A stretch of DNA of 64,000 bases from the NCBI GenBank assembly GCA_964658305.1, contig OZ210885.1, forward strand, positions 9,052,001-9,116,000, written 5' to 3'. The notes under the pieces are model-generated. The model saw only the letters and a list, made by a program, of their open reading frames with translations. It was not told the origin of the DNA and searched no databases. The stretch comes from Leptogorgia sarmentosa. Its lineage: Eukaryota. The translations under genes and the position numbers were made by a program. The first letter of the stretch is position 1, and the number at the start of each line of letters is the position of its first letter. Below, piece by piece: positions 1 through 64,000 of this stretch.

Positions 1-720
1 TGGTAAATGGGATTTTATGCGCGAGGTTTTGATGTTATTAAGTATAACTAAACGAAATTTTACTTTAATGATTGCTATTCTTCGAAAAAGTATAGAATTT
101 ATAATTACCAATTCATATTTTATTTGTGCTGTTTTTCACCTGGCAATACAGGTTCTTCAAGATTGGGCGAGATATTCAACTCAGCCCGAGATTGTCCTGA
201 TGTTGTTGATAAATTAGCTGGAACAAAAGATGGATCTTGCTGGATCCTTCGGAAAAACCCACAAGGTACAAGCTGATGCTTCCGAAGCTGAAATCTACAT
301 AATGAATGTTGCAAATAGTTTTTAAAATTATTTTAATCAGGTTTGGTGTTATATTCATACAGACCAAGGTTGATTAATTTGTGTTAGTTGGAATGAAGAA
401 TAGTCCAGTAAGTTCGACAGTCCCATCCGATTCGTCCCCGATTGTCCCACAAGGACCGCCACACTGGTCAAGTTGGGCGATATCACAGATCTTGATTTTA
501 GAGTCCAGGTCTCAACAAACAAAAGTTTTGATGGCACAAGATCAGGCTGGTAAGAATACACAAACTAATAATTTCTTGTTAACCATGCGCAAAGTCAGCA
601 CCGAGCTCGTCTTTTGTACCGACAGTGCACGTAGTGCGAGTTATAACAGGAAAATGATTATCTCATACGAACATATGATTGAAACTTTAACACTTTCTAT
701 CATATCAGCAACTTTCCAAT

Positions 721-1175
721 AAAGGAATACCGAATGGTTTTCCGTGCAGGATTGCGTCATCCATGCACGTGGGATGTGGCGACTTTTGGAAAGCGTAAAA
801 AATCACGAGCCGCAGGCGAGTCACTTTCCGAAACTCAAGCCACATCCCAAGTGTATGGATAACGCTATCCTGCACGGGAAAATCATTTGGTAATTGTTTT
901 ATAAAATAACTCAGTGAAACAATGGAAAACGTTAATTTCTTTTCCATAAATACGAAAACCCTTGTTTGTTGTTTTCGATAGCAATTTGTGTTAGTGTCAA
1001 ATTTTCGTATTTTACTTTAATTTATTGCCGACATTTTAAAAATCCCGTGACTCGTGAGCATTATGCTCGTGAGTAAGCATTCAGAATTTTCCAAGCAGGA
1101 TACTGTGCAGGATTGTCTGATCCTGCAGGACTATTGACCAATCAAATTGCGTGGTTCACTGTAGTTATTATGTAA
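721..1175. mobile_element. Non-autonomous element with terminal hairpin and offset inverted repeats
   Basis: Hairpin at ~730-892; 899-920 is an imperfect inverted match to 1154-1175; ccaatca motif before the right end. Confidence 0.6.
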
Positions 1176-1316
1176 CAGCCTTTCACGCCCGAAAACAATT
1201 TACTCGATAAGCGTGGTGACGTTATAACATGCTCAATAAGAGCAGAACTGAGTCATTAGACACTCGAAATATTTTCTTGTTAACAGAGATAACTTTTCCC
1301 ATATCAAGATCCCTTA

Positions 1317-1495
1317 AGGCCCGTGCACACGAGCGAGTTTTTGCTGGGATTTTCTCCTTCTGATGGATGTGAACGAGTGGATTAACAAGGAATGTGCTGA
1401 GTGCGTGCTTTCTCACCTGAACATTTGTGACTGATCTACTCGTTCACATCCGTCAAAAGGAGAAAATCGCACTAGAAATCGCAGCGAAATCGCTC
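1317..1495. mobile_element. Truncated Harbinger-like palindromic MITE
   Basis: ttaaggcccgtgcacacg start; arms gattttctccttctgatggatgtgaacgagt / actcgttcacatccgtcaaaaggagaaaatc. Confidence 0.55.
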
Positions 1496-2291
1496 CGGCC
1501 TTTGGTCTGCAAACAAACTTATAAGGATCGATGGTCCAATGTTGTATCTGTAAAACAATGCTGATATGAAAAGATTTTAGAAAATACGACTAAGAGATAA
1601 TGACGTCTGAAGTTCAGTAAGGTTTGCTGATAATGCTGTAAATGTGACGACCATTTGCAAACATCATTGGTAATTTTACTTTTATTGACAAATGTTCTAT
1701 AATAATTTGATATTGTAAACCAGCAAATACAACTAAAAATCTACACTAAAGTTGAAACAAAATCATTTTCAAATATACAGTTGCCTCTTATATTAATTAG
1801 GCGAATTGCTAAACATTTCCAGATATGTTCACTGTTTAACTTATTCAGTGATACTATCTTATACGTTTACTATACTGTCACTGAGAATTAAGAGAAAATT
1901 CTTAGCATGACGTTTTCTCGATAATTATTTACAGCATGGACTGAATAAAAATGTTTGTAATAAGACAGGTGAATTCAAAACACGCAGAGTGCCACTGAAA
2001 TATTTTCCCTTCCACCCTATTTCTCCTCCCGGACAAGTATTTTTGAAATACTGACAGTAGGGATATTGAATAATGAATGAGGTAAAATGTATTAAACATT
2101 GAAGTAGAAATAATCAATCTCCATGTCAGAAAATATGATCGTGAAGCCTGCGCCTATTATCAAATTAATGACTTTCAAAAATTTCCAATGAAATTTACCG
2201 ATTTTCCTACAAACTGATATTGTCCCATACACCATGCAACAAGTCAACTAGCGCTTTCAATATCATATTTCGCTTCGAATTTCACAACTAA

Positions 2292-2523
2292 AGGCTGCAT
2301 TCCAGTTACCCGTTTTAACACGTACATGTACGTACGTAAATGTCTAAATCTCTCTATATTTTATTTTATTAATAAAATACCTTTAGAAACACATACTACA
2401 TCATTCAGAGTATGAGATACTTTACATGTATTCATGTGATTGCATAGAAACTAACGTTGAAATCAATTTCACTAATTATTACACGTACGTACGTACGAAA
2501 AACGCGTAACTGGAAAACAGCCG
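2292..2523. mobile_element. PIF/Harbinger-like MITE
   Basis: Imperfect TIR ggctgcattccagttac / gtaactggaaaacagcc; TAA flanks. Confidence 0.7.
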
Positions 2524-2705
2524 TAAGATTTACTGTGAAAATTGCATCTTAAGTATCAGTTAAGAACGACCCACACTTGAGATCGCTGATAATTTGGAAC
2601 ATGGTGAAAAATCAAGTACCTACTGACCAAGCATGAGGTGTGCACGGTAAATATCAAACCGAGGCCAATGTCAAGGCATCAAAACTGAGGTTTGAAAGTT
2701 AACCA

Positions 2706-3296
2706 CACTGTTATTTTAGGGGAGTTATTTTAACTCCCCTTTAGTGGAGTTAAATTCCCTAACCCCAAATGTGGTGTTAAAATAACTCTCTTTTTGGTGT
2801 TACAATATTTTGGCATATAATTATCATGAAAAATTAACTCCCTTTAGGGGGGTTAGCCGAAGTAACCCTTTTTCTGGAGTTAAAATAACCCCGGTATATT
2901 TCTGTATCCAAACTTCGCAATTTTAGTGAATTTATGATGTTTTTTCCCGCTTTGCTAATGAAATTTGTCAATTCAAAAATTTGTCTAAGGGGAGAAGGTC
3001 CATTAAGCTTAAAAGTAACTCCAAAAGAGGAGTTAAATTTTAACTCCAGAAAGGGAGTTAAATTTACTGTAACTCCAAAAGTGGTGCTATTTTAACACCA
3101 CTTTTGGAGTTATATTTTAACTCCACAAAGGGTGTTACATTTTTAACTCCAAATATTGGGTTAAAATAACTCCAAAACAGGAGTTAATTTTAACACCAAA
3201 AGTGGTGTTAAGTGTAACACTAAAAAGGGTGCTATTCTGAACCTTTTTATTTGACACCGTTTTTGGAGTTAAAATAACTCCCCTAAAATAACAGTG
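2706..3296. mobile_element. CACTA/EnSpm-like non-autonomous element
   Basis: About 30-bp perfect TIR CACTGTTATTTTAGGGGAGTTATTTTAACTCC; 2-bp TSD CA; many internal ttaactcc/ggagttaa subterminal repeats. Confidence 0.8.
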
Positions 3297-4419
3297 CATG
3301 CAGACGAAACAGTCCAAGTCAACGAAAAGACGAAGTCTGCCTATTTTCGTACGGCACTGACACTCAATTTTTTGCACTATCTTTCTTTTCACGTAGATTC
3401 TGTATTAAGGAAATTTGAAAAAATGCGAGATGTTGGAACAGGCGGGATGCATTATATTTTGCCAAAGGTACGTGACGAAATCTGAGCTAATCACATGTGC
3501 CAAATACTTTATCAAGGGTGTCTATCCTGTGGGGTTCCAGATTTTTTTGCTTGGGGGGACGACTATACAACTGTCCCCCACTGTTTACCATCTCTCGTTT
3601 TCTTTTACTTGTGACAATAGTAATTATAAAAGTTATACAGCAATATAATACTTAATGTTAGCGATCTTTGATTCGTACACCTAAATGTCCTCATCAAAGA
3701 GGTAGAGTTAAGGTTCTGAAATGGAAGTTTCCGGCGATCTCGAGCTTTTAAATGTTCACAATTTTCTGATTTGGCGCAAACCATGGTGACGCCTTGTGAG
3801 AAGTTGGGTCCTTACAACTAGGTTGAAAATGTTCCTATACTCTTCCTGGAGTACTTGCAGGAAAGTACTTGAAAGAAGGATGCAGAAACGTTTTCAACTC
3901 CAAAAAAATCAAAACCCACACCCCAAGTTTGGGAATGTATTGTCGTCCTTTTACACACTGTGCCTATTACGTAGTAATTTCACAGCAACATTCAAATATT
4001 TTTCACTATCTCTACTTTTGAAATTCCCGAACTACCTGGTAAAAATTGTCATAGTCGAATATTAGTGTACAGGGTGTCCCAAAAAGCCCCAAAACCTTTG
4101 AAATTAGTGCATTGTTTCAATTTGAATGCCCCAGCAATAACCTAACACCAAAGCTAAGCTAATTTTGCAAGCCATTATTGCAGTCTATTCAAAATTTGGT
4201 TTTAATCAAGTATATCAGTCTCAATTTCTTAATTACTTTTTACGAATTTTTTCGAGTTCAAATTGAAAGGGCTTTCAAATTCCAACAATGCGTTAATTTC
4301 AATGGTTTTGGTTTTTGAGTCATTATTTTACTTTATATATATTTTAGAGTATTTTGTCATAGCAAGAAATATTGATATTGTTACTCCACATATCCTTGTT
4401 TCCACGTTTAATATTCATT

Positions 4420-4778
4420 TCAGACAATGTTGCAATTCCTCTTAAGTCTTCGACCTTTTGGTTGCAGTTGTTTTGAATGCGAGGATAACTTATTAAGACG
4501 AAGGAAGCAGACCCGACCTCCTTTCAGGCCAACACAAACCATTCCATTTGAGCCACATGCGATGGCTAAAACATCCCGGTCGAAATGAAACTCTTCAACA
4601 CACTCTCCATTTGGTAGGTTCCACAGTTTCAGCGACTTATCACCATAACCCGAGCACGACAACAGAAATTCTCCTTCAGGCGCTAATGCCAACGCTCTGA
4701 TACGTTCAGCATTTTGAATTGGAAATCTGTGGAGAACCTTTCCAGTTCTGAAGTTCTCAATCACCAAAGAATCACGAC
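4420..4778 (-). CDS. Coding exon 16 (terminal): WD40 repeats and stop
   Basis: IRALALAPEGEFLLSCSGYGDKSLKLWN; TGA at 4420-4422. Confidence 0.9.
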
Positions 4779-7700
4779 CTAAAAGTGTGATTTAAAATTT
4801 TTAAATCTGTTAAGGCAATGTTACGTGAGGCAATTTTTGCGATAAAGTTTGAATTGATTGCCATGTCTTATATTTATAGTGGCTGTTACGAACGAAAGAT
4901 TTTGATCGCATTTCATACCCAATGTTCTTCTTTCCCAAGGCAATTTTGGGTACAACGTGAGACGTATTTTAATTTGGATTTACAGCCATTTTATCCAACC
5001 GGCATTTCACGTGAATCAATTTTTGCCATCACTTGCCCGCACAAATTCCTAATTTCTATTAAAAGCAAAAAGCGCCTGTGGGGGAGGTAGGGTCCTGAGG
5101 TCACGTTATATAAGTTGCTGTCTCAGAAATTGTTCACGTAGACCGCTACTCGCTTTTCACAATTCTTTAAATAACATACTAATTAGGAAATATTAGCAGT
5201 GTAAAATATTAGCAGGGACATATCTGCACAAATTTCCAGCGAGTCTCATCTAAATAACACAGCTTTAAATCGGACGTTTGGTGACATGCAGCCAAAACTG
5301 CTTGATCTATCAGGTCCTAGCTTAGCGGTGGGGGAATTGGTGACCGATACAACCTATGACGCGTTATAGCCCGCAATCTACATTCATTTTCAGATCTTAG
5401 ACAATACAGGGTGTATCAAAAAAAAGTTTACTGATGAAAAACATTCTCTAAACTAACGAGCGCTCAAAATTTCCAAAAACTTCCGGCTAGCATGGGTAGT
5501 TTAACACCCTCTGGTATATCTAGCACTAAGTTTATTTTAAAAACAAACTTTTTTAGAATGAGAAATGTGGTTACTGAAAGGCCAATTAAAAATGGCTTGC
5601 GCGGAAAAAATAGGTTTTCTTCACACAATTTGATTTAATCCGATGAAAATATGGAGTATGATATACAAGCTATTCAAGTTTTGAGAAATTTGGTGCACGC
5701 TGAGACGAACGTGCGATGTCCAAAAGCTGGATTTTGCGTTCTTTCCTGCGTGATCTCCGATTAATTTATGCATAATTAGATATTTGCATTAATTACCAAT
5801 GCAAATTGCAAGCTAATTCCCAAAGGTCCGTAATTACGCGAAGAAATTGCGGTAAATCCACTTTTCGGACATCGCACGTTCGTCTCAGCGTGCACCAAAT
5901 TTCTCAAAACTTGAATAGCTTGTATATCATACTCCATATTTTCATCCGATTAAATCAAATTGTGTGAAGAAAACTTATTTTTTCCGCGCAAGCCGTTTTT
6001 AATTGGCCTTTCAGTAACCACATTCCCCATTCTAAAAAAGTTTGTTTTTAAAATAAACTTAGTGCTAGATATACCAGAGAATGTTAAACTACCCATGCTA
6101 ACCGAAAGATTTTGGAAATTTTGAGCGCTTGTTAGTTTAAAGAATGTTTTCCATCAGTAAACTTTTTTTTGATACACCCTGTATAGACACAGTAACCTGC
6201 GATTTACGTGCACAAATTTCTCAGCAAGTTTCGTGTAAATGACACAGCTTTAAATCAGACGTTTCTTTGCAAGGGGCGGTGTACACTGTCTGTCGTAGTA
6301 TCCAGGGGCAGAGTTTCTGGGGGACGGGGTGCGGGGAAATTGTTCACTCCTTCAAAAAAATTGCCATCTCCTGTCCCGCCCACAATGTCAATGTACCAAC
6401 AATAAAGTAGCTATAAAATTAACATGTTTCTACGCTTTTTTGCGGCAAATTAACATAGAAAATCAAACACACAAAAATATTTTATTGATGTTCGATCGAC
6501 ACCCTCACTCACACCCTTGCATCTCTCAGTGAAAAACATGAAAATCCGGCCTTGGTAATAAGGGTGACCGATGCAGCCGACACAAAATTAAAAACCTATG
6601 CAGACTAAACTGGGTAATGCTCAAACTTTCCCCGCGAATAATTGGCAGATAACATAGTTTCACGTCTAACGGGAGGTGAGGTGTTACCGTGAGATTACGT
6701 CTACGCGGTTGAAAGCGGGCTGTCATCGACTGTGCTTCTTGTTAAGACAGGTTTATTGATGTAACATAAAAGGTCTTGATCAACTGTGTTAATTTTTTTT
6801 CGTAACTTTTGATGATTTCGTCACAGAACTCGCCGATGGCTTATATTATATTCGCATATTTTATGCTTCGAAAGGCTTTTAATTGCAATAATCTTGCGTA
6901 CAGTAGCTTGACGTCGCGTGCTTTGTTGCATGAATCTTAGGCGGAAATTTTGCTGGCAGCGCTAGAGACAGAGCAAATTTCGTTTCTAGTTAATATGATG
7001 TTTCTTTGATAACGACCGAAGGAATTAAGCGAACGAATAGGTGAGCTAGAAAAATCGTTGTCATACCGCGAATAAAATTTTGGACCTTCGTTTTGTATTA
7101 TATGTATGTTCAGGCAGTTTCCACAACTGTAACATGCTGCACTGTTTTTGTTTTACAACTCTTGATGAATTTGAGTAGAATTTCCAACAGGCCTATAAAG
7201 CTAATAGTGAGGCTAAGATACCCAGGTTCCGGTTTACGGGTACGGCTGCATTTCCCGTTCCAGTACCCGTAAACCGGAACCGGGGATCGTCACCTCTCAA
7301 ATAACCACAGCTGGCCCAGCCTGCTCGCGCCCGCCTGAAAATTACTAAAAATAATAGGATGGAGACATTGCGACCAGACGAGGCACTCTCTCCTCCGCAG
7401 AGGCTTTTTATTACTTTTTATTATCTTTATTAGCTACTGTTTATTATTAGTGCATGTGCGCTAGATCGTAAGGGCATAGCATAGACGAAAAAGCGGAAAA
7501 TGAAGGAAAATGAAGAAAAAAGTGGAAACGCGGAGCAAAAGCGAGGGAAAAGAGGGAAAAGCTTCAGCTACATTTGGTTCGATTTCTGGGACAAAAGCTC
7601 GAAAAGTTGTACATCCTAATTTTTTTATTGCATTCCGAAGTTTTTTCTTCAGAGCGAAAAATTTGGCGATACTTATTCAACCAATGATGTGATTTAACCG

Positions 7701-10700
7701 TTTAGTTATCATTTGTTGTTGTTCCTGTCGCAAAAATATGCAAATATGGATGACGATTCGAATCACGACGTTGACGTATTGAATGAATCCCAACATAATT
7801 TACCTTTGGAAGGTAAACTATTATTTTTTGCTCTCTTTTGTCCTCACGTCTCGAATGTGTTAAATTTATATCATTTCACTCCTTCTCGAGAAAAGCAACT
7901 GGGATTGTTGTTTTCGCACTTAGGGCAGCATACGCAACCATCTCGAAGCGCAAACAAATACTGTCTTTCGGGATTTATACTGTGAAGAGAGACTCCAGCT
8001 TCGGCTGTTGCTGTAGCCATATTTCGCTATTCGTAGATTAGCAGCACTGTGTTAGCAGTTTACTTATATCCCCCAATTTTTTTTCTTTATGCGCCCCCCC
8101 CCGGATGGACGCCATATTTTGAACCAAATGTAGCAGAGGCTTTTCATCCGCGTTTCCACTTTTTTCTTCATTTTCCTTCGTTTTCCGCCATGCCCTTACG
8201 ATCTAGCGCACATGCACTAATAATAAACAGTAATAAAAAGCCTCTGCGGAGGAGAGAGGACGAGGCATATGTCACACAAACCATCCTCGATTTTTCGCAT
8301 TTAAACGTATCTCTTTCCAAATTAATCGATATTCCGAGCAAGAAGTATCCCGTGTAACTACCAAAATAATGATGCTTTTATCAAATAGCGTAAATTCGTT
8401 CTAAAATTATCGAAGGAATGACAAAATTCGGCAAATATATATCGGCGTATCCGCTTTGCTGTGCGATAAACCGGACGTCGTTGAGCTACTCATTGAGTTC
8501 AAACCTGATAGGGCCGCGAATATTTAACAGTTATTCTGCGAACTCAAGTCGTATATGCTGTTTCGGCAATTTCAGAATCATTTCAGAATCTTATTAAAAT
8601 AAATATGCACAATATACCTTCCTTTAGAACTTACTTAAGATTTCGTTGAAATCCAGCATAAAATTAGGACAATATACTCATTTAAATTGTTAGCTACTGT
8701 ACACGTTCGTTATATTTATAGTTCACAAATCGCAATGATTGCGGCCGAAACGCCGGAAGTAAAATGTGCATGTCTAAAACATCAAAGGCTGCGACGTCAA
8801 ATTATCCATAAAGTTACACCGATGTACCCATTTATCAAGAAGCCGCCACTTTGCGACACCGTCGACGACAAAAGACACGGAGATGTTAAGACTCCGCTGG
8901 GTGGCTACGCCTACGCGGGCGGAGTGAAAAGGTTTCATTAAGTGCAAGTTTGACTTTGCTTGCTGTAATCTTAGAGGTCACTGGTATTAAATGGCCTCAA
9001 GTCTCGCCCGGTGACACTTTGCATCAGTGTAGCGATAAATAATTTAATAACACAACATCGTCACGACCCTTTATTACGCGTTTGGTGGAGTTATCGTGGG
9101 CGTTGCAGTTTACGACGACAATTCAATTTGTGCAGTAGCAGCGGCAACAAGTTCCCGCACAGAATGTTGAAGATTAAGGGCCGATAACATGGAGCATTTT
9201 CAACCCCGGGGTTTAAGTGAACCCTGTTGACAGGGGTTGAAAATGCCTGCACGTGAATGTTTTTTTTCTATAGTTTTCCAATGTTATTCACTGGAACCCT
9301 TCAGCTAATACTCGATGAATTACGCGATCACACCTTGTGCAATTGAGATTAGAAAATAAAATAATAACAATGAAATTATTTACCTAATATAGCCACAAGG
9401 TTGTCAGAATTGTTAATCCTTAAAACTTTCTCCACTTCCTCTGTATACCAAGAAGTGCTGCTTTCTTCCTCGGTGTTGTTCAAGTTCCACTTTGTGATTC
9501 CCCCTTTAGCTTCAGTAATAAATTCCTTCTTATGAGCACAAAAAAGAGAGTTGTGGACCACGCGAATTGTTTGGATTCTCCCCAAGAAGAGGTATTCGTA
9601 ACTATGCACGACTCCATTTTTATTTACCCGATCAATCTGTCAAAATTATCAAAAAACTGCTCAATATAACGTCCTTCCATAAAATATTTTCGCTCCAATT
9701 CACAAAACGTTATTCAGTTATAAATAGTTGTTATTATGTATTTCGAATTCGTGATTCCGATTCGGAAGCGTAATTTTCAGAATCGAAATTCTTGAATTTG
9801 TTTTACATAATATAGGTATTTTAAATGAATGAAGGCAAGGGGGTAAATCATGAAGAGGGGGGGGGAGGGGGGAGGGGATGAAACACGTGACCTACTTTTT
9901 CGGCTGAGGGGATGGATGTGTTATCCCCTCACTTTTTAACAGTAAATTCACGGACAATCTATCAAGTAAACTGTCCTTTATATGTGTAAACCTAAATGAA
10001 GTGTTGCGTTTCGTAATTACAATGCAAATGTAAATTTCATCATTCACGTTTATTAGAACAATTCTTGCTAAATTACTGCAATATGCGCGGAAAACGAGTG
10101 CAATTTTGCCAAACACGAGTGCAATTTTTCATGAATACTTTGCGAGCAAATGTAATTTACTAATAGCGTCAGTTGTATATCACACAGTTACACAGTGCGC
10201 AAAGTCAAACAAAAATCAAGACTAGGGATCCAAGGATAGTGCAAAGTTTCTAAGGCCCGTTTCATACGTCGAATTTTGGTCGCATCGAATGCAATTCAAA
10301 CAATGGATAATGAAGTTAGAAGTCATCTCATTATTCATTGTTTGAATTGCATTCGATGCGTCCAAAATTCCACGTTTAAAACGGGCCTAAGAGGACAATA
10401 AAATCATATTTTGAAAATAATCACTATTTTATTGTCAGAAAGCAACTGGCAGTCGCAGCAGCGCGCGTGTTAAAAGCAAATCAGATAAATCTCTGACCTC
10501 TGACCTTTATAAAATACATACACATTACACATCGTACAGATACTCCTGCGTCGTAATAAAATATCCAGTTTATTCACAGTATCAGGCCAACGTTAAATTT
10601 ACTTTTGTATGCCTGTATATGGTTTAGTTCTTTTAGTATCGAAAATTCTGTAAATCCCCGGTAGAAACAAACAACCGCGAGGCCGGAAGACGGGAAGAGT

Positions 10701-13700
10701 CGAAGACGGCGAAAACAAACACGAAAGCTATAAATGCGAAAGCTCGCAAATATGTTGGCTATGACAACCATATTAACTAAATACGATACAAAATTATGGC
10801 TATCTTGTTATGACGAGTTCTACTGTGCTACACATCTGAGTTTGCCCGCTATTTGCGAATTGCGATGGCAATGTCGGCCAATTAAATGTTTTAATATAAT
10901 ACGCACGGCGGCAGCCTAACAGTAGCTATTTTAAATTGTGCATGACGAGCCAAATACAAGTTTTTACTAATAATGATAATAAATTCAAATCTCTAGATTC
11001 ATGCTTTATCAACGTATTCAGACATGTTGGCCACATTATATTATCATCATAGTGAATTACTGATTCACGGTCCCACTCTTAGCGTCCGCCATATTGTGTA
11101 ATTTCATTCCCCAGAATTGTGCTGAGTTGCAAATTTTGCAAAAACTTAAATTCCGGAGGGGCTTCCGCCATTGTGTACTGTATTTGTGCGCTTCTTTGAT
11201 CACATTTCTCATCTAACTAACTTTCGAATCGATGAGAACAACTGCAAATAATGATGAGCAATGATATATAACTGCAATCGAATCATTTTTGTTCAAACAT
11301 TCCAAGGATATCACTCATATCAGTCAACTGCGGAGTTTCGCATACCAGAAGAATTTGGGACGCTCCCCCCGGAGTTTACACTATGAATGAATCGCTGAAT
11401 AGCTGAATCGCTGATGTGAATTTTCGCCCCTCATCACAATACTGCAAAGTTAAACTTTGCACTAAAAACCAAAAATGTTAACGTTGTTTTACAAGGTTGT
11501 TTTTCCAATTTTTAACGTGGGGCCAATCAGCGTAATTGTCTAAAATCAATACGAACATGAAAATCAAATCTATTCACAATGTTGATGTCTATTATGCCCT
11601 AAAGTTGCTACGCATGCAATGAAGGTTACAAGTAAACAATGAAGCAGATTCGTTAATTAATATCATTCGCATCATCATCAAATAAGATACACGCATGAGG
11701 ACTCTGACAATACTAAATCTTGAATTTAGTCTTTTCCCAACCTTGCATGTTATACTATATTAAGACCACAATACCTATACATCTACACTCTACCTTCTAT
11801 TTAGGCTTATCAGGAATCAAACAGACAAATAACTTAAATTGACATTACATTCATCAGAAAATAAACATTTTCAGTCCATGCCATGGAGCAAAATTGGAAT
11901 TCATAATTGAATTTATGACTTCTGGTGGGCAAGATATTTTGGATGATTCACTGTCATTCATTTTTACTTGCGCCATCCGTTGTTCTAGAAAACTTTATAT
12001 CCATAACCATAATCAAAAGCTCTTTCTTGTATTCATTTAAGCGTGTCTTCTCTTCATAGGGACTTTTGAGAATTGGATTGCGTATTTTCCGTTGTAATTT
12101 AGGCAAACATCCGAAAAAGGAAACAGCGGAAAAGTTTTCGGACATCTCTCTGGCATATATCAGCGTGCACCAAATTTCTCGAAGCTCGATATTATAACCT
12201 ATTCTCCGTATATTGACCCGATTAAATCAAATCGCATCAATTATCTTCGTTTTTTTTTGTGAGAGCCATTTTTAATTAACGTGCCTTATATTTTAAAATA
12301 AATTGGGTTCCAGATGTACCAAAAATCGAAAACTACGGCGCATAAAACATGCAGCTAAATTATTAAAATCTTTACATAAAGAAGGGGGATTAAACTTAAA
12401 ATTGAGCAGTGGCCACTAGCGAAGACCCTCGACAGAACGAATGGCGCAGTGATAACGCCAAAATCCGTCAATATGTTTTTAGCTCATGTTACACCAATAT
12501 TGCGTGCTAACTAGCGGTTACCATCGCAAGGAAGGTGCTGCCGGTGTGCCCAAACTTTAAAATCCCGGGCGGGTTATAGAATGCCCGTCCACTTTTGAAA
12601 CAGTGACTTGTTATCATGATATGATGATACGAAATCAAAATAATCACGCAATGTAATGTATCCGAGTTTTTAAAAAGCCTGGGCAAGATAAATTTTTTCG
12701 CACTACGATGACACGAAGTGAAATGTGATATACCCGAGTATTCAGAAAGCACGCGTAAGTGAAAATTATTACCGACAGTGGCGTAGACAAGGGGGGGCAC
12801 GGGGGGCTCAGCCCCCCCCCCCCAATAGGCCTAAGGACTGCGCCGTAAAAAGATGAAATCCGGGTAGAAATTAGGGGGGGGGGGCGATGACTACCCATGT
12901 GACTACCAATCTCAATCCAAACATTTTCACAAATCTCACCCCAGAAACAGGCTAAATCGCCATTGCGGGACTCCAGATCTCAAAATTTTCCCGGGTGAGA
13001 ATCCCCCTGGACCCCCTTAGATGGCATCGCGCCTTCCGAGTTTGCTTCGCCCCCCCCCCCCAAAAATGAAGGTCTGGCTATCTGGCTACGCCACCGATTA
13101 CCGATTAAGTTTACCAGGTTTATATCTCGTTTTTTAATCGCAAGCTCAACTAATAATAAAAAATGCGATTCAGTGCGCACATTTTGTTTATGTCCCGTTC
13201 TTTAAAAAGCAACAGCACGCTAGTTACTTAGGGTGAAGGTTTACTGTTAGGGTTAATGTTTACTATACTATTAGTAATAGTATGTTATACAAATAATGAA
13301 TGTTTATGAGTGCAATGGTAAGAATATTTGCCGAGTTGAATGGAACATTCCATTTTTCACCGAATGAAAACATTCTTACCATTGCACGAAATGAACATTC
13401 ATTATTTGTTTTACATGACACCAAAATAAATCATTGACCGGAAATACCCGACATTTTGTTTTGTTAGTTCACTAAATAAAATTCCATCGTTACATGGTCT
13501 CGCGCCACGTTCATGGATTCGCCTTTAAATGCGTGCGAAAATAACATTTTGAGTGATTGAAAATAATTAAAACCACTGTGCAATGGAAAGAAATATTTGC
13601 ACGGTTCCATCGCACGATCATGAAAATGGAATTTCTATTTTATATCATCGTAGGTGATTAATTGTTAAGTAGGAAACAACCTTTGCGAATAGAATCGAGC

Positions 13701-16700
13701 AAAACCTCGCCAATTTACGACAGCTTTAGGACTCGGCAAAGTTATTTTACTGTTCTGAAAATGTATTTTCTACAAAAAGCGCATGATGGTGGGAAAAAGA
13801 AGTTGTGGTGCCTTCGCATCTCGAAATTTGTTCGGTGTATGCCCTGACATAGAAGCTTCTTTTCCGTAGAAAATGTTATTTATCACGACCATTATTAACT
13901 AATGTATAATGAGAAATTTGTTTTAACCTGATCACTCTATTTCTAGCCCATGTTATTCGCAAATATATATTTTAATAAGAACTGCCTTCGCATAGTTTAA
14001 TTTTGAAGGTTTCACCGTCTTATACCAAAAAAAATCCAGCAAGAAAAAAACCCAACTCATTTGGTTGATTTCTTCCAGACATGGTGTGGACAATGGGGAT
14101 TTATTCCAAATTTGCCTCCCAATTTTCAAAATGAAGATTGGGACGAAGTTAATTTGCAATAATTCTAGAAACGCTTCATAATGTGTATGTGCATGTGCTG
14201 TTTTATATCATGAAATTTGAATTGCAGCTCAACCTACAACAAGTAACACGCCCAAAAATAGCATTTGAAAATCTCGTTCGGAAAATGATATACATACCTT
14301 TTTGCCAGAAGCAACTATGATATCATTCCAGCGGGGCACGAATTCTAACGCGGTAATGGGATCCGAACAAATGTTGTCATGTGACAATATTAACGTCGGC
14401 AAGTTTTCTTCAACATTCCAAAGCTTCACAGACCCACCGATAGACCCCGATGCAAAGCGACGTGAACGATCATGACCTCCTACCTCCCCTTTAACTTGAG
14501 AAATGGCATCCTCGTGTGCTGGGAATTTCAACTGCGAGTTATTGTTAAGATGGAACCATAACAGTTCTCCGTCATCACAACCAAGAAATGCATATTGTGA
14601 CCCAAGAGCAGTAATGCAAGTGACTTTAACATCTGGTTGACTCAAATTAATGCTGGTCTCGATATCATTAAGAATTCTTAGTTCGATCCTGTTTACCTCG
14701 TCAACAAAAACGAAACGGACATGATCACTTAATAAGCAGACAAAACGTATGGCGACTCCAGATTCGGTCTTTGCGAACTGAACTATTTTAGAACACTTTA
14801 TGTCGACCAGCGACAATGTTCCCGAACTGCTTCCAGACAGAGCAAATTTCCCATTTGATGTGATGTCAATTGCTGTAACAATCGAGTCGTCAGGGTGACC
14901 TGCATGAAGGAAGTAAAATTTTTATTTGAAGTATTCAAGTATGCGACGCTTCAGCGGTGTAGCCTGCCAATTATTGAAAAATATCGTTCAGACGACAATT
15001 AATCTTCATAGGTGCAGCAATAGAAATTTTCTTCAAATCCGGGTAGTAAAATGCATCGCTGATATCGAAAACGCAAAAATAAGTCATTCACTGTTGTAAA
15101 TAAAAGACTAGTATACTGGAATAAAGGCCGTTTTCCATTACAGTCGTTTTGCCCGCGCGGGCTGAGCTGAGGGTGAACGTAGTTCCACTTCTAAGCTTCT
15201 GCCCGTGCGGGCAAAGCGACTGCAATGGAAAACTGCCGTAAATCACACCAATTTCATCCGAAATTCAATCACTTTCACCTGATAAACGGTACGTACATTG
15301 TACGAACTTTAATTTGAATGGCCATAATATGTTTTTTATTGTTCCCAATCATTGCAGTTATACTAATTAATTTTGACACACTTTTATCCATTGTAGCGAT
15401 GGATTTTTGTTTCTTTACTTATTTTCAAATTTGAAAATTTGACTAGTTAGGCTCGATTTAGGCGTCTAATTTTCAAATTCAAACGATGAGGGAAGTAATC
15501 TCATCTCAATTTGAAAAAGGAAGTTGAAACGAAAGATCTACGAAAGAACGTAGTATAGATCTTTATGTATACACCCTGACCCCATTGACGTTGGCTGATT
15601 TCTACACGGCCGTGTGTCCGAAAATAATTTTACACGGTCGAATAATTTAGAAAACATATTAGAATGTTATTTAAAAAACATAAAAATTTAAGGAGATATA
15701 GGTATCCAAATAGCAACATATTTTGAAAGTTTTAACTACTATAGTTTCAGCGGTTTTACAGCACAACAGTTTTTGAAGTCGTTTTGATTGCGTTTCACTA
15801 AGTACCTTCCTTACTTCACTGCAATAGTCAGTAGTGAATGTACGGACAAACAATAACGTTATATATCAAAATATGTGTATTTTGTTCAAGAAACGCTTCG
15901 ACACGAGGAATAGCAGCGATTCATGCTGTTACCTTTTTTGGAAATAATTTCAGTATTATTTTTCCAACACATTTGCAGGTCAATTGTTACCCGAATTGTT
16001 TTGCATTCATTTTGCATTCCATCAAACTCATAACTGACGGGCGAATAGACCATTGATTTGCGACTGGATCCTGTATTCTTATAAGTATATAGGATGACCC
16101 AGAAGACACAATATAAGCGGCAACGATAAGTAACGTATGTAGTCAGCATAGTTAGTGATTATGCACTAAAAACGACATCTTTCATGTAAATTTTGTGGGC
16201 TTCAAGCGAATATAGAAGAAGACAGGAAACATAACTTGAATTGTCAGTGTTCGATTCGACTATTATTGCGCATTGGACTGGGTTGACTAATTTTTGGAAT
16301 CTCGTAGTTTTGGTATTCTTTCGCTACATGCAACACGACCTAAATAGCGGATACAGGTTTGTAGATACTCGTGACGAAACCGTTTTAATTGTATTTTCCG
16401 TAATCCTTTAATACATAAATTATAATCAGAACAGAAAATAGCCTGTAAAGCTAGCCAAGACAATTTCAGAGCTAACACGTAATCGAATTCAATATTTGAC
16501 TCATTCGCGAGTGAATGCAAAGTAAATTTTCGGGAAAAATATATTCTCATTTAAAACGGATATTTCACACATATAAATTATTGTGTGTATGAATATAGTA
16601 AAAAATCCTGTAGTCGCATCAAAGACTTAAAGTATTTAGAATTTTCAAATAGTCCTTGATTTACTCACCTGCATTATGGTCGATCCAACTATCAGTTGAA

Positions 16701-19700
16701 AGTTCCCGGTGGAGAAACACATTTTTCTGAAGCGAGCCAAACAAAAGATCTTTGCCGTCGAGTGATATTACAGGTGGGACCTTCGGACGTACAGTCGATA
16801 CTTGCAAAGAGTCGAGATTGATTTCACAAATATGCATATCAGGGCTGCATGTGTAAATCATGTTGCGATCGCATGCTATTTCCACTGTACAGGACGCGGG
16901 TAAAATGACTTCTTTCAAAGACGCATCAGGCTTTTGCCAGTCCCAGATGAACACATGGTTACCTTTGCATCCAATTATAACATGGAACCCATCAGAACTA
17001 AAGCGAACAATCTCAGGTGTGCCATCGCTATCAATTCCATTGATCACACTGCCATCGGACAAATTCCACACCTTAAAAAATAAAAGGAAAAATTAATATT
17101 CTGTATGAAGCTTAAAACTTGTGACTATATAATGGTTTATCAAAACTAATTGTGAATATAATAACTAACAAGCAGAATAGGTTTCGTTACTAATATTATG
17201 CGTGCTACTCAAAGCGAATAGTGGAAGTCAGTTTTTAAAGATGTAGATAGAGCATAAAAAGTTAGTTAATACGTTGCAAATTAGTTTTTACGATTTAGTT
17301 TCCAAAATGTATGTACACTGAGCAATATATGACTGGACAAAGCTTCTGTAATACATAAATAAACCAATGGCGGCCATATTGGTGTGAATAAATTTCCTCC
17401 AAAAATGGCGTCTTTTTGCTTTCAAATTTGGCCGTGAATAACTAATGAGGTCACACCAAGATGGACGCCGTGTGATTCATGATAAAGCTTTTAAACGTTC
17501 TAGAAACCAGTAGGAAAGATATGACAAGCTCTGTAAAAGACATTTTCTTTCTAATCCGACCATAAATGTTGTGACACCATTTACGGAAACTGAGATCAAT
17601 TTCACTCATTTTAGTATTTCATCTCATTACAAATTTTCTAACTTCAAAATTATTACCGAATTGAAAAGGATGATAAATTCAGTAATTCGAACAGCAAGTT
17701 TTGCCATTTCATGAAAATAAGTCGCGCGAAAGTCCCAGAAAGCCATCTTAATGAACAACATTTACAGTTGTACTGCTTTGTATTACGAACGACGATTATT
17801 GAGATAGTTTACACCCTTTATTTAAAAAGTTGCCTTGTTTCAACGCATAACTCGAATAGCAATGGATCGAGTTTATGGTAAATTGACAAGGACATCGTCT
17901 TGCACCCAGCCCCTCCTTGCGCGAAGGAGATAACCAAATTTGAAACGAGTTCAGTAAGTTTAGTAAGTTGTGGGGTTTATAATAAAGTAAGGCGCTCAAT
18001 AACATGTTTTCGGGCATTTTCAGGGCGGATTCTCATCTTAGAATGGCAGAGATCTCATCTTACGGCGGGACTGCGTTCTAACATACTGTACCAACTGCGA
18101 CATTAGGAATTAGGCTTATGAGTGTGGAATAAGAAATATAATTTCCATCACTCTAACACTTTTCTAGTAACATAATCTTGGTAATGACTTTGTTCAATTT
18201 ATATCTTCATATTTTATGTATCCACTTAACAGTTTAACTGCATGTAGCTATACAACCTCGTGAATAAAGCTACTGCAGAAAGTTTGACAGGTTTGCTTGA
18301 GTTCAGGAGTCTATTGCAATTTTCGTTATACGAATAATGAAACGGCCAGGCAAATTGTGGAAAGTTCAGAAAGGGCTAATTACTTGTTAGCAAATATTTC
18401 AAGTTTCAACCGTTGTTAAAATGCTCAAAAAGCTATAAAATCGCAGATACCGAGCAGGCAATTGATGAAAAGTATGTTCAACTTCAAAATATTTAAGTTT
18501 TATTCGCCTCGGAGTTTTAACGGGTTGTTTCAGGAAATTCAAGAAAAAGCCACAGTCTTGCTCACTACCTAAACGATAGAAACAGACTTCAACGTTTCGA
18601 TGAAACGTCCTTCCTCTGGAATTGCTGTGTTCACTAATGTAGTTATTCAGTGGATAACGCAATCTTACATGTGAACAACCATCCCGTTACAGGAACGTTA
18701 TAAATTGTTACTGCATGAGACCTCCTCCACGCATTACACGAGCGCGGGGAGTTGAAATTTGATTTCTTTCACCAGTTGACAGGTATTACTATTTACGCAT
18801 GCGTTGCCCACAATGAATCTTTCCACGATTCTTGCCCCATCTAGTCATCGATTATATACAGGATTAACTCGATGGTCATATTAATTGGACTATATCAAAT
18901 GTCAATTATACATAACTATAGATACCGATCTTGAACAATATATATTTTGTGTCCCACCACAAATAAATAAACTCGTACATTCAATAAGTTGTTGCTGGGT
19001 TTTCCAGCAAGACAAAATAGGTAGTAAGTATTTTTCCCGTATAGATGACAAATTTGGTGGAGATTTTAGTAATGGGGATATTTTACGATCGGGTTAATCT
19101 GGTTCCTGATGATCTAACTACATTAAAAATAAAAGTTGTATTTATAGTACTCAGTTGTGTTGGTAGTGACTTTATTAACAGGCAGCAAAGTGTCCACTCA
19201 CTGCCTAAATAATTTAAACAGATTTCACGTTTCGAGCAAAGGCCCTTCGCTGGGATCGAATATTGTGTTAAACTAATTCCGGACGAGGGCCCTTTTGCTG
19301 GAAACGTCAAATCCGTTTGTATCCCTTATACGTATCGAGTAGACCTTTATTTGTTGTCGATGTTTCCATCTGCTACCTACACTGGTCACATATTCATACT
19401 TCAATTATTATCCATCATGGGTTATGTGTACGTTGACCTGAAACCGTCATCATATAGGTCTGAATGAAGTTGATGTATAGTTTGTCTTAAATCTTGCATG
19501 AGAATCCATTCCATAACACATGATAAATTAGTAACTTACTGAATCTGTCGAATTTTGAAGCTGTTAATGAAAGTCAATGCTTCAATGCTCGTATCCATAT
19601 ACTGATATACAATTTTCCTAGACTATTTTTAATATTAAAATATAAACTACTTCAAACGGTCATTCTTATGTTTTCTTATATGTATTATATATAAATGTAT

Positions 19701-22700
19701 ATTTCTTTCTGTTCCGGTTTAAAATATGTCAGTACGAAGTCCTGGAATGGATTAAATGTGAAGTTACAGGTTTCAAAACAAAGCGCAAAACGCGGATGTC
19801 GGGCAGTTTAAGGCAGAGTTTCCCGTCCATGCCTTGGATTTTCAGGATCTGATACAAACTTTCTTTAATTTTAAGAACACATCTGATATAGCATCGAAAA
19901 ATCAAAATTATAGTTTATGCCAATCAACCGAAATCTGCGTATTACATATACTGACACCTGCACGCTGATGATTTCGTCTGTGTTTTCTTCATGAATTTTT
20001 AATGCGTTTCACAAGTACAGTATATGTACCCATGCTTTGTAAAAATTGTATACATTCCTAATAATGAATACGCCGAGTCGGAACAAACAATTGGAACAAA
20101 CGGAACAACGTGGAACAAACAATTCAAAAAATTTCTTGTGTTTGGATGTTTCTATTGTTTTGTATTTCTATATGCACAGTATGGCTAGTAGCCTTGTGTA
20201 CTACACCTTTATCGAGGACTTCGTTGAGTTGAAGATATTCCCATCCTTTGACAGCGACACGACATAGCGATCATCAGCAGAGACTGCAACATGTTTTGCC
20301 CATTTAAGGTCACCTATTAATCAGGAAGGAAAAAATAATCAATTCAGAAATTAAAGTAAACATCAAAAGGATATTTTCTGTAACAGTCACAAATGATCAG
20401 GTTGGACGCGTTATTAAAATTAATGCAGAAATCTTTGCAATTTAAGGATTTATATACAATGAAAAGAAAAATCTTGAGTAGTGGATTAAATACTGTATCT
20501 AATATAACTGGATACTTTAACAAGCAGCAAAAGTTCTACTCACCAACCAAACGATAGGCAGTGAATTTGTTTTCTAACGTTTAGGTAGTAAGTAGAACTT
20601 TTGCTGCTTGTTGATGTTCTTATATCCGGGACCTAGACGGGTCGCTTAATGAACCTTATTCTAGCGGACTAGACCATAAACTATCAAAAGAATGGACTGG
20701 AAACGCACGCTGAAACTGCACAACAACAGTGATACGCTTGATGTGGAACCCTGTAACTTCACATTAAATAAATTGTATAATAATAATAATAATAAAAAAT
20801 CCATTCCAAGACTTCCTATTGACATATTTCAAACCAAAAGAGAAATGAGTGTGCAACTATCCACTGTTCAAGGCATAAAAGCACCGTTGCAATAAGTGGT
20901 GAGAAATTTTATATCTTGATATTTTGCTTGCGTTGTGTTTGTCATTGTTGTCTGTTAAGCCGGTTTTCCACTTGCGAATTTTGTCGCACGAAGCGGATTT
21001 TTTTCGTAGCGAAATAGTTCGCGCGAATAGCTCTTTGTTTTCCATAGCTAAGTGCGGAAGCTACAAAACAAAATGGCGGCATTGAACCGCAGGAGACTCT
21101 TGTTGCGCAGAAATAACTCGATAAGATTGCTGCTGCCCGACGACCTTGAAAATCGACGTATACAAATGTATACAAACGATGGATACGCCAAATATATCAC
21201 TGAATGGCAATTTTAAAATCTATTTAAGTCGCGACATTTTTCGCTGGGAAAAAGTGCGAACGAGTAGGAATCATTCGAACTCCTTTTTTCGCCGCAGTGA
21301 ACAGTTGGCGAAATTGATCGCGACACAACATTTATGAACACGCATGCGCATGCATGAGCGAAAGATTTCGCTTCGCGCGCAAAATTCGCAAGTGGAAAAC
21401 CGGCTTTAGTATCTGAAATATTCTGTATCTCTACACTCTTCTTTATACTCCTGTAATAAACAAATAACTTCACAGTTGCTCGTTTGTATCGTTATTATTT
21501 AATCGTTGTGATCGCTAAGCTCACTCGTTTATTTAGCGATCCATCACAATTGGTAAAAATTGAAGCAGTAGCCAACCGTGAAGTAGGCAATCTCGATATA
21601 TTGTCTTTCCGTACGCGTAAACGAGAGGAACTGTACGAATTTTCTAAAGCAAAGTGTATAAGTAGACAATCGCCAAATCTCATAAAACATTTCCCTTCAT
21701 CAATGATGTAAATAGAGATGTGTACGATTCGCAAATAATAAAATTCGAACAAACGAGCCAACTGCGCATGAAGTACAGGGGCCGCGGAACCGGGGGGGCA
21801 TTAGGGGCATTAGGGGCAAGTGCCCCCCCACTTTTTGTACAAAGGGTAAATGTGCCCTTTTTTTGAAAGGAAAGTGCCCGTACAAAGGGTAAATATGCCC
21901 TTTTTCATCCGTGCCCTTTTTGGATTGTGCCCCCCCACTTTTGAGGAGCTTCCGCGGCCCCTGAAGTAATTTGTTTATTATATGAATACAAGGAATAGTG
22001 TAGAGATACGAAATATTTGATACACACAAACGACAATAACAAACACAACACGAGCAAAATATCAAAATATAAAATTTCTCACCACTTATTGCTTTGTTTT
22101 CAAGTTTTATTTCGTCATTGTGCATAAAACTAGTTGAAATTTTGTAATTATGATTGGTTATAAGAATACCAATAATTCTTTTCATTACATGCAATTATCT
22201 TAGGAAATACAAATTAACGGCAATTAACGTAATTAATCTAGGAAAGCCTGCTATCCATTCAACTGTAGTTAACCACCGGTTTTCTGTCTTCATATCAGTG
22301 CAGAGCGTTGCAGATAAGAACGTTTCTCATTAACTATTCCGATTTGATTATTATACACGAGTATCTACAAGATTTTAATTTCCAGGTAAATTTGTTCTAC
22401 GTAAAAATAGTAGTTTTTGAACATGGTACAGTGCTTGAAGCACAAAAATTAACAAGGTTGAGGCTAGGTTCATATGAATTTAGTAAAATGAAAATGAATT
22501 TAGTGAAATGAAATGAAAACGAGATCGTCCGCAACCTATTTATAAGAAAGCTGTCCCAAATAGACAATTTGAACTATACCTCTGACAGAAAAGCACTGTG
22601 TGTGAAGATTCCAAACTTTGAAAGTTTCATCTTTAGATGCGGAAACACATCTAGAGTCACCACGAGCGATTGTAATATCTGTGACGTCATTTGAATGATC

Positions 22701-25700
22701 AGACAGACTATTTTGTTCCATGTACGCAGCAGTTCCCAGGTTCCAAACCCTGATACTTCCATCCAGTGACGCTGTCAATACCTTCTTCGCATTGGGAATT
22801 ATTGCAACACCGCTGAAATATTACAAGTTAATTGTTTATTTTCAACAATAATTTTTTCTACCGAAAAATGGCAAAGACGATCTTTGCGAGACTATTGATT
22901 GTTTAAGAAACCCATATTATCAAAATATGCTGTATAATTTATTCATACATGATCAGGGAAATATGTCCTATTCATCAAATGTTAGTGCAAATGGAAACTA
23001 CATCTATGGTCACTGTATCTTTAGCAAAAATCGTTCTATTACTATGTCGACAACAATTAAGAAGATAGATAGATAGATAAAACCTTTATTTACACAAGTA
23101 ATAAAAATTGCTGTTATCAATGGGAGCCCTATATAGACATATTGTGGAGTTCAGTACTGTTGATATCGACGAAAGCAACAATACAAGATGGAGTAATGAT
23201 AGATGTACAACAGGTAAAATAATATTCGATGTCATACGCTCCTGACTAAATTTTAGTCTAAGCAAGGTGAACAAAATCTTTCACCAATTAGTAATACTGC
23301 AAAATTCAATCGCAAAAGGTTGCAAAGTACGGAAAGTCCTTCAAAGTTGACAAATTTGTATACTTTTTATATTTGCGTGAATTAGTAACTAATTTAATTA
23401 TCAGTTTCAGCGCCTGTCAATCTGCAACTTCGCACGGCTATATTTTCCGTATTCAGCATTTTCCGTATTCAACACCTCGGAAGCGGGCGAGTGGGCTGGG
23501 CAGGCTACTGCACCCCCTCCCACCCCCTCCGATAACTTGCCAGAATTTTGCCAACGATCTTTTTGGAAAAATGAAATATATGAAGGAATCTAGACTTCAA
23601 AAGATTTATTTGGTCTCTCCCCAAACGCGGGTAGAAGGTAATCACTAATATGCATTTTCAAGCGCCCAATCGTGAGTTCTTTTCGATGGGCCTTTTATTA
23701 TCCAACTGTTCACAACCAAACATTTAGTTTTTCTAATTTTGATAACATCACAAAATGTCCTTCGTTTATCCCTCATTAAAATCTTTCTAAAGCGCAAGTC
23801 GTCCATTGCAAATAAGCTTAAAGTATGTAGCACGACTATAGCCGGGAGCCAATTAGTATAATGGTGAAATAAATAGAATTTCTTATATGACTGAAAATTA
23901 ACTTCATGTTGCTCGCTATCTTTTCAAGTAATCAAAAACCGATTTCAAGAAGCAGTATACGTCTTAGTCTGACTGGGAAATATTGTGTTAAATGTATACA
24001 ATGGATAAGACAGAATATGGAGCGCCTTAAGCTTAATTAACAGTTATTCTGCGAGCTCGAGTCGTATATGCACTGATAGTCGACGAGGCGCGTAGCGCCG
24101 AGTCGACTATCAGTCATATACGACGAGAGTGAGCAGAATAACTGTTTTATTATGTACACAAGCACTGGACAAAAACAACTTCCAAATTTATTTGTATTTT
24201 ACTTAATAACTGAATATAATTTCAAAGTGTTCTATCGCTTTGAAATCGACATATTTACAAAAACAGTTTTACTTGATAAATACACGGCAAAAAGCACCGA
24301 AAAAACAACAGTTACAGAATTTAAATAGTCGACGTTTCATTTAAACTATAGCTAGTTTTAAATTTCAGCAGTTTTCATCTGTATTTTTCTGCATTTGAAA
24401 TGACAGTGCAACACAAATTTTACAGTTGTAAAATGTCAACAAACAGCAACAAGCGATCCAACTCAGTCAAGCGATGAATATTACAGCGTCGAGTCCGGTT
24501 TTCCAGATTCAAAACTGCACAATAAACATTTACAACTAAACTTCTTGAATTTTATTCTTTTAATCGGTCGCAAAGACGTTTTTAACTGTTGAAAACTTCA
24601 ATTCCGCCTTCGCTCTTTCAGCCATTTTGTTTACATTTCTGTACTAGCAGGATATGAGCTAATATCCTGCTAGTAGAGAACCAATCAGATTGCAGAATAG
24701 CTCATATCCAGTGCTTGTGTATATAATAATGTTATATATTGGGTCTTCGTTGTTGCCTTGCCATATAACGATGCTTTCGAGAAAATAGCGGTAAATTAAA
24801 TAGTTCCTAGAGTGAACCCACCTGATGCCCGCGGAATGACCTTCATAACAGGAAAGGGACTTTCCAGTATGGAAACACCACAACTCCACATTTCCTTCAT
24901 CGTCTCCAAAGATAATATACTTTTTATCACCGCTCACAGCAATACTGGTAACAACAAATCCAACGTCAAGGGTACGAATTTGATACGTTTTTAAATCCCA
25001 AATTTTTATTGTCCCATCGTGTGAACCAGACACGAGCATTGGATTGTTTTTTCCTGAATCTAAACGAGAAACTTTGCACTTTAGTCGAACTGGCACAAAA
25101 AAACAAGGGAAAGCAAAGTACATGATATCCTAAATATATTCAATAACTCGATCGTTGACAGGATAAATTTTTATATATGCGTTCGGCATGTCTAGGCAAT
25201 GGATTCTGCAGTAGTCCATATACAGAGAGTTGATTTTGTTAATACCGTTAGGATATTGAAGAGAAATTTACGCAAAAAAGAAATTCCAATGTGTCAGGAT
25301 AAACTTGAAATACTCAAAATATGGGCGAACCGTCTGGCACGTACAATAGCCATAATCACGAATGAATTGTGCAAAGTAACATCATTCTTCTAGTTAGTTT
25401 TGCATATTATGTTAAAGCTCATTAGCTACCTCTGCAAGGACATTATGTAATCATCTTGGTTTGTTTGTGTGTATGATAAGGGAAGGGATGATTACACAAG
25501 GAAGAGATGATTACATTTTGGTTCAATTCGGCTGAGAATCAAGTAAAACATTTATGAAAAAAAACTTGCGTTGTTTTATTTTTTAAATATGAATGCGTCA
25601 TATGAAGTTAATTGATATTCTGGATGTGTTGTGTGAATTAGTATATTTACGGTACCAAATTTGGGTGAAAATTTATTAAGCCCCCACCATCTACTTAGTC

Positions 25701-28700
25701 TCCTCTACAGATAACCGCTCATCTGAATGCAGGAAAACGTAAATAATCCCCCAAGGGGCTAAATAGAGGAAATACGGTAGTCTTTCTTGAAGCTGCTCGA
25801 ATAGTTAATTTCGCAATACGTGTTTAATTGGATTTTATACAAAATAAACTTCCTTCTCGTTTATTAAAAATACATAGGAAATACGCAGACGTAATCAACG
25901 TTTAATTTGGGCCGCAAAGTTCTAAAAGTTTGTTGGAGTCATTTCTTAAATCTATGATATTATAAGTGTTAAAACGAAGTTTAACTTCTGAAAAGTCTAA
26001 AAAGTTTTTTCCTGAGGAAAGATTAGAGTACTCCAATTTATAGTTGCTATTTCTACCTACTGTAGCTATATCCATACCATGTACTGTAAAGTTGCGGAAA
26101 AGTTTAATAAAAGATCGTAAGAACTCATCGCAATTGCTCAAAACCAGAGTGTAACAGTACTGAACAGTACGTACACTGTAGCATGTACCGCAATGGGAAA
26201 TTTTCATTGCTGCATTACATCATTATTAGTTTGCACATGTATTCATATTTATGTTTGGTAACATAACTGTGTTTAACTGCTCTTAACTGTTGCCTAGCTG
26301 CTCTTTCATGTCAATGAGTAGCAGTGATAATTGACTGATTAAATTCAATTATTATCACATTTATTCAAGCAACTAACCTACCAAGTTCTAACCATACAGC
26401 ACAATGTTTGTCACAGCAATTATAAAACAGGTCAAACTATATCAATTTTGTCTGTTGGAATAAGAGGATCTGAAGTCAAGATGGACAAGATAAGTCAAAC
26501 GACACCTGGCTCTGTATCTTGGCAATGGACAGTATATCTAAAACAATATTACTTTACAAACAACATTCATGTTGGCTTCCATTTGTTACTTTATCTATAT
26601 AATTTCATAAGTTAAAAACAAATGGTATAAAATGCCATCATATTCTGTTGTCAGCTTGTAATTCAATGCATTCTCCTGTAATTGAATTCTATTATATATT
26701 GTAGTTCAATTCGATACGTGTGCATTAATTAGATACATGTGAAACGGTAAGAATTGTTCTTGGTTGATGTATCCCTATGAAATACATTTGCAAATTCAGT
26801 GGCGTAGGATGGTGGGGCACTTTCACCCCCAACTTTCATGGTTATAAGTGCCGTTTTAAAAAAGAAATTGACCTTCTTTCATGCCTAGGATTTGTACAGC
26901 TTTGTGATAGACATGAGAAATTGCCCAAATGTACTAAAATATTTTGTAGGATTCCATCATTCACTAGCTTTTAAATGTTTTTTTTTCAAGATGCCGCCTT
27001 GCTGATTGCAAGTTGCAAATACAGGAATAAGTTTTTATTTAAAGTTGCAACATTTAATAGTAAAGGTTTGGATTCTGTTCTCCTTGTGCCTCCCCCCTCC
27101 CCCCTCCCCTACAAACTACAACTTGATTCCTATGCCCTTGTTTCAGAGCTTGCTTTTATTTTTGCGGCACACTATTATTACTTACAAGATGTCTCAACAC
27201 TAATAAAATATACAATACCCTAAATGCCAAGTCTTTTGAATCTACTAGTACAGTATCACAATTTATACATTAAGGTCTGGGACACGGGGTAATCAGTTGA
27301 AATATACACACAAGCAAATTGTCTCAAAGTATATTTAGAAAGCTAGCATAGATAAATCTAATGGCCATTTTAAAATACTCTTAGCATATACAAAAACAAA
27401 CAGCCTAAAAATTTGAAAGAAATCAGAAAGTCCTAAAATAGTGCTTGTACATGAAAGCACTGGCTACCACCATACTAACAATTAAGAAAAGACTTTGCTT
27501 TCTTTCTAGGCATAATTTTTAATTACAATATTAGAATGCTGTTGCAAGCAGGTATTTTTGTGCAATAATTGGGAACATTTATTCCAAAACATGATATTCC
27601 CCTCCAATTGATTAATCATTGCTTTATTGAACCATTAAGGAAGTTTATAATAAAGAATATGTTTTATCCGAATGAAATAACAAATATAATTCTGAAGAGA
27701 CTCAATTGAAGTAAGATCTTCAAAATGTTATGAAATATTAACTCATAGAGTATTACATACCTGTAGAGACAACACATCTCACCCAATCTGTATGGCCAAC
27801 CAAACTGGCCTCAAAATTTAGTGTATCGGCTTTCCACAACTTGATAGTCTTGTCATAATATCCAACAGTAGCAATGAACTGTCCATCTTTGGTCGTACAC
27901 AGCGACATGACTCCCTCAGGAATACTTGTTGAGAGGTTTTCTCCGGTAGATACACAATACACTTTCAGCCCTACAACGCATGATGGATACTCGTCAGACT
28001 GATGTTTCAATAATGCCTAACCCTAAACGATTTTGTGAAATCTTGTTTTTAATTGTGTCCCTCTCCGGCGCTGAACATGCTCTGGCTGTTGCTGGCTTAC
28101 AGTGTGACCAGATGTTGGTCAGCAGAATTTACTAAAGCTTTGCTCAAATTTTACTAAATAGGACAAAATTTTACTAGATTTTTATTTTATGCAAAAAAAA
28201 GCGGGGGGGGGGGGGTTAATTTGGTATCGAAAACGTCCTTACTGATAATTATAGGTGAGATAGATAACAGCAAATTTTATTTTCAACAAGACTATACACT
28301 AAACGTAGCAAAGCATCAATATGAAATATGGCGTGCATTCCTTGCAAAAAAAGGGTAATTAAGTCGAATTTCGGAAGAATAGCTTCATGCGCTACTTCAT
28401 GTTATTTTTTCGAAACAGATGCAAAATTAAATGACGTGTCACGTAATCTCAAGCATGAAATAAGCTGAGCGATTTAGAAATAAACTATTACTAGAGCCTC
28501 AGGAAAGCGAATATTTCGCATTTTCCAAGGTTTTCTGGTCTTAACTGAAATTTTACTAAAAAAATTACCAAATCCTTGAATTTTAGGAAATTTTACCAAA
28601 ATTTTACCAAAAAATCTGTTTTACCAGATTTCTATCAAAATTGCCGAAATTTTACCAAAAGTAAAAAAATATACTGAATATGGTCACACTGCTGGCTTAT

Positions 28701-31700
28701 GTTTTTACAATTTACACTGCGTTTCACTGCGCTCTACACGACGTTTACAGTTAACCGCTGGTTTGAAGATACGCAGTCGCTGGAATCCTCAAACCAGCTG
28801 TTGCAATTATTGTTTGAAATGAACAATTTGTACTTTTGGCGAAGGTTGAGAGGTGCTACTAAAACAGACGTATCTGGTTTTACCCGGAAATCATTTTACT
28901 ACAGCTACGTTATAAACTGCTGTTCCTGGCATCAAACACAAAAAGAATTTAGTGAACATGGTCCAATCACACGATACGATGCCGTTTGTAAATTTCATAA
29001 ACCAACCCTCTATCATAGCTACATTGTTGTCAAATTGTATGCATTGTACAGGGCATCCATACCAGTGGTACTGTTGGTAAAACTTGGTTACAGATCGCGA
29101 AAGTTACATCCGTGAAGCAAGGGCCATGTATGGCAGTTGGGCTTCGTTCAAAATAATGAAAATATACTTTGTTTTCAAATGTAGTCGATTATGTACAACA
29201 GGTTACAGGTACGAGTTCAGATAAAATGGTTGAAATGTACGAAGGATTAACAACGAGCTCTCTTTCTCTCCAACCCGTTTCCGAAAGTTGAAATGCAAAT
29301 TTTTAATTCTTTTTTTTCACTGAGTATATACCGCACGAATAAAGACAAACACCATTGAAATCCTAGTAAAATGATCTTTCGAACTGTGGGTCGCATGTTA
29401 GTTAAACACAACACAAAAAAAAATAAAGATTGATCGTCGGAAACGTAAGGCATTAGCATCTATCTGAGAAAAACAGAGTCCAATATGTTGAAATCCATGT
29501 CGTTATTTCTCCCTGAAGCAGCATATTCATGAAACCTGTGTTATGTTCGTTGTTACGATAAATTTGTATTATATTTTAGTTTGTTACATTGGGTACCCTG
29601 TGCAGGGGTCAGCGGTTATATATATATATGTATATTCGGAAAAGAACAACCGCCATTTTGTTTTGTATTTTTGTATTGCATGATTCAGTGTAATAAAGCC
29701 TTAAATTACTGGCAATCGTTCATATAATTTCTCTACAATTTATTACACTGAATCAATGGATAGAGTTCTTCGACCTGAACGACTAGATATTGATCCAAAC
29801 GACAATTCAGCCGCAAAAGAATGGTTACACTGGGAACGGACTTTCGCTAACTTCCTATCAGTATTGCCACAAGAAGACCTTAATAAGCTCTCTGTTCTCG
29901 CTAACTTCGTCTCACCTTCAATCTTCCAGTACATTGAGGACTGCCGGGAATATGATGAAGCCATTCAAACACTGCAAGCACTTTTTGTAAAGCCCAGAAA
30001 TGAAATCTTTGCTCGTCATGTCCTCGCCACTCGAAGACAACAACCCACTGAAACACTCGATGAATACCTGCAAGCCCTTAAGACCCTTAGCAAGGATTGC
30101 AATTTCAAGAATGTCACAGCCAACCAGTATTGTGAAGAGAGTATAAGGGATGCATTTATTGCAGGTCTACAGTCGAACTTGATACGACAGAGACTGTTGG
30201 AGCACAAAAACCCTTGATCTCAAGACAATGTTTGATCAGGCCAGGGCCTTGGAATCCGCCATGCGTAGTTCGGAGTCGTACACATTACCTCCACAGCCTA
30301 TTAATGCAGCAGTCCCTCCTAGTTCCCAAGCTTGCTCTCCTAGCCCTACAGAATTGCCTGATTCTGTCGGTACCCTAGCTGCAGTAGCATCTGAAGGCCC
30401 CAGTTGTTTCTTTTGTGGAAACAGCAAACATCCTCGTTCAAAGTGTCCTGCTCGTGAAGCTATTTGTCTAAAGTGCCAAAAGAAAGGTCATTTCGCAAAA
30501 GTGTGTCGTGGAAAGCCAGTGCAACCTAAAGATAAAGTGTCAGCTGCGGCTTGGTCACCAACTCTCGCAACCGTGCCAAGCCCTACCTCACTCTCAAAAT
30601 CATTGGCATCTGTGGACATCAATGGATTAAAAGTAAAAGCTCTTATCGACACCGGAAGTACTGAAAGTTTCATTCACCCAAGTCTCGTAGAGAAGGCAGC
30701 GTTAATAGTTCACCCTTCTTCTAGCACGGTATCCATGGCGACCTCCCTATCATCAGCTAAAATAAGTGGGACCTGCACTGTTGATCTTTCATACCAAGAG
30801 CGACGTTATGAAAACCTACATTTGTCTGTACTACCGGGACTTTGTGCTGATTTGATACTTGGTCTTGATTTCCAGACACGACATGAAAGTGTAGTGTTCA
30901 AGTATGGAGGCTCTGAACCTCCACTGTCAGTATGCAGCTTCAGTACCCTTAACATCGACCCACCCCAACCATTCGCAAACCTGATGCCAGAGTGTCATCC
31001 AATCGCCACCAAGTCCAGAAGATACAGCCAGGACGATTCTGAATTCATTGACAAGGAGGTGACAAGGCTCCTTGCAGAAGGTATCATCGAACCAAGCCAC
31101 TCACCCTGGCGAGCTCAAGTCGTCGTCACCAAGGACGATAATCACAAGAAGAGGTTGGCGATTGACTACTCTCAGACTATAAACCGCTTTACCATCCTTG
31201 ACGCCTTTCCATTGCCAAATATAAGTGAAATGGTTAACAAGATTGCCCAATACAGGGTCTTTAGCACGATCGACCTTCGGAGTGCCTACCATCAAGTACC
31301 TTTAAAGGACGAAGACAAGCCCTACACAGCCTTCGAGGCCCGTGGTAACCTCTACCAGTTTACACGTCTACCTTTTGGTGTCACTAACGGCGTCGCTTGT
31401 TTCCAAAGGGAAATGGTCAAGTTTGTAGAAGAGAATCATCTCAAGGCAGTTTTTCCTTATCTAGACAACATCACCATCTGCGGGAAAGATCAGAAAGACC
31501 ACGACGAAAACCTGAAGGAGTTCCTAGAAGCTGCAAAACTTAAGAACATTTGCTACAATGATGAAAAGAGTGTCTTCTCTACCCGTCGCCTACCCTTACT
31601 TGGATATGTCATCGAGGAAGGTAACATCTGCCCCGATCCCGAGCGGCTACGTCCCCTACGTGACCTTCCCATCCCGCACGATTCCAAGTCACTCAACAGA

Positions 31701-34700
31701 TGCATGGGATTGTTTTCCTATTATTCACAGTGGATTCCTGAATACTCGGACCGCATTAAACCTATCACAAGCTGCAAGTCGTTTCCTCTCTCACAGGAGG
31801 CTATTCAAGCATTCCAAAACCTAAAGAAAATGGTAGAAGAGGCCCTCGTGGGTGCCATCGATGAAAGTGTCCCATTTGAGGTCGAGACAGATGCTTCGGA
31901 GGTAGCACTGGCAGCCACTCTTAATCAAAATGGAAAACCAGTAGCCTTCTTTTCACGAACTCTCCAAGGCAGTGAGCTCAAGCACGCATCTGTAGAGAAA
32001 GAGGCCCAAGCCATAATAGAAGCTGTGAGACATTGGAGACATTTCCTAACTGGAAGGTATTTTACGCTAAAGACCGACCAAAAGTCTGTGGCCTACATGT
32101 TTGACCAACGTCACAAAGGAAAGATAAAGAACGACAAGATTATGAGGTGGCGGCTAGAACTGTCCTGTTACAGCTTCGACATCATCTACCGTCCAGGCAA
32201 AGAAAATATTCCTCCTGATACTCTGTCAAGAGCCACTTGTTCTGCTGCAACGGATGAAGATTCCTTGTACAAGCTACATGTGTCGCTGTGTCACCCCGGT
32301 ATCACCCGGCTTCACCATTTTGTACGAACCAAGAACCTTCCTTATTCTTTAGATGACATCAAACGTGTTATAAGTAGATGTTCCGTGTGTTGCGAATGTA
32401 AGCCTCAATACTACAAGCCGGAGAGGGTTCCACTTATCAAAGCCACGCAGCCTTTTGAGAGAATCAACGTTGACTTCAAGGGGCCTCTACCTAGCTGTAA
32501 TGGCAACCGCTATTTTCTCAATGTTATAGACGAGTATTCAAGATTCCCTTTTGTATTTCCTTGCCCAGACGTCTCGACATCTACTGTTATCAAGTGCCTA
32601 ACTTCGCTTTTCTCCCTTTTTGGAATGCCAGCGTATGTACACTCTGATCGGGGAGCATCATTTATGAGCAGCGAGCTCCAAAGTTTTCTGGCAGAGAAAG
32701 GAGTGGCCACAAGCCGTACCACCAGTTACAACCCTCAAGGTAATGGACAGGTTGAGAAGTACAACGGTGTAGTCTGGAAGGGCATCACAATGTCTCTAAA
32801 GTCCAAGAATTTGCCAATCAAGTATTGGCAGGAAGTTCTTCCAGATGTATTGCATTCTATTCGCTCCTTATTGTGCACTGCAACCAATGAGACCCCTCAC
32901 GAGCGTTTATTTGGTTTCTCCCGAAGATCTTCATCTGGCCACTCCATTCCCACATGGCTTGCTACACCCGGTCCGGTTCTACTCAAGCGACATGTTCGTC
33001 AATCCAAGACTGAGCCCTTAGTAGAGGAAGTAGAACTACTACAAGCGAATCCCCACTACGCCCATGTACGCTACCTTGACGGCAGAGAGACCACAGTTGC
33101 AACGAAGCACCTTGCCCCTAAGGGACACGAAGGATCTCCCCAAGCATCTAAGGAAACAGCCTTACCCTTACCTGAGATCCCACCACCTACTACCACTGAG
33201 ACAGAACCTCAACCGCCCGTGGCAAGTGATGTACCACAACCATTGCGACGTTCAGAGCGGGTGCGCCGCCCAGTAGACAGGCTTAACCTTTAAAGGACGG
33301 TGAGAACTTTACTTTGTTAAGTTTGAACGTTCAGAGCGGGTGTGCCACCTAATAGATAGACTTAACTTTTAAAGGACGGGGAGAATGTTACGATAAATTT
33401 GTATTATATTTTAGTTTGTTACATTGGGTACCCTGTGCAGGGGTCAGCGGTTATATATATATATGTATATTCGGAAAAGAACAACCGCCATTTTGTTTTG
33501 TATTTTTGTATTGCATGATTCAGTGTAATAAAGCCTTAAATTACTGGCAATCGTTCATATAATTTCTCTACATTCGTGTTATTTGCACATATAATAACAT
33601 TTCTACAAGCTTTTTTGCAATTGTCAAAAATTTCCGCACGCGCACGGCATTTACTAAAACAGGATAAATCAGGTTGCGCAATAGTCTGAAACACGTGGAA
33701 AACATGCCTTTGATTACGTAGGGTGCGTATTCGTATGTTTTTCAGTCTTGGATAAACTCACTTCTGGTTTATTCGCGCACACGACATAAAAACACGATAG
33801 GTGTCCCAGGAATTTCGCCCCCCCCCCCCCCCCCACCCAGCCAATTATAGTCATTGGGCGAATTCGACTTAAATTAATATGGTGTTGGAGAGAAACAGTA
33901 CTTTTCGTAAGTAATACATTTTTCTAAAATGTATTAACGATTATGCTGCACGAATCTGACGAAATGCTTCTGAATTTCACATATTCGTTACGAAGCACAA
34001 GTTGAATACATACAGTGAATATTAAACTCACTGTGATGACTGCGTCGCTATTTAGAGTGTACTCCCACTCAAATATGGAACGTATTTAAAATAAGAACTG
34101 AAACAATATGCATCAATCCGCTTCATAAACGTTCTTGTATTAAAATGTGAAGCCAATTTTTTTAATAAATAGCGATGTACACAGTGGCGTAACTACTAGG
34201 GGCCCAACCTGGCCGGGGGCCCTGGGAAGAGGTTTCTTCAGGGCCGTGGGTAATGTGAAATTCAAATATTTTTTATTGAAACTGGAGATGCAAAAAAGTT
34301 CGAAGTTAACAAAATGTTTGATATCATTCAGTAGCTAGCTGAAACAATTTTGTTGCCTTTTAAATTGTGCTTGGATGTTGACAGTATATTAATTGTTGTA
34401 TATAATTACAGTCAAACTTTTACTGTTGTTATTGTTTCTGCTTTATAGGAACTTATTTTAGTGTGCTTCTTCTTAACGTTTTTGCCTTTTGGCTATAATT
34501 GAAGCTGCAGAAGAGATGTTAAATAGCTATAATATGTTCGATAATAAATAGCAGAATTAAAATGCATATCATATGCAGAATTCAGGAGAATATTTCGTAG
34601 AGCTAGCATAGTAAAAATGTGAAGCTAAGAAGTATAATTAAGAGGCCATCCACAACAGTTCAACCGAGGGCCGACACTGGAGATTTACGCCGCTGAATTT

Positions 34701-37700
34701 GCAACGTAAAACAAACATTTTGTGAACGTACTTTCAAGTATTTTTATTTGAAGAAAAAATAATTATTTTCATTTAATAACAGTATTCCAATATTCAATTT
34801 GGTACCGGCGGGGTAACATATTTCCGAAAGTATGATTATTTGCGGAGTTATTTGACAAACACAATATGAAAAGGATTTAATTTTTTCTCCAATGGCATCG
34901 TTGCTGGCGTTCCTTCAGAACCGTTAAATCCGTACACGTCAGCAAAATCTTATTTCTTATCGAAACTCGCGCACTTTAATACTAACTTTTAAGCAGAGCG
35001 GAAGTCGAGAAAACGTTTATGCAAATTTTCGTTTACCTATTCTGAACAACATTTTGATATCCTTGTTTGATTTGTGTTTAAGATGCTTACCATGGTATGT
35101 TCCAATAAACACTCGCTGATCATCTGCACTGAAATCCAGAGCATTAACTGTACTCCCCCCTTGGAACACAAAAAGCTGTTCATAATTATCCATTCTCCAA
35201 AGGATTGCACTCCGGTCCGACGACCCTGACGCTAGTATTGTTCCACTTTGTGACACAGCCAAACAGGTAACTGCCACAGAATGTCCCTGTAGTTGTTGAA
35301 CTTCTCTACCTGTTTATAAAATAAGATAGCACATAGATAAAAGGGTGTAATAGGTAATTTTCACTCACATCGTTACTACATTGGGAGTATTGTTCAAAAC
35401 ATTGCGGCGATAAAATAAACTAGGGATCCAAGGATAGTGCAAAGTTTCGAAGGCCTAGGTCGATATAGGCAGTCAACTACGGAGTTTCGCATGTCAGGAG
35501 AATTTGGGACGCTTCCCCCGGAGTTTACACTATGAATGACTGAATGACTACATGACTACATGACTGATGTGAATTTTCGCCACTCATCACAATACTGCAA
35601 AGTTTCTTTGAAACTTTGCACTAATTATTGAGACAAGTAACTACATTAACTAACCCATCAGCTACACTCTGTTTACACCGCTAACTTCCATTTTTACTAT
35701 TACGTCCGTATACCAACTTAAACAGCAATGTAAGCGATAGACAAACACCGAAACGATCTTCAATACTAAAAACAAAATAACTGTAATTTTGCGGAATTTG
35801 CTGTAGCGTGTTTTACAGGCGTGTGTTTTCATTCGTTACTTCTTGGGATTTCATAAAAGTATGCCCTCATCTTTGTTGTGCAAGTCCATAGATATAGGTA
35901 TCGAGCCAACTTGAACGCTTGGGTAAGACTCGCTACCGGTCCCTGTTGCCTCGATAACTAAAGTGGTAGAGTAACGGTCAATGCCGAACAGTTTACTGAA
36001 ACTTATAATATATTTACTAGTGTTTAAAATTTAGTGGCTGATGTTGGTGGTAGAACAGAAAGTAGATAATTGGAAAGCATGCATGAGGCGATAAACCGGA
36101 AATGTTCCATACAGCGAATACCAATGATTGCACAGGAATTTTGTCCTACTTGTATTTGTAATTACTGAACTTTCACATTTAAAATTGGCATATATCCATT
36201 AATTTTAAGCACACGATTTCTTAATAATTGTATGTTTTATTGTTTAGAAGAAATATGTCACTCTGTCCGAATTAGTTTTTATAGTTTGGTTAATATAATG
36301 TTGCTGACAAAAAGCATTTCCCTTGTGCGGTATTCAGGATTTTTCTCTTTTTACGCAGTAAACATTGATTTGTCCAAGCAATGACTGAATTAATTTTGAT
36401 CCCAGCATAAATCTGGATGAACATGTCTCTCCTAGTATCTAAACCAAATTTCAAATATCATCATATGACGACGACTACCGTACATGATTGGCTAATTTTC
36501 GAATGAATTATCAATTACTTTGAGTGTAAACATTTGTTCCTCACCCATATTAACTGCATATAAACAATATTCTCATTTCAATGAATAATCAAGATTATAG
36601 CTTTTGTTTAGCTAAAAAGGCATGACTTGTATGAATATGTTTTAAATAGAGTCATAATATATACGCTATAATTCAATTTTTCTGCTTCCAAAACTAAAAC
36701 TTTTCCCAAAAAACCGGGGCAGTGGCCTACAGGTCTAAAAAATTTGCAAAACTGGAACACGGATAATTTTCGCTCGAAATTTGGTTTTCTCAAGAAATTT
36801 TTACTTAGCTTTGCTTATATTTTGTTGCTGTTGTTGTACATATTCAAGATTAAACCCGCGAACATAGTTTCGATAAGGAGAACTAGGATTCTGCAAGGAA
36901 AAATCTGCAGTACATTTGAGTTGCCCACTCAACAACTCAAATTTCCCTAAGTAGCGTTGAATAAAACATTCTGCTATAATGTGCTATAGCCAGAACTGAG
37001 ACCAACCGATATATACCATATATCAAGCCACATTACCTAGAGTGATGCGAAGCATAATGGGACGAGCCTGAGGCCATTGGGTTCCAGTGAGCTCCCTGAA
37101 ATTATAGCGCCGTAAATTTCTGATGTAATCAAGATAGGTCTACTGCACCAAGTCAAACATGTACTTTATTAAAACCTTTCTATCTATTTAGTTCATTATC
37201 AGCGCTAAAAACAAGAATTAAAGCTGAAGGCTCGCAAAAAGTTATTTGAAAAGAATCATTTGCACAGCAAAGTTTTGTTAATTAAAATGTTACTGCAACG
37301 ATTTTTTCGACCTCATTTTTTTGCGTTAAATAAATACTCAGGTCGAAAGACGAAATTTGGTGTATAGATGACTTTTGTACGTTGACAGGAAGTAGCTAAA
37401 TTTCGCCTCCGAACTTCGATATCGGATGCGAACAGAACAGCCGCCATCTTGTCACCTTGTGACGTCACAAGTGTAACACGTTTAGCGAAACTACTAGTAA
37501 ATTCTGTTACGTTAGAGCTATACTCTGTGTTTCTCGTGCTTTTTTGGCCGGAAAAAAAATCTTTTGAAACAAAACTTGAACATAGGCATTTTAAGACAAT
37601 ATATTTTGCTCATGTCGAGTAACGAGTCTGGCGTAGACCCGCAATCGTGTGAAAGTTCCAGTGAAACTGACCCAGAGTCGGATGGCTCAGTTAACTCGGA

Positions 37701-40700
37701 TTAGTCGGGTGGCTCGTTAGTTCATGTCACATCACACTGCTTTGCGTACGACGTCGAACCTATATATAGCAGAACCTGGGGAAACGAGTTGTGTTCCAGA
37801 AGATCCAGATGGATTGTTGCCAGCAACTATTGAACAAAGAAGCGACGGTAGAATAACTCTGGAACAGTGATAAGAAGATTCAAGACTGTGAAGCCTAATT
37901 AAAATAGCCGACGTATACTAAATTTAAATTTATATTTCATTGCTTTTATTTAATATTCATCTGTAATGATATATTGTTAATTTTGATATCAATATCAATA
38001 TATTGATAACAGTATAATTACTGTTTCCACATTACCGTTTCCACATTCTCATTTTCAATTATTAGATTTGTAAATACTTAAGCTGTGGCAGAATAAATTC
38101 ATTCGATTTGATATGGAAAATTCATAAGAAGTTCATTTACCTTGTCTGTATGCTTAGTATTACAGTAGTTAGGGTTATGAAATTTCATCTACGTTTGCTT
38201 ATACGGTATAAACGTTCAGGTAAATCGTTGCGTTGAAGGTATTTTATTTTGTTTTTCAAACCAGCGCAGGACATGCACGAACTACGAGTTGTAGAAGTTG
38301 TTGTTGTCACATCGGGCATGTCGTCACTGGGCAAGTCAAAGGGTGTATCATCACCAATATTGTGACTTGTCATTGCTATCTCTTCAACTTTCGCTGGAGA
38401 AGACACCAACTTCACTGGCGACAATCTTTTACTCCTGCGAATTACCTTAAAATAAACGAATAATTTAAATATAAAGTGCTTCGCATACTATAAAATTTAC
38501 CATGTGCATGGGCGAAGAATGCGCCTTTGCACGCATGATATAATACTCGTGTTATTTACCTGTAATCGTTTTCGCTCTGTGATCTGCTGTTCGGCAGGTG
38601 GTATAATTACAGCTACATCAATCGTAGGAACAGCATCTTCTTTCAATCTCCTTTTAATATTTAGCGATTTTGCTAATTCTAGATTCATATCATAGCTACG
38701 GATATTCGAAGTGGGCTCAAAAATACCAAGAGGTCGCCGTTGCGTGAAAACCCTGTCTATGTTTACAGACAAATTTCACGCACTTATTCCATCTCTGAGC
38801 ATCTGTTTCTTCTTTAGGGAATAGATGCATAGATATTCCTTCGGTTTTGCTATCATTGGCGCAGCTAACTAAGTTAGGACCGCCAGCAACGCAGAGTTTT
38901 CCTCCGCGAGTAGCTTTACGTCTATTCGGAAATATACGCCATGTTGACAATGTGTTACACTTGTGACATCACACGGCATTAAGATGGTGGTCGAAAAGTT
39001 CGCACGGAAGTAGCCAAAAATCGCAACTTTAAAAGGCCACAAAATCCGTTTGAAAAGAGCAATTTTATTGCGGTGAACATATTCGGAGAGTACAAGTACT
39101 TTCAAGGGCGTCAATCCTGGGGGGGGGATGGGGGGACGCGTCCCCCCCCTTTTTGAAGTGGGGGGGACGAATATCTAATTATCCCCCCCACTTTTTATCA
39201 TGTTTAAAAAAAATTGTTTTTTGGCAATCTTAAAACGCCATGCCTGTATGCTATACATCGTGAATTGTGAAGTACAATCAACAATCTGAGATCAGAAGAA
39301 AACTGAATGACGGAATTATGTTAGTAAAACTCGTCCCCAGAACGCTGAAAATGGTATTTGTGCATGAGGTTTCAAATTTCAAAATTTTTCGGGGAAGCAT
39401 GCCCCCAGACCCTTCTAGAGCGTACCAAGAAAGTGGAGTTAGGACTCTGAAATCGCAGTTTTCGGCAATCCAGAGGTTGTAAAAGTTCAAAAATTTCTCG
39501 CTCGGCGCAAACCATGGTGGCGCCTCGTGACATTCGCTACCCTCAAACTCGGGTAAAGATCTTCCTGCCCCCCCCCCCTGAAAAAATATAGCCCGTACGC
39601 TTATGGTCCCCCCCACTTTTTTGAACGGATTGACGCCCTTGAGTACTTTAAAATATGCCAATAAAAAGGGGTCAAAAATTCGTTGCAGTAACACTGCAAC
39701 TGAAGCGACTCAGTCGTAGTGAGAAGTTATTGATTAACATACATCGTTTGGGCACTTATAATAATGTAGAATAAACAAAAAAATGTTAAGATTTAAATTT
39801 GGAAAATCGAGGGAAACTCATTTTGAGTTGAGAAAACGGAAACTTTGTCGAGTTGTGTATTGCTTTTGAAAGTTTCAAGAACACTGGCTGAGTTTAAACC
39901 CTCAAAAACGTCGCACAAACTTACGTTTTTTAGAATGATTAGCTGTTCGCATGCTTAATTTAGGCTTGCATACCTGTCTCCTGGTCTAAGACGCTGATTG
40001 AACCATTCCTTAAACCACAAATGGCCAGAGTACAGCCTGCAGCATTGGTCGTGGCTAATGAGGATATGGCCGTATCAAACATCTTTCGCGATATCTCAGA
40101 GCCTCCGAGATCCAGACACGAAGATTCCGGCAAAAGATAGCAGGTCTTCGTGCATGTTTCACGGAGTTGCTCTGATATCTTCTGTATCCACGGATACTCT
40201 TGATACGATAGCAGCCTGCCTGAAAAATAAATATACACAACAGTCTTATGATATATCCTCGCAAAATCATAAAATTAGGCCTACATATTATCGTTCTTGC
40301 CTTTGCAACTTATTTTTAACATCGATAATAACTTTTTGATAGAAAAAAGGAAAACTGATAAAACTAGTTATAATTTACATTATATAATAAAATTACGATA
40401 CTATTTTTTTAAAGAGTTTCGATTGGTTAAGAGCTGTGAATGAAATGGTTACATCCGTTCGCCAAAAAACGTATATGACATGTGGACGTAATTTTCTCGT
40501 ATATTGAAAACTCACATACGACATTATTTTCAAAAATCTCGTCTATAATGGGAAATGTCTATTATATTATTGAATTCGGCTCTCGTAGGACATGCAGAAT
40601 TATCAGCTCTTTGCGTCTGCAGATAACACAAATCTCTGCTTCAATAATTGAACATTAATAGTAGACGAATTTTCAAAACCTTTCATTTGTAAACGTCGTC

Positions 40701-43700
40701 GCGATTCAGTGATTTTCACATAATGGCGCCATAGGAAAATTCAGTTTGAGAATCGAGTAGATCTCGTGCGAATATCAAAGTTGGCATTTAAAAAATTCCC
40801 AATATTAGACATACATAAATGGTGTCAGCCCGTTTATTTTCTTATAAGCTAACGAGGAATCTCGAACCGTCGAGTCGCTCTTCTCTGCAATCGATAATAC
40901 CTTTGAAGTATATTTCAACCGCACGATTGTTTCACGGAACTCAATTACATCATTACTGGTTCTATTATATCGCACAACATGAAACTTCGGTCAAGCTTCG
41001 TTAATAGTTTATGGTTGTACAAAGCCAGGTTAAGGTGAAGTGATTAGTGCACTCTTTGCCAGACTTGGGTACATGTTTTCCTTTACCCGAAGATGAGTAC
41101 AGTATGGAATTCCCATGATTACGCCGGGTTTGTTTTTTTATATTCAGTCTGTAACCAAATAATACAGGTTCTGGTTGCGCGTGAAGCAATGTAAGACAAG
41201 ACAAGGGAAGGGAAGGTAAGACAACGCAAGAAGTGTGCAGGTAAGGGAAAATTACGGAGCAAGAAAGGGCAAGAAAGAACATTCCATATCAAGCTGAGGC
41301 ATACAATCCTGGACAAAAGTTGTTGCAAATCCAACTCTTTCCTCCAGAATTCAATGTTGCCACGTGAAATCGCAACAAAACATTGCAGGGCTTAAGCAAA
41401 CACGACGCGAAGTCAGCGAGAACGTGACAATGGCGTGGCATGAGAGATTTTTTACTTCCCGTTTAGACTAGGACGTCGCACATGTTCTGTTGAGGACGGC
41501 ATCTGGGCTGCTTTCACCTCCTCTCCAGAACCTGACATATGAATGCTTGTGTTCAAACATATTTTCCTTGCTAGTTCTGAATTTCATTTTGATTGACAAG
41601 CGTACGTCTAAATAACTCAACGGGTTTTAGCTGCCTTAATTCTTAGCAAACATTTTAATCGCCATAATAAAATGACGAAATTGTATACGTCGTTAATCGG
41701 TTCAATGTTAGTCGTTCTTTACCAAATGCCACATTTTAGAATAGAAAAGTTGGATGAAAACAACCTGACGTTAAAATGAACAAGTAAAAATAGAAATAGG
41801 ATGAATTTGCACCACTTGAACAGAAGAAAACAGATTTCAATCATTTTATTTGCCTTAAAAAACTGTCAATTGATACATATTCAAACACACGACAGAAAAG
41901 TTGGACTTAAATATGGATATTGATTTCGAACAGTTTTATTAAACGGAATGAAGTATTTAATTTGTAAAAATTACTTGCAGATTTGCGATTTCAAAACCGC
42001 GAAAAGACCGATAAAACTGTCTTTTCCAAAGAAACTCAATAAGTGTTACTCAAAAATCTTCAGAAAAATCTTCTAGCTCGCTTTTTGCCTAGTTTATGAC
42101 AGTTTTGCCCAGATCCTAAACCCGAAAAAGAAAAGTCGGGAAAATATTGGGAAACTTCAATATAGAAGATATTTTAACTTCAAATCACTATAGCACGAAT
42201 AAGCGTCGAACCGGGCCCTGAACTATAAAACTGCGACAGACGCATCGCATGATAATGCAAAAGTAAACTAAACTATAGGAAAACTGGATAAAATAAAGTT
42301 CATTATTTTATTACCTAGCAGTTGTGGACAGATTGAATCAGCATTCTTTTCGATAACGTGGGAAGAAAACATTAACGATGATTTGAGGAGTTGGGTTTCC
42401 TGTGACAATGTGCCCAAAAAACGAAAATCTGATACGACGGAGGGTAGGTCAATGTGTTTCACTTTTTGTTGAAGCCAGTTTAAATCGAAGAACAGTTGAA
42501 GTAGCTCGCCATGTTGTTCTGAGGAGGAGATGTGATAGGGTAGGAACTTGAAGTAATAGTCTTTTTGCGCGGTAGTTGAATTTTCATTCCATTTACCGTT
42601 CACGCATTGGCCACGAAGTGTCTCCACAAACAAACGCTGAACACCAGTTAGTGAGCCCGTGACTTTAAGTTTTCTCCGAGCAAAATCCAGCAGTAAATCA
42701 TGCACAAGGTAGCTTGTCTTCTTATGAAGTTGAGGTCCTGAAAAAAAGATTTTTGGGACGTCAAGCATCAATCAGTTACTGACATTGGTGCATTGACAAA
42801 CGATATCCAACGGGCAGTAGATTTTCGTTTCTCTAAAACTGACTAATAAATAGTAATACAAAGATAAAAACTGTTTTGCAAGTTGACTTCTGACTTAAAG
42901 GACAGTTATTCAATGCACGACTTGCGGTTTAAAGTAATTTTAATGTGAGGATTTACTAAAACATGGCTTTCACATAACTTCCTTAAATTAAAACTCGCTC
43001 GTGTACCTTTTTGAATCATGGATTTTCTTTCAAGAGAATCAAGTATACGTCTTGTTTTGATAGGTTCACACAATGTTCTACCGGCTCCTTCTGTGGACCA
43101 AAACAGCTCCAGTACATCTGAAGGTATATTTGTATCTTCTGGAAATATACCAAAATCTAGGAACTTTTCTTGTTCCGATTGTTCTAAGCGTTCAAAGCTA
43201 ATATTAATGGCTGTAACGATGTTATCATAAGGATAATCGTCGGTGGCAACCATTAAATGAAGTTCTTCCAAATCAGTAGTAAATCCATCTAAAATATCTT
43301 GCCAAGCCTGTTCCGACCGATTGCCGTTTAAATTTGAGCCAACAAGTGAGAGTGCCAGCGGCAGGCCTTTGCACTGTTTCAACAGTTCTTCAATAATTTC
43401 CTGCATTTTTGGACTAAAGGTAGGCAGTTCATCTTGCTTAATCCCAGCACTTTCAAAAAAGAGCTCTCGAGATTTATCCTGTTCCATTATATCAAGTTCG
43501 TAGACAAAACCTCTTGAACCTCGGACAACATTGACATCCCTGGTAGTTATCAATAACTGACATTTTTCAGACAAAGTATCAAACACAGCAACGTCGTTAA
43601 CATTCCAAACATCATCAAGAACTACAAGACATTCTTTACCGCTCTGCAATAGATAGAAAAATATTACATGTAAGATACTGTATGGTCTTTTTGCTGAGTG

Positions 43701-46700
43701 TCTTCACAGTAGACAGCCTGGAAATGACTTCACCGCAGTACGACTATACCTTTCAGCTTATTAAAACTTTAGAGAGTGTTTAAGGGGCGCGCCACGTACA
43801 TTATTAACTCCTATGCAAATCCGATTAAAGATATATTAAATAGTGCTTTTAATTCAAGGGTTACATAGCGGAGCCAAGAACCTCGAACAGCCAAGCGAAA
43901 CAAGGATTAAATACAGGGCGTGTCAAAAAAAATTTAGTGTAGGAAATATTCCTTAAAGTGTTACTGCAACGAATTTTTCGACCTCGTTTTTTTTGCCTTA
44001 AATAAATATTCAGGTCGAAAGATGAAATTTGGTGTATAGATGACTTTTGTACGTTCAGTGGAAGTAACTAAATTTCGCCTCCAAACTTCGATACCGGATG
44101 CGACAAAAACAGCCGCCATTTTGTCACCTTGTGACGTCACAAGTGTAACACGTTTAGCGAAGCTACTAGTAAATTGTATTGCGTTAGAGCTATACTCTGT
44201 GTTTCTCGCGCTTTTTTGGCCGGAAAAAAATATCTTTTGAAACAAAACTTGACCATAGGCATTTTAAGACAATATATTTTGCTCATGTCGAGTAACGAGT
44301 CTGGCGGAGACCCGCAATCGTGTGAAAGTTCAAGTGAAACTGCATGACCCGGTGTCGGATGGCTGGTTAATTCATGTCACATCGCACTGCTTTGCGTACG
44401 ACGATGAACCTATAGCAGAACCTGGGGAAACGAATTGTGTTCCAGAAGATCCAGATGGATTGTTGCCAGCAACTATTGAACAAAGAAGCGACGGTAGAAT
44501 AACTCTGGAACAGTGATAAGTGAAGGTTCAAGACTGTTTAGACTTTAGCCTAATTAAAATAGCCGACGTAGGCTAAATTTGAATGTATATTTTTTTGCTT
44601 TTATTTAATATTCATCTGTAATGATATATTGTTAATTTTGGTATCAATATATTGATATCAGTATAATTATTGATTCCACATTGCCGTCTCAATATCTCAG
44701 AACAAGTGTGTATGTAAAAGAGCCCAATTTTATAGGCCCTTTCTTTTGGGCTTCCTTGCCTTCTATTTATTAAATTTGTAAATACTTAAGCTGTGGCAGA
44801 ATAAATTGATTTGATTTGATAAGGCAACTAGTCACAATTCATAGCAAGTTAATACTTAGCGATTTTGCTAACTCTAGATTCATATCATAGTACGAATCTT
44901 CGAAGTGAAGGCACGAGGTCGCCGTAGCGTCAAAACCCGGGTTATGTTTACAGACAAATTTCACGCACTTATTCCGTCTCTGAGCATCTGTTTCTTCATT
45001 AGGGAATAGATGCATAGATACTCCTTTAGTTTTGCTATCATTGACGCAGCTAACTAAGTTAGGACCGCCAGCAACGCAGAGTTTTCCTCCGCGAGTAGCT
45101 TTACGTCTATTAGAAATATACGCCATGTTGACAATGTGTTACACTTGTGACGTCACACGGCATTAATATGGCGGTCGAAAATGTCGCACGGAAGTTGCCA
45201 AAAATCGCAACTTTGAAAGGCCATAAAATCCGTTTGAAAAGAGCAATTTTAATTCTGTTTGCGGTAAACATATTCGGAGAGTAAGTACTTTAAAATAAGC
45301 CAATAAAAAAGGGGTCGAAAAATTCGTTGCAGTAACACTTTAAACTAACGTGCGTTAACGAAATCTGTGAAAACGTTCAGTTAACCTATGCAGTTAACCT
45401 ATTCAGGTACATCTCGCACTGAGTTTATTTAAAAAATTTATCTTTCTTTTTTAGAGTAGGAAATGTGTTGCTGGAGAGCATTTTGAAAATAACTTGGGCA
45501 CAAAAACTAAGTTCTTCTCACGAATTTTGAGTCAATCGACTCAAAATATGGAGCATGTTGTACAAGTTATTAAAGTGTTGTGGAATTTGCTGCCCGCAGT
45601 GTTGTCACTGCGAGAACTGGATTTTGCGCTGCTTCCTGCGTGATTACCCATTAATTTAATGCATAATTGGATATTCCATTAATTTTCAATGCGAATTCCA
45701 AGGCCTTAACTACACGAATAAATTGCGTTAAATCCAGATTTCGGACATCGTGCGTTCGCCTCAGCGAGTGCGTAAGTTACAAACCTCAACGAATGTGCAT
45801 AAGTTACAAACCCATGGACAACCCAGTGGCCTCCAAGACAAGTTACGGGTAAAGTGATACCATTTTATTTAAACAACATGTAGCTAGGTACCTTTTAATA
45901 ATAATCTAAATAATATGGTAATGCTTTAACCTTAAGCCCATTTTCCACTCCATTATTTCGCCACAGCCGGCGAAAAAAAATGACAAGGATATGATGTTTT
46001 ATATTCATTTGCCACTGAAGAAATTTGTTCCACTTCTGTAGTTGTTGAAAATGTTCACTGTTGGCGCGAAAGAACGAGGAATTACTGAGATTTGTCGGTG
46101 GCAAAATTATTCGCCGGCGGCGGCCAAATACGCGAGTGGAAAACGGGCTTTACGCGAGCTTGTCCAGGAAGAATAAAAATAAGGCTTGTTTGTGGAAATT
46201 CGTTTCGAACACAAAAAATTCGAATGCATACATACTGTGTTCTTTTTAATCCAATCTTGTGCTTCACGGATAACACTGAAAGGTTTTGCTCCACCAAGAA
46301 CTTTTACTAAGATGTTAATCAGTGCTAAACAGTCAGGAGTTTCACCAACATCAAGCCATATAACTTGACGTGAAACTGAAACTTCCCATGCGACAGCCAG
46401 AGCTAAGATGGTCTTACCCAGACCCCCCATACCACGGATACCAACGACGTCACCGCTGCGACTTCCCACCACACCGACTTTACTATTTCCCTCCGCAAGC
46501 AACTTCAATATCTCGTTCACTTCTGATGGTCTTCTCACCATGTCACGAGGTAGACTGCGTAAACCATACCAGCCTAAGGTAGGAAATAAACGAGTTATGC
46601 TGGAGTACAATTGAACTCAAAAAATGTATAATAAATGCATGGAGATCATTCATTCAAAATATATCTCTTCACAAGTTTTTAAACAGTTCAACATGACTTG

Positions 46701-49700
46701 ATATACACATGCACGAAACGAACACCAAAACTACAAAATAAAACGTTGTCCTGTATTTGACATCGATTTTGGTAAAATATATCTTTCATGGTGAATAGTA
46801 CAAGAAATGTCTTAACTTTTGTTTTTCATTTCATAAACATGACTCATTCTGATACCTCAAGGATGGAAATTACAATAATACCTCTAATGCCTTTGATGGA
46901 TGGAAATTGCTGAAAACATAAGGGTACACTAGAACACAACGCATAGTACAATTGCGCTCTCTCTGTTCCATCAGTTCTCATAATTTGTATATTTGAACTC
47001 TGAATTCGAGATACATGACAATAAAAATATACGAATTCGGTATTTTCACATAAATGGGAAAATGAAACTTAAATATCTGTCATTGTCATTTAAGCACTCT
47101 CGTTGCAGTTGAGCTGGGTTGGCTCTTCACCAGCTTTTTTATTTGGTTGAGCACTGATACCGCGCAGTTCTTTTTTTCGCTTCACAGGAGGGGGAGAGTG
47201 TGTTTGGAAAATTATTCGGAGAAACATCGGATTCGCGCGAAATTTGCGATGTTTTCATATCGTATTTCTTTTGCCATTTACTCAATCCAGCATATAATTG
47301 GCGACAAACGAGAAGCTGGGTGTTCGAATCCAGAATTGGAACCAAATTTTTAATGAATTGCCTGACAGATCCAGATACTCAAAAGGTTTATTTTGCTGCA
47401 TAACATGTTTTGCATAAATACAGTTTAACTAATTTTACAGCCATAAAAACTGTAGAGTCGATGCTACATTAAGTCGCTGGTTCAGTGATAAACAATAAAT
47501 CCTTTAATAAGTAAAAATACAACTCATACAATATAAACTTTAAATATAAACAACCGCCATATTGTTCTCGTCTCTATAAAAAAAAAATGTGTTCGCACTT
47601 TTTGGCGATTACGTCACTGTCAATAATGTCCCGTATTTATCTTAAATCGTTCGCACATTTCCCCCTCCCGGAATCCCTAAGGATCCGTAATATGATCTAG
47701 TCTAGTTAACGGTCCCGAATTCCAACGGTGACAGACGTCCGATAGCGCGACGATAAACTTTACCCCCCTCCTTAACATCGACAACACGGACCATCTTATC
47801 TTTACCAGGATACACATCTTCAACCTTCCCCAACTTCCAATTTCGCCTTGCCACACCAGGGTCAATCACCAACACCACGTCACCTTTCTTAACGTTCCTT
47901 TGTTCCTCGTGCCACTTCGAGCGAGAACCAAGAGTCGTCAGATACTCCCGCATCCAACGCTGCCAGGTCTGCCGAATCAACTCTTGTACCCGTCTCCATC
48001 GTTTTTTCGGGTTAAACTGAGTGTAATCTACGCTTTCTGGGGCCAAATCTCCTCCCATTTGTCCGATGAGAAAGTGGTTGGGTGTCAGAACAGGCTCATC
48101 GTTCGGATCCCCACTTACACGAGTCAAGGGTCTAGAGTTGATTAAGCTTTCGACACCAATAATGGTAGTTTCTAACTCTTCATCATTGACTTCTGCATCT
48201 CCTAAGATTGCTTTAATTGCCCGTTTGGCTGTTTTAATCATTCGCTCAAACACTCCACCAAAATGGGGAGACGCTGGTGGATTCCAGTGCCAATTGACTC
48301 CTTTATTGGACGTAAGCGATTCCACTTTTGCTTTATCAATTTGATCCACAAGCGCTCGCAGTTCCCTGTTCCCGCCAACGAAATTAGTTCCGTTGTCGCT
48401 AACCATGTCCCGTGGCCAACCTCGTCGTGCCGCCATTCGTGTAAGGGCTTGCAGGAATCCATCTGATTCTAAGGACCAGACCATCTCAAGATGACAACAA
48501 TGTGTCTGTAAACAGAGGAACAAACACAGGTACCGTTTGATTCGTGCTCTCCCACGTCCTTGTTTGGTGAAGAATGGACCTGCGAAATCCACAGAACAGT
48601 TAGTGAATGGTTTCATCGTCATTTCTAAACGTATCTTCGGCAAAGGTGCCATCTGTTGACTGGAAGGTTTCCCTCTGAACCGTCGTTTGCATTCCGCGCA
48701 CTCTTTTATGGTACGTTTTACCAATTCTCTGCCATTAACCACCATATAGCGTTCACGAAGATGATTCAACGTAAAATTCACTCCCATTTCGTGGCCTTCG
48801 CTTTCATGATGATACTTCACTATGAGTTGGGTCACTGGGTGTCGTTTTGGCAAGATGATAGGATATTTTACATTGTCCGTCAACTCTTCCGAATAACGAA
48901 GCCGGGTATTTGAACGCATCAGTCCGTTTTTCAGAACTGGGGAAAGATTCAGGATCGTACTCTGCTTAGGTAACGGTTTTCGGTTTGTCAGGGCGTCGAA
49001 TTCTTTACTGTAAGCCTCGATCTGCGCCTCTTTAATTATTTGCTCTTCGACCCGTTTTAACTCTTGTGGTGTTAACTGTCCGTATAATCGTTCGACTGCA
49101 CTTTCCTTCGATTTCCGACAGTTTTCAATGAATCGGTGAACCCACGCTCGGATGCGGACAAAAGAGTTTCCGATTTCCACTCTTGTTGTTAAAGGATTCC
49201 GATACCACTTCGAAAAATGCGTCGGGTTCAGTCACCACCCTTCCTTCTCCTCGCCCTCCTTTCTCTTGGTTGCCATAAAGGAAGCTGTGGAATTTCTACT
49301 CTCGGGTTTCACTTCATCATACGCTTCGGATGTTGGGGTTTCGAATTTCCTTTCTGGCCATTGTTCACGCGGTCCTTGTAGGAAGTTAGGTCCGCTCCAC
49401 CAACAATCGTTGTTGTTCAGCTCGGCGACCGTCATACCCCGGGTTCCGTAGTCGGCAGGATTGGACGCTGTGGGAACATGCCGCCACTGTTGAGGATTCG
49501 AATCTTGGTGTATCTCGCCGACGCGATGTGCGACGAATGGTTTGTAATTCCTGCTTTGGCCTCGAATCCAATATCCCACAGTCATGCTGTCTATCCAAAA
49601 GTTCACCGTTCGAAGTTGCAACTCCAGTGCTTTGCACACTTGTTTGCTCAGACGAAGGCTGATGACTGCACTCATTAATTCAAGGCGTGGTATGCTGATA

Positions 49701-52700
49701 GTTTTCAATGGCGCCAACCTTGTCTTCGATGCTATCAAGCGGGAACTGAATGAACCATCCAAGTACTCATACCGCGCGTAAACCGCGGCAGAGTAAGCCT
49801 TCTCTGAAGCGTCGGAGAATGCGTGAATTTCCATGGTCGTAACAGTCGGGGCATCTTTCAAACACCGAGGGATCTTGGTCTCGTGCAGCATAACTAATTC
49901 TCCAAACCACTGTCTCCAAGCATTCTGAAGCTCGTCCGGAAGCGGTTCGTCCCAGCTCAAAGCTTGCACCCAGGCTTGTTGCATCAACAGCTTGGCACGA
50001 ACAACAAATGGTGCTAAAAACCCCATTGGGTCGAAAATGGTTGCTGTGCTCCGAAGCACATTTCTCTTCGTATATCGGTAGTCCTCGGAAGGTGGAGTGT
50101 AATGGAAGAGGAACTGATCATCGAGTGCCGTCCATGAAACCCCCAAGGTCTTAGTCACAGGCAGCTCATTCTTTTCTAGGTTGATCTCAGACGCTCGATC
50201 TCTCTCCGGAATATCTTCCAACACCTCCCGACGGTTGGAGATCCACTTTCGAACGTGGAAGTTTGCCTTGTCCCCAAGATCGGTTAACTGCTGGCGCATA
50301 TCCCTCGCTTTCGATATGGTCTCGACCGATGGCATTAGATCATCCATATAACAGTTCTTTCGTACAGCTGCCGCCGCTAATGGGTATTCGTCTCGATGAT
50401 TTTCTGCGTGTTGTTGCCAGGTGTACTGGGCGCAAAAGGGGCAGTAACATCCACCAAATATGAACCGAAGGAATTCATAAACTTCCGACTCTTTGGTCGA
50501 ATCCAGATTCCGCCATAGGAATCGATGCAGAGGTCTGTCTTCGGGACGCAGCACCAGCTGATGGTACATTTGACTAATGTCCCCTGCTAAAGCAACAGGT
50601 TCTTTTCGAAATTTGATAAGAATGTCGGTAATATCACTTTGCAGTTTCGGTCCCGTCAACGCTTCCGTATTAAGGCTTTTTCCTTCACACGTTGCTGATC
50701 CGTCGAACACGATTCTCACTTTGGTGGTTTCCTTATCTGGGCGAACCACTGGAAAATGAGGAAGCAACCACTCGCATTCTGGTTTTGGCTCGTGAGGAGG
50801 TACTTTACGGATGTAGTTCTTCGCCAAGTACTCGTTGATCACGCGTTGATAGGCAGCTGCTACTTCGGGATCTTTGGCTAATTTTCTCTCGGTCGATCTC
50901 AGTCGTTTCTTTGCCAATTCCGCGTTGTTCGGTAAACTAGGTCTTTGCTTCTTCCACGGAACTGCCACCTCATAATAACCATCCTTAAACGTCATGGACT
51001 CGCTGACCTTTTACCACGCCAGTTTTTCGTTAGGCGACATCTCAGCGGTACTCGAGTTAACAGGAGTGATATCAATACTCTCTAAATCCCAAAACCGCTT
51101 CAACATATCGTTCAAACTATGGTCTTCATCCTGTTGGCTTCCGACTGCTATACTCTCCTGACTTGTTCTGTAGGAATGATGAAAGGCGGTATGGTGCTGC
51201 TCCATCCGTGCTGTCTCCTGCACTTTCCCAACGGCCGTCCACCCCAATGGACAGAGTCTAGCTGAAGGTTGATCCGATTTTCCTGGTATTTCTTTCATGG
51301 AATACATGAGCTCGTGGTGATCCGCCCCTAAGAGAATGTCTATCGACCTTCCTGGTGCTAATCTGGGGAAGTGAATCTTGGCCAGGTGTTCCCAGTTGTG
51401 CTTCATTTTTATCCAGTTGACTGGCTTCATTCCTCCACAAATCTTCTTTGAAGTCTGTGCTCTTATCTCTGTGTCCACTCGACCATCCATACTCTCGAGT
51501 CCTATCTGGAATGTGGACGACATAAAACTAACGGTTTCGTCATTTGCAACTTTAACTTCGATCTTTGTTTTCGAACCACTCAAACCAAGAGCCTCAACGA
51601 CATCCTCATTTACGTAGGTCGTGTCGCTGCCTTCATCCAGAAGACAGTTTACGTGAATCTTCTTGTCACCGTTCTTCAAGATTACTGGTACTGTCTTCAA
51701 TGCAATGAATTTCGTATCTTGCCCTTGTGTTGCTCCATAGGACTTTGACTGTCGATCCCCCTCCGTATCATAACCGCTCCCGTTGTCTTCCTTATCACCG
51801 GCCTTGCTCTTTTCCTCCTTAGTCTCCGTCCTTGGTAAGGAAGATCTGTCTCGATGCAACAAATAATGATGACTCTCCCTGCAACCTCCGATGTTGCAGC
51901 TTTTGCTTCTCGTACATGTATTTCCCAAATGGTCGTCACCCAAACATCTATAACACAATCCAAATTTCTTTGCCAGACGCCATTTCTCATCCGCCGCCTT
52001 CGCTTTAAATGCCGAGCACCTCCAAATTGGATGAGTCTCTCCACACACTATACACTTCTTATTCCTCTTGTCGCCATCGTCAACCTGCTTGCCATGATAT
52101 GACCGTCCTCCTCTCGAATCATGTCCAGTAAATTTATCTTGACGAAGCCTCGGAAATCCATGTTTGATTTCAGCAGCTTGGACTTGATATTCCGCTTCCT
52201 GGCCAATCCAGTCTTTGAGAGTTTCCATAGATTCGTGTCGCAGGTGTTCTCGTAGCCAGCGATAATATTGTGACAACAGTCGCTCTGGTATTTTTTCTAA
52301 AATGATCGTGTACAATGTTCCTGCATCGAGGTCCGTTTGACGTCCGTTTTCTTTAAGACAGATAACCGCCCGTTCTAACACGTCTGCAAATGTCTCTAGG
52401 TCTTTTGCATTCCCTTCTTGCAATGGTTTAAGCTTTTTTAGTTCCTCTAAATGGCTTTGCACCTGTCGCCGACTTCCGCCGTATTTCCTTGCTAATCGAG
52501 CTCTTGCAGCATCATAGGCCTCCTTGGAATAACCCAGACCTTTGATGGTTTCAGCCGCTTCTCCCTCAAACATGATTCCAACCGAAGCATCTTGAATTGT
52601 GCCGTTAATGGTGCTTGGTCAACACAACTTGTGAAAGCTGCATCCCACTGCCGATATTTCATTTTGTCCCCAGTAAACACTGGAATGCGGATTCTTTCCA

Positions 52701-55700
52701 AGTGATGTGTTCCATCCCGGGAAATATTTCTATTCTGTAGGGTGGCACCCGAATCTGTTGCTATGGGTAGTGTGTTAGATGAGGTAGGGTCCACGTTTGG
52801 TAAGTTTACATGCAATCCTGGTGGTGAATTTCCTGACAACCGTGGAAGAAGACTGGGACTGATTGGGTATAGGTGAGGGTTATGCAATTCTGGTGGCGGG
52901 ACATTCGAAGAATCTGCTGGGGGGTTTACTGATTCCAGTGGGGAACCCACGCCATGTTGGATAGACTCACCACTAACGTTTCCGGGTACTACAGGATTTT
53001 CTAGACCATTATCAACTACACTGCTCGATGGGTTATTGTCATTCTCCGGGGAATTTCCAGAGTTATTTTCAGGTAATTCATTATTGGATGGACTAACCTC
53101 TTCGCTGTTATCCTCGTCTTCTTCCACAATTTCTTGAGCCACGTGATTTCCTTGTGCACTTTCTAGGTCCACCGCTGCTGGTGTGCTTTTGACACTGTTC
53201 ATCAACACTTGTTTCTTAGCAAGCGATGCTAAGAGCTGCCTAGCTACCACAGTTTCACCTTCCACCTGTTGCTCTATTTTGTCCGCTTCGTCCATTGTCT
53301 TTGCTGCATTGACACTATCATCCATTTTTCGAAATGCGGTCTCGAGATCATCCAAAATCTCCAATACCACTTGTTGTTGTTCGTCGATTCGTTGTAGTAA
53401 CTCATAAACGTGATGCCGATTATGCTCAATGTCCTCTGGTACCGAGAGCAAACCAACCAGTTGCGTTAGCAAACGTGTCAGTAACGATTTAGCGCTTCTT
53501 TTACTCTTTTTTGTATCTACAATAATAAGTTTCACGTCCCTTTGCGAATCTTTCGTGTTTTGCACTTCCGTTGTCATTTCTTCGTCGCTCATTTTTAACA
53601 CAATACAATTCCCTGTACTTCGAAACGATACTAAATGTACATACCAATTTTCCAATCTTATATATGGCTAATATCCTTGCGCCGCCGATAAATGCGTCCT
53701 TAGTAGCAAGTTCGAATGACTGTTCTCGATAAAATAATACAACACAATTCCGTCCGAACTGTGCTCGAATATATCCGTATTTCGTTTCTAGATCCGGCTC
53801 GAAGGACCAAAATGTAGAGTCGATGCTACATTAAGTCGCTGGTTCAGTGATAAACAATAAATCCTTTAATAAGTAAAAATACAACTCATACAATATAAAC
53901 TTTAAATATAAACAACCGCCATATTGTTCTCGTCTCTATCAAAAAAAAATGTGTTCGCACTTTTTGGCGATTACGTCACTGTCAATAATGTCCCGTATTT
54001 ATCTTAAATCGTTCGCACAAAAACAATACCTGGTTTCTCTGCATAATCTGAATGCTCTGTTCCAAGAATTTTATGAAGAGATTCGATTTCATCTGTGTTC
54101 CGTTCAATTTTCTCATTAAGCTCCTTTGTATTATGTTGAAGTTTTTCTTCAACAACCTCTTCAATTTTGCAAAACAGTCTTGACTTTAAATTGTCAAGTT
54201 CTTCCACCACTTCATCCATCTGGAAAGATAAAAGTGACATGTCACATAAATAAGTGATATATCTTTACAACATGAAGTATACAGCTGCAGTGTGTTATAG
54301 GGATTTCGGGCACTGTAAGTAAGTAAGCATTAGTATGTAAGCATGCATTTTTCAGTGCCGTACGGTATGTGAACAAGAGTATATGAATATGCCCCCCCCC
54401 CGTCCCAATTATCGCTATTGCTACGCCACTGGCATTTTTAGAGTTTTTTTCCTCTGTTGTCAATTAGCCTTTTTTTCTGCTTCAAGCTCTGTCAAAAACT
54501 ATAAAATGCATGTACCTCACGGTGAGGACGACATATTGAATGCTTGGTCGACATAGAAGTAAAGTCGAATACCAGCTAGAATTAGGTATTGTAATTTAAA
54601 TGCTGCGAGCAGAACTGGAATCCCAATTGGCTGCATCTTTCGCAGTCGTCTCTTGGTTAGTTGAGTGGCCGTCATGCCATCAATCGCACTAAACGGTCCA
54701 CGCACTTACGGTTTACAGGCGTACTCGATCAAAAGTAAACGGCTGCGTGGTTTCTATGCGTATTCGGTCAAAACTAAAACGCCTTCTGGGCGTTATTGAT
54801 CAGAACTAAAGGGCAGTGGAGCTTTCTAGACGAAATTCTCATTTCTGTCAACTACGTAGGTATAGGCAAAACAAAATGACTGCTTAGATATGCACTGATG
54901 GAGGTCGAAATTGGGCTTTCCAGTGTCGTGAATTTAAAATTGTTTACCAATGGCGTGTACGTAGCCATACTCCATTCCCTTCGGAAAATGCGCCAGTACA
55001 GTTGGCGGAAACCGCAACTTCTCCTCGAGGACAAACGCTTGGCAAGCGTCTTCTTTCACATTTAAAGAACAATTCCAACTATTTGGAATTTTGTATAATT
55101 TTAGCCGTTTATTGCATTTCAAGACGAAATACAATATATTTTTAAGAGTAAGCATTCGATTCGTGGTCTTCTGCGGTGTTTAATGGTGCCTGAGTTAAGG
55201 ATCACTTAAAAACACCTAAAGGTATTTTGAACGTGCTATTACTAAATATTTTTACGTGGTTATGTATACGTTTTAAAATGGGCTAAAAAACATTCCATTT
55301 TTTTATCACGCAATAACGAGCACCGTGCATACAATCAATTACAACTCCTAAATACCTTTGGCAAAAAAACAACATTTACGAGCTAACCTGTGGAAATAGC
55401 TTCATCATTTTTCATGTCCCGGAAGGATACAAGTTCCCGAAAAGGGCTCAACTTTTCTGTGACACCCGGGTAAAGCAAAATATGGTTTGCTTGTTGAACG
55501 GGTCCATATAATACTAATTTAGCGATTGCTAGGGGGAATATTAGATTTTTCTCAAACCTTTTTGTCTGCTTCAAACTGCCAGGTTTCACCACTTCGGCGA
55601 AGTTCGTCAAGTAATTTTAAGTAACGACCATCAACAAAAACGTCCGAAACTAAGAACGAAAAAGTATATTATTAAATCAAACAAATAATACAATAGCACA

Positions 55701-56496
55701 GGTACCGTATTTGCAGTTATAAGGAATTCCCAGAGTTAGTACTGTTTGGTATGAGAAATTTCCGGTATGGGTATTCGGGAAAATTATACTGATATTATCA
55801 CTTCACAATAACGAACAAGAGCAGGAAGGATAATCTCACTACCTAAACGATAAAACTAAACCTACGCTGGCCACATGTGCTGTGATTTAAACTGATACCT
55901 TTATTCTTCCATTCCTGTAGATCATCACACGCCTGTTTTTCAAGAACAGCTGATAACTTAATGTTTTTCATCAAGAATTCCATGTCTTGAATTGCACCAT
56001 TGAACATGGCATTGGTCCAATTGGAAAAGTTACAATGAGCCCACTCATTTCTCACTTTTGACCTTACATTCTTTGCGTACACTGAGGCACCAGATGTTAT
56101 GAATGGATCTGCTTCACACATGATAGTCAGTAAAGCAGAAAGATCCATTGTATCGTCAAAACCTGTAAACTTTGCCATGAAGGGTTGAACGAACAACTTT
56201 GCCAAAGACAGAGCATCTTTCACCGCGTAGTCATATGCACGGGGAGATTTGTGTATATTATTACCGTTGATGTTTTTATATTGTAAGTAAAAGGTTGATG
56301 GCGGAAATGTTCTCTTATACTTTCCAGAAGTTTGTTTATCAATTTCAACAGGTGGTTTACATAAGTCTTGATACCAGCTCCGCAATTCTGCATCGACAAC
56401 TTTCCTCAATGTGGTAGTTACAACTTTGGTAAGGCAAATACCCGTTACAACCCATCTGGATTCTTCATCTGTTGTGTAACTGGCACCGTTTGCCAT
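4420..56496 (-). CDS. Spliced gene (16 coding exons, ~1725 aa): HEPN - coiled coil - NB-ARC (Apaf-1-like STAND ATPase) - WHD/HD2 - WD40 repeats
   Basis: Exons 55899-56496, 55558-55649, 54030-54219, 46236-46573, 43007-43643, 42315-42737, 39974-40219, 35091-35309, 27761-27970, 24822-25089, 22580-22812, 20207-20313, 16669-17071, 14298-14899, 9384-9636, 4420-4778. All joins are GT-AG and phase-compatible; total 5178 nt, divisible by 3. Motifs: RNEWAH, GMGGLGKT, LVVLDDVW, LITTR, GLPLAL, VHDLL, many GH...WD/WN repeats. Confidence 0.85.
5407..6181. mobile_element. Tc1/mariner-like foldback MITE
   Basis: About 315-bp near-perfect TIRs starting cagggtgtatcaaaaa; TA TSD. Decayed relatives at ~12140-12320 and 43914-45770. 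Confidence 0.88.
7208..7296. repeat. Short palindromic element
   Basis: ggttccggtttacgggtac / gtacccgtaaaccggaacc, 19-bp perfect arms. Confidence 0.7.
7386..8258. mobile_element. MITE with 9-bp TSD (MULE-like)
   Basis: TIR ctctctcctccgcagaggcttttt extending imperfectly for ~150 bp; TSD GACGAGGCA. The superfamily is inferred from TSD length only. Confidence 0.78.
9384..9636 (-). CDS. Coding exon 15: divergent WD40-like blades
   Basis: Acceptor ttttgacag|, donor TTAG|gtaaa; open frame containing GITKWNL; phase 0 to 1 fits both neighbours. Confidence 0.78.
10221..11464 (-). mobile_element. Helentron-associated (HINE/DINE-1-like) non-autonomous element, long copy
   Basis: Sub-terminal inverted repeat tagtgcaaagttt at both ends; terminal hairpin; short microsatellite; CTAGT end. 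Both ends are shared with 35419-35623. Confidence 0.65.
10254..10387. mobile_element. PIF/Harbinger-like palindromic MITE nested in the HINE
   Basis: ggcccgttt...aaacgggcc; TAA TSD; almost fully palindromic. Confidence 0.82.
12776..13096. mobile_element. hAT-like MITE
   Basis: cagtggcgtag / ctacgccaccg; 8-bp TSD ATTACCGA; G/C runs. Confidence 0.82.
14298..14899 (-). CDS. Coding exon 14: WD40 repeats
   Basis: GHPDDSIVTAIDITSNGKFALSGS...AHEDAIS...FASGSIGGSVKLWN; phase 1 to 0. Confidence 0.9.
15125..15238. mobile_element. PIF/Harbinger-like MITE
   Basis: aggccgttttccattacagtcg / cgactgcaatggaaaactgccg; TAA flanks. Confidence 0.72.
16669..17071 (-). CDS. Coding exon 13: WD40 repeats
   Basis: VWNLSDG...VRFSSDG...VFIWDW; phase 0 to 1. 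Confidence 0.88.
19195..19320. mobile_element. Two inverted remnants resembling Penelope-like element ends
   Basis: gaagggcctttgctcgaaacgt on minus (19227-19249) and gacgagggcccttttgctggaaacgtc on plus (19282-19308); third copy at 60291-60335. Confidence 0.5.
20207..20313 (-). CDS. Coding exon 12: WD40 blade (DLKWAKHVAVSADDRYVVSLSKDG...IK)
   Basis: Not in the ORF track. Acceptor taatag|, donor AAG|gtgta; 107 nt, phase 1 to 0; joins as IK|VWNL. Confidence 0.82.
20519..20612. repeat. 94-bp hairpin / mini-MITE
   Basis: 22-bp perfect inverted repeat aacaagcagcaaaagttctact. Confidence 0.7.
20958..21405. mobile_element. PIF/Harbinger-like MITE
   Basis: Perfect TIR agccggttttccacttgcgaattttg; TTA TSD. 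Confidence 0.85.
21776..21963. mobile_element. Small MITE
   Basis: Perfect TIR caggggccgcggaa; AAGTA on both flanks; internal gtgccc repeats. Confidence 0.78.
22580..22812 (-). CDS. Coding exon 11: WD40 repeats
   Basis: LTASLDGSIRVWN...VSASKDETFKVWN; phase 2 to 1. Confidence 0.9.
24034..24729. mobile_element. Non-autonomous element with terminal hairpin and offset inverted repeats
   Basis: Hairpin at 24039-24146; 24147-24169 is a 22/23 inverted match to 24707-24729. Confidence 0.65.
24822..25089 (-). CDS. Coding exon 10: WD40 repeats
   Basis: LVSGSHDGTIKIWD...YEGHSAGI; phase 1 to 2. Confidence 0.9.
27761..27970 (-). CDS. Coding exon 9: WD40 repeats
   Basis: DGQFIATVGYYDKTIKLW...LVGHTDWVRCV; phase 1-1. 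Confidence 0.9.
28100..28691. mobile_element. MITE with 8-bp TSD (hAT- or P-like)
   Basis: TIR cagtgtgacca; TSD CTGGCTTA; repeated ttttacya subterminal motifs. Confidence 0.82.
29551..29737 (+). repeat. Gypsy 5' LTR
   Basis: TGTTAC...CTACA; (TA)n tract; AATAAA at 29692-29697. Confidence 0.95.
29756..30217 (+). CDS. gag: Gypsy gag, N-terminal part (frameshifted at A-run 30206-30210)
   Basis: Capsid-like RRQQPTETLDEYL...IRDAFIAGL. Removing one A gives LLEHKTLDLKTMFDQAR, continuous with the next ORF. Confidence 0.9.
   Translation: MDRVLRPERLDIDPNDNSAAKEWLHWERTFANFLSVLPQEDLNKLSVLANFVSPSIFQYIEDCREYDEAIQTLQALFVKPRNEIFARHVLATRRQQPTETLDEYLQALKTLSKDCNFKNVTANQYCEESIRDAFIAGLQSNLIRQRLLEHKNP
30228..33293 (+). 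CDS. pol: Gypsy gag C-terminus and pol (2 Zn knuckles, protease, RT, RNase H, integrase)
   Basis: CFFCGNSKHPRSKC, CLKCQKKGHFAKVC, LIDTGS, LPFG...YLDN, ETDAS, HHCC, VDFKGP/SDRG/QVEK. Confidence 0.95.
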   Translation: MFDQARALESAMRSSESYTLPPQPINAAVPPSSQACSPSPTELPDSVGTLAAVASEGPSCFFCGNSKHPRSKCPAREAICLKCQKKGHFAKVCRGKPVQPKDKVSAAAWSPTLATVPSPTSLSKSLASVDINGLKVKALIDTGSTESFIHPSLVEKAALIVHPSSSTVSMATSLSSAKISGTCTVDLSYQERRYENLHLSVLPGLCADLILGLDFQTRHESVVFKYGGSEPPLSVCSFSTLNIDPPQPFANLMPECHPIATKSRRYSQDDSEFIDKEVTRLLAEGIIEPSHSPWRAQVVVTKDDNHKKRLAIDYSQTINRFTILDAFPLPNISEMVNKIAQYRVFSTIDLRSAYHQVPLKDEDKPYTAFEARGNLYQFTRLPFGVTNGVACFQREMVKFVEENHLKAVFPYLDNITICGKDQKDHDENLKEFLEAAKLKNICYNDEKSVFSTRRLPLLGYVIEEGNICPDPERLRPLRDLPIPHDSKSLNRCMGLFSYYSQWIPEYSDRIKPITSCKSFPLSQEAIQAFQNLKKMVEEALVGAIDESVPFEVETDASEVALAATLNQNGKPVAFFSRTLQGSELKHASVEKEAQAIIEAVRHWRHFLTGRYFTLKTDQKSVAYMFDQRHKGKIKNDKIMRWRLELSCYSFDIIYRPGKENIPPDTLSRATCSAATDEDSLYKLHVSLCHPGITRLHHFVRTKNLPYSLDDIKRVISRCSVCCECKPQYYKPERVPLIKATQPFERINVDFKGPLPSCNGNRYFLNVIDEYSRFPFVFPCPDVSTSTVIKCLTSLFSLFGMPAYVHSDRGASFMSSELQSFLAEKGVATSRTTSYNPQGNGQVEKYNGVVWKGITMSLKSKNLPIKYWQEVLPDVLHSIRSLLCTATNETPHERLFGFSRRSSSGHSIPTWLATPGPVLLKRHVRQSKTEPLVEEVELLQANPHYAHVRYLDGRETTVATKHLAPKGHEGSPQASKETALPLPEIPPPTTTETEPQPPVASDVPQPLRRSERVRRPVDRLNL
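33386..33572 (+). repeat. Gypsy 3' LTR
   Basis: Direct repeat of 29551-29737, preceded by the PPT. Confidence 0.95.
34182..34695. mobile_element. Older hAT-like MITE
   Basis: cagtggcgtaa / ttacgccgctg; no clear TSD. Confidence 0.5.
35091..35309 (-). CDS. Coding exon 8: WD40 repeats
   Basis: LQGHSVAVTCLAVSQSGTILASGSSDRSAILW; phase 1-1. Confidence 0.9.
35419..35623 (-). mobile_element. Helentron-associated element, 205-bp short copy
   Basis: Same two ends as 10221-11464 with the interior deleted; (tgac/tgactaca)n microsatellite. Confidence 0.65.
37286..39695. mobile_element. Internally deleted Kolobok-like DNA transposon (copy A), carrying a nested MITE
   Basis: Same TIRs and internal sequence as copy B; TTAA on the left only. 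Frameshifted THAP remnant (38717-38950, ...LKEDAVPTI at 38497-38772) plus a further exon-like piece at 38185-38424. No DDE core seen. Confidence 0.8.
39103..39641. mobile_element. hAT-like MITE nested in Kolobok copy A
   Basis: TIR caagggcgtcaatcc; 8-bp TSD AGTACTTT. Copy B shows the empty site with a single agtacttt. Confidence 0.88.
39974..40219 (-). CDS. Coding exon 7: end of HD2 (GRLL) and first WD40 blade
   Basis: PQLL|GRLL junction as in Apaf-1-like proteins; phase 1-1. Confidence 0.88.
42315..42737 (-). CDS. Coding exon 6: MHD-like motif and Apaf-1-like helical domain 2
   Basis: YLVHDLLLDFA, DYYFKFLPYHI, LFFDLNWLQQKV; phase 1-1. Confidence 0.92.
43007..43643 (-). CDS. Coding exon 5: NB-ARC Walker B, sensor 1, GLPL, winged helix
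   Basis: LVVLDDVW, LLITTR, CKGLPLALSLVG, FLDFGIFPED; canonical splice sites. Confidence 0.93.
43957..45339. mobile_element. Internally deleted Kolobok-like DNA transposon (copy B)
   Basis: TIR agtgttactgcaacgaattttt; TTAA on both sides; AG...CT termini. THAP-like remnant on minus (CVAGGPNLVSC...MHLFP...HF, 44839-45126) and a second ORF remnant on plus (from ~44285). Confidence 0.8.
45935..46149. mobile_element. PIF/Harbinger-like MITE
   Basis: agcccattttccactc / gagtggaaaacgggct; TTA TSD. Confidence 0.75.
46236..46573 (-). CDS. Coding exon 4: NB-ARC P-loop (Walker A GMGGLGKT)
   Basis: VVGIRGMGGLGKTILA...VIWLDVG; acceptor ccttag|, donor ACA|gtatg. Confidence 0.93.
47451..47657 (-). repeat. 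BEL/Pao 3' LTR
   Basis: Adjacent to the purine tract gggagggggaaa on the minus strand. Confidence 0.95.
47702..53655 (-). pseudogene. BEL/Pao gag-pol polyprotein broken by one frameshift and two nonsense codons
   Basis: Four ORF pieces: LERIRIPVFTGD, three Cys/His knuckles, LLDEGS, YMDD, FSDAS, VDFAGP/SDNGTNF/GVFER. One-base loss near 52563-52565; TAA at 51011-51013; TGA at 49232-49234. Confidence 0.92.
53792..53809 (-). promoter_or_regulatory. Primer binding site complementary to tRNA-Tyr 3' end
   Basis: Minus-strand TGGTCCTTCGAGCCGGAT matches the 3' end of eukaryotic tRNA-Tyr (...CCGGCTCGAAGGACCA), 3 nt from the LTR. Confidence 0.88.
53813..54019 (-). repeat. BEL/Pao 5' LTR
   Basis: Followed on the minus strand by the PBS; ATTAAA (minus) at 53865-53870. 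Confidence 0.95.
54030..54219 (-). CDS. Coding exon 3: predicted coiled coil (MDEVVEELDNLKSRL...)
   Basis: Acceptor ctttccag|, donor CCAG|gtattg; E/K/L-rich heptad-like sequence; phase 0 to 1. Confidence 0.8.
55558..55649 (-). CDS. Coding exon 2: linker (VSDVFVDGRYLKLLDELRRSGETWQFEADKK)
   Basis: Not in the ORF track. Acceptor ttcgttcttag|, donor AAG|gtttga. 92 nt, open, converts phase 1 to phase 0, exactly bridging exons 1 and 3. Confidence 0.7.
55899..56496 (-). CDS. Coding exon 1: DZIP3/hRUL138-like HEPN domain
   Basis: ATG at 56496, 11 nt after a tttgtag acceptor (so a 5'UTR exon lies upstream). Contains MDLSALL and VRNEWAH (R-x4-H). Donor AAAG|gtatc, phase 1. Confidence 0.8.
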
Positions 56497-56640
56497 TATT
56501 CAGGGATCTACAAATAAAATATACGTGAATTAAATATACGCAATTTAAAAAGACTTTCAGCTGCAATCAATGAACTTCATAACATTTTTATGCACAGCAT
56601 ATTTTAAATATGCAGTTAACATCAAAATACGTGGCACTAA

Positions 56641-57639
56641 AGGCCCGTTTACACTACACAAGAATTGGCGCGGCGCGGCTAAAATTTGCCGGGTTTTATT
56701 GACACGGCACCGTGAAATTTCTATGTGTTAACAAGTCGTCAACATTTTAGTTTTTGGCACTCGTGCCGTTTTTCTATCCGTGCCGAGACCCAGAACATAC
56801 GCATGCGCGGTACGTTTTCAAAATCGCGGAAAAGATAGGTGAGACAAAATTGAAAAATAATAGAGGCATTACATGGCCAGAGACAGTAGCTCTGTTAAAG
56901 CTAAAGTGAAATCAATATATTGCCCATTAATTCCTAAAAAAAGGTTTAATGTATGTTTAAATCGTTGGGCAAGGCTTGAGTCACATGCTCTGCATGAGTA
57001 TTTGTTTAGGATTAACTGTCGTTCTTCTCCTCTATATCACTGCGGCACAGACATTGAAAGTATAGAACATTATTTCTTACACTGTCCCCGATTCGCTGTT
57101 CAACGTGCCTCTTTATTTACCTCTGCTGAGCGGATATGTGGTCATATGTGGTTGGCAAGTACTAATCAAAATAAGGTATTCTATTCTTTAAACAATTTTG
57201 ATAATGTTAACTATGAAATTAACGTTTTCGAGAAGTCCAAATTTAGTTTCTACAAATCGTTTCTCTCCTGTATTCGTGTACTATAGATTCTGTGTTTTTG
57301 TCCTGTCTTATGTCTTGTATTACGTATATCATTGTCTCATTGAGTCTTATACGAAAGACACAAGAGCAAATACGGAATGGTAATGGATAATCCAGGGAAA
57401 ACCAAAATAACACTTCGATGAACGCATGTATGATTTTCCATTATAGATGAAATTGTGTGAGAAAAGATTTACGGACTACACTACACCATAGACAACGTGA
57501 TTAACAAAATGAAAAATCGCCGGAAAAATGGTAAAAATGCAAGTGTAAGTGGCTATTGCCGTGCCAATAAAGAACGCCACAGTTCCACATTTTAGTCGTG
57601 GCGCGCCAAATTGAATTCTTGTGTAGTGTAAATAGTCTT
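56641..57639. mobile_element. PIF/Harbinger-like MITE containing a LINE fragment
   Basis: tttacactacacaagaatt TIR core; TAA flanks. Confidence 0.72.
56940..57320 (+). mobile_element. 5'-truncated non-LTR retrotransposon (CR1/L2-group-like) ORF2 C-terminus; boundaries approximate
   Basis: ARL...LHEYLFRINCRSSP..CG...ESIEHYFLHCPRFAVQR resembles the C-terminal Cys/His region of LINE ORF2. Confidence 0.7.
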
Positions 57640-60600
57640 TAAAGGTCAGTTCTAATATTTTTATGAAAATTGGGACCCCTCGAATATGTTGGCAATTTTG
57701 TAAAACACCTTTCGCCCCAGCACATCTTTACAACATTTGATTGAAGAATGTGCTCCACCAATGGGAAGAGTCCAGAACACATTCTTTCAACAACGCTGCG
57801 CACAGTTGTTAACAGTGAAAACATCCTAATATCTCACTGATTTCTGTAGTTCCAGAAACGTTGTTAAGGTCTAATTGTTGATCTATCAACAGTAAACAAT
57901 GTTGGATATGAACCGTAAGCAATACGTACATGTACATGTACATGTAAACTTGCATGGGTTTAGCGTGGTGTATTTTCGTAATGACATCTACACTGCACTT
58001 ACAGGTACAAAACATGAATAAATCTTGCATACAGGGTGTATAAAACAAGTACGATCCTACAATCGCACTACCGCGATCAGGTATTGTAACGTTCAATGGC
58101 GTAGGCGTAAGAGCGCACTTTTTTTTCGCGGGGGGGGGGAGTTTGGAACTTTTCTACTAGAGTGAAGCAAAGCATCATTGGGCGAGCCTTGAAGCCATTG
58201 AATAGCAGTGAGGTTTCCGAGATTATAGCGCGGCAAACATTGTCATAAACATAAGGCCTACATGTGACAGTACGCATAGTCAAACTGGAATTTTATTAAA
58301 ACTTTTTTCAACCATTAGTACGTTATCAGCGTTAACAAAAAGAATTAAAGCTGAAAAATAGTAGAAAGCTTCTGACATGGGAAAATTTTGCTATACGTTT
58401 TGTTAATTAACAACCATCTCAAATACGTGAGAAACTTCCTATTTAATCCCGATTGTAGCAATTCAAGTCTACTGTCATTTCGTTGTTAGCTTTACACATA
58501 GTGGAAGTTCCCTTAGCTAATATGCACAAGTGAATGAAAGCGTACGAATAATCTCATTAACTGAGCGATAAACTCCCCTCTAGTCACATAAGCTCTGTTG
58601 TTGATTGGTGGAGACGACAAAATATGAATTTTCGTCAGTCAGACGTATGTGATAATGACATGCTGTTCGAAAACAAACATACTTGTGCAACGATATGCGT
58701 AAAACAGGCTTGCTGATTGCTTGGTTGAGAACAGCATATTAGAATTTTATTCCATTGATTATAAGTAATATATCATTCTATTGTCTATCGTAGAGACTGT
58801 ACTGTATATGCCGTACACACATGAGTATATAATTAATGTCAAATCGTCATCTGAAGAGTAGCTTTATAATAATTCATACATACAGATCTACAGTACAAGT
58901 CAAGTATCAGAATTAGCCTGCGGTACATGCACGAGAGCTATCAGCTGAGCAAAAAGTTACTAGTGCCTGTTAGCTCAGCCGATAGTCGAAATATAGAATT
59001 GTCAAACAATATACAGGACGGGAAAAAGTTGCATGGTACAATCGTAGAAACTATTGAGCATACGATGCAGATCGAACATCCAAAATTTTATTCGCGGTAT
59101 AGCAACGACTGTTTTCTAGCTTGTCCATTCCTTCGCTTTCTTCGTTCATTGTGTAAAAAACATCATATTAACTGTGCACAGCAAATTCCTGTCGACTAAG
59201 TAAGATTCATGCCACACAGCACGCGAAATCAGACTACTGTACGCAAGATTATTGAATTAAAAGCCTTTAAAGCATTAAACATGCGAATATAAGCCAACCG
59301 AAAGTTCTATGCGTAGTCACTAAAGTTACGAGACATGCTGACATCGCAATACACAAAATGTAAAAAGTCATGTAATAAAGTCAAATGCAAAAGATCAAGA
59401 CATGCGCACAAAGTGCCTGCACTCGTGACAAAAACAACTGAAGGAACAAACTGCATGGTATACGTATGTATGTCACGTACGTGTAGGACAACGTCGAAAA
59501 AAGTTTTTCACGGCAGGAACGTCGCCAGGGAGGGGAATGAGGGGGGGGGGGGGGACGAGTCCACCCAGTTATTTTATTTTTGTTCTAAATCTGAAGTCAA
59601 AAGTGGACGGGGGTTAGATTATCCAGAATGCTATTTCATATCAGTATATAGAAACATTGGAGATAATCGATTAGGTAAGACAGAGAGTTACCTTTGTTAT
59701 ATACTCGAATGCGTGACCAGTTATTATTTAACAATAGGTGCTTAGCAGCTTTTACGGTCTTTGTTGGAACAAAAGTGCGATATGTGGCTTTTAGATTATC
59801 AATATACCCCCCTGAAAATGCTAAAAACAGCGTTTTAGAGGTCCCAGTATTTGGGGTATGCCCCCAAATCACTCTGGAAATATCACGTCCTCGATGCTCA
59901 TCGTCCCCTGTTTCACGGTATGACCACGAAAAGAGGAGCGCACCCCCAATAAATTTACCCAACTGTTTCGCGAACTACCTCAACCCTCTAATTTTCCCTT
60001 TTGTTATGCAGAGAAAAAAAGGGCGGGGCTTATTGCCGCTGTCGTTCCATGCTGACAGAAATGAGACAGAGGGCTGGGGTTTGCATGTGAAAAATGCTAT
60101 GACTACCACAATTAAAAAATCTGGCCATAGGTTTGTTTACATTGTTGGCACTAACTGCATGACAACGCTTGCCAAATCTTCTCCTTAACTTTCTTCCAGT
60201 TTTCCCATATACAGTAAATGTAATGGGGAAATTTAATATAGTATGATTTGCATTTTTCATTTACAAGTATACGAACAGGCTAAACGCAATAAAGGGCCTT
60301 TGCTCGAAACGTTGAATCTTTTAGGCAGTGAGTACAACTTCTCCTGGTTGCGAATGTAGTTAATATTATATTATTACGACTAATATCATTGTTGTCAATT
60401 TCCTGGACGCTGATTGGCTAAAAAGCTTCAACAACTGTGCAAATTAAACTTTAATTTTCACAGTGTGCAAATGTGGCATTCTTGAACGGTATCCTTTCGA
60501 TTTGTATATGCGTGGATTATACAGTCTTCCTATATTCTTGCTAGCATATTATAACCCAGCAAAAAATTGAGGAAGCTACAGCCCACTCTGGGCCATGGGC

Positions 60601-63600
60601 TCTGCTGCGCTTGTAGAAAATAGTTGGAATTTCTCGTATGACATTTTTAAAGACCTTGTATTCTACTCTACATTGCAAAGGCATAGGAAAATATCCGCGA
60701 GTACACGCAGTCTGCATTCCGCAGTAATCGCATTGGCCGAGTCAAGCTAGGAATGTTACATTTCGATCGAAATATTTTTAATACAGCAAATATCGTTTTG
60801 TGTCATAACGTACAGTCTTTACCGTGTAAAAGTACGAAACATAAAAGCGTAAAGATTTTTGTTCCATAATAATGATCTTCTATGAATTTAATTGAGAAGA
60901 AGAAAGCTTGGTGAACCCATGAGTAAACTCACTAAATTGCAATCCATCTTGATATACTTTAGGTCATATCAATTAATTATTCACATTTTCTGATGCCATA
61001 CAATTTTATTTGTCAAATGGAAACCACTTTCTTGCTTCCTCATCCTAACTTAATGTGAAACAAATTTCATACGCAGATCTTGATCAACGTATTTTTCAAG
61101 TTAAATCCTCACTACAATATCTCTTGATTGGCAAGCTAAAACATTACATCTGTCAAATATCTGTCTCAACGCGTCTTTGCGCACAATAGCTAATCTCAAT
61201 GGCTTTGAAGGTCAAGTATGCTTGACCTATTGTGGCTACGATCTTTTCAGTGATGTGAGATAAAGCAAAACAGAAAAACGATGTAATAAATGTTTTGGTG
61301 ATTGTAATAAATGTAGTGGTGTCCAAAAGAATGAGGCCGTAGCTGTTATGGAAAATTCGCATTGCAAACATTTCTTTGAAGCCGCGACACATATCAAATA
61401 TGATATTTGATATGAATTGTGTTTATAATGTGCTAGACTGACACAGCGAGCTTAGCAACCGAAATGTTTTGAATTGTATGAAGCGAATAAAACGTCTTTA
61501 AGGCAACATGAATGCTCACCTCAATAGCTGCACTTATGGATGGAAAATAACCACTCATTCAATGTCGTCTATCAATCACGTTATTCATTTATAAGTGGAA
61601 CTGCTAAATCTTCTAGTCTGGCTCATTTCCTAAGCCTACCTCGACGTCCATAAGTCCATAAAGTTCTGCGTTTATGTATCGCAGCTTTTCAAACACTGAT
61701 ATACGTCTGCGTTGTGCATATATTAATTTATCAAATTTACAGGCATTTCTCAGTAATTTAATTCATCATTCGAACCAACGTCCAACGTCACTATAAAATA
61801 TAATCCAATGTTTTAAAATTTGATACACTCGGGTGTCTTAGCACACAGCCCACTTCGTTCCTTCTTGAGATGGTAACTTCGAAACCGTAAAAATATAGCA
61901 TGCTGCTCAAGTTCAGTGACCTGGTCTGGCAGAAACATTATCTATATGTACATTTACTATAAATCTGTGTATAGTAAATCTATGAGTCTATAAATCAGGA
62001 TCAAGACCTTTCGGTGATTTCAACGAACAAAGGCAACTGATACTTGTAGGTGAATCTGCAGATATCTCACATCATAACAGTGAGAATATTTCAGCGCATA
62101 TTATGAAATTTCACACTAATAATCAGTCACTATATCAGTGCATTACATAGGAGCGATATGTAAAAATTATGTTAGGTTAACCTTTTCAGTTTTAAAACCT
62201 ACAATATTTTTGCAAATACTTCCAAATCATTCTGAGTCATGTCTCGTATTGCATATTTCAATAAATATGAGTAGACCTTGTCTGTGCTTTTGCCTTGTTT
62301 TATGGTTATGCAAGCTATAACAATAACATGTGTAGGTATAGCATTATATAACACGCTGAAACGGGAAATATTCAATTCGAATCCGTGCGCCATTATACAT
62401 TTATCCATCTTAGAATAATTCACATTTCTCGTATTGTATAGCATATTTGAAGATCATTTTGCACCGCATTCCAAAGGCATTTGCGAGTGTACACAGTCTG
62501 CATTCCACAATAATCGCGTTGGCTAATTGACACTAGAAATATGATGTTTGTTACCTTTATTTGAGTACGTCTATCGCAACATTTTGAATAAATCTTTTCT
62601 TGTGCTATATCGTACGGTCTTTACGTTCAAAGTACTAAACATAAAAGTGTAAAGACTTCGGATCCCTAATAGATAATCTTCTTTTAGTTTCAAAACGAAA
62701 GCGAAAATAAACATTAGGCCGTACGTATGCCGAGAGCAGTGCGACAAAATATTGAAACCTGACACGTTAAAAATACATGACATGTTGCTTGGGAAACAAA
62801 TAAAACTTCAATCAAGAGTATCGAAAGGGGGTTAACATACGCAGTTTAATTCCCTCACAGTTGACTATGGCCTCTTTCTACTACGTACGACTTGTGTTAA
62901 TTATAAATTGCATTGCACATCAATTTGCATGGTCTGTTATAATTTAGTTGGTGTAACTGTAAAATTATGACTTAAAGCATTTAAAAATTAGTAATAGATA
63001 CCATATAGTGCCATAGATTAACTCGGAATAAAAATAGGTGCGGAAATCTAGCTATAAAATAGTAAACCAGAATATATCGCCAATCTCTCAACGCCTCTCG
63101 TGAATACCGCTGGGTTACATTAGTGCATGATGAAAATGTTTATTGGTACTGAAGCAGATAACCTTGATTGTCAATGCTTGAACTCATTAATTCCAATCCA
63201 TGTACCTTATTATTTTACTCTGATGTCAGATGATATTACGTACTGACAAAAAGAAAGCGATGCTTATCAAATGACTTACCCATTCAATTGAAAATACACC
63301 TTGATCAGTACTACTTTATCTTTGGACACATTGTAATGCCAGACAATTCATATTTCATTTGACAAGCGAAAACCACTGTGTTTCTAACGAGTTAGCAAAA
63401 AAAGTCCTCCAGAATGCTCAGTTAGAGCATTAAACTGCAATATGGCCCGATACACCCTTCTCAATCAACCAATAACTGATGGCGCAATCTTAACTCCTGA
63501 GCTAACCTTTATGCAAGCACTTGATTAGCAACAATCTATCCAGTATAAATACTGTCAGATTGGTCAGGCAGGAGCAGTGCTTGTAATAGACAGATTACTA

Positions 63601-63683
63601 ATCATGTAATGTAGCACTGGAACTGCCATAGGCTATTTTCTTATCCATGGTGATCGACGACTGTGCTTATCACAGGAAACTTA

Positions 63684-64000
63684 GGGCTATCTGTAAAACC
63701 CGGAACGGGGAATCAGGGAACGGAACGAGGAACGGAACGAGGAAGAGGAAAACCCGGAACATGAAAAGCCGGAATCTGTAAAACCCGGAACATGAAAAGC
63801 CGGAATCTGTAAAACCCGGAACATGAAAAGCCGGAATCTGTAAAACCCGGAACATGAAAAGCCGGAATCTGTAAAACCCGGAACGAGAAAAGCCGGTATC
63901 TGTAAAACCCGGAACATGAAAAGCCGGAATCTGTAAAACCCGGAACATGAAAAGCCGGCTTTTCATGTTCCGGGTTTTACAGATTCCGGCTTTTCTCGTT
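63684..64000. repeat. Foldback element built from a 31-bp minisatellite (runs off the window end)
   Basis: Unit aaaacccggaacatgaaaagccggaatctgt, about 6.5 copies, then inverted about 63956/63957. Starts TTA|GGGCTA (Harbinger-like end). Confidence 0.8.

Follow-up and report, generated by a model that had tools for sequence, protein, structure and literature searches.

Prokaryotic Avs proteins are STAND-nuclease defence proteins that combine sensor repeats with an oligomerising STAND core and an N-terminal nuclease effector. Bacterial HEPN-STAND fusions also exist (PMC3710099; this and the other sources are cited here for the parts of their text that were accessible). Among animals, HEPN-NACHT proteins number 17-83 per anthozoan, octocorals included (PMC8260672). 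A domain table for five stony corals (PMC10236652, Additional file 17) holds 180 WD40 rows, about 112 of which are, by hand count, DZIP3-HEPN-NACHT-WD40 proteins, while 5 are NB-ARC-WD40 proteins, every one headed by a death-fold domain; the InterPro-based labels of that study would likely miss a head of the type described below. CXorf38-type HEPN domains, for which a link to apoptosis or defence has been predicted, have been reported on NACHT and DEATH proteins in cnidarians and cephalochordates (PMC3710099), and Apaf-1 paralogues are known with CARD-pair, Death, DED or TIR heads (PMC2246300).

The window analysed here, a stretch of 64,000 nucleotides from Leptogorgia sarmentosa, contains a gene whose product resembles the coral DZIP3-like HEPN-NACHT-WD40 proteins (PMC10236652, PMC8260672) in being anthozoan and in having a predicted N-terminal HEPN domain, a central STAND ATPase and C-terminal WD40 repeats. 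Unlike in those proteins, the ATPase is an NB-ARC with an APAF1_C domain and the HEPN domain is CXorf38/Swt1-like. The chassis is the same as in DED- or Death-headed Apaf-1-like paralogues of anthozoans (XP_032223290 from Nematostella, XP_028408746 from Dendronephthya and XP_046844012 from Xenia). It also follows the NB-ARC-HD1-WHD-HD2-WD40 order of the vertebrate Apaf-1 apoptosome, but has no CARD and devotes about 900 of its 1713 aa to the WD40 region, compared with 1248 aa for the entire human protein. Whereas the published swaps on Apaf-1 paralogues involve protein-interaction adaptors (CARD pairs, Death, DED, TIR; PMC2246300), the head in the window is a predicted enzyme. It shares the R-N-x3-H motif with the CXorf38 branch of Swt1-like HEPN domains (DUF4559), a branch predicted to be active (PMC3710099), but differs from it in scoring under the Pfam cut-off and in being without a dsRBD, and no zinc-ribbon insert is recognised in it. 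With Avs and bacterial HEPN-STAND proteins, the product has in common the sensor repeats, the STAND core and an N-terminal, here predicted, nuclease; unlike Avs, however, the gene is eukaryotic, multi-exon and, according to our trees, recently assembled from animal parts, and we read the likeness as a convergent layout, not as membership. The protein would thus work like the known HEPN-STAND receptors while lying outside both the DZIP3-NACHT group and Apaf-1 proper.

Neither the HEPN-STAND-WD40 layout nor the swapping of death-fold domains on Apaf-1-like proteins is new; what appears to be new is a CXorf38/Swt1-like HEPN on an NB-ARC-APAF1_C-WD40 chassis. No HEPN on such a chassis was found in the literature searched, which covered sources other than subscription journals, nor in the accessible parts of PMC10236652, PMC8260672, PMC3710099, PMC2246300, PMC10959488, PMC8195603 and PMC8662601, and the accessible text of PMC3710099 likewise contains no NB-ARC-WD40 fusion of a CXorf38-type HEPN. 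The original prediction, made from the DNA letters, had overstated the novelty of the architecture, since stony corals have HEPN-STAND-WD40 proteins in abundance, in the DZIP3-HEPN-NACHT-WD40 form (PMC10236652, Additional file 17).

The gene is a single minus-strand unit of 16 exons in AT-rich eukaryotic DNA, running from an ATG at 56496 to a stop codon at 4420 and encoding 1713 aa in the order HEPN, coiled coil, NB-ARC, APAF1 helical domain and WD40 repeats (Table 1). All 15 introns are GT-AG, the phases close, and the sole stop codon is the terminal one. A homologue, P0001 (1709 aa, on a 5604-nt contig), aligns with the whole gene model, the exon-2 peptide included, and in tblastn its segments fall in order on 15 of the 16 exons. 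The continuous 16-exon frame proposed earlier is borne out by these introns, phases and the alignment over the whole length, and the two small exons that had been placed outside the open-reading-frame track (55649-55558 and 20313-20207) are real: both are needed by the frame and have good splice sites, exon 2 is matched by P0001 in tblastn (58%, E 8.5e-6), and exon 12, the one exon without a tblastn match, aligns to P0001 in a three-way alignment. Exon 10 has a second acceptor at 25089, in frame and adding 12 aa to give a 1725-aa product, but the homologues prefer the acceptor at 25053. For exon 9, an acceptor at the start of the open reading frame (28016) was ruled out because its phase is wrong; the exon begins at 27970.

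Table 1 Exons of the gene, its putative HEPN motif and the retrotransposons in its introns, in window coordinates
Feature	Position	Strand	Content
Exon 1	55899..56496	-	ATG and entire predicted HEPN domain (aa 1-199), CXorf38/Swt1-like
HEPN R-phi-x3-H motif, R149-N150-E-W-A-H154	56035..56052	-	At end of predicted helix 137-153
Exon 2 (92 nt)	55558..55649	-	Helical linker after HEPN
Exon 3	54030..54219	-	Predicted coiled coil (heptad pattern); ends in phase-1 intron
Exon 4	46236..46573	-	NB-ARC start; Walker A GMGGLGKT at 46410-46433
Exon 5	43007..43643	-	Walker B, sensor-1 TTR, GLPL motif, HD1, WHD
Exon 6	42315..42737	-	VHD (MHD-type) motif and APAF-1 helical domain (HD2)
Exon 7	39974..40219	-	End of HD2, start of WD40 region
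Exon 8	35091..35309	-	WD40
Exon 9	27761..27970	-	WD40
Exon 10	24822..25053	-	WD40; alternative in-frame acceptor 25089
Exon 11	22580..22812	-	WD40
Exon 12 (107 nt)	20207..20313	-	WD40
Exon 13	16669..17071	-	WD40
Exon 14	14298..14899	-	WD40
Exon 15	9384..9636	-	Divergent propeller segment; no Pfam match; 33% to P0001
Exon 16	4420..4778	-	Final WD40 repeats and stop codon
BEL/Pao LTR retrotransposon, intron 3	47451..54019	-	Pfam Peptidase_A17, DUF1759, DUF5641; outside protein
Ty3/Gypsy LTR retrotransposon, intron 8	29551..33572	+	Identical 187-bp LTRs, 5-bp target-site duplication; outside protein

Exon 5 matches Pfam NB-ARC (PF00931; E 3.5e-22), with human Apaf-1 as its best PDB match (E 6.7e-15), exon 6 matches APAF1_C (PF17908; E 2.4e-11), and six of the seven WD-region open reading frames scanned have WD40 matches in Pfam, while a home-made WD40 profile detects only 9 repeats in the gene model. 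The Walker A, Walker B, sensor-1, GLPL (GxP) and VHD (MHD-type) motifs are intact (at aa 341, 412, 437, 497 and 630, respectively), and the heptad pattern of the coiled coil covers residues 229-285. No CARD, Death or DED family appears in the Pfam scan of exons 1 and 3. These matches, together with the negative result for exons 1 and 3, agree with the Apaf-1-type chassis without CARD or death domain that had been predicted. A NACHT-type receptor was rejected as a candidate identity because exons 4 and 5 match NB-ARC instead of NACHT, and a CARD-bearing Apaf-1 because exons 1 and 3 are without a CARD and the head is HEPN-like.

In searches with the core of P0001, anthozoan proteins named Apaf-1-like come first, followed by metagenome TIR-NB-ARC-WD40 proteins and then mostly by plant NLRs. 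The TIR-NB-ARC-WD40 proteins reach 184 bits against the core, compared with 100 bits for the human Apaf-1 1-591 construct, and because they score above human Apaf-1, the likeness of the chassis to the vertebrate protein does not establish orthology. The NB-ARC-WHD of the Dendronephthya DED proteins is 64-65% identical to that of the window protein, with similar overall length and WD40 region, and the anthozoan chassis relatives with a complete N-terminus bear either DED (Dendronephthya, Nematostella, P0304) or Death (Xenia) domains; the HEPN-like head is found on only 2 of the 49 chassis relatives tested, P0001 and P0011. By these sequence comparisons, the chassis is that of an Apaf-1-like anthozoan paralogue whose kin carry DED or Death, rather than of a CARD-bearing Apaf-1 that has lost its CARD, and the original reading is corrected on this point. 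As a side observation, the top core matches after the anthozoan group (P0312-P0324) are mostly metagenome TIR-NB-ARC-WD40 proteins that rank above human Apaf-1, and these kin make a separate tree worthwhile for the origin of the anthozoan Apaf-1-like clade.

The match of exon 1 to HEPN_Swt1 (PF18731; E 0.022) lies under the Pfam cut-off. Among 109 close homologues of the head, however, matches at E<=0.1 are found to HEPN_Swt1 in 80 and to DUF4559 (CXorf38) in 30, and within a set of 78 mostly more distant members, six score above the curated DUF4559 (PF15112) cut-off and one above that of HEPN_Swt1, over the same domain. At the same threshold of E<=0.1, none of the 109 close homologues matches HEPN_DZIP3 (PF18738) on the head domain, and a DZIP3-type identity was rejected on this count; the HEPN_DZIP3 matches of P0015 and P0150 fall on a second, separate domain. 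The DZIP3-like HEPN head of the original prediction is therefore retained as a HEPN superfamily domain with an intact motif and loses its DZIP3 type, the links of the family being to DUF4559/CXorf38 and HEPN_Swt1; likewise, among the profiles it had named for the spliced protein, NB-ARC, APAF1 helical and WD40 find matches and HEPN_DZIP3 does not. R149 is kept in 107, N150 in 108, H154 in all 109 and the upstream D118 in 108 of the 109 close homologues, and in a broad set of 163 rows the R-phi-x3-H motif is kept in 124 of the 139 that cover it (24 do not reach it). The HEPN consensus is R-phi-x3-H, where phi is N, D or H (PMC3710099), and the same consensus is given in bioRxiv 10.64898/2026.05.28.728550, where an upstream Asp is indicated for CXorf38 as well. 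The AlphaFold model of the head is all-helical (pLDDT 96.3), with a helix at 137-153, a loop and a helix at 162-177, such that RNEWAH (149-154) falls at the helix end and the subsequent loop, matching the description of HEPN domains in PMC3710099. In the ESM Atlas, the named neighbours of residues 1-200 of the homologue P0002 all belong to HEPN-type families (HEPN_DZIP3 at 11-38%, DUF4559 at 11-37% and HEPN_Swt1 at 39%).

If the N-terminal domain were no HEPN but a helical bundle of unrelated origin whose R-x4-H is fortuitous, this would fit the Foldseek searches with two head models, which gave no match at E<=0.001, and the PDB sequence searches with head alignments, which gave nothing relevant. 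It would also fit the VIA structure search, in which the HEPN entries (Z 5.8-6.9, among them the Swt1 C-terminal domain at Z 6.9 with 113 aligned residues and rmsd 3.2, 5yep at Z 6.6 and 2hsb at Z 6.3, with Roquin and Csm6 also listed) tie with unrelated helical bundles, an acyl-CoA dehydrogenase coming first at Z 8.5. We nevertheless regard such a bundle as highly improbable, since family members exceed two curated HEPN cut-offs over the same domain, the Atlas neighbours are HEPN families, and the position and conservation of the motif fit. The head very probably belongs to the HEPN superfamily and appears to be part of a largely unannotated CXorf38/Swt1-like family with a conserved R-N-x3-H motif; its catalytic activity is a prediction, to which we give a lower likelihood than to HEPN membership. 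A homodimer prediction for exon 1 (score 0.01, mark 0.32, alignment not used) speaks neither for nor against pairing.

A HEPN head need not cleave RNA: it might bind or sense RNA or act as a decoy for pathogen effectors, with the receptor signalling through a partner, for example in a hetero-oligomer with its DED-bearing paralogue. HEPN-NLRs are left open as RNA sensors or RNases in PMC8662601, the eukaryotic Swt1 HEPN is given as inactive in PMC3710099, and the head also occurs on proteins that have another effector (kinase-KEN in P0250, HEPN_DZIP3 in P0015). Yet R, N, H and the upstream D hardly vary although identity within the head family is only ~30%, a pattern that suits catalysis better than binding, and the CXorf38 branch is given as active in PMC3710099; we therefore consider a purely sensing or decoy head unlikely.

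The joining of head and chassis was followed in homologues and in sequencing runs. P0001 is 129/199 identical to the gene model in the head, 191/340 in the NB-ARC-WHD and 309/533 in the distal WD40 region, and a second homologue, P0011 (1205 aa, on a 4084-nt contig), has the same fusion; both are continuous from the head into WD40, and the fusion is kept at 55-75% identity. We infer that their contigs are transcripts, and the two may be close paralogues. With exon 1 as the query, a search of longer proteins returned 27 matches, two of them with WD40. Octocorals (Dendronephthya, Paramuricea, Xenia) supply the closest named relatives of the head as well as of the chassis. Four sequencing runs (X1-X4) were mapped over 39800-56800. 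X1-X3 cover the introns continuously, as DNA-like runs do, whereas X4 has its depth mainly on exons, with almost none over the retrotransposon in intron 3; we read X4 as RNA solely from this exon-centred depth and its spliced joins, its run type being off record. At junctions 1/2 and 7/8, the loose ends in X4 match the exon on the other side (0, 1 and 0 mismatches), and an X4 joint at 46571-54030 corresponds to junction 3/4, in register, with two differing letters in between. X4 differs from the window at many positions and so may represent a different allele or a closely related paralogue. Junction 2/3 (55558/54219) is absent from the cut tables of the mapped runs and rests on P0001, P0011 and P0028. 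The HEPN exon is thus joined to the NB-ARC exons as had been proposed, with 55899/55649 and 54030/46573 joined in X4 and P0001 running through uninterrupted, while 55558/54219, which is not among the X4 cuts, is backed by the homologues.

Head and chassis could nonetheless act in trans as mostly separate products, a HEPN-coiled-coil protein and an NB-ARC-WD40 protein from an internal start, with the fusion as a minor form. Two 304-aa proteins, P0028 and P0297, carry the closest head (70% identical) and the linker and stop just past it, at the position of intron 3; RefSeq isoforms of the DED/Death relatives start within the NB-ARC exon (P0421, P0429), and an ATG stands at the start of exon 3. 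Against this, X4 joins exons 1/2 and 3/4, and P0001 and P0011 are unbroken from head to WD40, and the short forms, which may be a stand-alone HEPN-coiled-coil product, may equally be intron-retaining contigs. We judge separate products decidedly improbable.

The BEL/Pao element begins 10 nt past the exon-3 donor, has LTRs that are 99% alike and a 5-bp target-site duplication, and its coding region is split over several open reading frames in the window. In X1-X3, empty-site joints skip the element and the depth over it is lower than over the flanking exons; the insertion therefore looks polymorphic. The Ty3/Gypsy element lies antisense to the host gene and has a 1036-aa open frame with protease, RT, RNase H and integrase. 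The Ty3/Gypsy insertion is very recent and the BEL/Pao element is young. Such young retrotransposons in introns 3 and 8 would also suit a decaying by-product of exon shuffling, in which the fusion is transcribed without a selected function or the BEL/Pao insertion has knocked out this haplotype. X4 has the 3/4 join but almost no depth over BEL/Pao, and so the splicing seen is not tied to the insertion haplotype, and CARD-less Apaf-1-like proteins have been hypothesised to be under relaxed constraint, likely without oligomerisation (PMC10959488). However, the 16-exon frame is open, every ATPase and HEPN motif is intact, the same fusion is kept in P0001 and P0011 at 55-75% identity, and the GT donor of exon 3 is undamaged by the insertion; a functionless or disabled gene appears improbable to us.

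The history of the two halves was traced in separate trees. In a careful core tree (12 rows, 506 columns), all three cores that bear a HEPN head group together in a single clade (100/99), which lies within the DED and Death rows. A quick core tree of 47 rows on a shorter core places P0001 outside the pair of window and P0011, without strong support, and sets the whole chassis group far from the NB-ARC-TPR proteins that bear the same head. Both core trees were built without P0310, which has no Walker A, and without any bilaterian Apaf-1 sequence, and the 'bact' row labels in the 47-row tree stand for TIR_2 heads and metagenome sources, not for taxonomy. In the tree of 32 heads, the window head lies inside an octocoral clade (100/100) of mostly TPR-type proteins, in which the WD40-type heads group together (91/88). 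The nearest heads by relatedness hence sit on NB-ARC-TPR proteins, whereas the nearest chassis relatives bear tandem DED or Death, and similarity to the DED relatives starts at exon 4, after the phase-1 intron. From these relationships, we favour a single effector swap in octocorals, from DED-DED to HEPN-linker, with the phase-1 intron that precedes exon 4 as the likely module-swap point. The head-plus-linker exons would have come from the HEPN-NB-ARC-TPR expansion of octocorals and been grafted once, onto an Apaf-1-like gene that carried DED. In Dendronephthya, the DED chassis gene P0302 and two genes with the same HEPN head, P0017 and P0019, are on contigs of identical size (1,230,288) and may lie on one scaffold; if so, donor and acceptor of such a swap are near each other.

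A profile search with the head returned 533 representatives at E<=0.001, the named ones among them belonging to anemones, soft corals, mussels, one clam and amphioxus. Scanning 42 longer representatives gave nSTAND3 in 16 (most with ankyrins), NB-ARC in 7, NACHT in 3, and NPHP3_N and Roc-COR in 2 each; AIG1, kinase-KEN, PARP14-type RRM, AAA_16 and ankyrin-only proteins occur once each, two are beta-helix/MYND proteins without an NB-ARC match, and five have no match at all. None of these 42 carries WD40. The head module is found on at least seven chassis in marine invertebrates: NB-ARC-WD40, NB-ARC-TPR, NACHT, nSTAND3-ankyrin, Roc-COR, AIG1 and kinase-KEN. This HEPN module is thus widely shuffled, while its combination with WD40 is rare and lineage-restricted, and the recurrence of the head on other oligomerising NTPases is as expected of a proximity-activated effector. 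In the kinase-KEN case (P0250, Xenia XP_046854686), the same head on an RNase L/Ire1-like protein places two HEPN-family domains in one chain. In X1-X3, the summed contig depth is 17,000-28,000 over exon 1 (55676-56242) and about 1,000-2,400 over exon 5, figures that do not give a copy number; they hint that HEPN exons of near-identical sequence are numerous in this genome.

As the most likely mechanism, we propose with moderate confidence that the gene encodes a spliced Apaf-1-like STAND receptor, with a HEPN head in place of tandem DED, that works as a danger-triggered RNase through ligand-driven oligomerisation; every mechanistic step beyond the sequence is borrowed from the biochemistry of Apaf-1 and HEPN proteins. 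In the resting state, the WD40 region would keep the NB-ARC closed and ADP-bound, as in known families. A cytosolic ligand would bind the WD40 propellers and release the NB-ARC, nucleotide exchange would lead to ring assembly, and the coiled coil would pair the HEPN domains into a composite active site, such that RNA cleavage could bring about translation shutdown or cell death without caspases. The hypothesis in PMC10959488 that CARD-less Apaf-1-like proteins likely fail to oligomerise speaks against this mechanism. The broader notion of an animal 'RNase apoptosome', in which an Apaf-1-like wheel silences or kills the cell by cutting RNA directly without a caspase, and whose head is a HEPN module placed by exon shuffling on at least seven sensor chassis, we put forward only tentatively.

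Few coral immune genes are expanded as strongly as those for HEPN-headed NLR-like proteins, whose activity is treated as a prediction in the papers cited here. Here, nature has made the swap, with one chassis headed by DED or by HEPN depending on the soft coral, and this allows a direct test of whether an oligomerising Apaf-1-like scaffold switches on an RNase, as in bacterial STAND-nuclease defence. Since the head family lies mostly under Pfam cut-offs, the number of nuclease-armed receptors in marine invertebrates is likely underestimated by domain surveys.

Other features of the window include two copies of an element in introns 7 (37282-39105) and 4 (43953-45294), about 88% alike and with a weak THAP-domain match (E 0.007), which likely represent a decayed DNA transposon. 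Just upstream of the gene, on the plus strand, a weak zf-RVT match (56864-57283, E 0.006) probably marks where a LINE fragment has its 3' end, and the end of the window (63673-63999) is occupied by a short tandem repeat array (86-bp match, 96.5% identity).

Follow-up and report, generated by a model that had tools for sequence, protein, structure and literature searches.

For animal LTR elements outside the sushi group, the general view is that reverse transcription is primed by a tRNA. The window analysed here, a whole stretch of 64,000 nucleotides from Leptogorgia sarmentosa (contig OZ210885.1), contains a compact Ty3/gypsy retrotransposon of 4,022 bp (29551-33572) that has no tRNA-type primer site behind its 5′ LTR, which raises the question of what primes its reverse transcription. 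A preliminary description of the sequence had proposed that a piece of the element's own RNA does so. The parts of the element are the following:

29546-29550: left copy of the 5-bp target-site duplication (TSD), TTCGT
29551-29737, plus strand: 5′ LTR, TG...CA, 187 nt, 100% identical to the 3′ LTR
29681-29697, plus strand: LTR arm complementary to the site behind the LTR, 17 nt in the window copy, with AATAAA at its end
29685-29697, plus strand: 13-nt core of the arm, which pairs throughout the clade of relatives; putative self-primer (11-14 nt) with its probable 3′ end at 29697
29698-29713, plus strand: hairpin directly 3′ of the arm, GCC...GGC in the window copy
29738, plus strand: 1-nt spacer (A) between the CA end of the LTR and the primer site
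29739-29755 (core 29739-29751), plus strand: primer-binding-site position, complementary to the arm, without TGG
29756-30217, plus strand: gag, first ORF, 153 aa, Retrotrans_gag, with the frame broken near its end
30228-33293, plus strand: remaining gag-pol, with two CCHC knuckles, protease, RT, RNase H and integrase, and no chromodomain
31458-31469, plus strand: RT catalytic motif YLDN in place of YxDD, common to most close relatives
33368-33385, plus strand: polypurine tract ending ...GGGGAGAA, adjoining the 3′ LTR
33386-33572, plus strand: 3′ LTR, 187 nt, with a second copy of the arm (33516-33532) and of the hairpin, and no adjacent partner site
33573-33577: right copy of the 5-bp TSD, TTCGT

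The TG...CA LTRs, the target duplication and the polypurine tract are Ty3/gypsy features, as is the domain order gag-protease-RT-RNase H-integrase. Among solved structures, the RT was closest to that of Ty3 (PDB match, E 4.6e-59), and the acidic residues of the RNase H were present. Although the LTRs are identical, the gag-pol frame of the window copy was broken at 30200-30230, giving two ORFs, whereas many relatives had a single ORF of about 1,150-1,250 aa. The last codons of the ORF and the polypurine tract were duplicated in tandem (33248-33391, 79 nt, 85% identical), which produced two tract-like stretches, and the joint was also present in contigs of runs X4 and X10. Upstream of the arm lies CCGCCATTTT (29650-29659), which we take to resemble a YY1 site; a similar motif occurred in 5 of the 34 self-pairing families described below. 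A TATA box (TATATA or TATAAA) was found in only 5 of these families, at no fixed distance.

Exon-like frames on the minus strand of the window (14229-14921, 24659-25129 and 42268-46616) flank the element on both sides. Their look is presumably WD40-like and NB-ARC-like, resembling APAF1, and the element may lie inside an intron of an APAF1-like gene. Long inverted repeats, two-copy MITE-like elements and a 31-nt tandem array that terminates in a palindrome were observed at 5404-6184, 37288-39693, 43953-45343 and 63718-64000.

The two stretches on which the proposal was based, 29681-29697 (TGATTCAGTGTAATAAA) and 29739-29755 (TTTATTACACTGAATCA), are perfect reverse complements separated by 41 nt. 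The second fills, with the 1-nt spacer, the gap of 18 nt (29738-29755) between the LTR and the gag ATG at 29756, and no TGG was found after the 5′ LTR. Both observations of the preliminary description, the 17-nt self-complementarity and the short gap without a TGG-type site, were thus borne out. When the LTR plus leader (205 nt) was shuffled with its dinucleotides preserved, no perfect inverted repeat exceeded 13 nt, against the 17 nt observed (0/2,000 shuffles reached even 14 nt). The RNA fold of 29681-29760 had a free energy of -22.2 kcal/mol (z = -5.9), equalled by 0/200 shuffles; begun at 29687, the fold had -11.1 kcal/mol (z = -1.6), equalled by 14/200. Within the window, the 11-nt core of the arm was present in both LTRs and at the site and nowhere else.

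Relatives were collected by a gag alignment search, from which we kept the best 80 of 172 metagenome loci and 3 of 5 loci from genome contigs; L084 was set aside because it lacks a gag start, and L085 because of its E value, 4e-4. Clustering these 83 loci and the window at 90% gag identity gave 39 families. CA-A-T(T/C) served as the anchor for the LTR end, and the best 11-position register was sought up to 150 nt upstream, the registers of L015 and L048 being fixed in a second step. Each family was represented by its best-pairing copy over positions 1-11, with G·U counted half, a choice that raises the pairing counts at these positions and lowers G·U; positions 12 onward played no part in picking the register. 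The named sources of relatives were corals, anemones, an octocoral, crustaceans and a crinoid. The element was also present on contigs filed in bacterial MAGs (L081-L083), where the DNA is probably animal and carried into bacterial bins. Three scans of viral contigs revealed no relatives.

At least 9 of the 11 positions paired in 34 of the 39 families. Four of the other five had no LTR end or arm upstream of gag (L028/L029, L035, L068 and L080), and the fifth (L044) paired imperfectly, with a score of 8.5. Counted from the arm's 3′ end, Watson-Crick pairs at positions 1-13 were present in 33, 34, 34, 33, 34, 33, 34, 33, 34, 29, 34, 29 and 31 of the 34 families; at positions 14-16 they dropped to 24, 17 and 17, and position 17 was at background (10/33). 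Of 442 cells, 96.6% were paired; the corresponding values were 68.3% for 500 shuffles and 28-46% for the slid controls. Cells changed on both sides numbered 104, against 24 in shuffles. The compensatory changes that the preliminary description had proposed to look for among related families are thus present, 11 of the 13 pairs changing on both sides. RNAalifold gave the same 13 pairs, a result that is not independent because the segments were cut on the chosen register. The gag tree requires a minimum of 78 double changes in arm and site.

The site also tracks the LTR of its own family. It matched this LTR at 12 or more of 13 positions in 27 of 34 families, against 19 of 1,122 trials with the LTR of a foreign family, and 32 different 13-mers occupied the site among the 34 families (mean difference 5 of 13 positions). 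A TGG-initiated site, as in tRNA-primed LTR elements, was found in 0/34 families. The spacer from CA to the site was exactly one A in 14 of 15 copies from four families, in which the LTR end was fixed independently by the 3′ LTR and the target duplication; two of these copies share their target duplication and may be one insertion. Some copies pair over 17-19 nt. We observed in L048 (375-472) a degenerate second LTR end and primer site, 72 nt downstream of the first and before the ATG. The window also carries a young BEL/Pao-type element (47447-54019, minus strand) with 211-nt LTRs, 99% identical, and an ordinary TGG-type primer site 4 nt after the LTR; taken as a control, this site had a complement of only 6 nt to its own LTR. 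From these sequences, we conclude that the duplex is a clade-wide trait, a statement that covers the gag-near part of the clade since the deep branches have no DNA in the sample.

The pattern of change within the duplex is informative as to how site and arm stay matched. G·U accounted for 2 of 427 duplex pairs against 20 of 129 pairs of the adjacent hairpin, a comparison biased by the register search, which counted G·U half. One copy, L040 (4921-5003), is 99% identical to its family and differs from L034 at 5 positions in 238 nt; two of these differences form one complementary pair, with the new letter in both its LTRs, and nine other copies of the family have the old letter. By a hand estimate, such a double change would arise by chance with a probability of about 0.002. 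The sister family of the window element has T29691G together with A29745C; contigs from three studies show this, and one of them covers both positions. It also has G29750A with its partner 29686 unchanged, so that this pair is broken. In L021 (4918-5000 and its 3′ LTR), both LTR arms had changed and the site had not. This is the state expected one round earlier, as progeny LTRs would take this stretch from the 3′ LTR of the parent, and L021 and L040 may possibly be successive stages of one process. Few G·U pairs and single double changes in near-identical copies would be expected of an arm that acts as the primer and whose sequence returns to the site by copying. Such copying is not universal in Gypsy: passages of PMC5371799 indicate that Ty3 does not restore its site from the primer.

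The two ends of the duplex were not alike. The 3′ end of the arm was sharp, since in 33 of 34 families the base that follows cannot form a pair with the spacer A; the 5′ end of the duplex was ragged and pairing faded gradually to position 16. Judging from this pattern, the conserved duplex is about 13 nt long, not 11 or 17. The preliminary description had assumed the exact Tf1 geometry, with a start at 29687 and an 11-nt primer. This is partly upheld by the sister family, in which the break falls at position 12 and the compensation inside, and by the G at position 10 kept in 28 of 34 families, but pairing continues at position 12 (29 of 34 families) and at position 13 (31 of 34), with four pair types at either one, and both positions covary clade-wide. 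A pyrimidine-purine start was present at positions 10, 11 and 12 in 12, 13 and 12 of 34 families, at position 13 in 4 and at position 14 in 1. A purely 5′-terminal primer would thus explain the length incompletely, as pairing extends to 13-14, where such a start is rare. The pyrimidine-purine rule was not decisive for placing the start, three-position windows elsewhere also scoring 31-34 of 34. In raw RNA runs X23 and X24, we found 15 and 6 reads with no pile of starts, numbers that have no bearing on expression. Either variation in the start site or release of the primer from a longer RNA could account for the ragged 5′ end.

Directly after the arm, the clade exhibited a hairpin of the form RCC...GGY, with R-C-Y after the arm and R-G-Y downstream in 31 of 34 families and C-G as the second pair in all 34. 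The stem had at least 4 bp in 28 families and fewer in 6 (3 bp in the window copy). The summed stem length was 150, against 113.8 +/- 5.8 (maximum 128) in 300 shuffles that kept the first bases. The closing pair, which was not used in choosing the hairpin, was G·U in 11 cases, A-U in 9, G-C in 3 and never A·C, which favours a hairpin in the sense RNA. When the start of the hairpin was slid, stem lengths were alike at offsets 3-7, so that the hairpin is supported by the comparison with shuffles and by its invariant C-G pairs. In the Tf1 pretzel, both flanks of the primer site also pair, with LTR sequence downstream of the primer; in the clade, these two helices did not rise above shuffles: for the 5′ flank we obtained 113, 107 and 104 against 107, 101 and 105, and for the 3′ flank 120-138 against 123-135, in each case below the shuffle maximum.

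A poly(A)-signal-like hexamer usually stands at the end of the arm; its 5′ LTR copy would be base-paired and its 3′ LTR copy would stay unpaired. The preliminary description had suggested that the duplex hides the AATAAA of the 5′ LTR. This may hold for some families and is not general: AATAAA closes the arm in 6 of 34 families and ATTAAA in 11, and only the final three bases are fixed, being AAA almost without exception. One of the 12 poly(A)-signal variants scored was present in the arm of 22 of 34 families. Families that had lost the hexamer possessed a downstream replacement no more often than the others (3/17 without the hexamer against 2/17 with it, p = 1), and loop lengths did not differ (p = 0.11). 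The hexamer may play a role in polyadenylation. Control of gag translation by the duplex, also suggested for the window copy, found no support, since the distance from the start of the site to the ATG varies from 15 to 97 nt, so that the duplex reaches the start codon in some families and not in others.

Taken together, the covariation in 34 of 39 families and the lack of a TGG site strongly support the self-priming first proposed, and these sequence patterns make it very probable that the element is self-primed in some form. By analogy with Tf1, the primer would probably be the 5′-terminal piece of the element's own RNA, and the element likely works like Tf1. The arm might also act as primer without being the capped 5′ end of the same molecule, coming from a longer leader, from the 3′ LTR copy at the far end of the RNA, from a second packaged RNA or from a small RNA. 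All the covariation evidence fits this equally well; in addition, pairing passes the likeliest initiator positions and fades only at 16, reaching 17-19 nt in some copies, and the 3′ LTR bears the same arm and hairpin. We nevertheless consider it unlikely, though deserving some weight, because pairing does end, with background from position 17, because active-looking sister families differ at positions 12 and 14, because the conserved G at position 10 and the pyrimidines upstream resemble an initiator motif, and because Tf1 is a tested precedent for the 5′-terminal form.

The duplex might rather be a regulatory RNA helix, serving poly(A) hiding, gag translation or packaging, with another molecule as primer. 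The presence of AATAAA or ATTAAA in the arm of 17 of 34 families (one of the 12 variants in 22), the partner found only at the 5′ LTR and the helix abutting the ATG in the window copy agree with such a function, which is nevertheless improbable as the main explanation: the partner always starts 1 nt past the LTR, at the place required of a minus-strand primer, with no other primer site there, G·U is nearly absent, unlike in the neighbouring hairpin, and neither the variable distance to the ATG nor the lack of a replacement signal would be expected. A host tRNA half or other host RNA, the LTR match being incidental, is very improbable. Half-tRNA priming without TGG has a precedent, described in a section of PMC6317226, but a conserved host RNA cannot match all 32 sequences found at the site among the 34 families, every one of which follows its own LTR, nor can it follow the change seen in the single copy L040. 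ARAGORN found no tRNA genes in the window or in the 42 of 85 loci scanned. Finally, the region is A+T-rich, as chance pairing would suppose, but chance or an assembly artefact was refuted by the shuffles and by the recurrence of the arrangement in independent assemblies.

Under 5′-terminal self-priming on the Tf1 model, transcription would begin 11-14 nt upstream of 29697, either at the arm or immediately before it, and the 5′ end of the RNA would fold onto the site behind the LTR. The RNA would be cut between the last A of the arm and the hairpin, probably by the RNase H of the element, the hairpin being predicted to stack on the primer helix at the presumed cut site, and the freed 3′ OH would be extended across the 1-nt spacer into U5. 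The pattern of change further suggests that, during plus-strand synthesis, the primer is copied back into its site, which would explain why the site follows the LTR letter for letter.

We then placed the clade by its RT-RNase H sequence. The relatives formed one group with 38-83% identity, every outside row being at 33% or less, and the clade obtained 100/100 support in a 53-row tree whose rows include no named Tf1, sushi, Mag, SURL, CFG1, Gulliver or MolGy sequences. In the best tree, seven chromovirus-like rows (including an alga with a Pfam chromodomain, Chara, a plant and a frog) formed a 100/98 group, with the clade outside, on a long branch beside a 12-row group that presumably carries Mag-like motifs. 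AU tests rejected neither the clade as sister to the chromovirus-like group (p = 0.216) nor its joining the frog row (p = 0.093). The lack of a chromodomain, noted in the preliminary description, was confirmed in the two ORFs of the window copy, and neither a chromodomain (at E 0.05) nor a Tf2-type SH3 domain was found in 23 full-length relatives (0/23); the same domain library detects a chromodomain in outgroup P0177. The clade lacks, as far as its sequences go, two features that define Tf1/sushi membership, the chromodomain and the pretzel. An origin separate from Tf1/sushi is favoured, though not significantly (AU p 0.09-0.22).

The RT motif adds a further character of the clade. Asparagine in the motif (YxDN) was present in 34 of 73 in-clade rows and in 0 of 100 outside, in all 14 self-pairing families with a readable RT (19 being unreadable) and in 29 of 40 full-length ORFs. 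Both Asn codons were used, and at least 9 D/N changes occurred on the tree, whose deep in-clade branches (P0219, P0238, P0161 and P0159) bear YxDD. A search for residues co-varying with YxDN returned clade-correlated columns only, none of them interpretable.

These results can be assembled into a wider picture, which we put forward tentatively, as plausible but short of probable: a large and old lineage of compact animal Gypsy elements would have invented self-priming independently of Tf1/sushi, with a primer that also serves as the poly(A)-signal region. In this picture, the primer would be cut where a 13-bp helix meets a stacked hairpin and returned to its site by copying in each cycle, leaving primer and site free to drift together, and the RT would bear the motif YxDN. 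If true, self-priming would be common and would probably have arisen more than once in Gypsy, and a widespread clade without tRNA priming would exist in corals, anemones, crustaceans and echinoderms. This clade would escape control by tRNA fragments and go unnoticed by annotation tools built around a mandatory tRNA site. It would also offer dozens of natural variants for the recognition of an RNA-RNA duplex by RNase H and for primer removal and copying, and the natural YxDN of young Gypsy copies would make the role of the third RT aspartate testable.

The closest known systems are Tf1/Tf2 of Schizosaccharomyces pombe, Tj1 and the Tf1/sushi and Tcn1 chromoviruses, which have the same Ty3/gypsy domain order. 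Passages of PMC7175516 and PMC4600332 describe how the first 11 nt of Tf1 pair at the site, with RNase H cutting between 11 and 12. In the portions of these and of further papers that deal with priming (PMC7175516; PMC4600332; PMC5341516; PMC5443660; PMC6934838; PMC5445492), self-priming is shown for Tf1 and inferred for Tf1/sushi and Tcn1. As in our clade, the site right after the 5′ LTR of Tf1/sushi and Tcn1 elements complements a stretch of the LTR and there is no tRNA site. Unlike Tf1/sushi, the clade has no chromodomain or SH3 domain, two CCHC knuckles, a length of about 4.0-4.4 kb, a duplex of about 13 nt, an arm ending in a poly(A)-signal-like hexamer and a YxDN RT, and it lies outside the chromovirus-like group in the best tree. 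Tf1 has a three-helix pretzel, as a passage of PMC10085805 describes, whereas the clade has a local hairpin after the arm instead.

The plant Ty1/copia elements TAR, Houba and Osr-1 share with the clade an LTR-complementary site outside chromoviruses, self-priming being given as predicted only in the relevant section of PMC6317226. They differ from it by their superfamily (Copia) and their plant hosts. Predicted self-priming in these copia elements too suggests that the trait arose more than once. Mag elements have a double CCHC knuckle in gag and a single ORF, and two CCHC knuckles are likewise present in the clade. The Mag lineage (A, B and C clades) and the unnamed MolGy clades also resemble it in their marine invertebrate hosts and in their short LTRs with a clear AATAAA, the LTR traits being reported in part of PMC3601003. 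The main text of the two surveys defining the MolGy/PolGy clades contains no 'PBS', 'tRNA' or 'self-prim', and our clade may be one of these. The open literature, which bounded our search (subscription papers and Repbase being outside its scope), yielded no account of self-priming in a non-chromovirus animal Gypsy clade. Repbase notes reportedly mention self-priming for some families.

As for YxDN, nematode BEL/Pao elements carry YVDN according to a part of bioRxiv 2021.11.23.469668, and here the asparagine is found in a Gypsy clade. In Ty1, the substitution D211N lowers the polymerisation rate 223-fold and blocks transposition, as stated in a passage of PMC2148107. The same asparagine that cripples Ty1 is thus carried by young copies of the clade.
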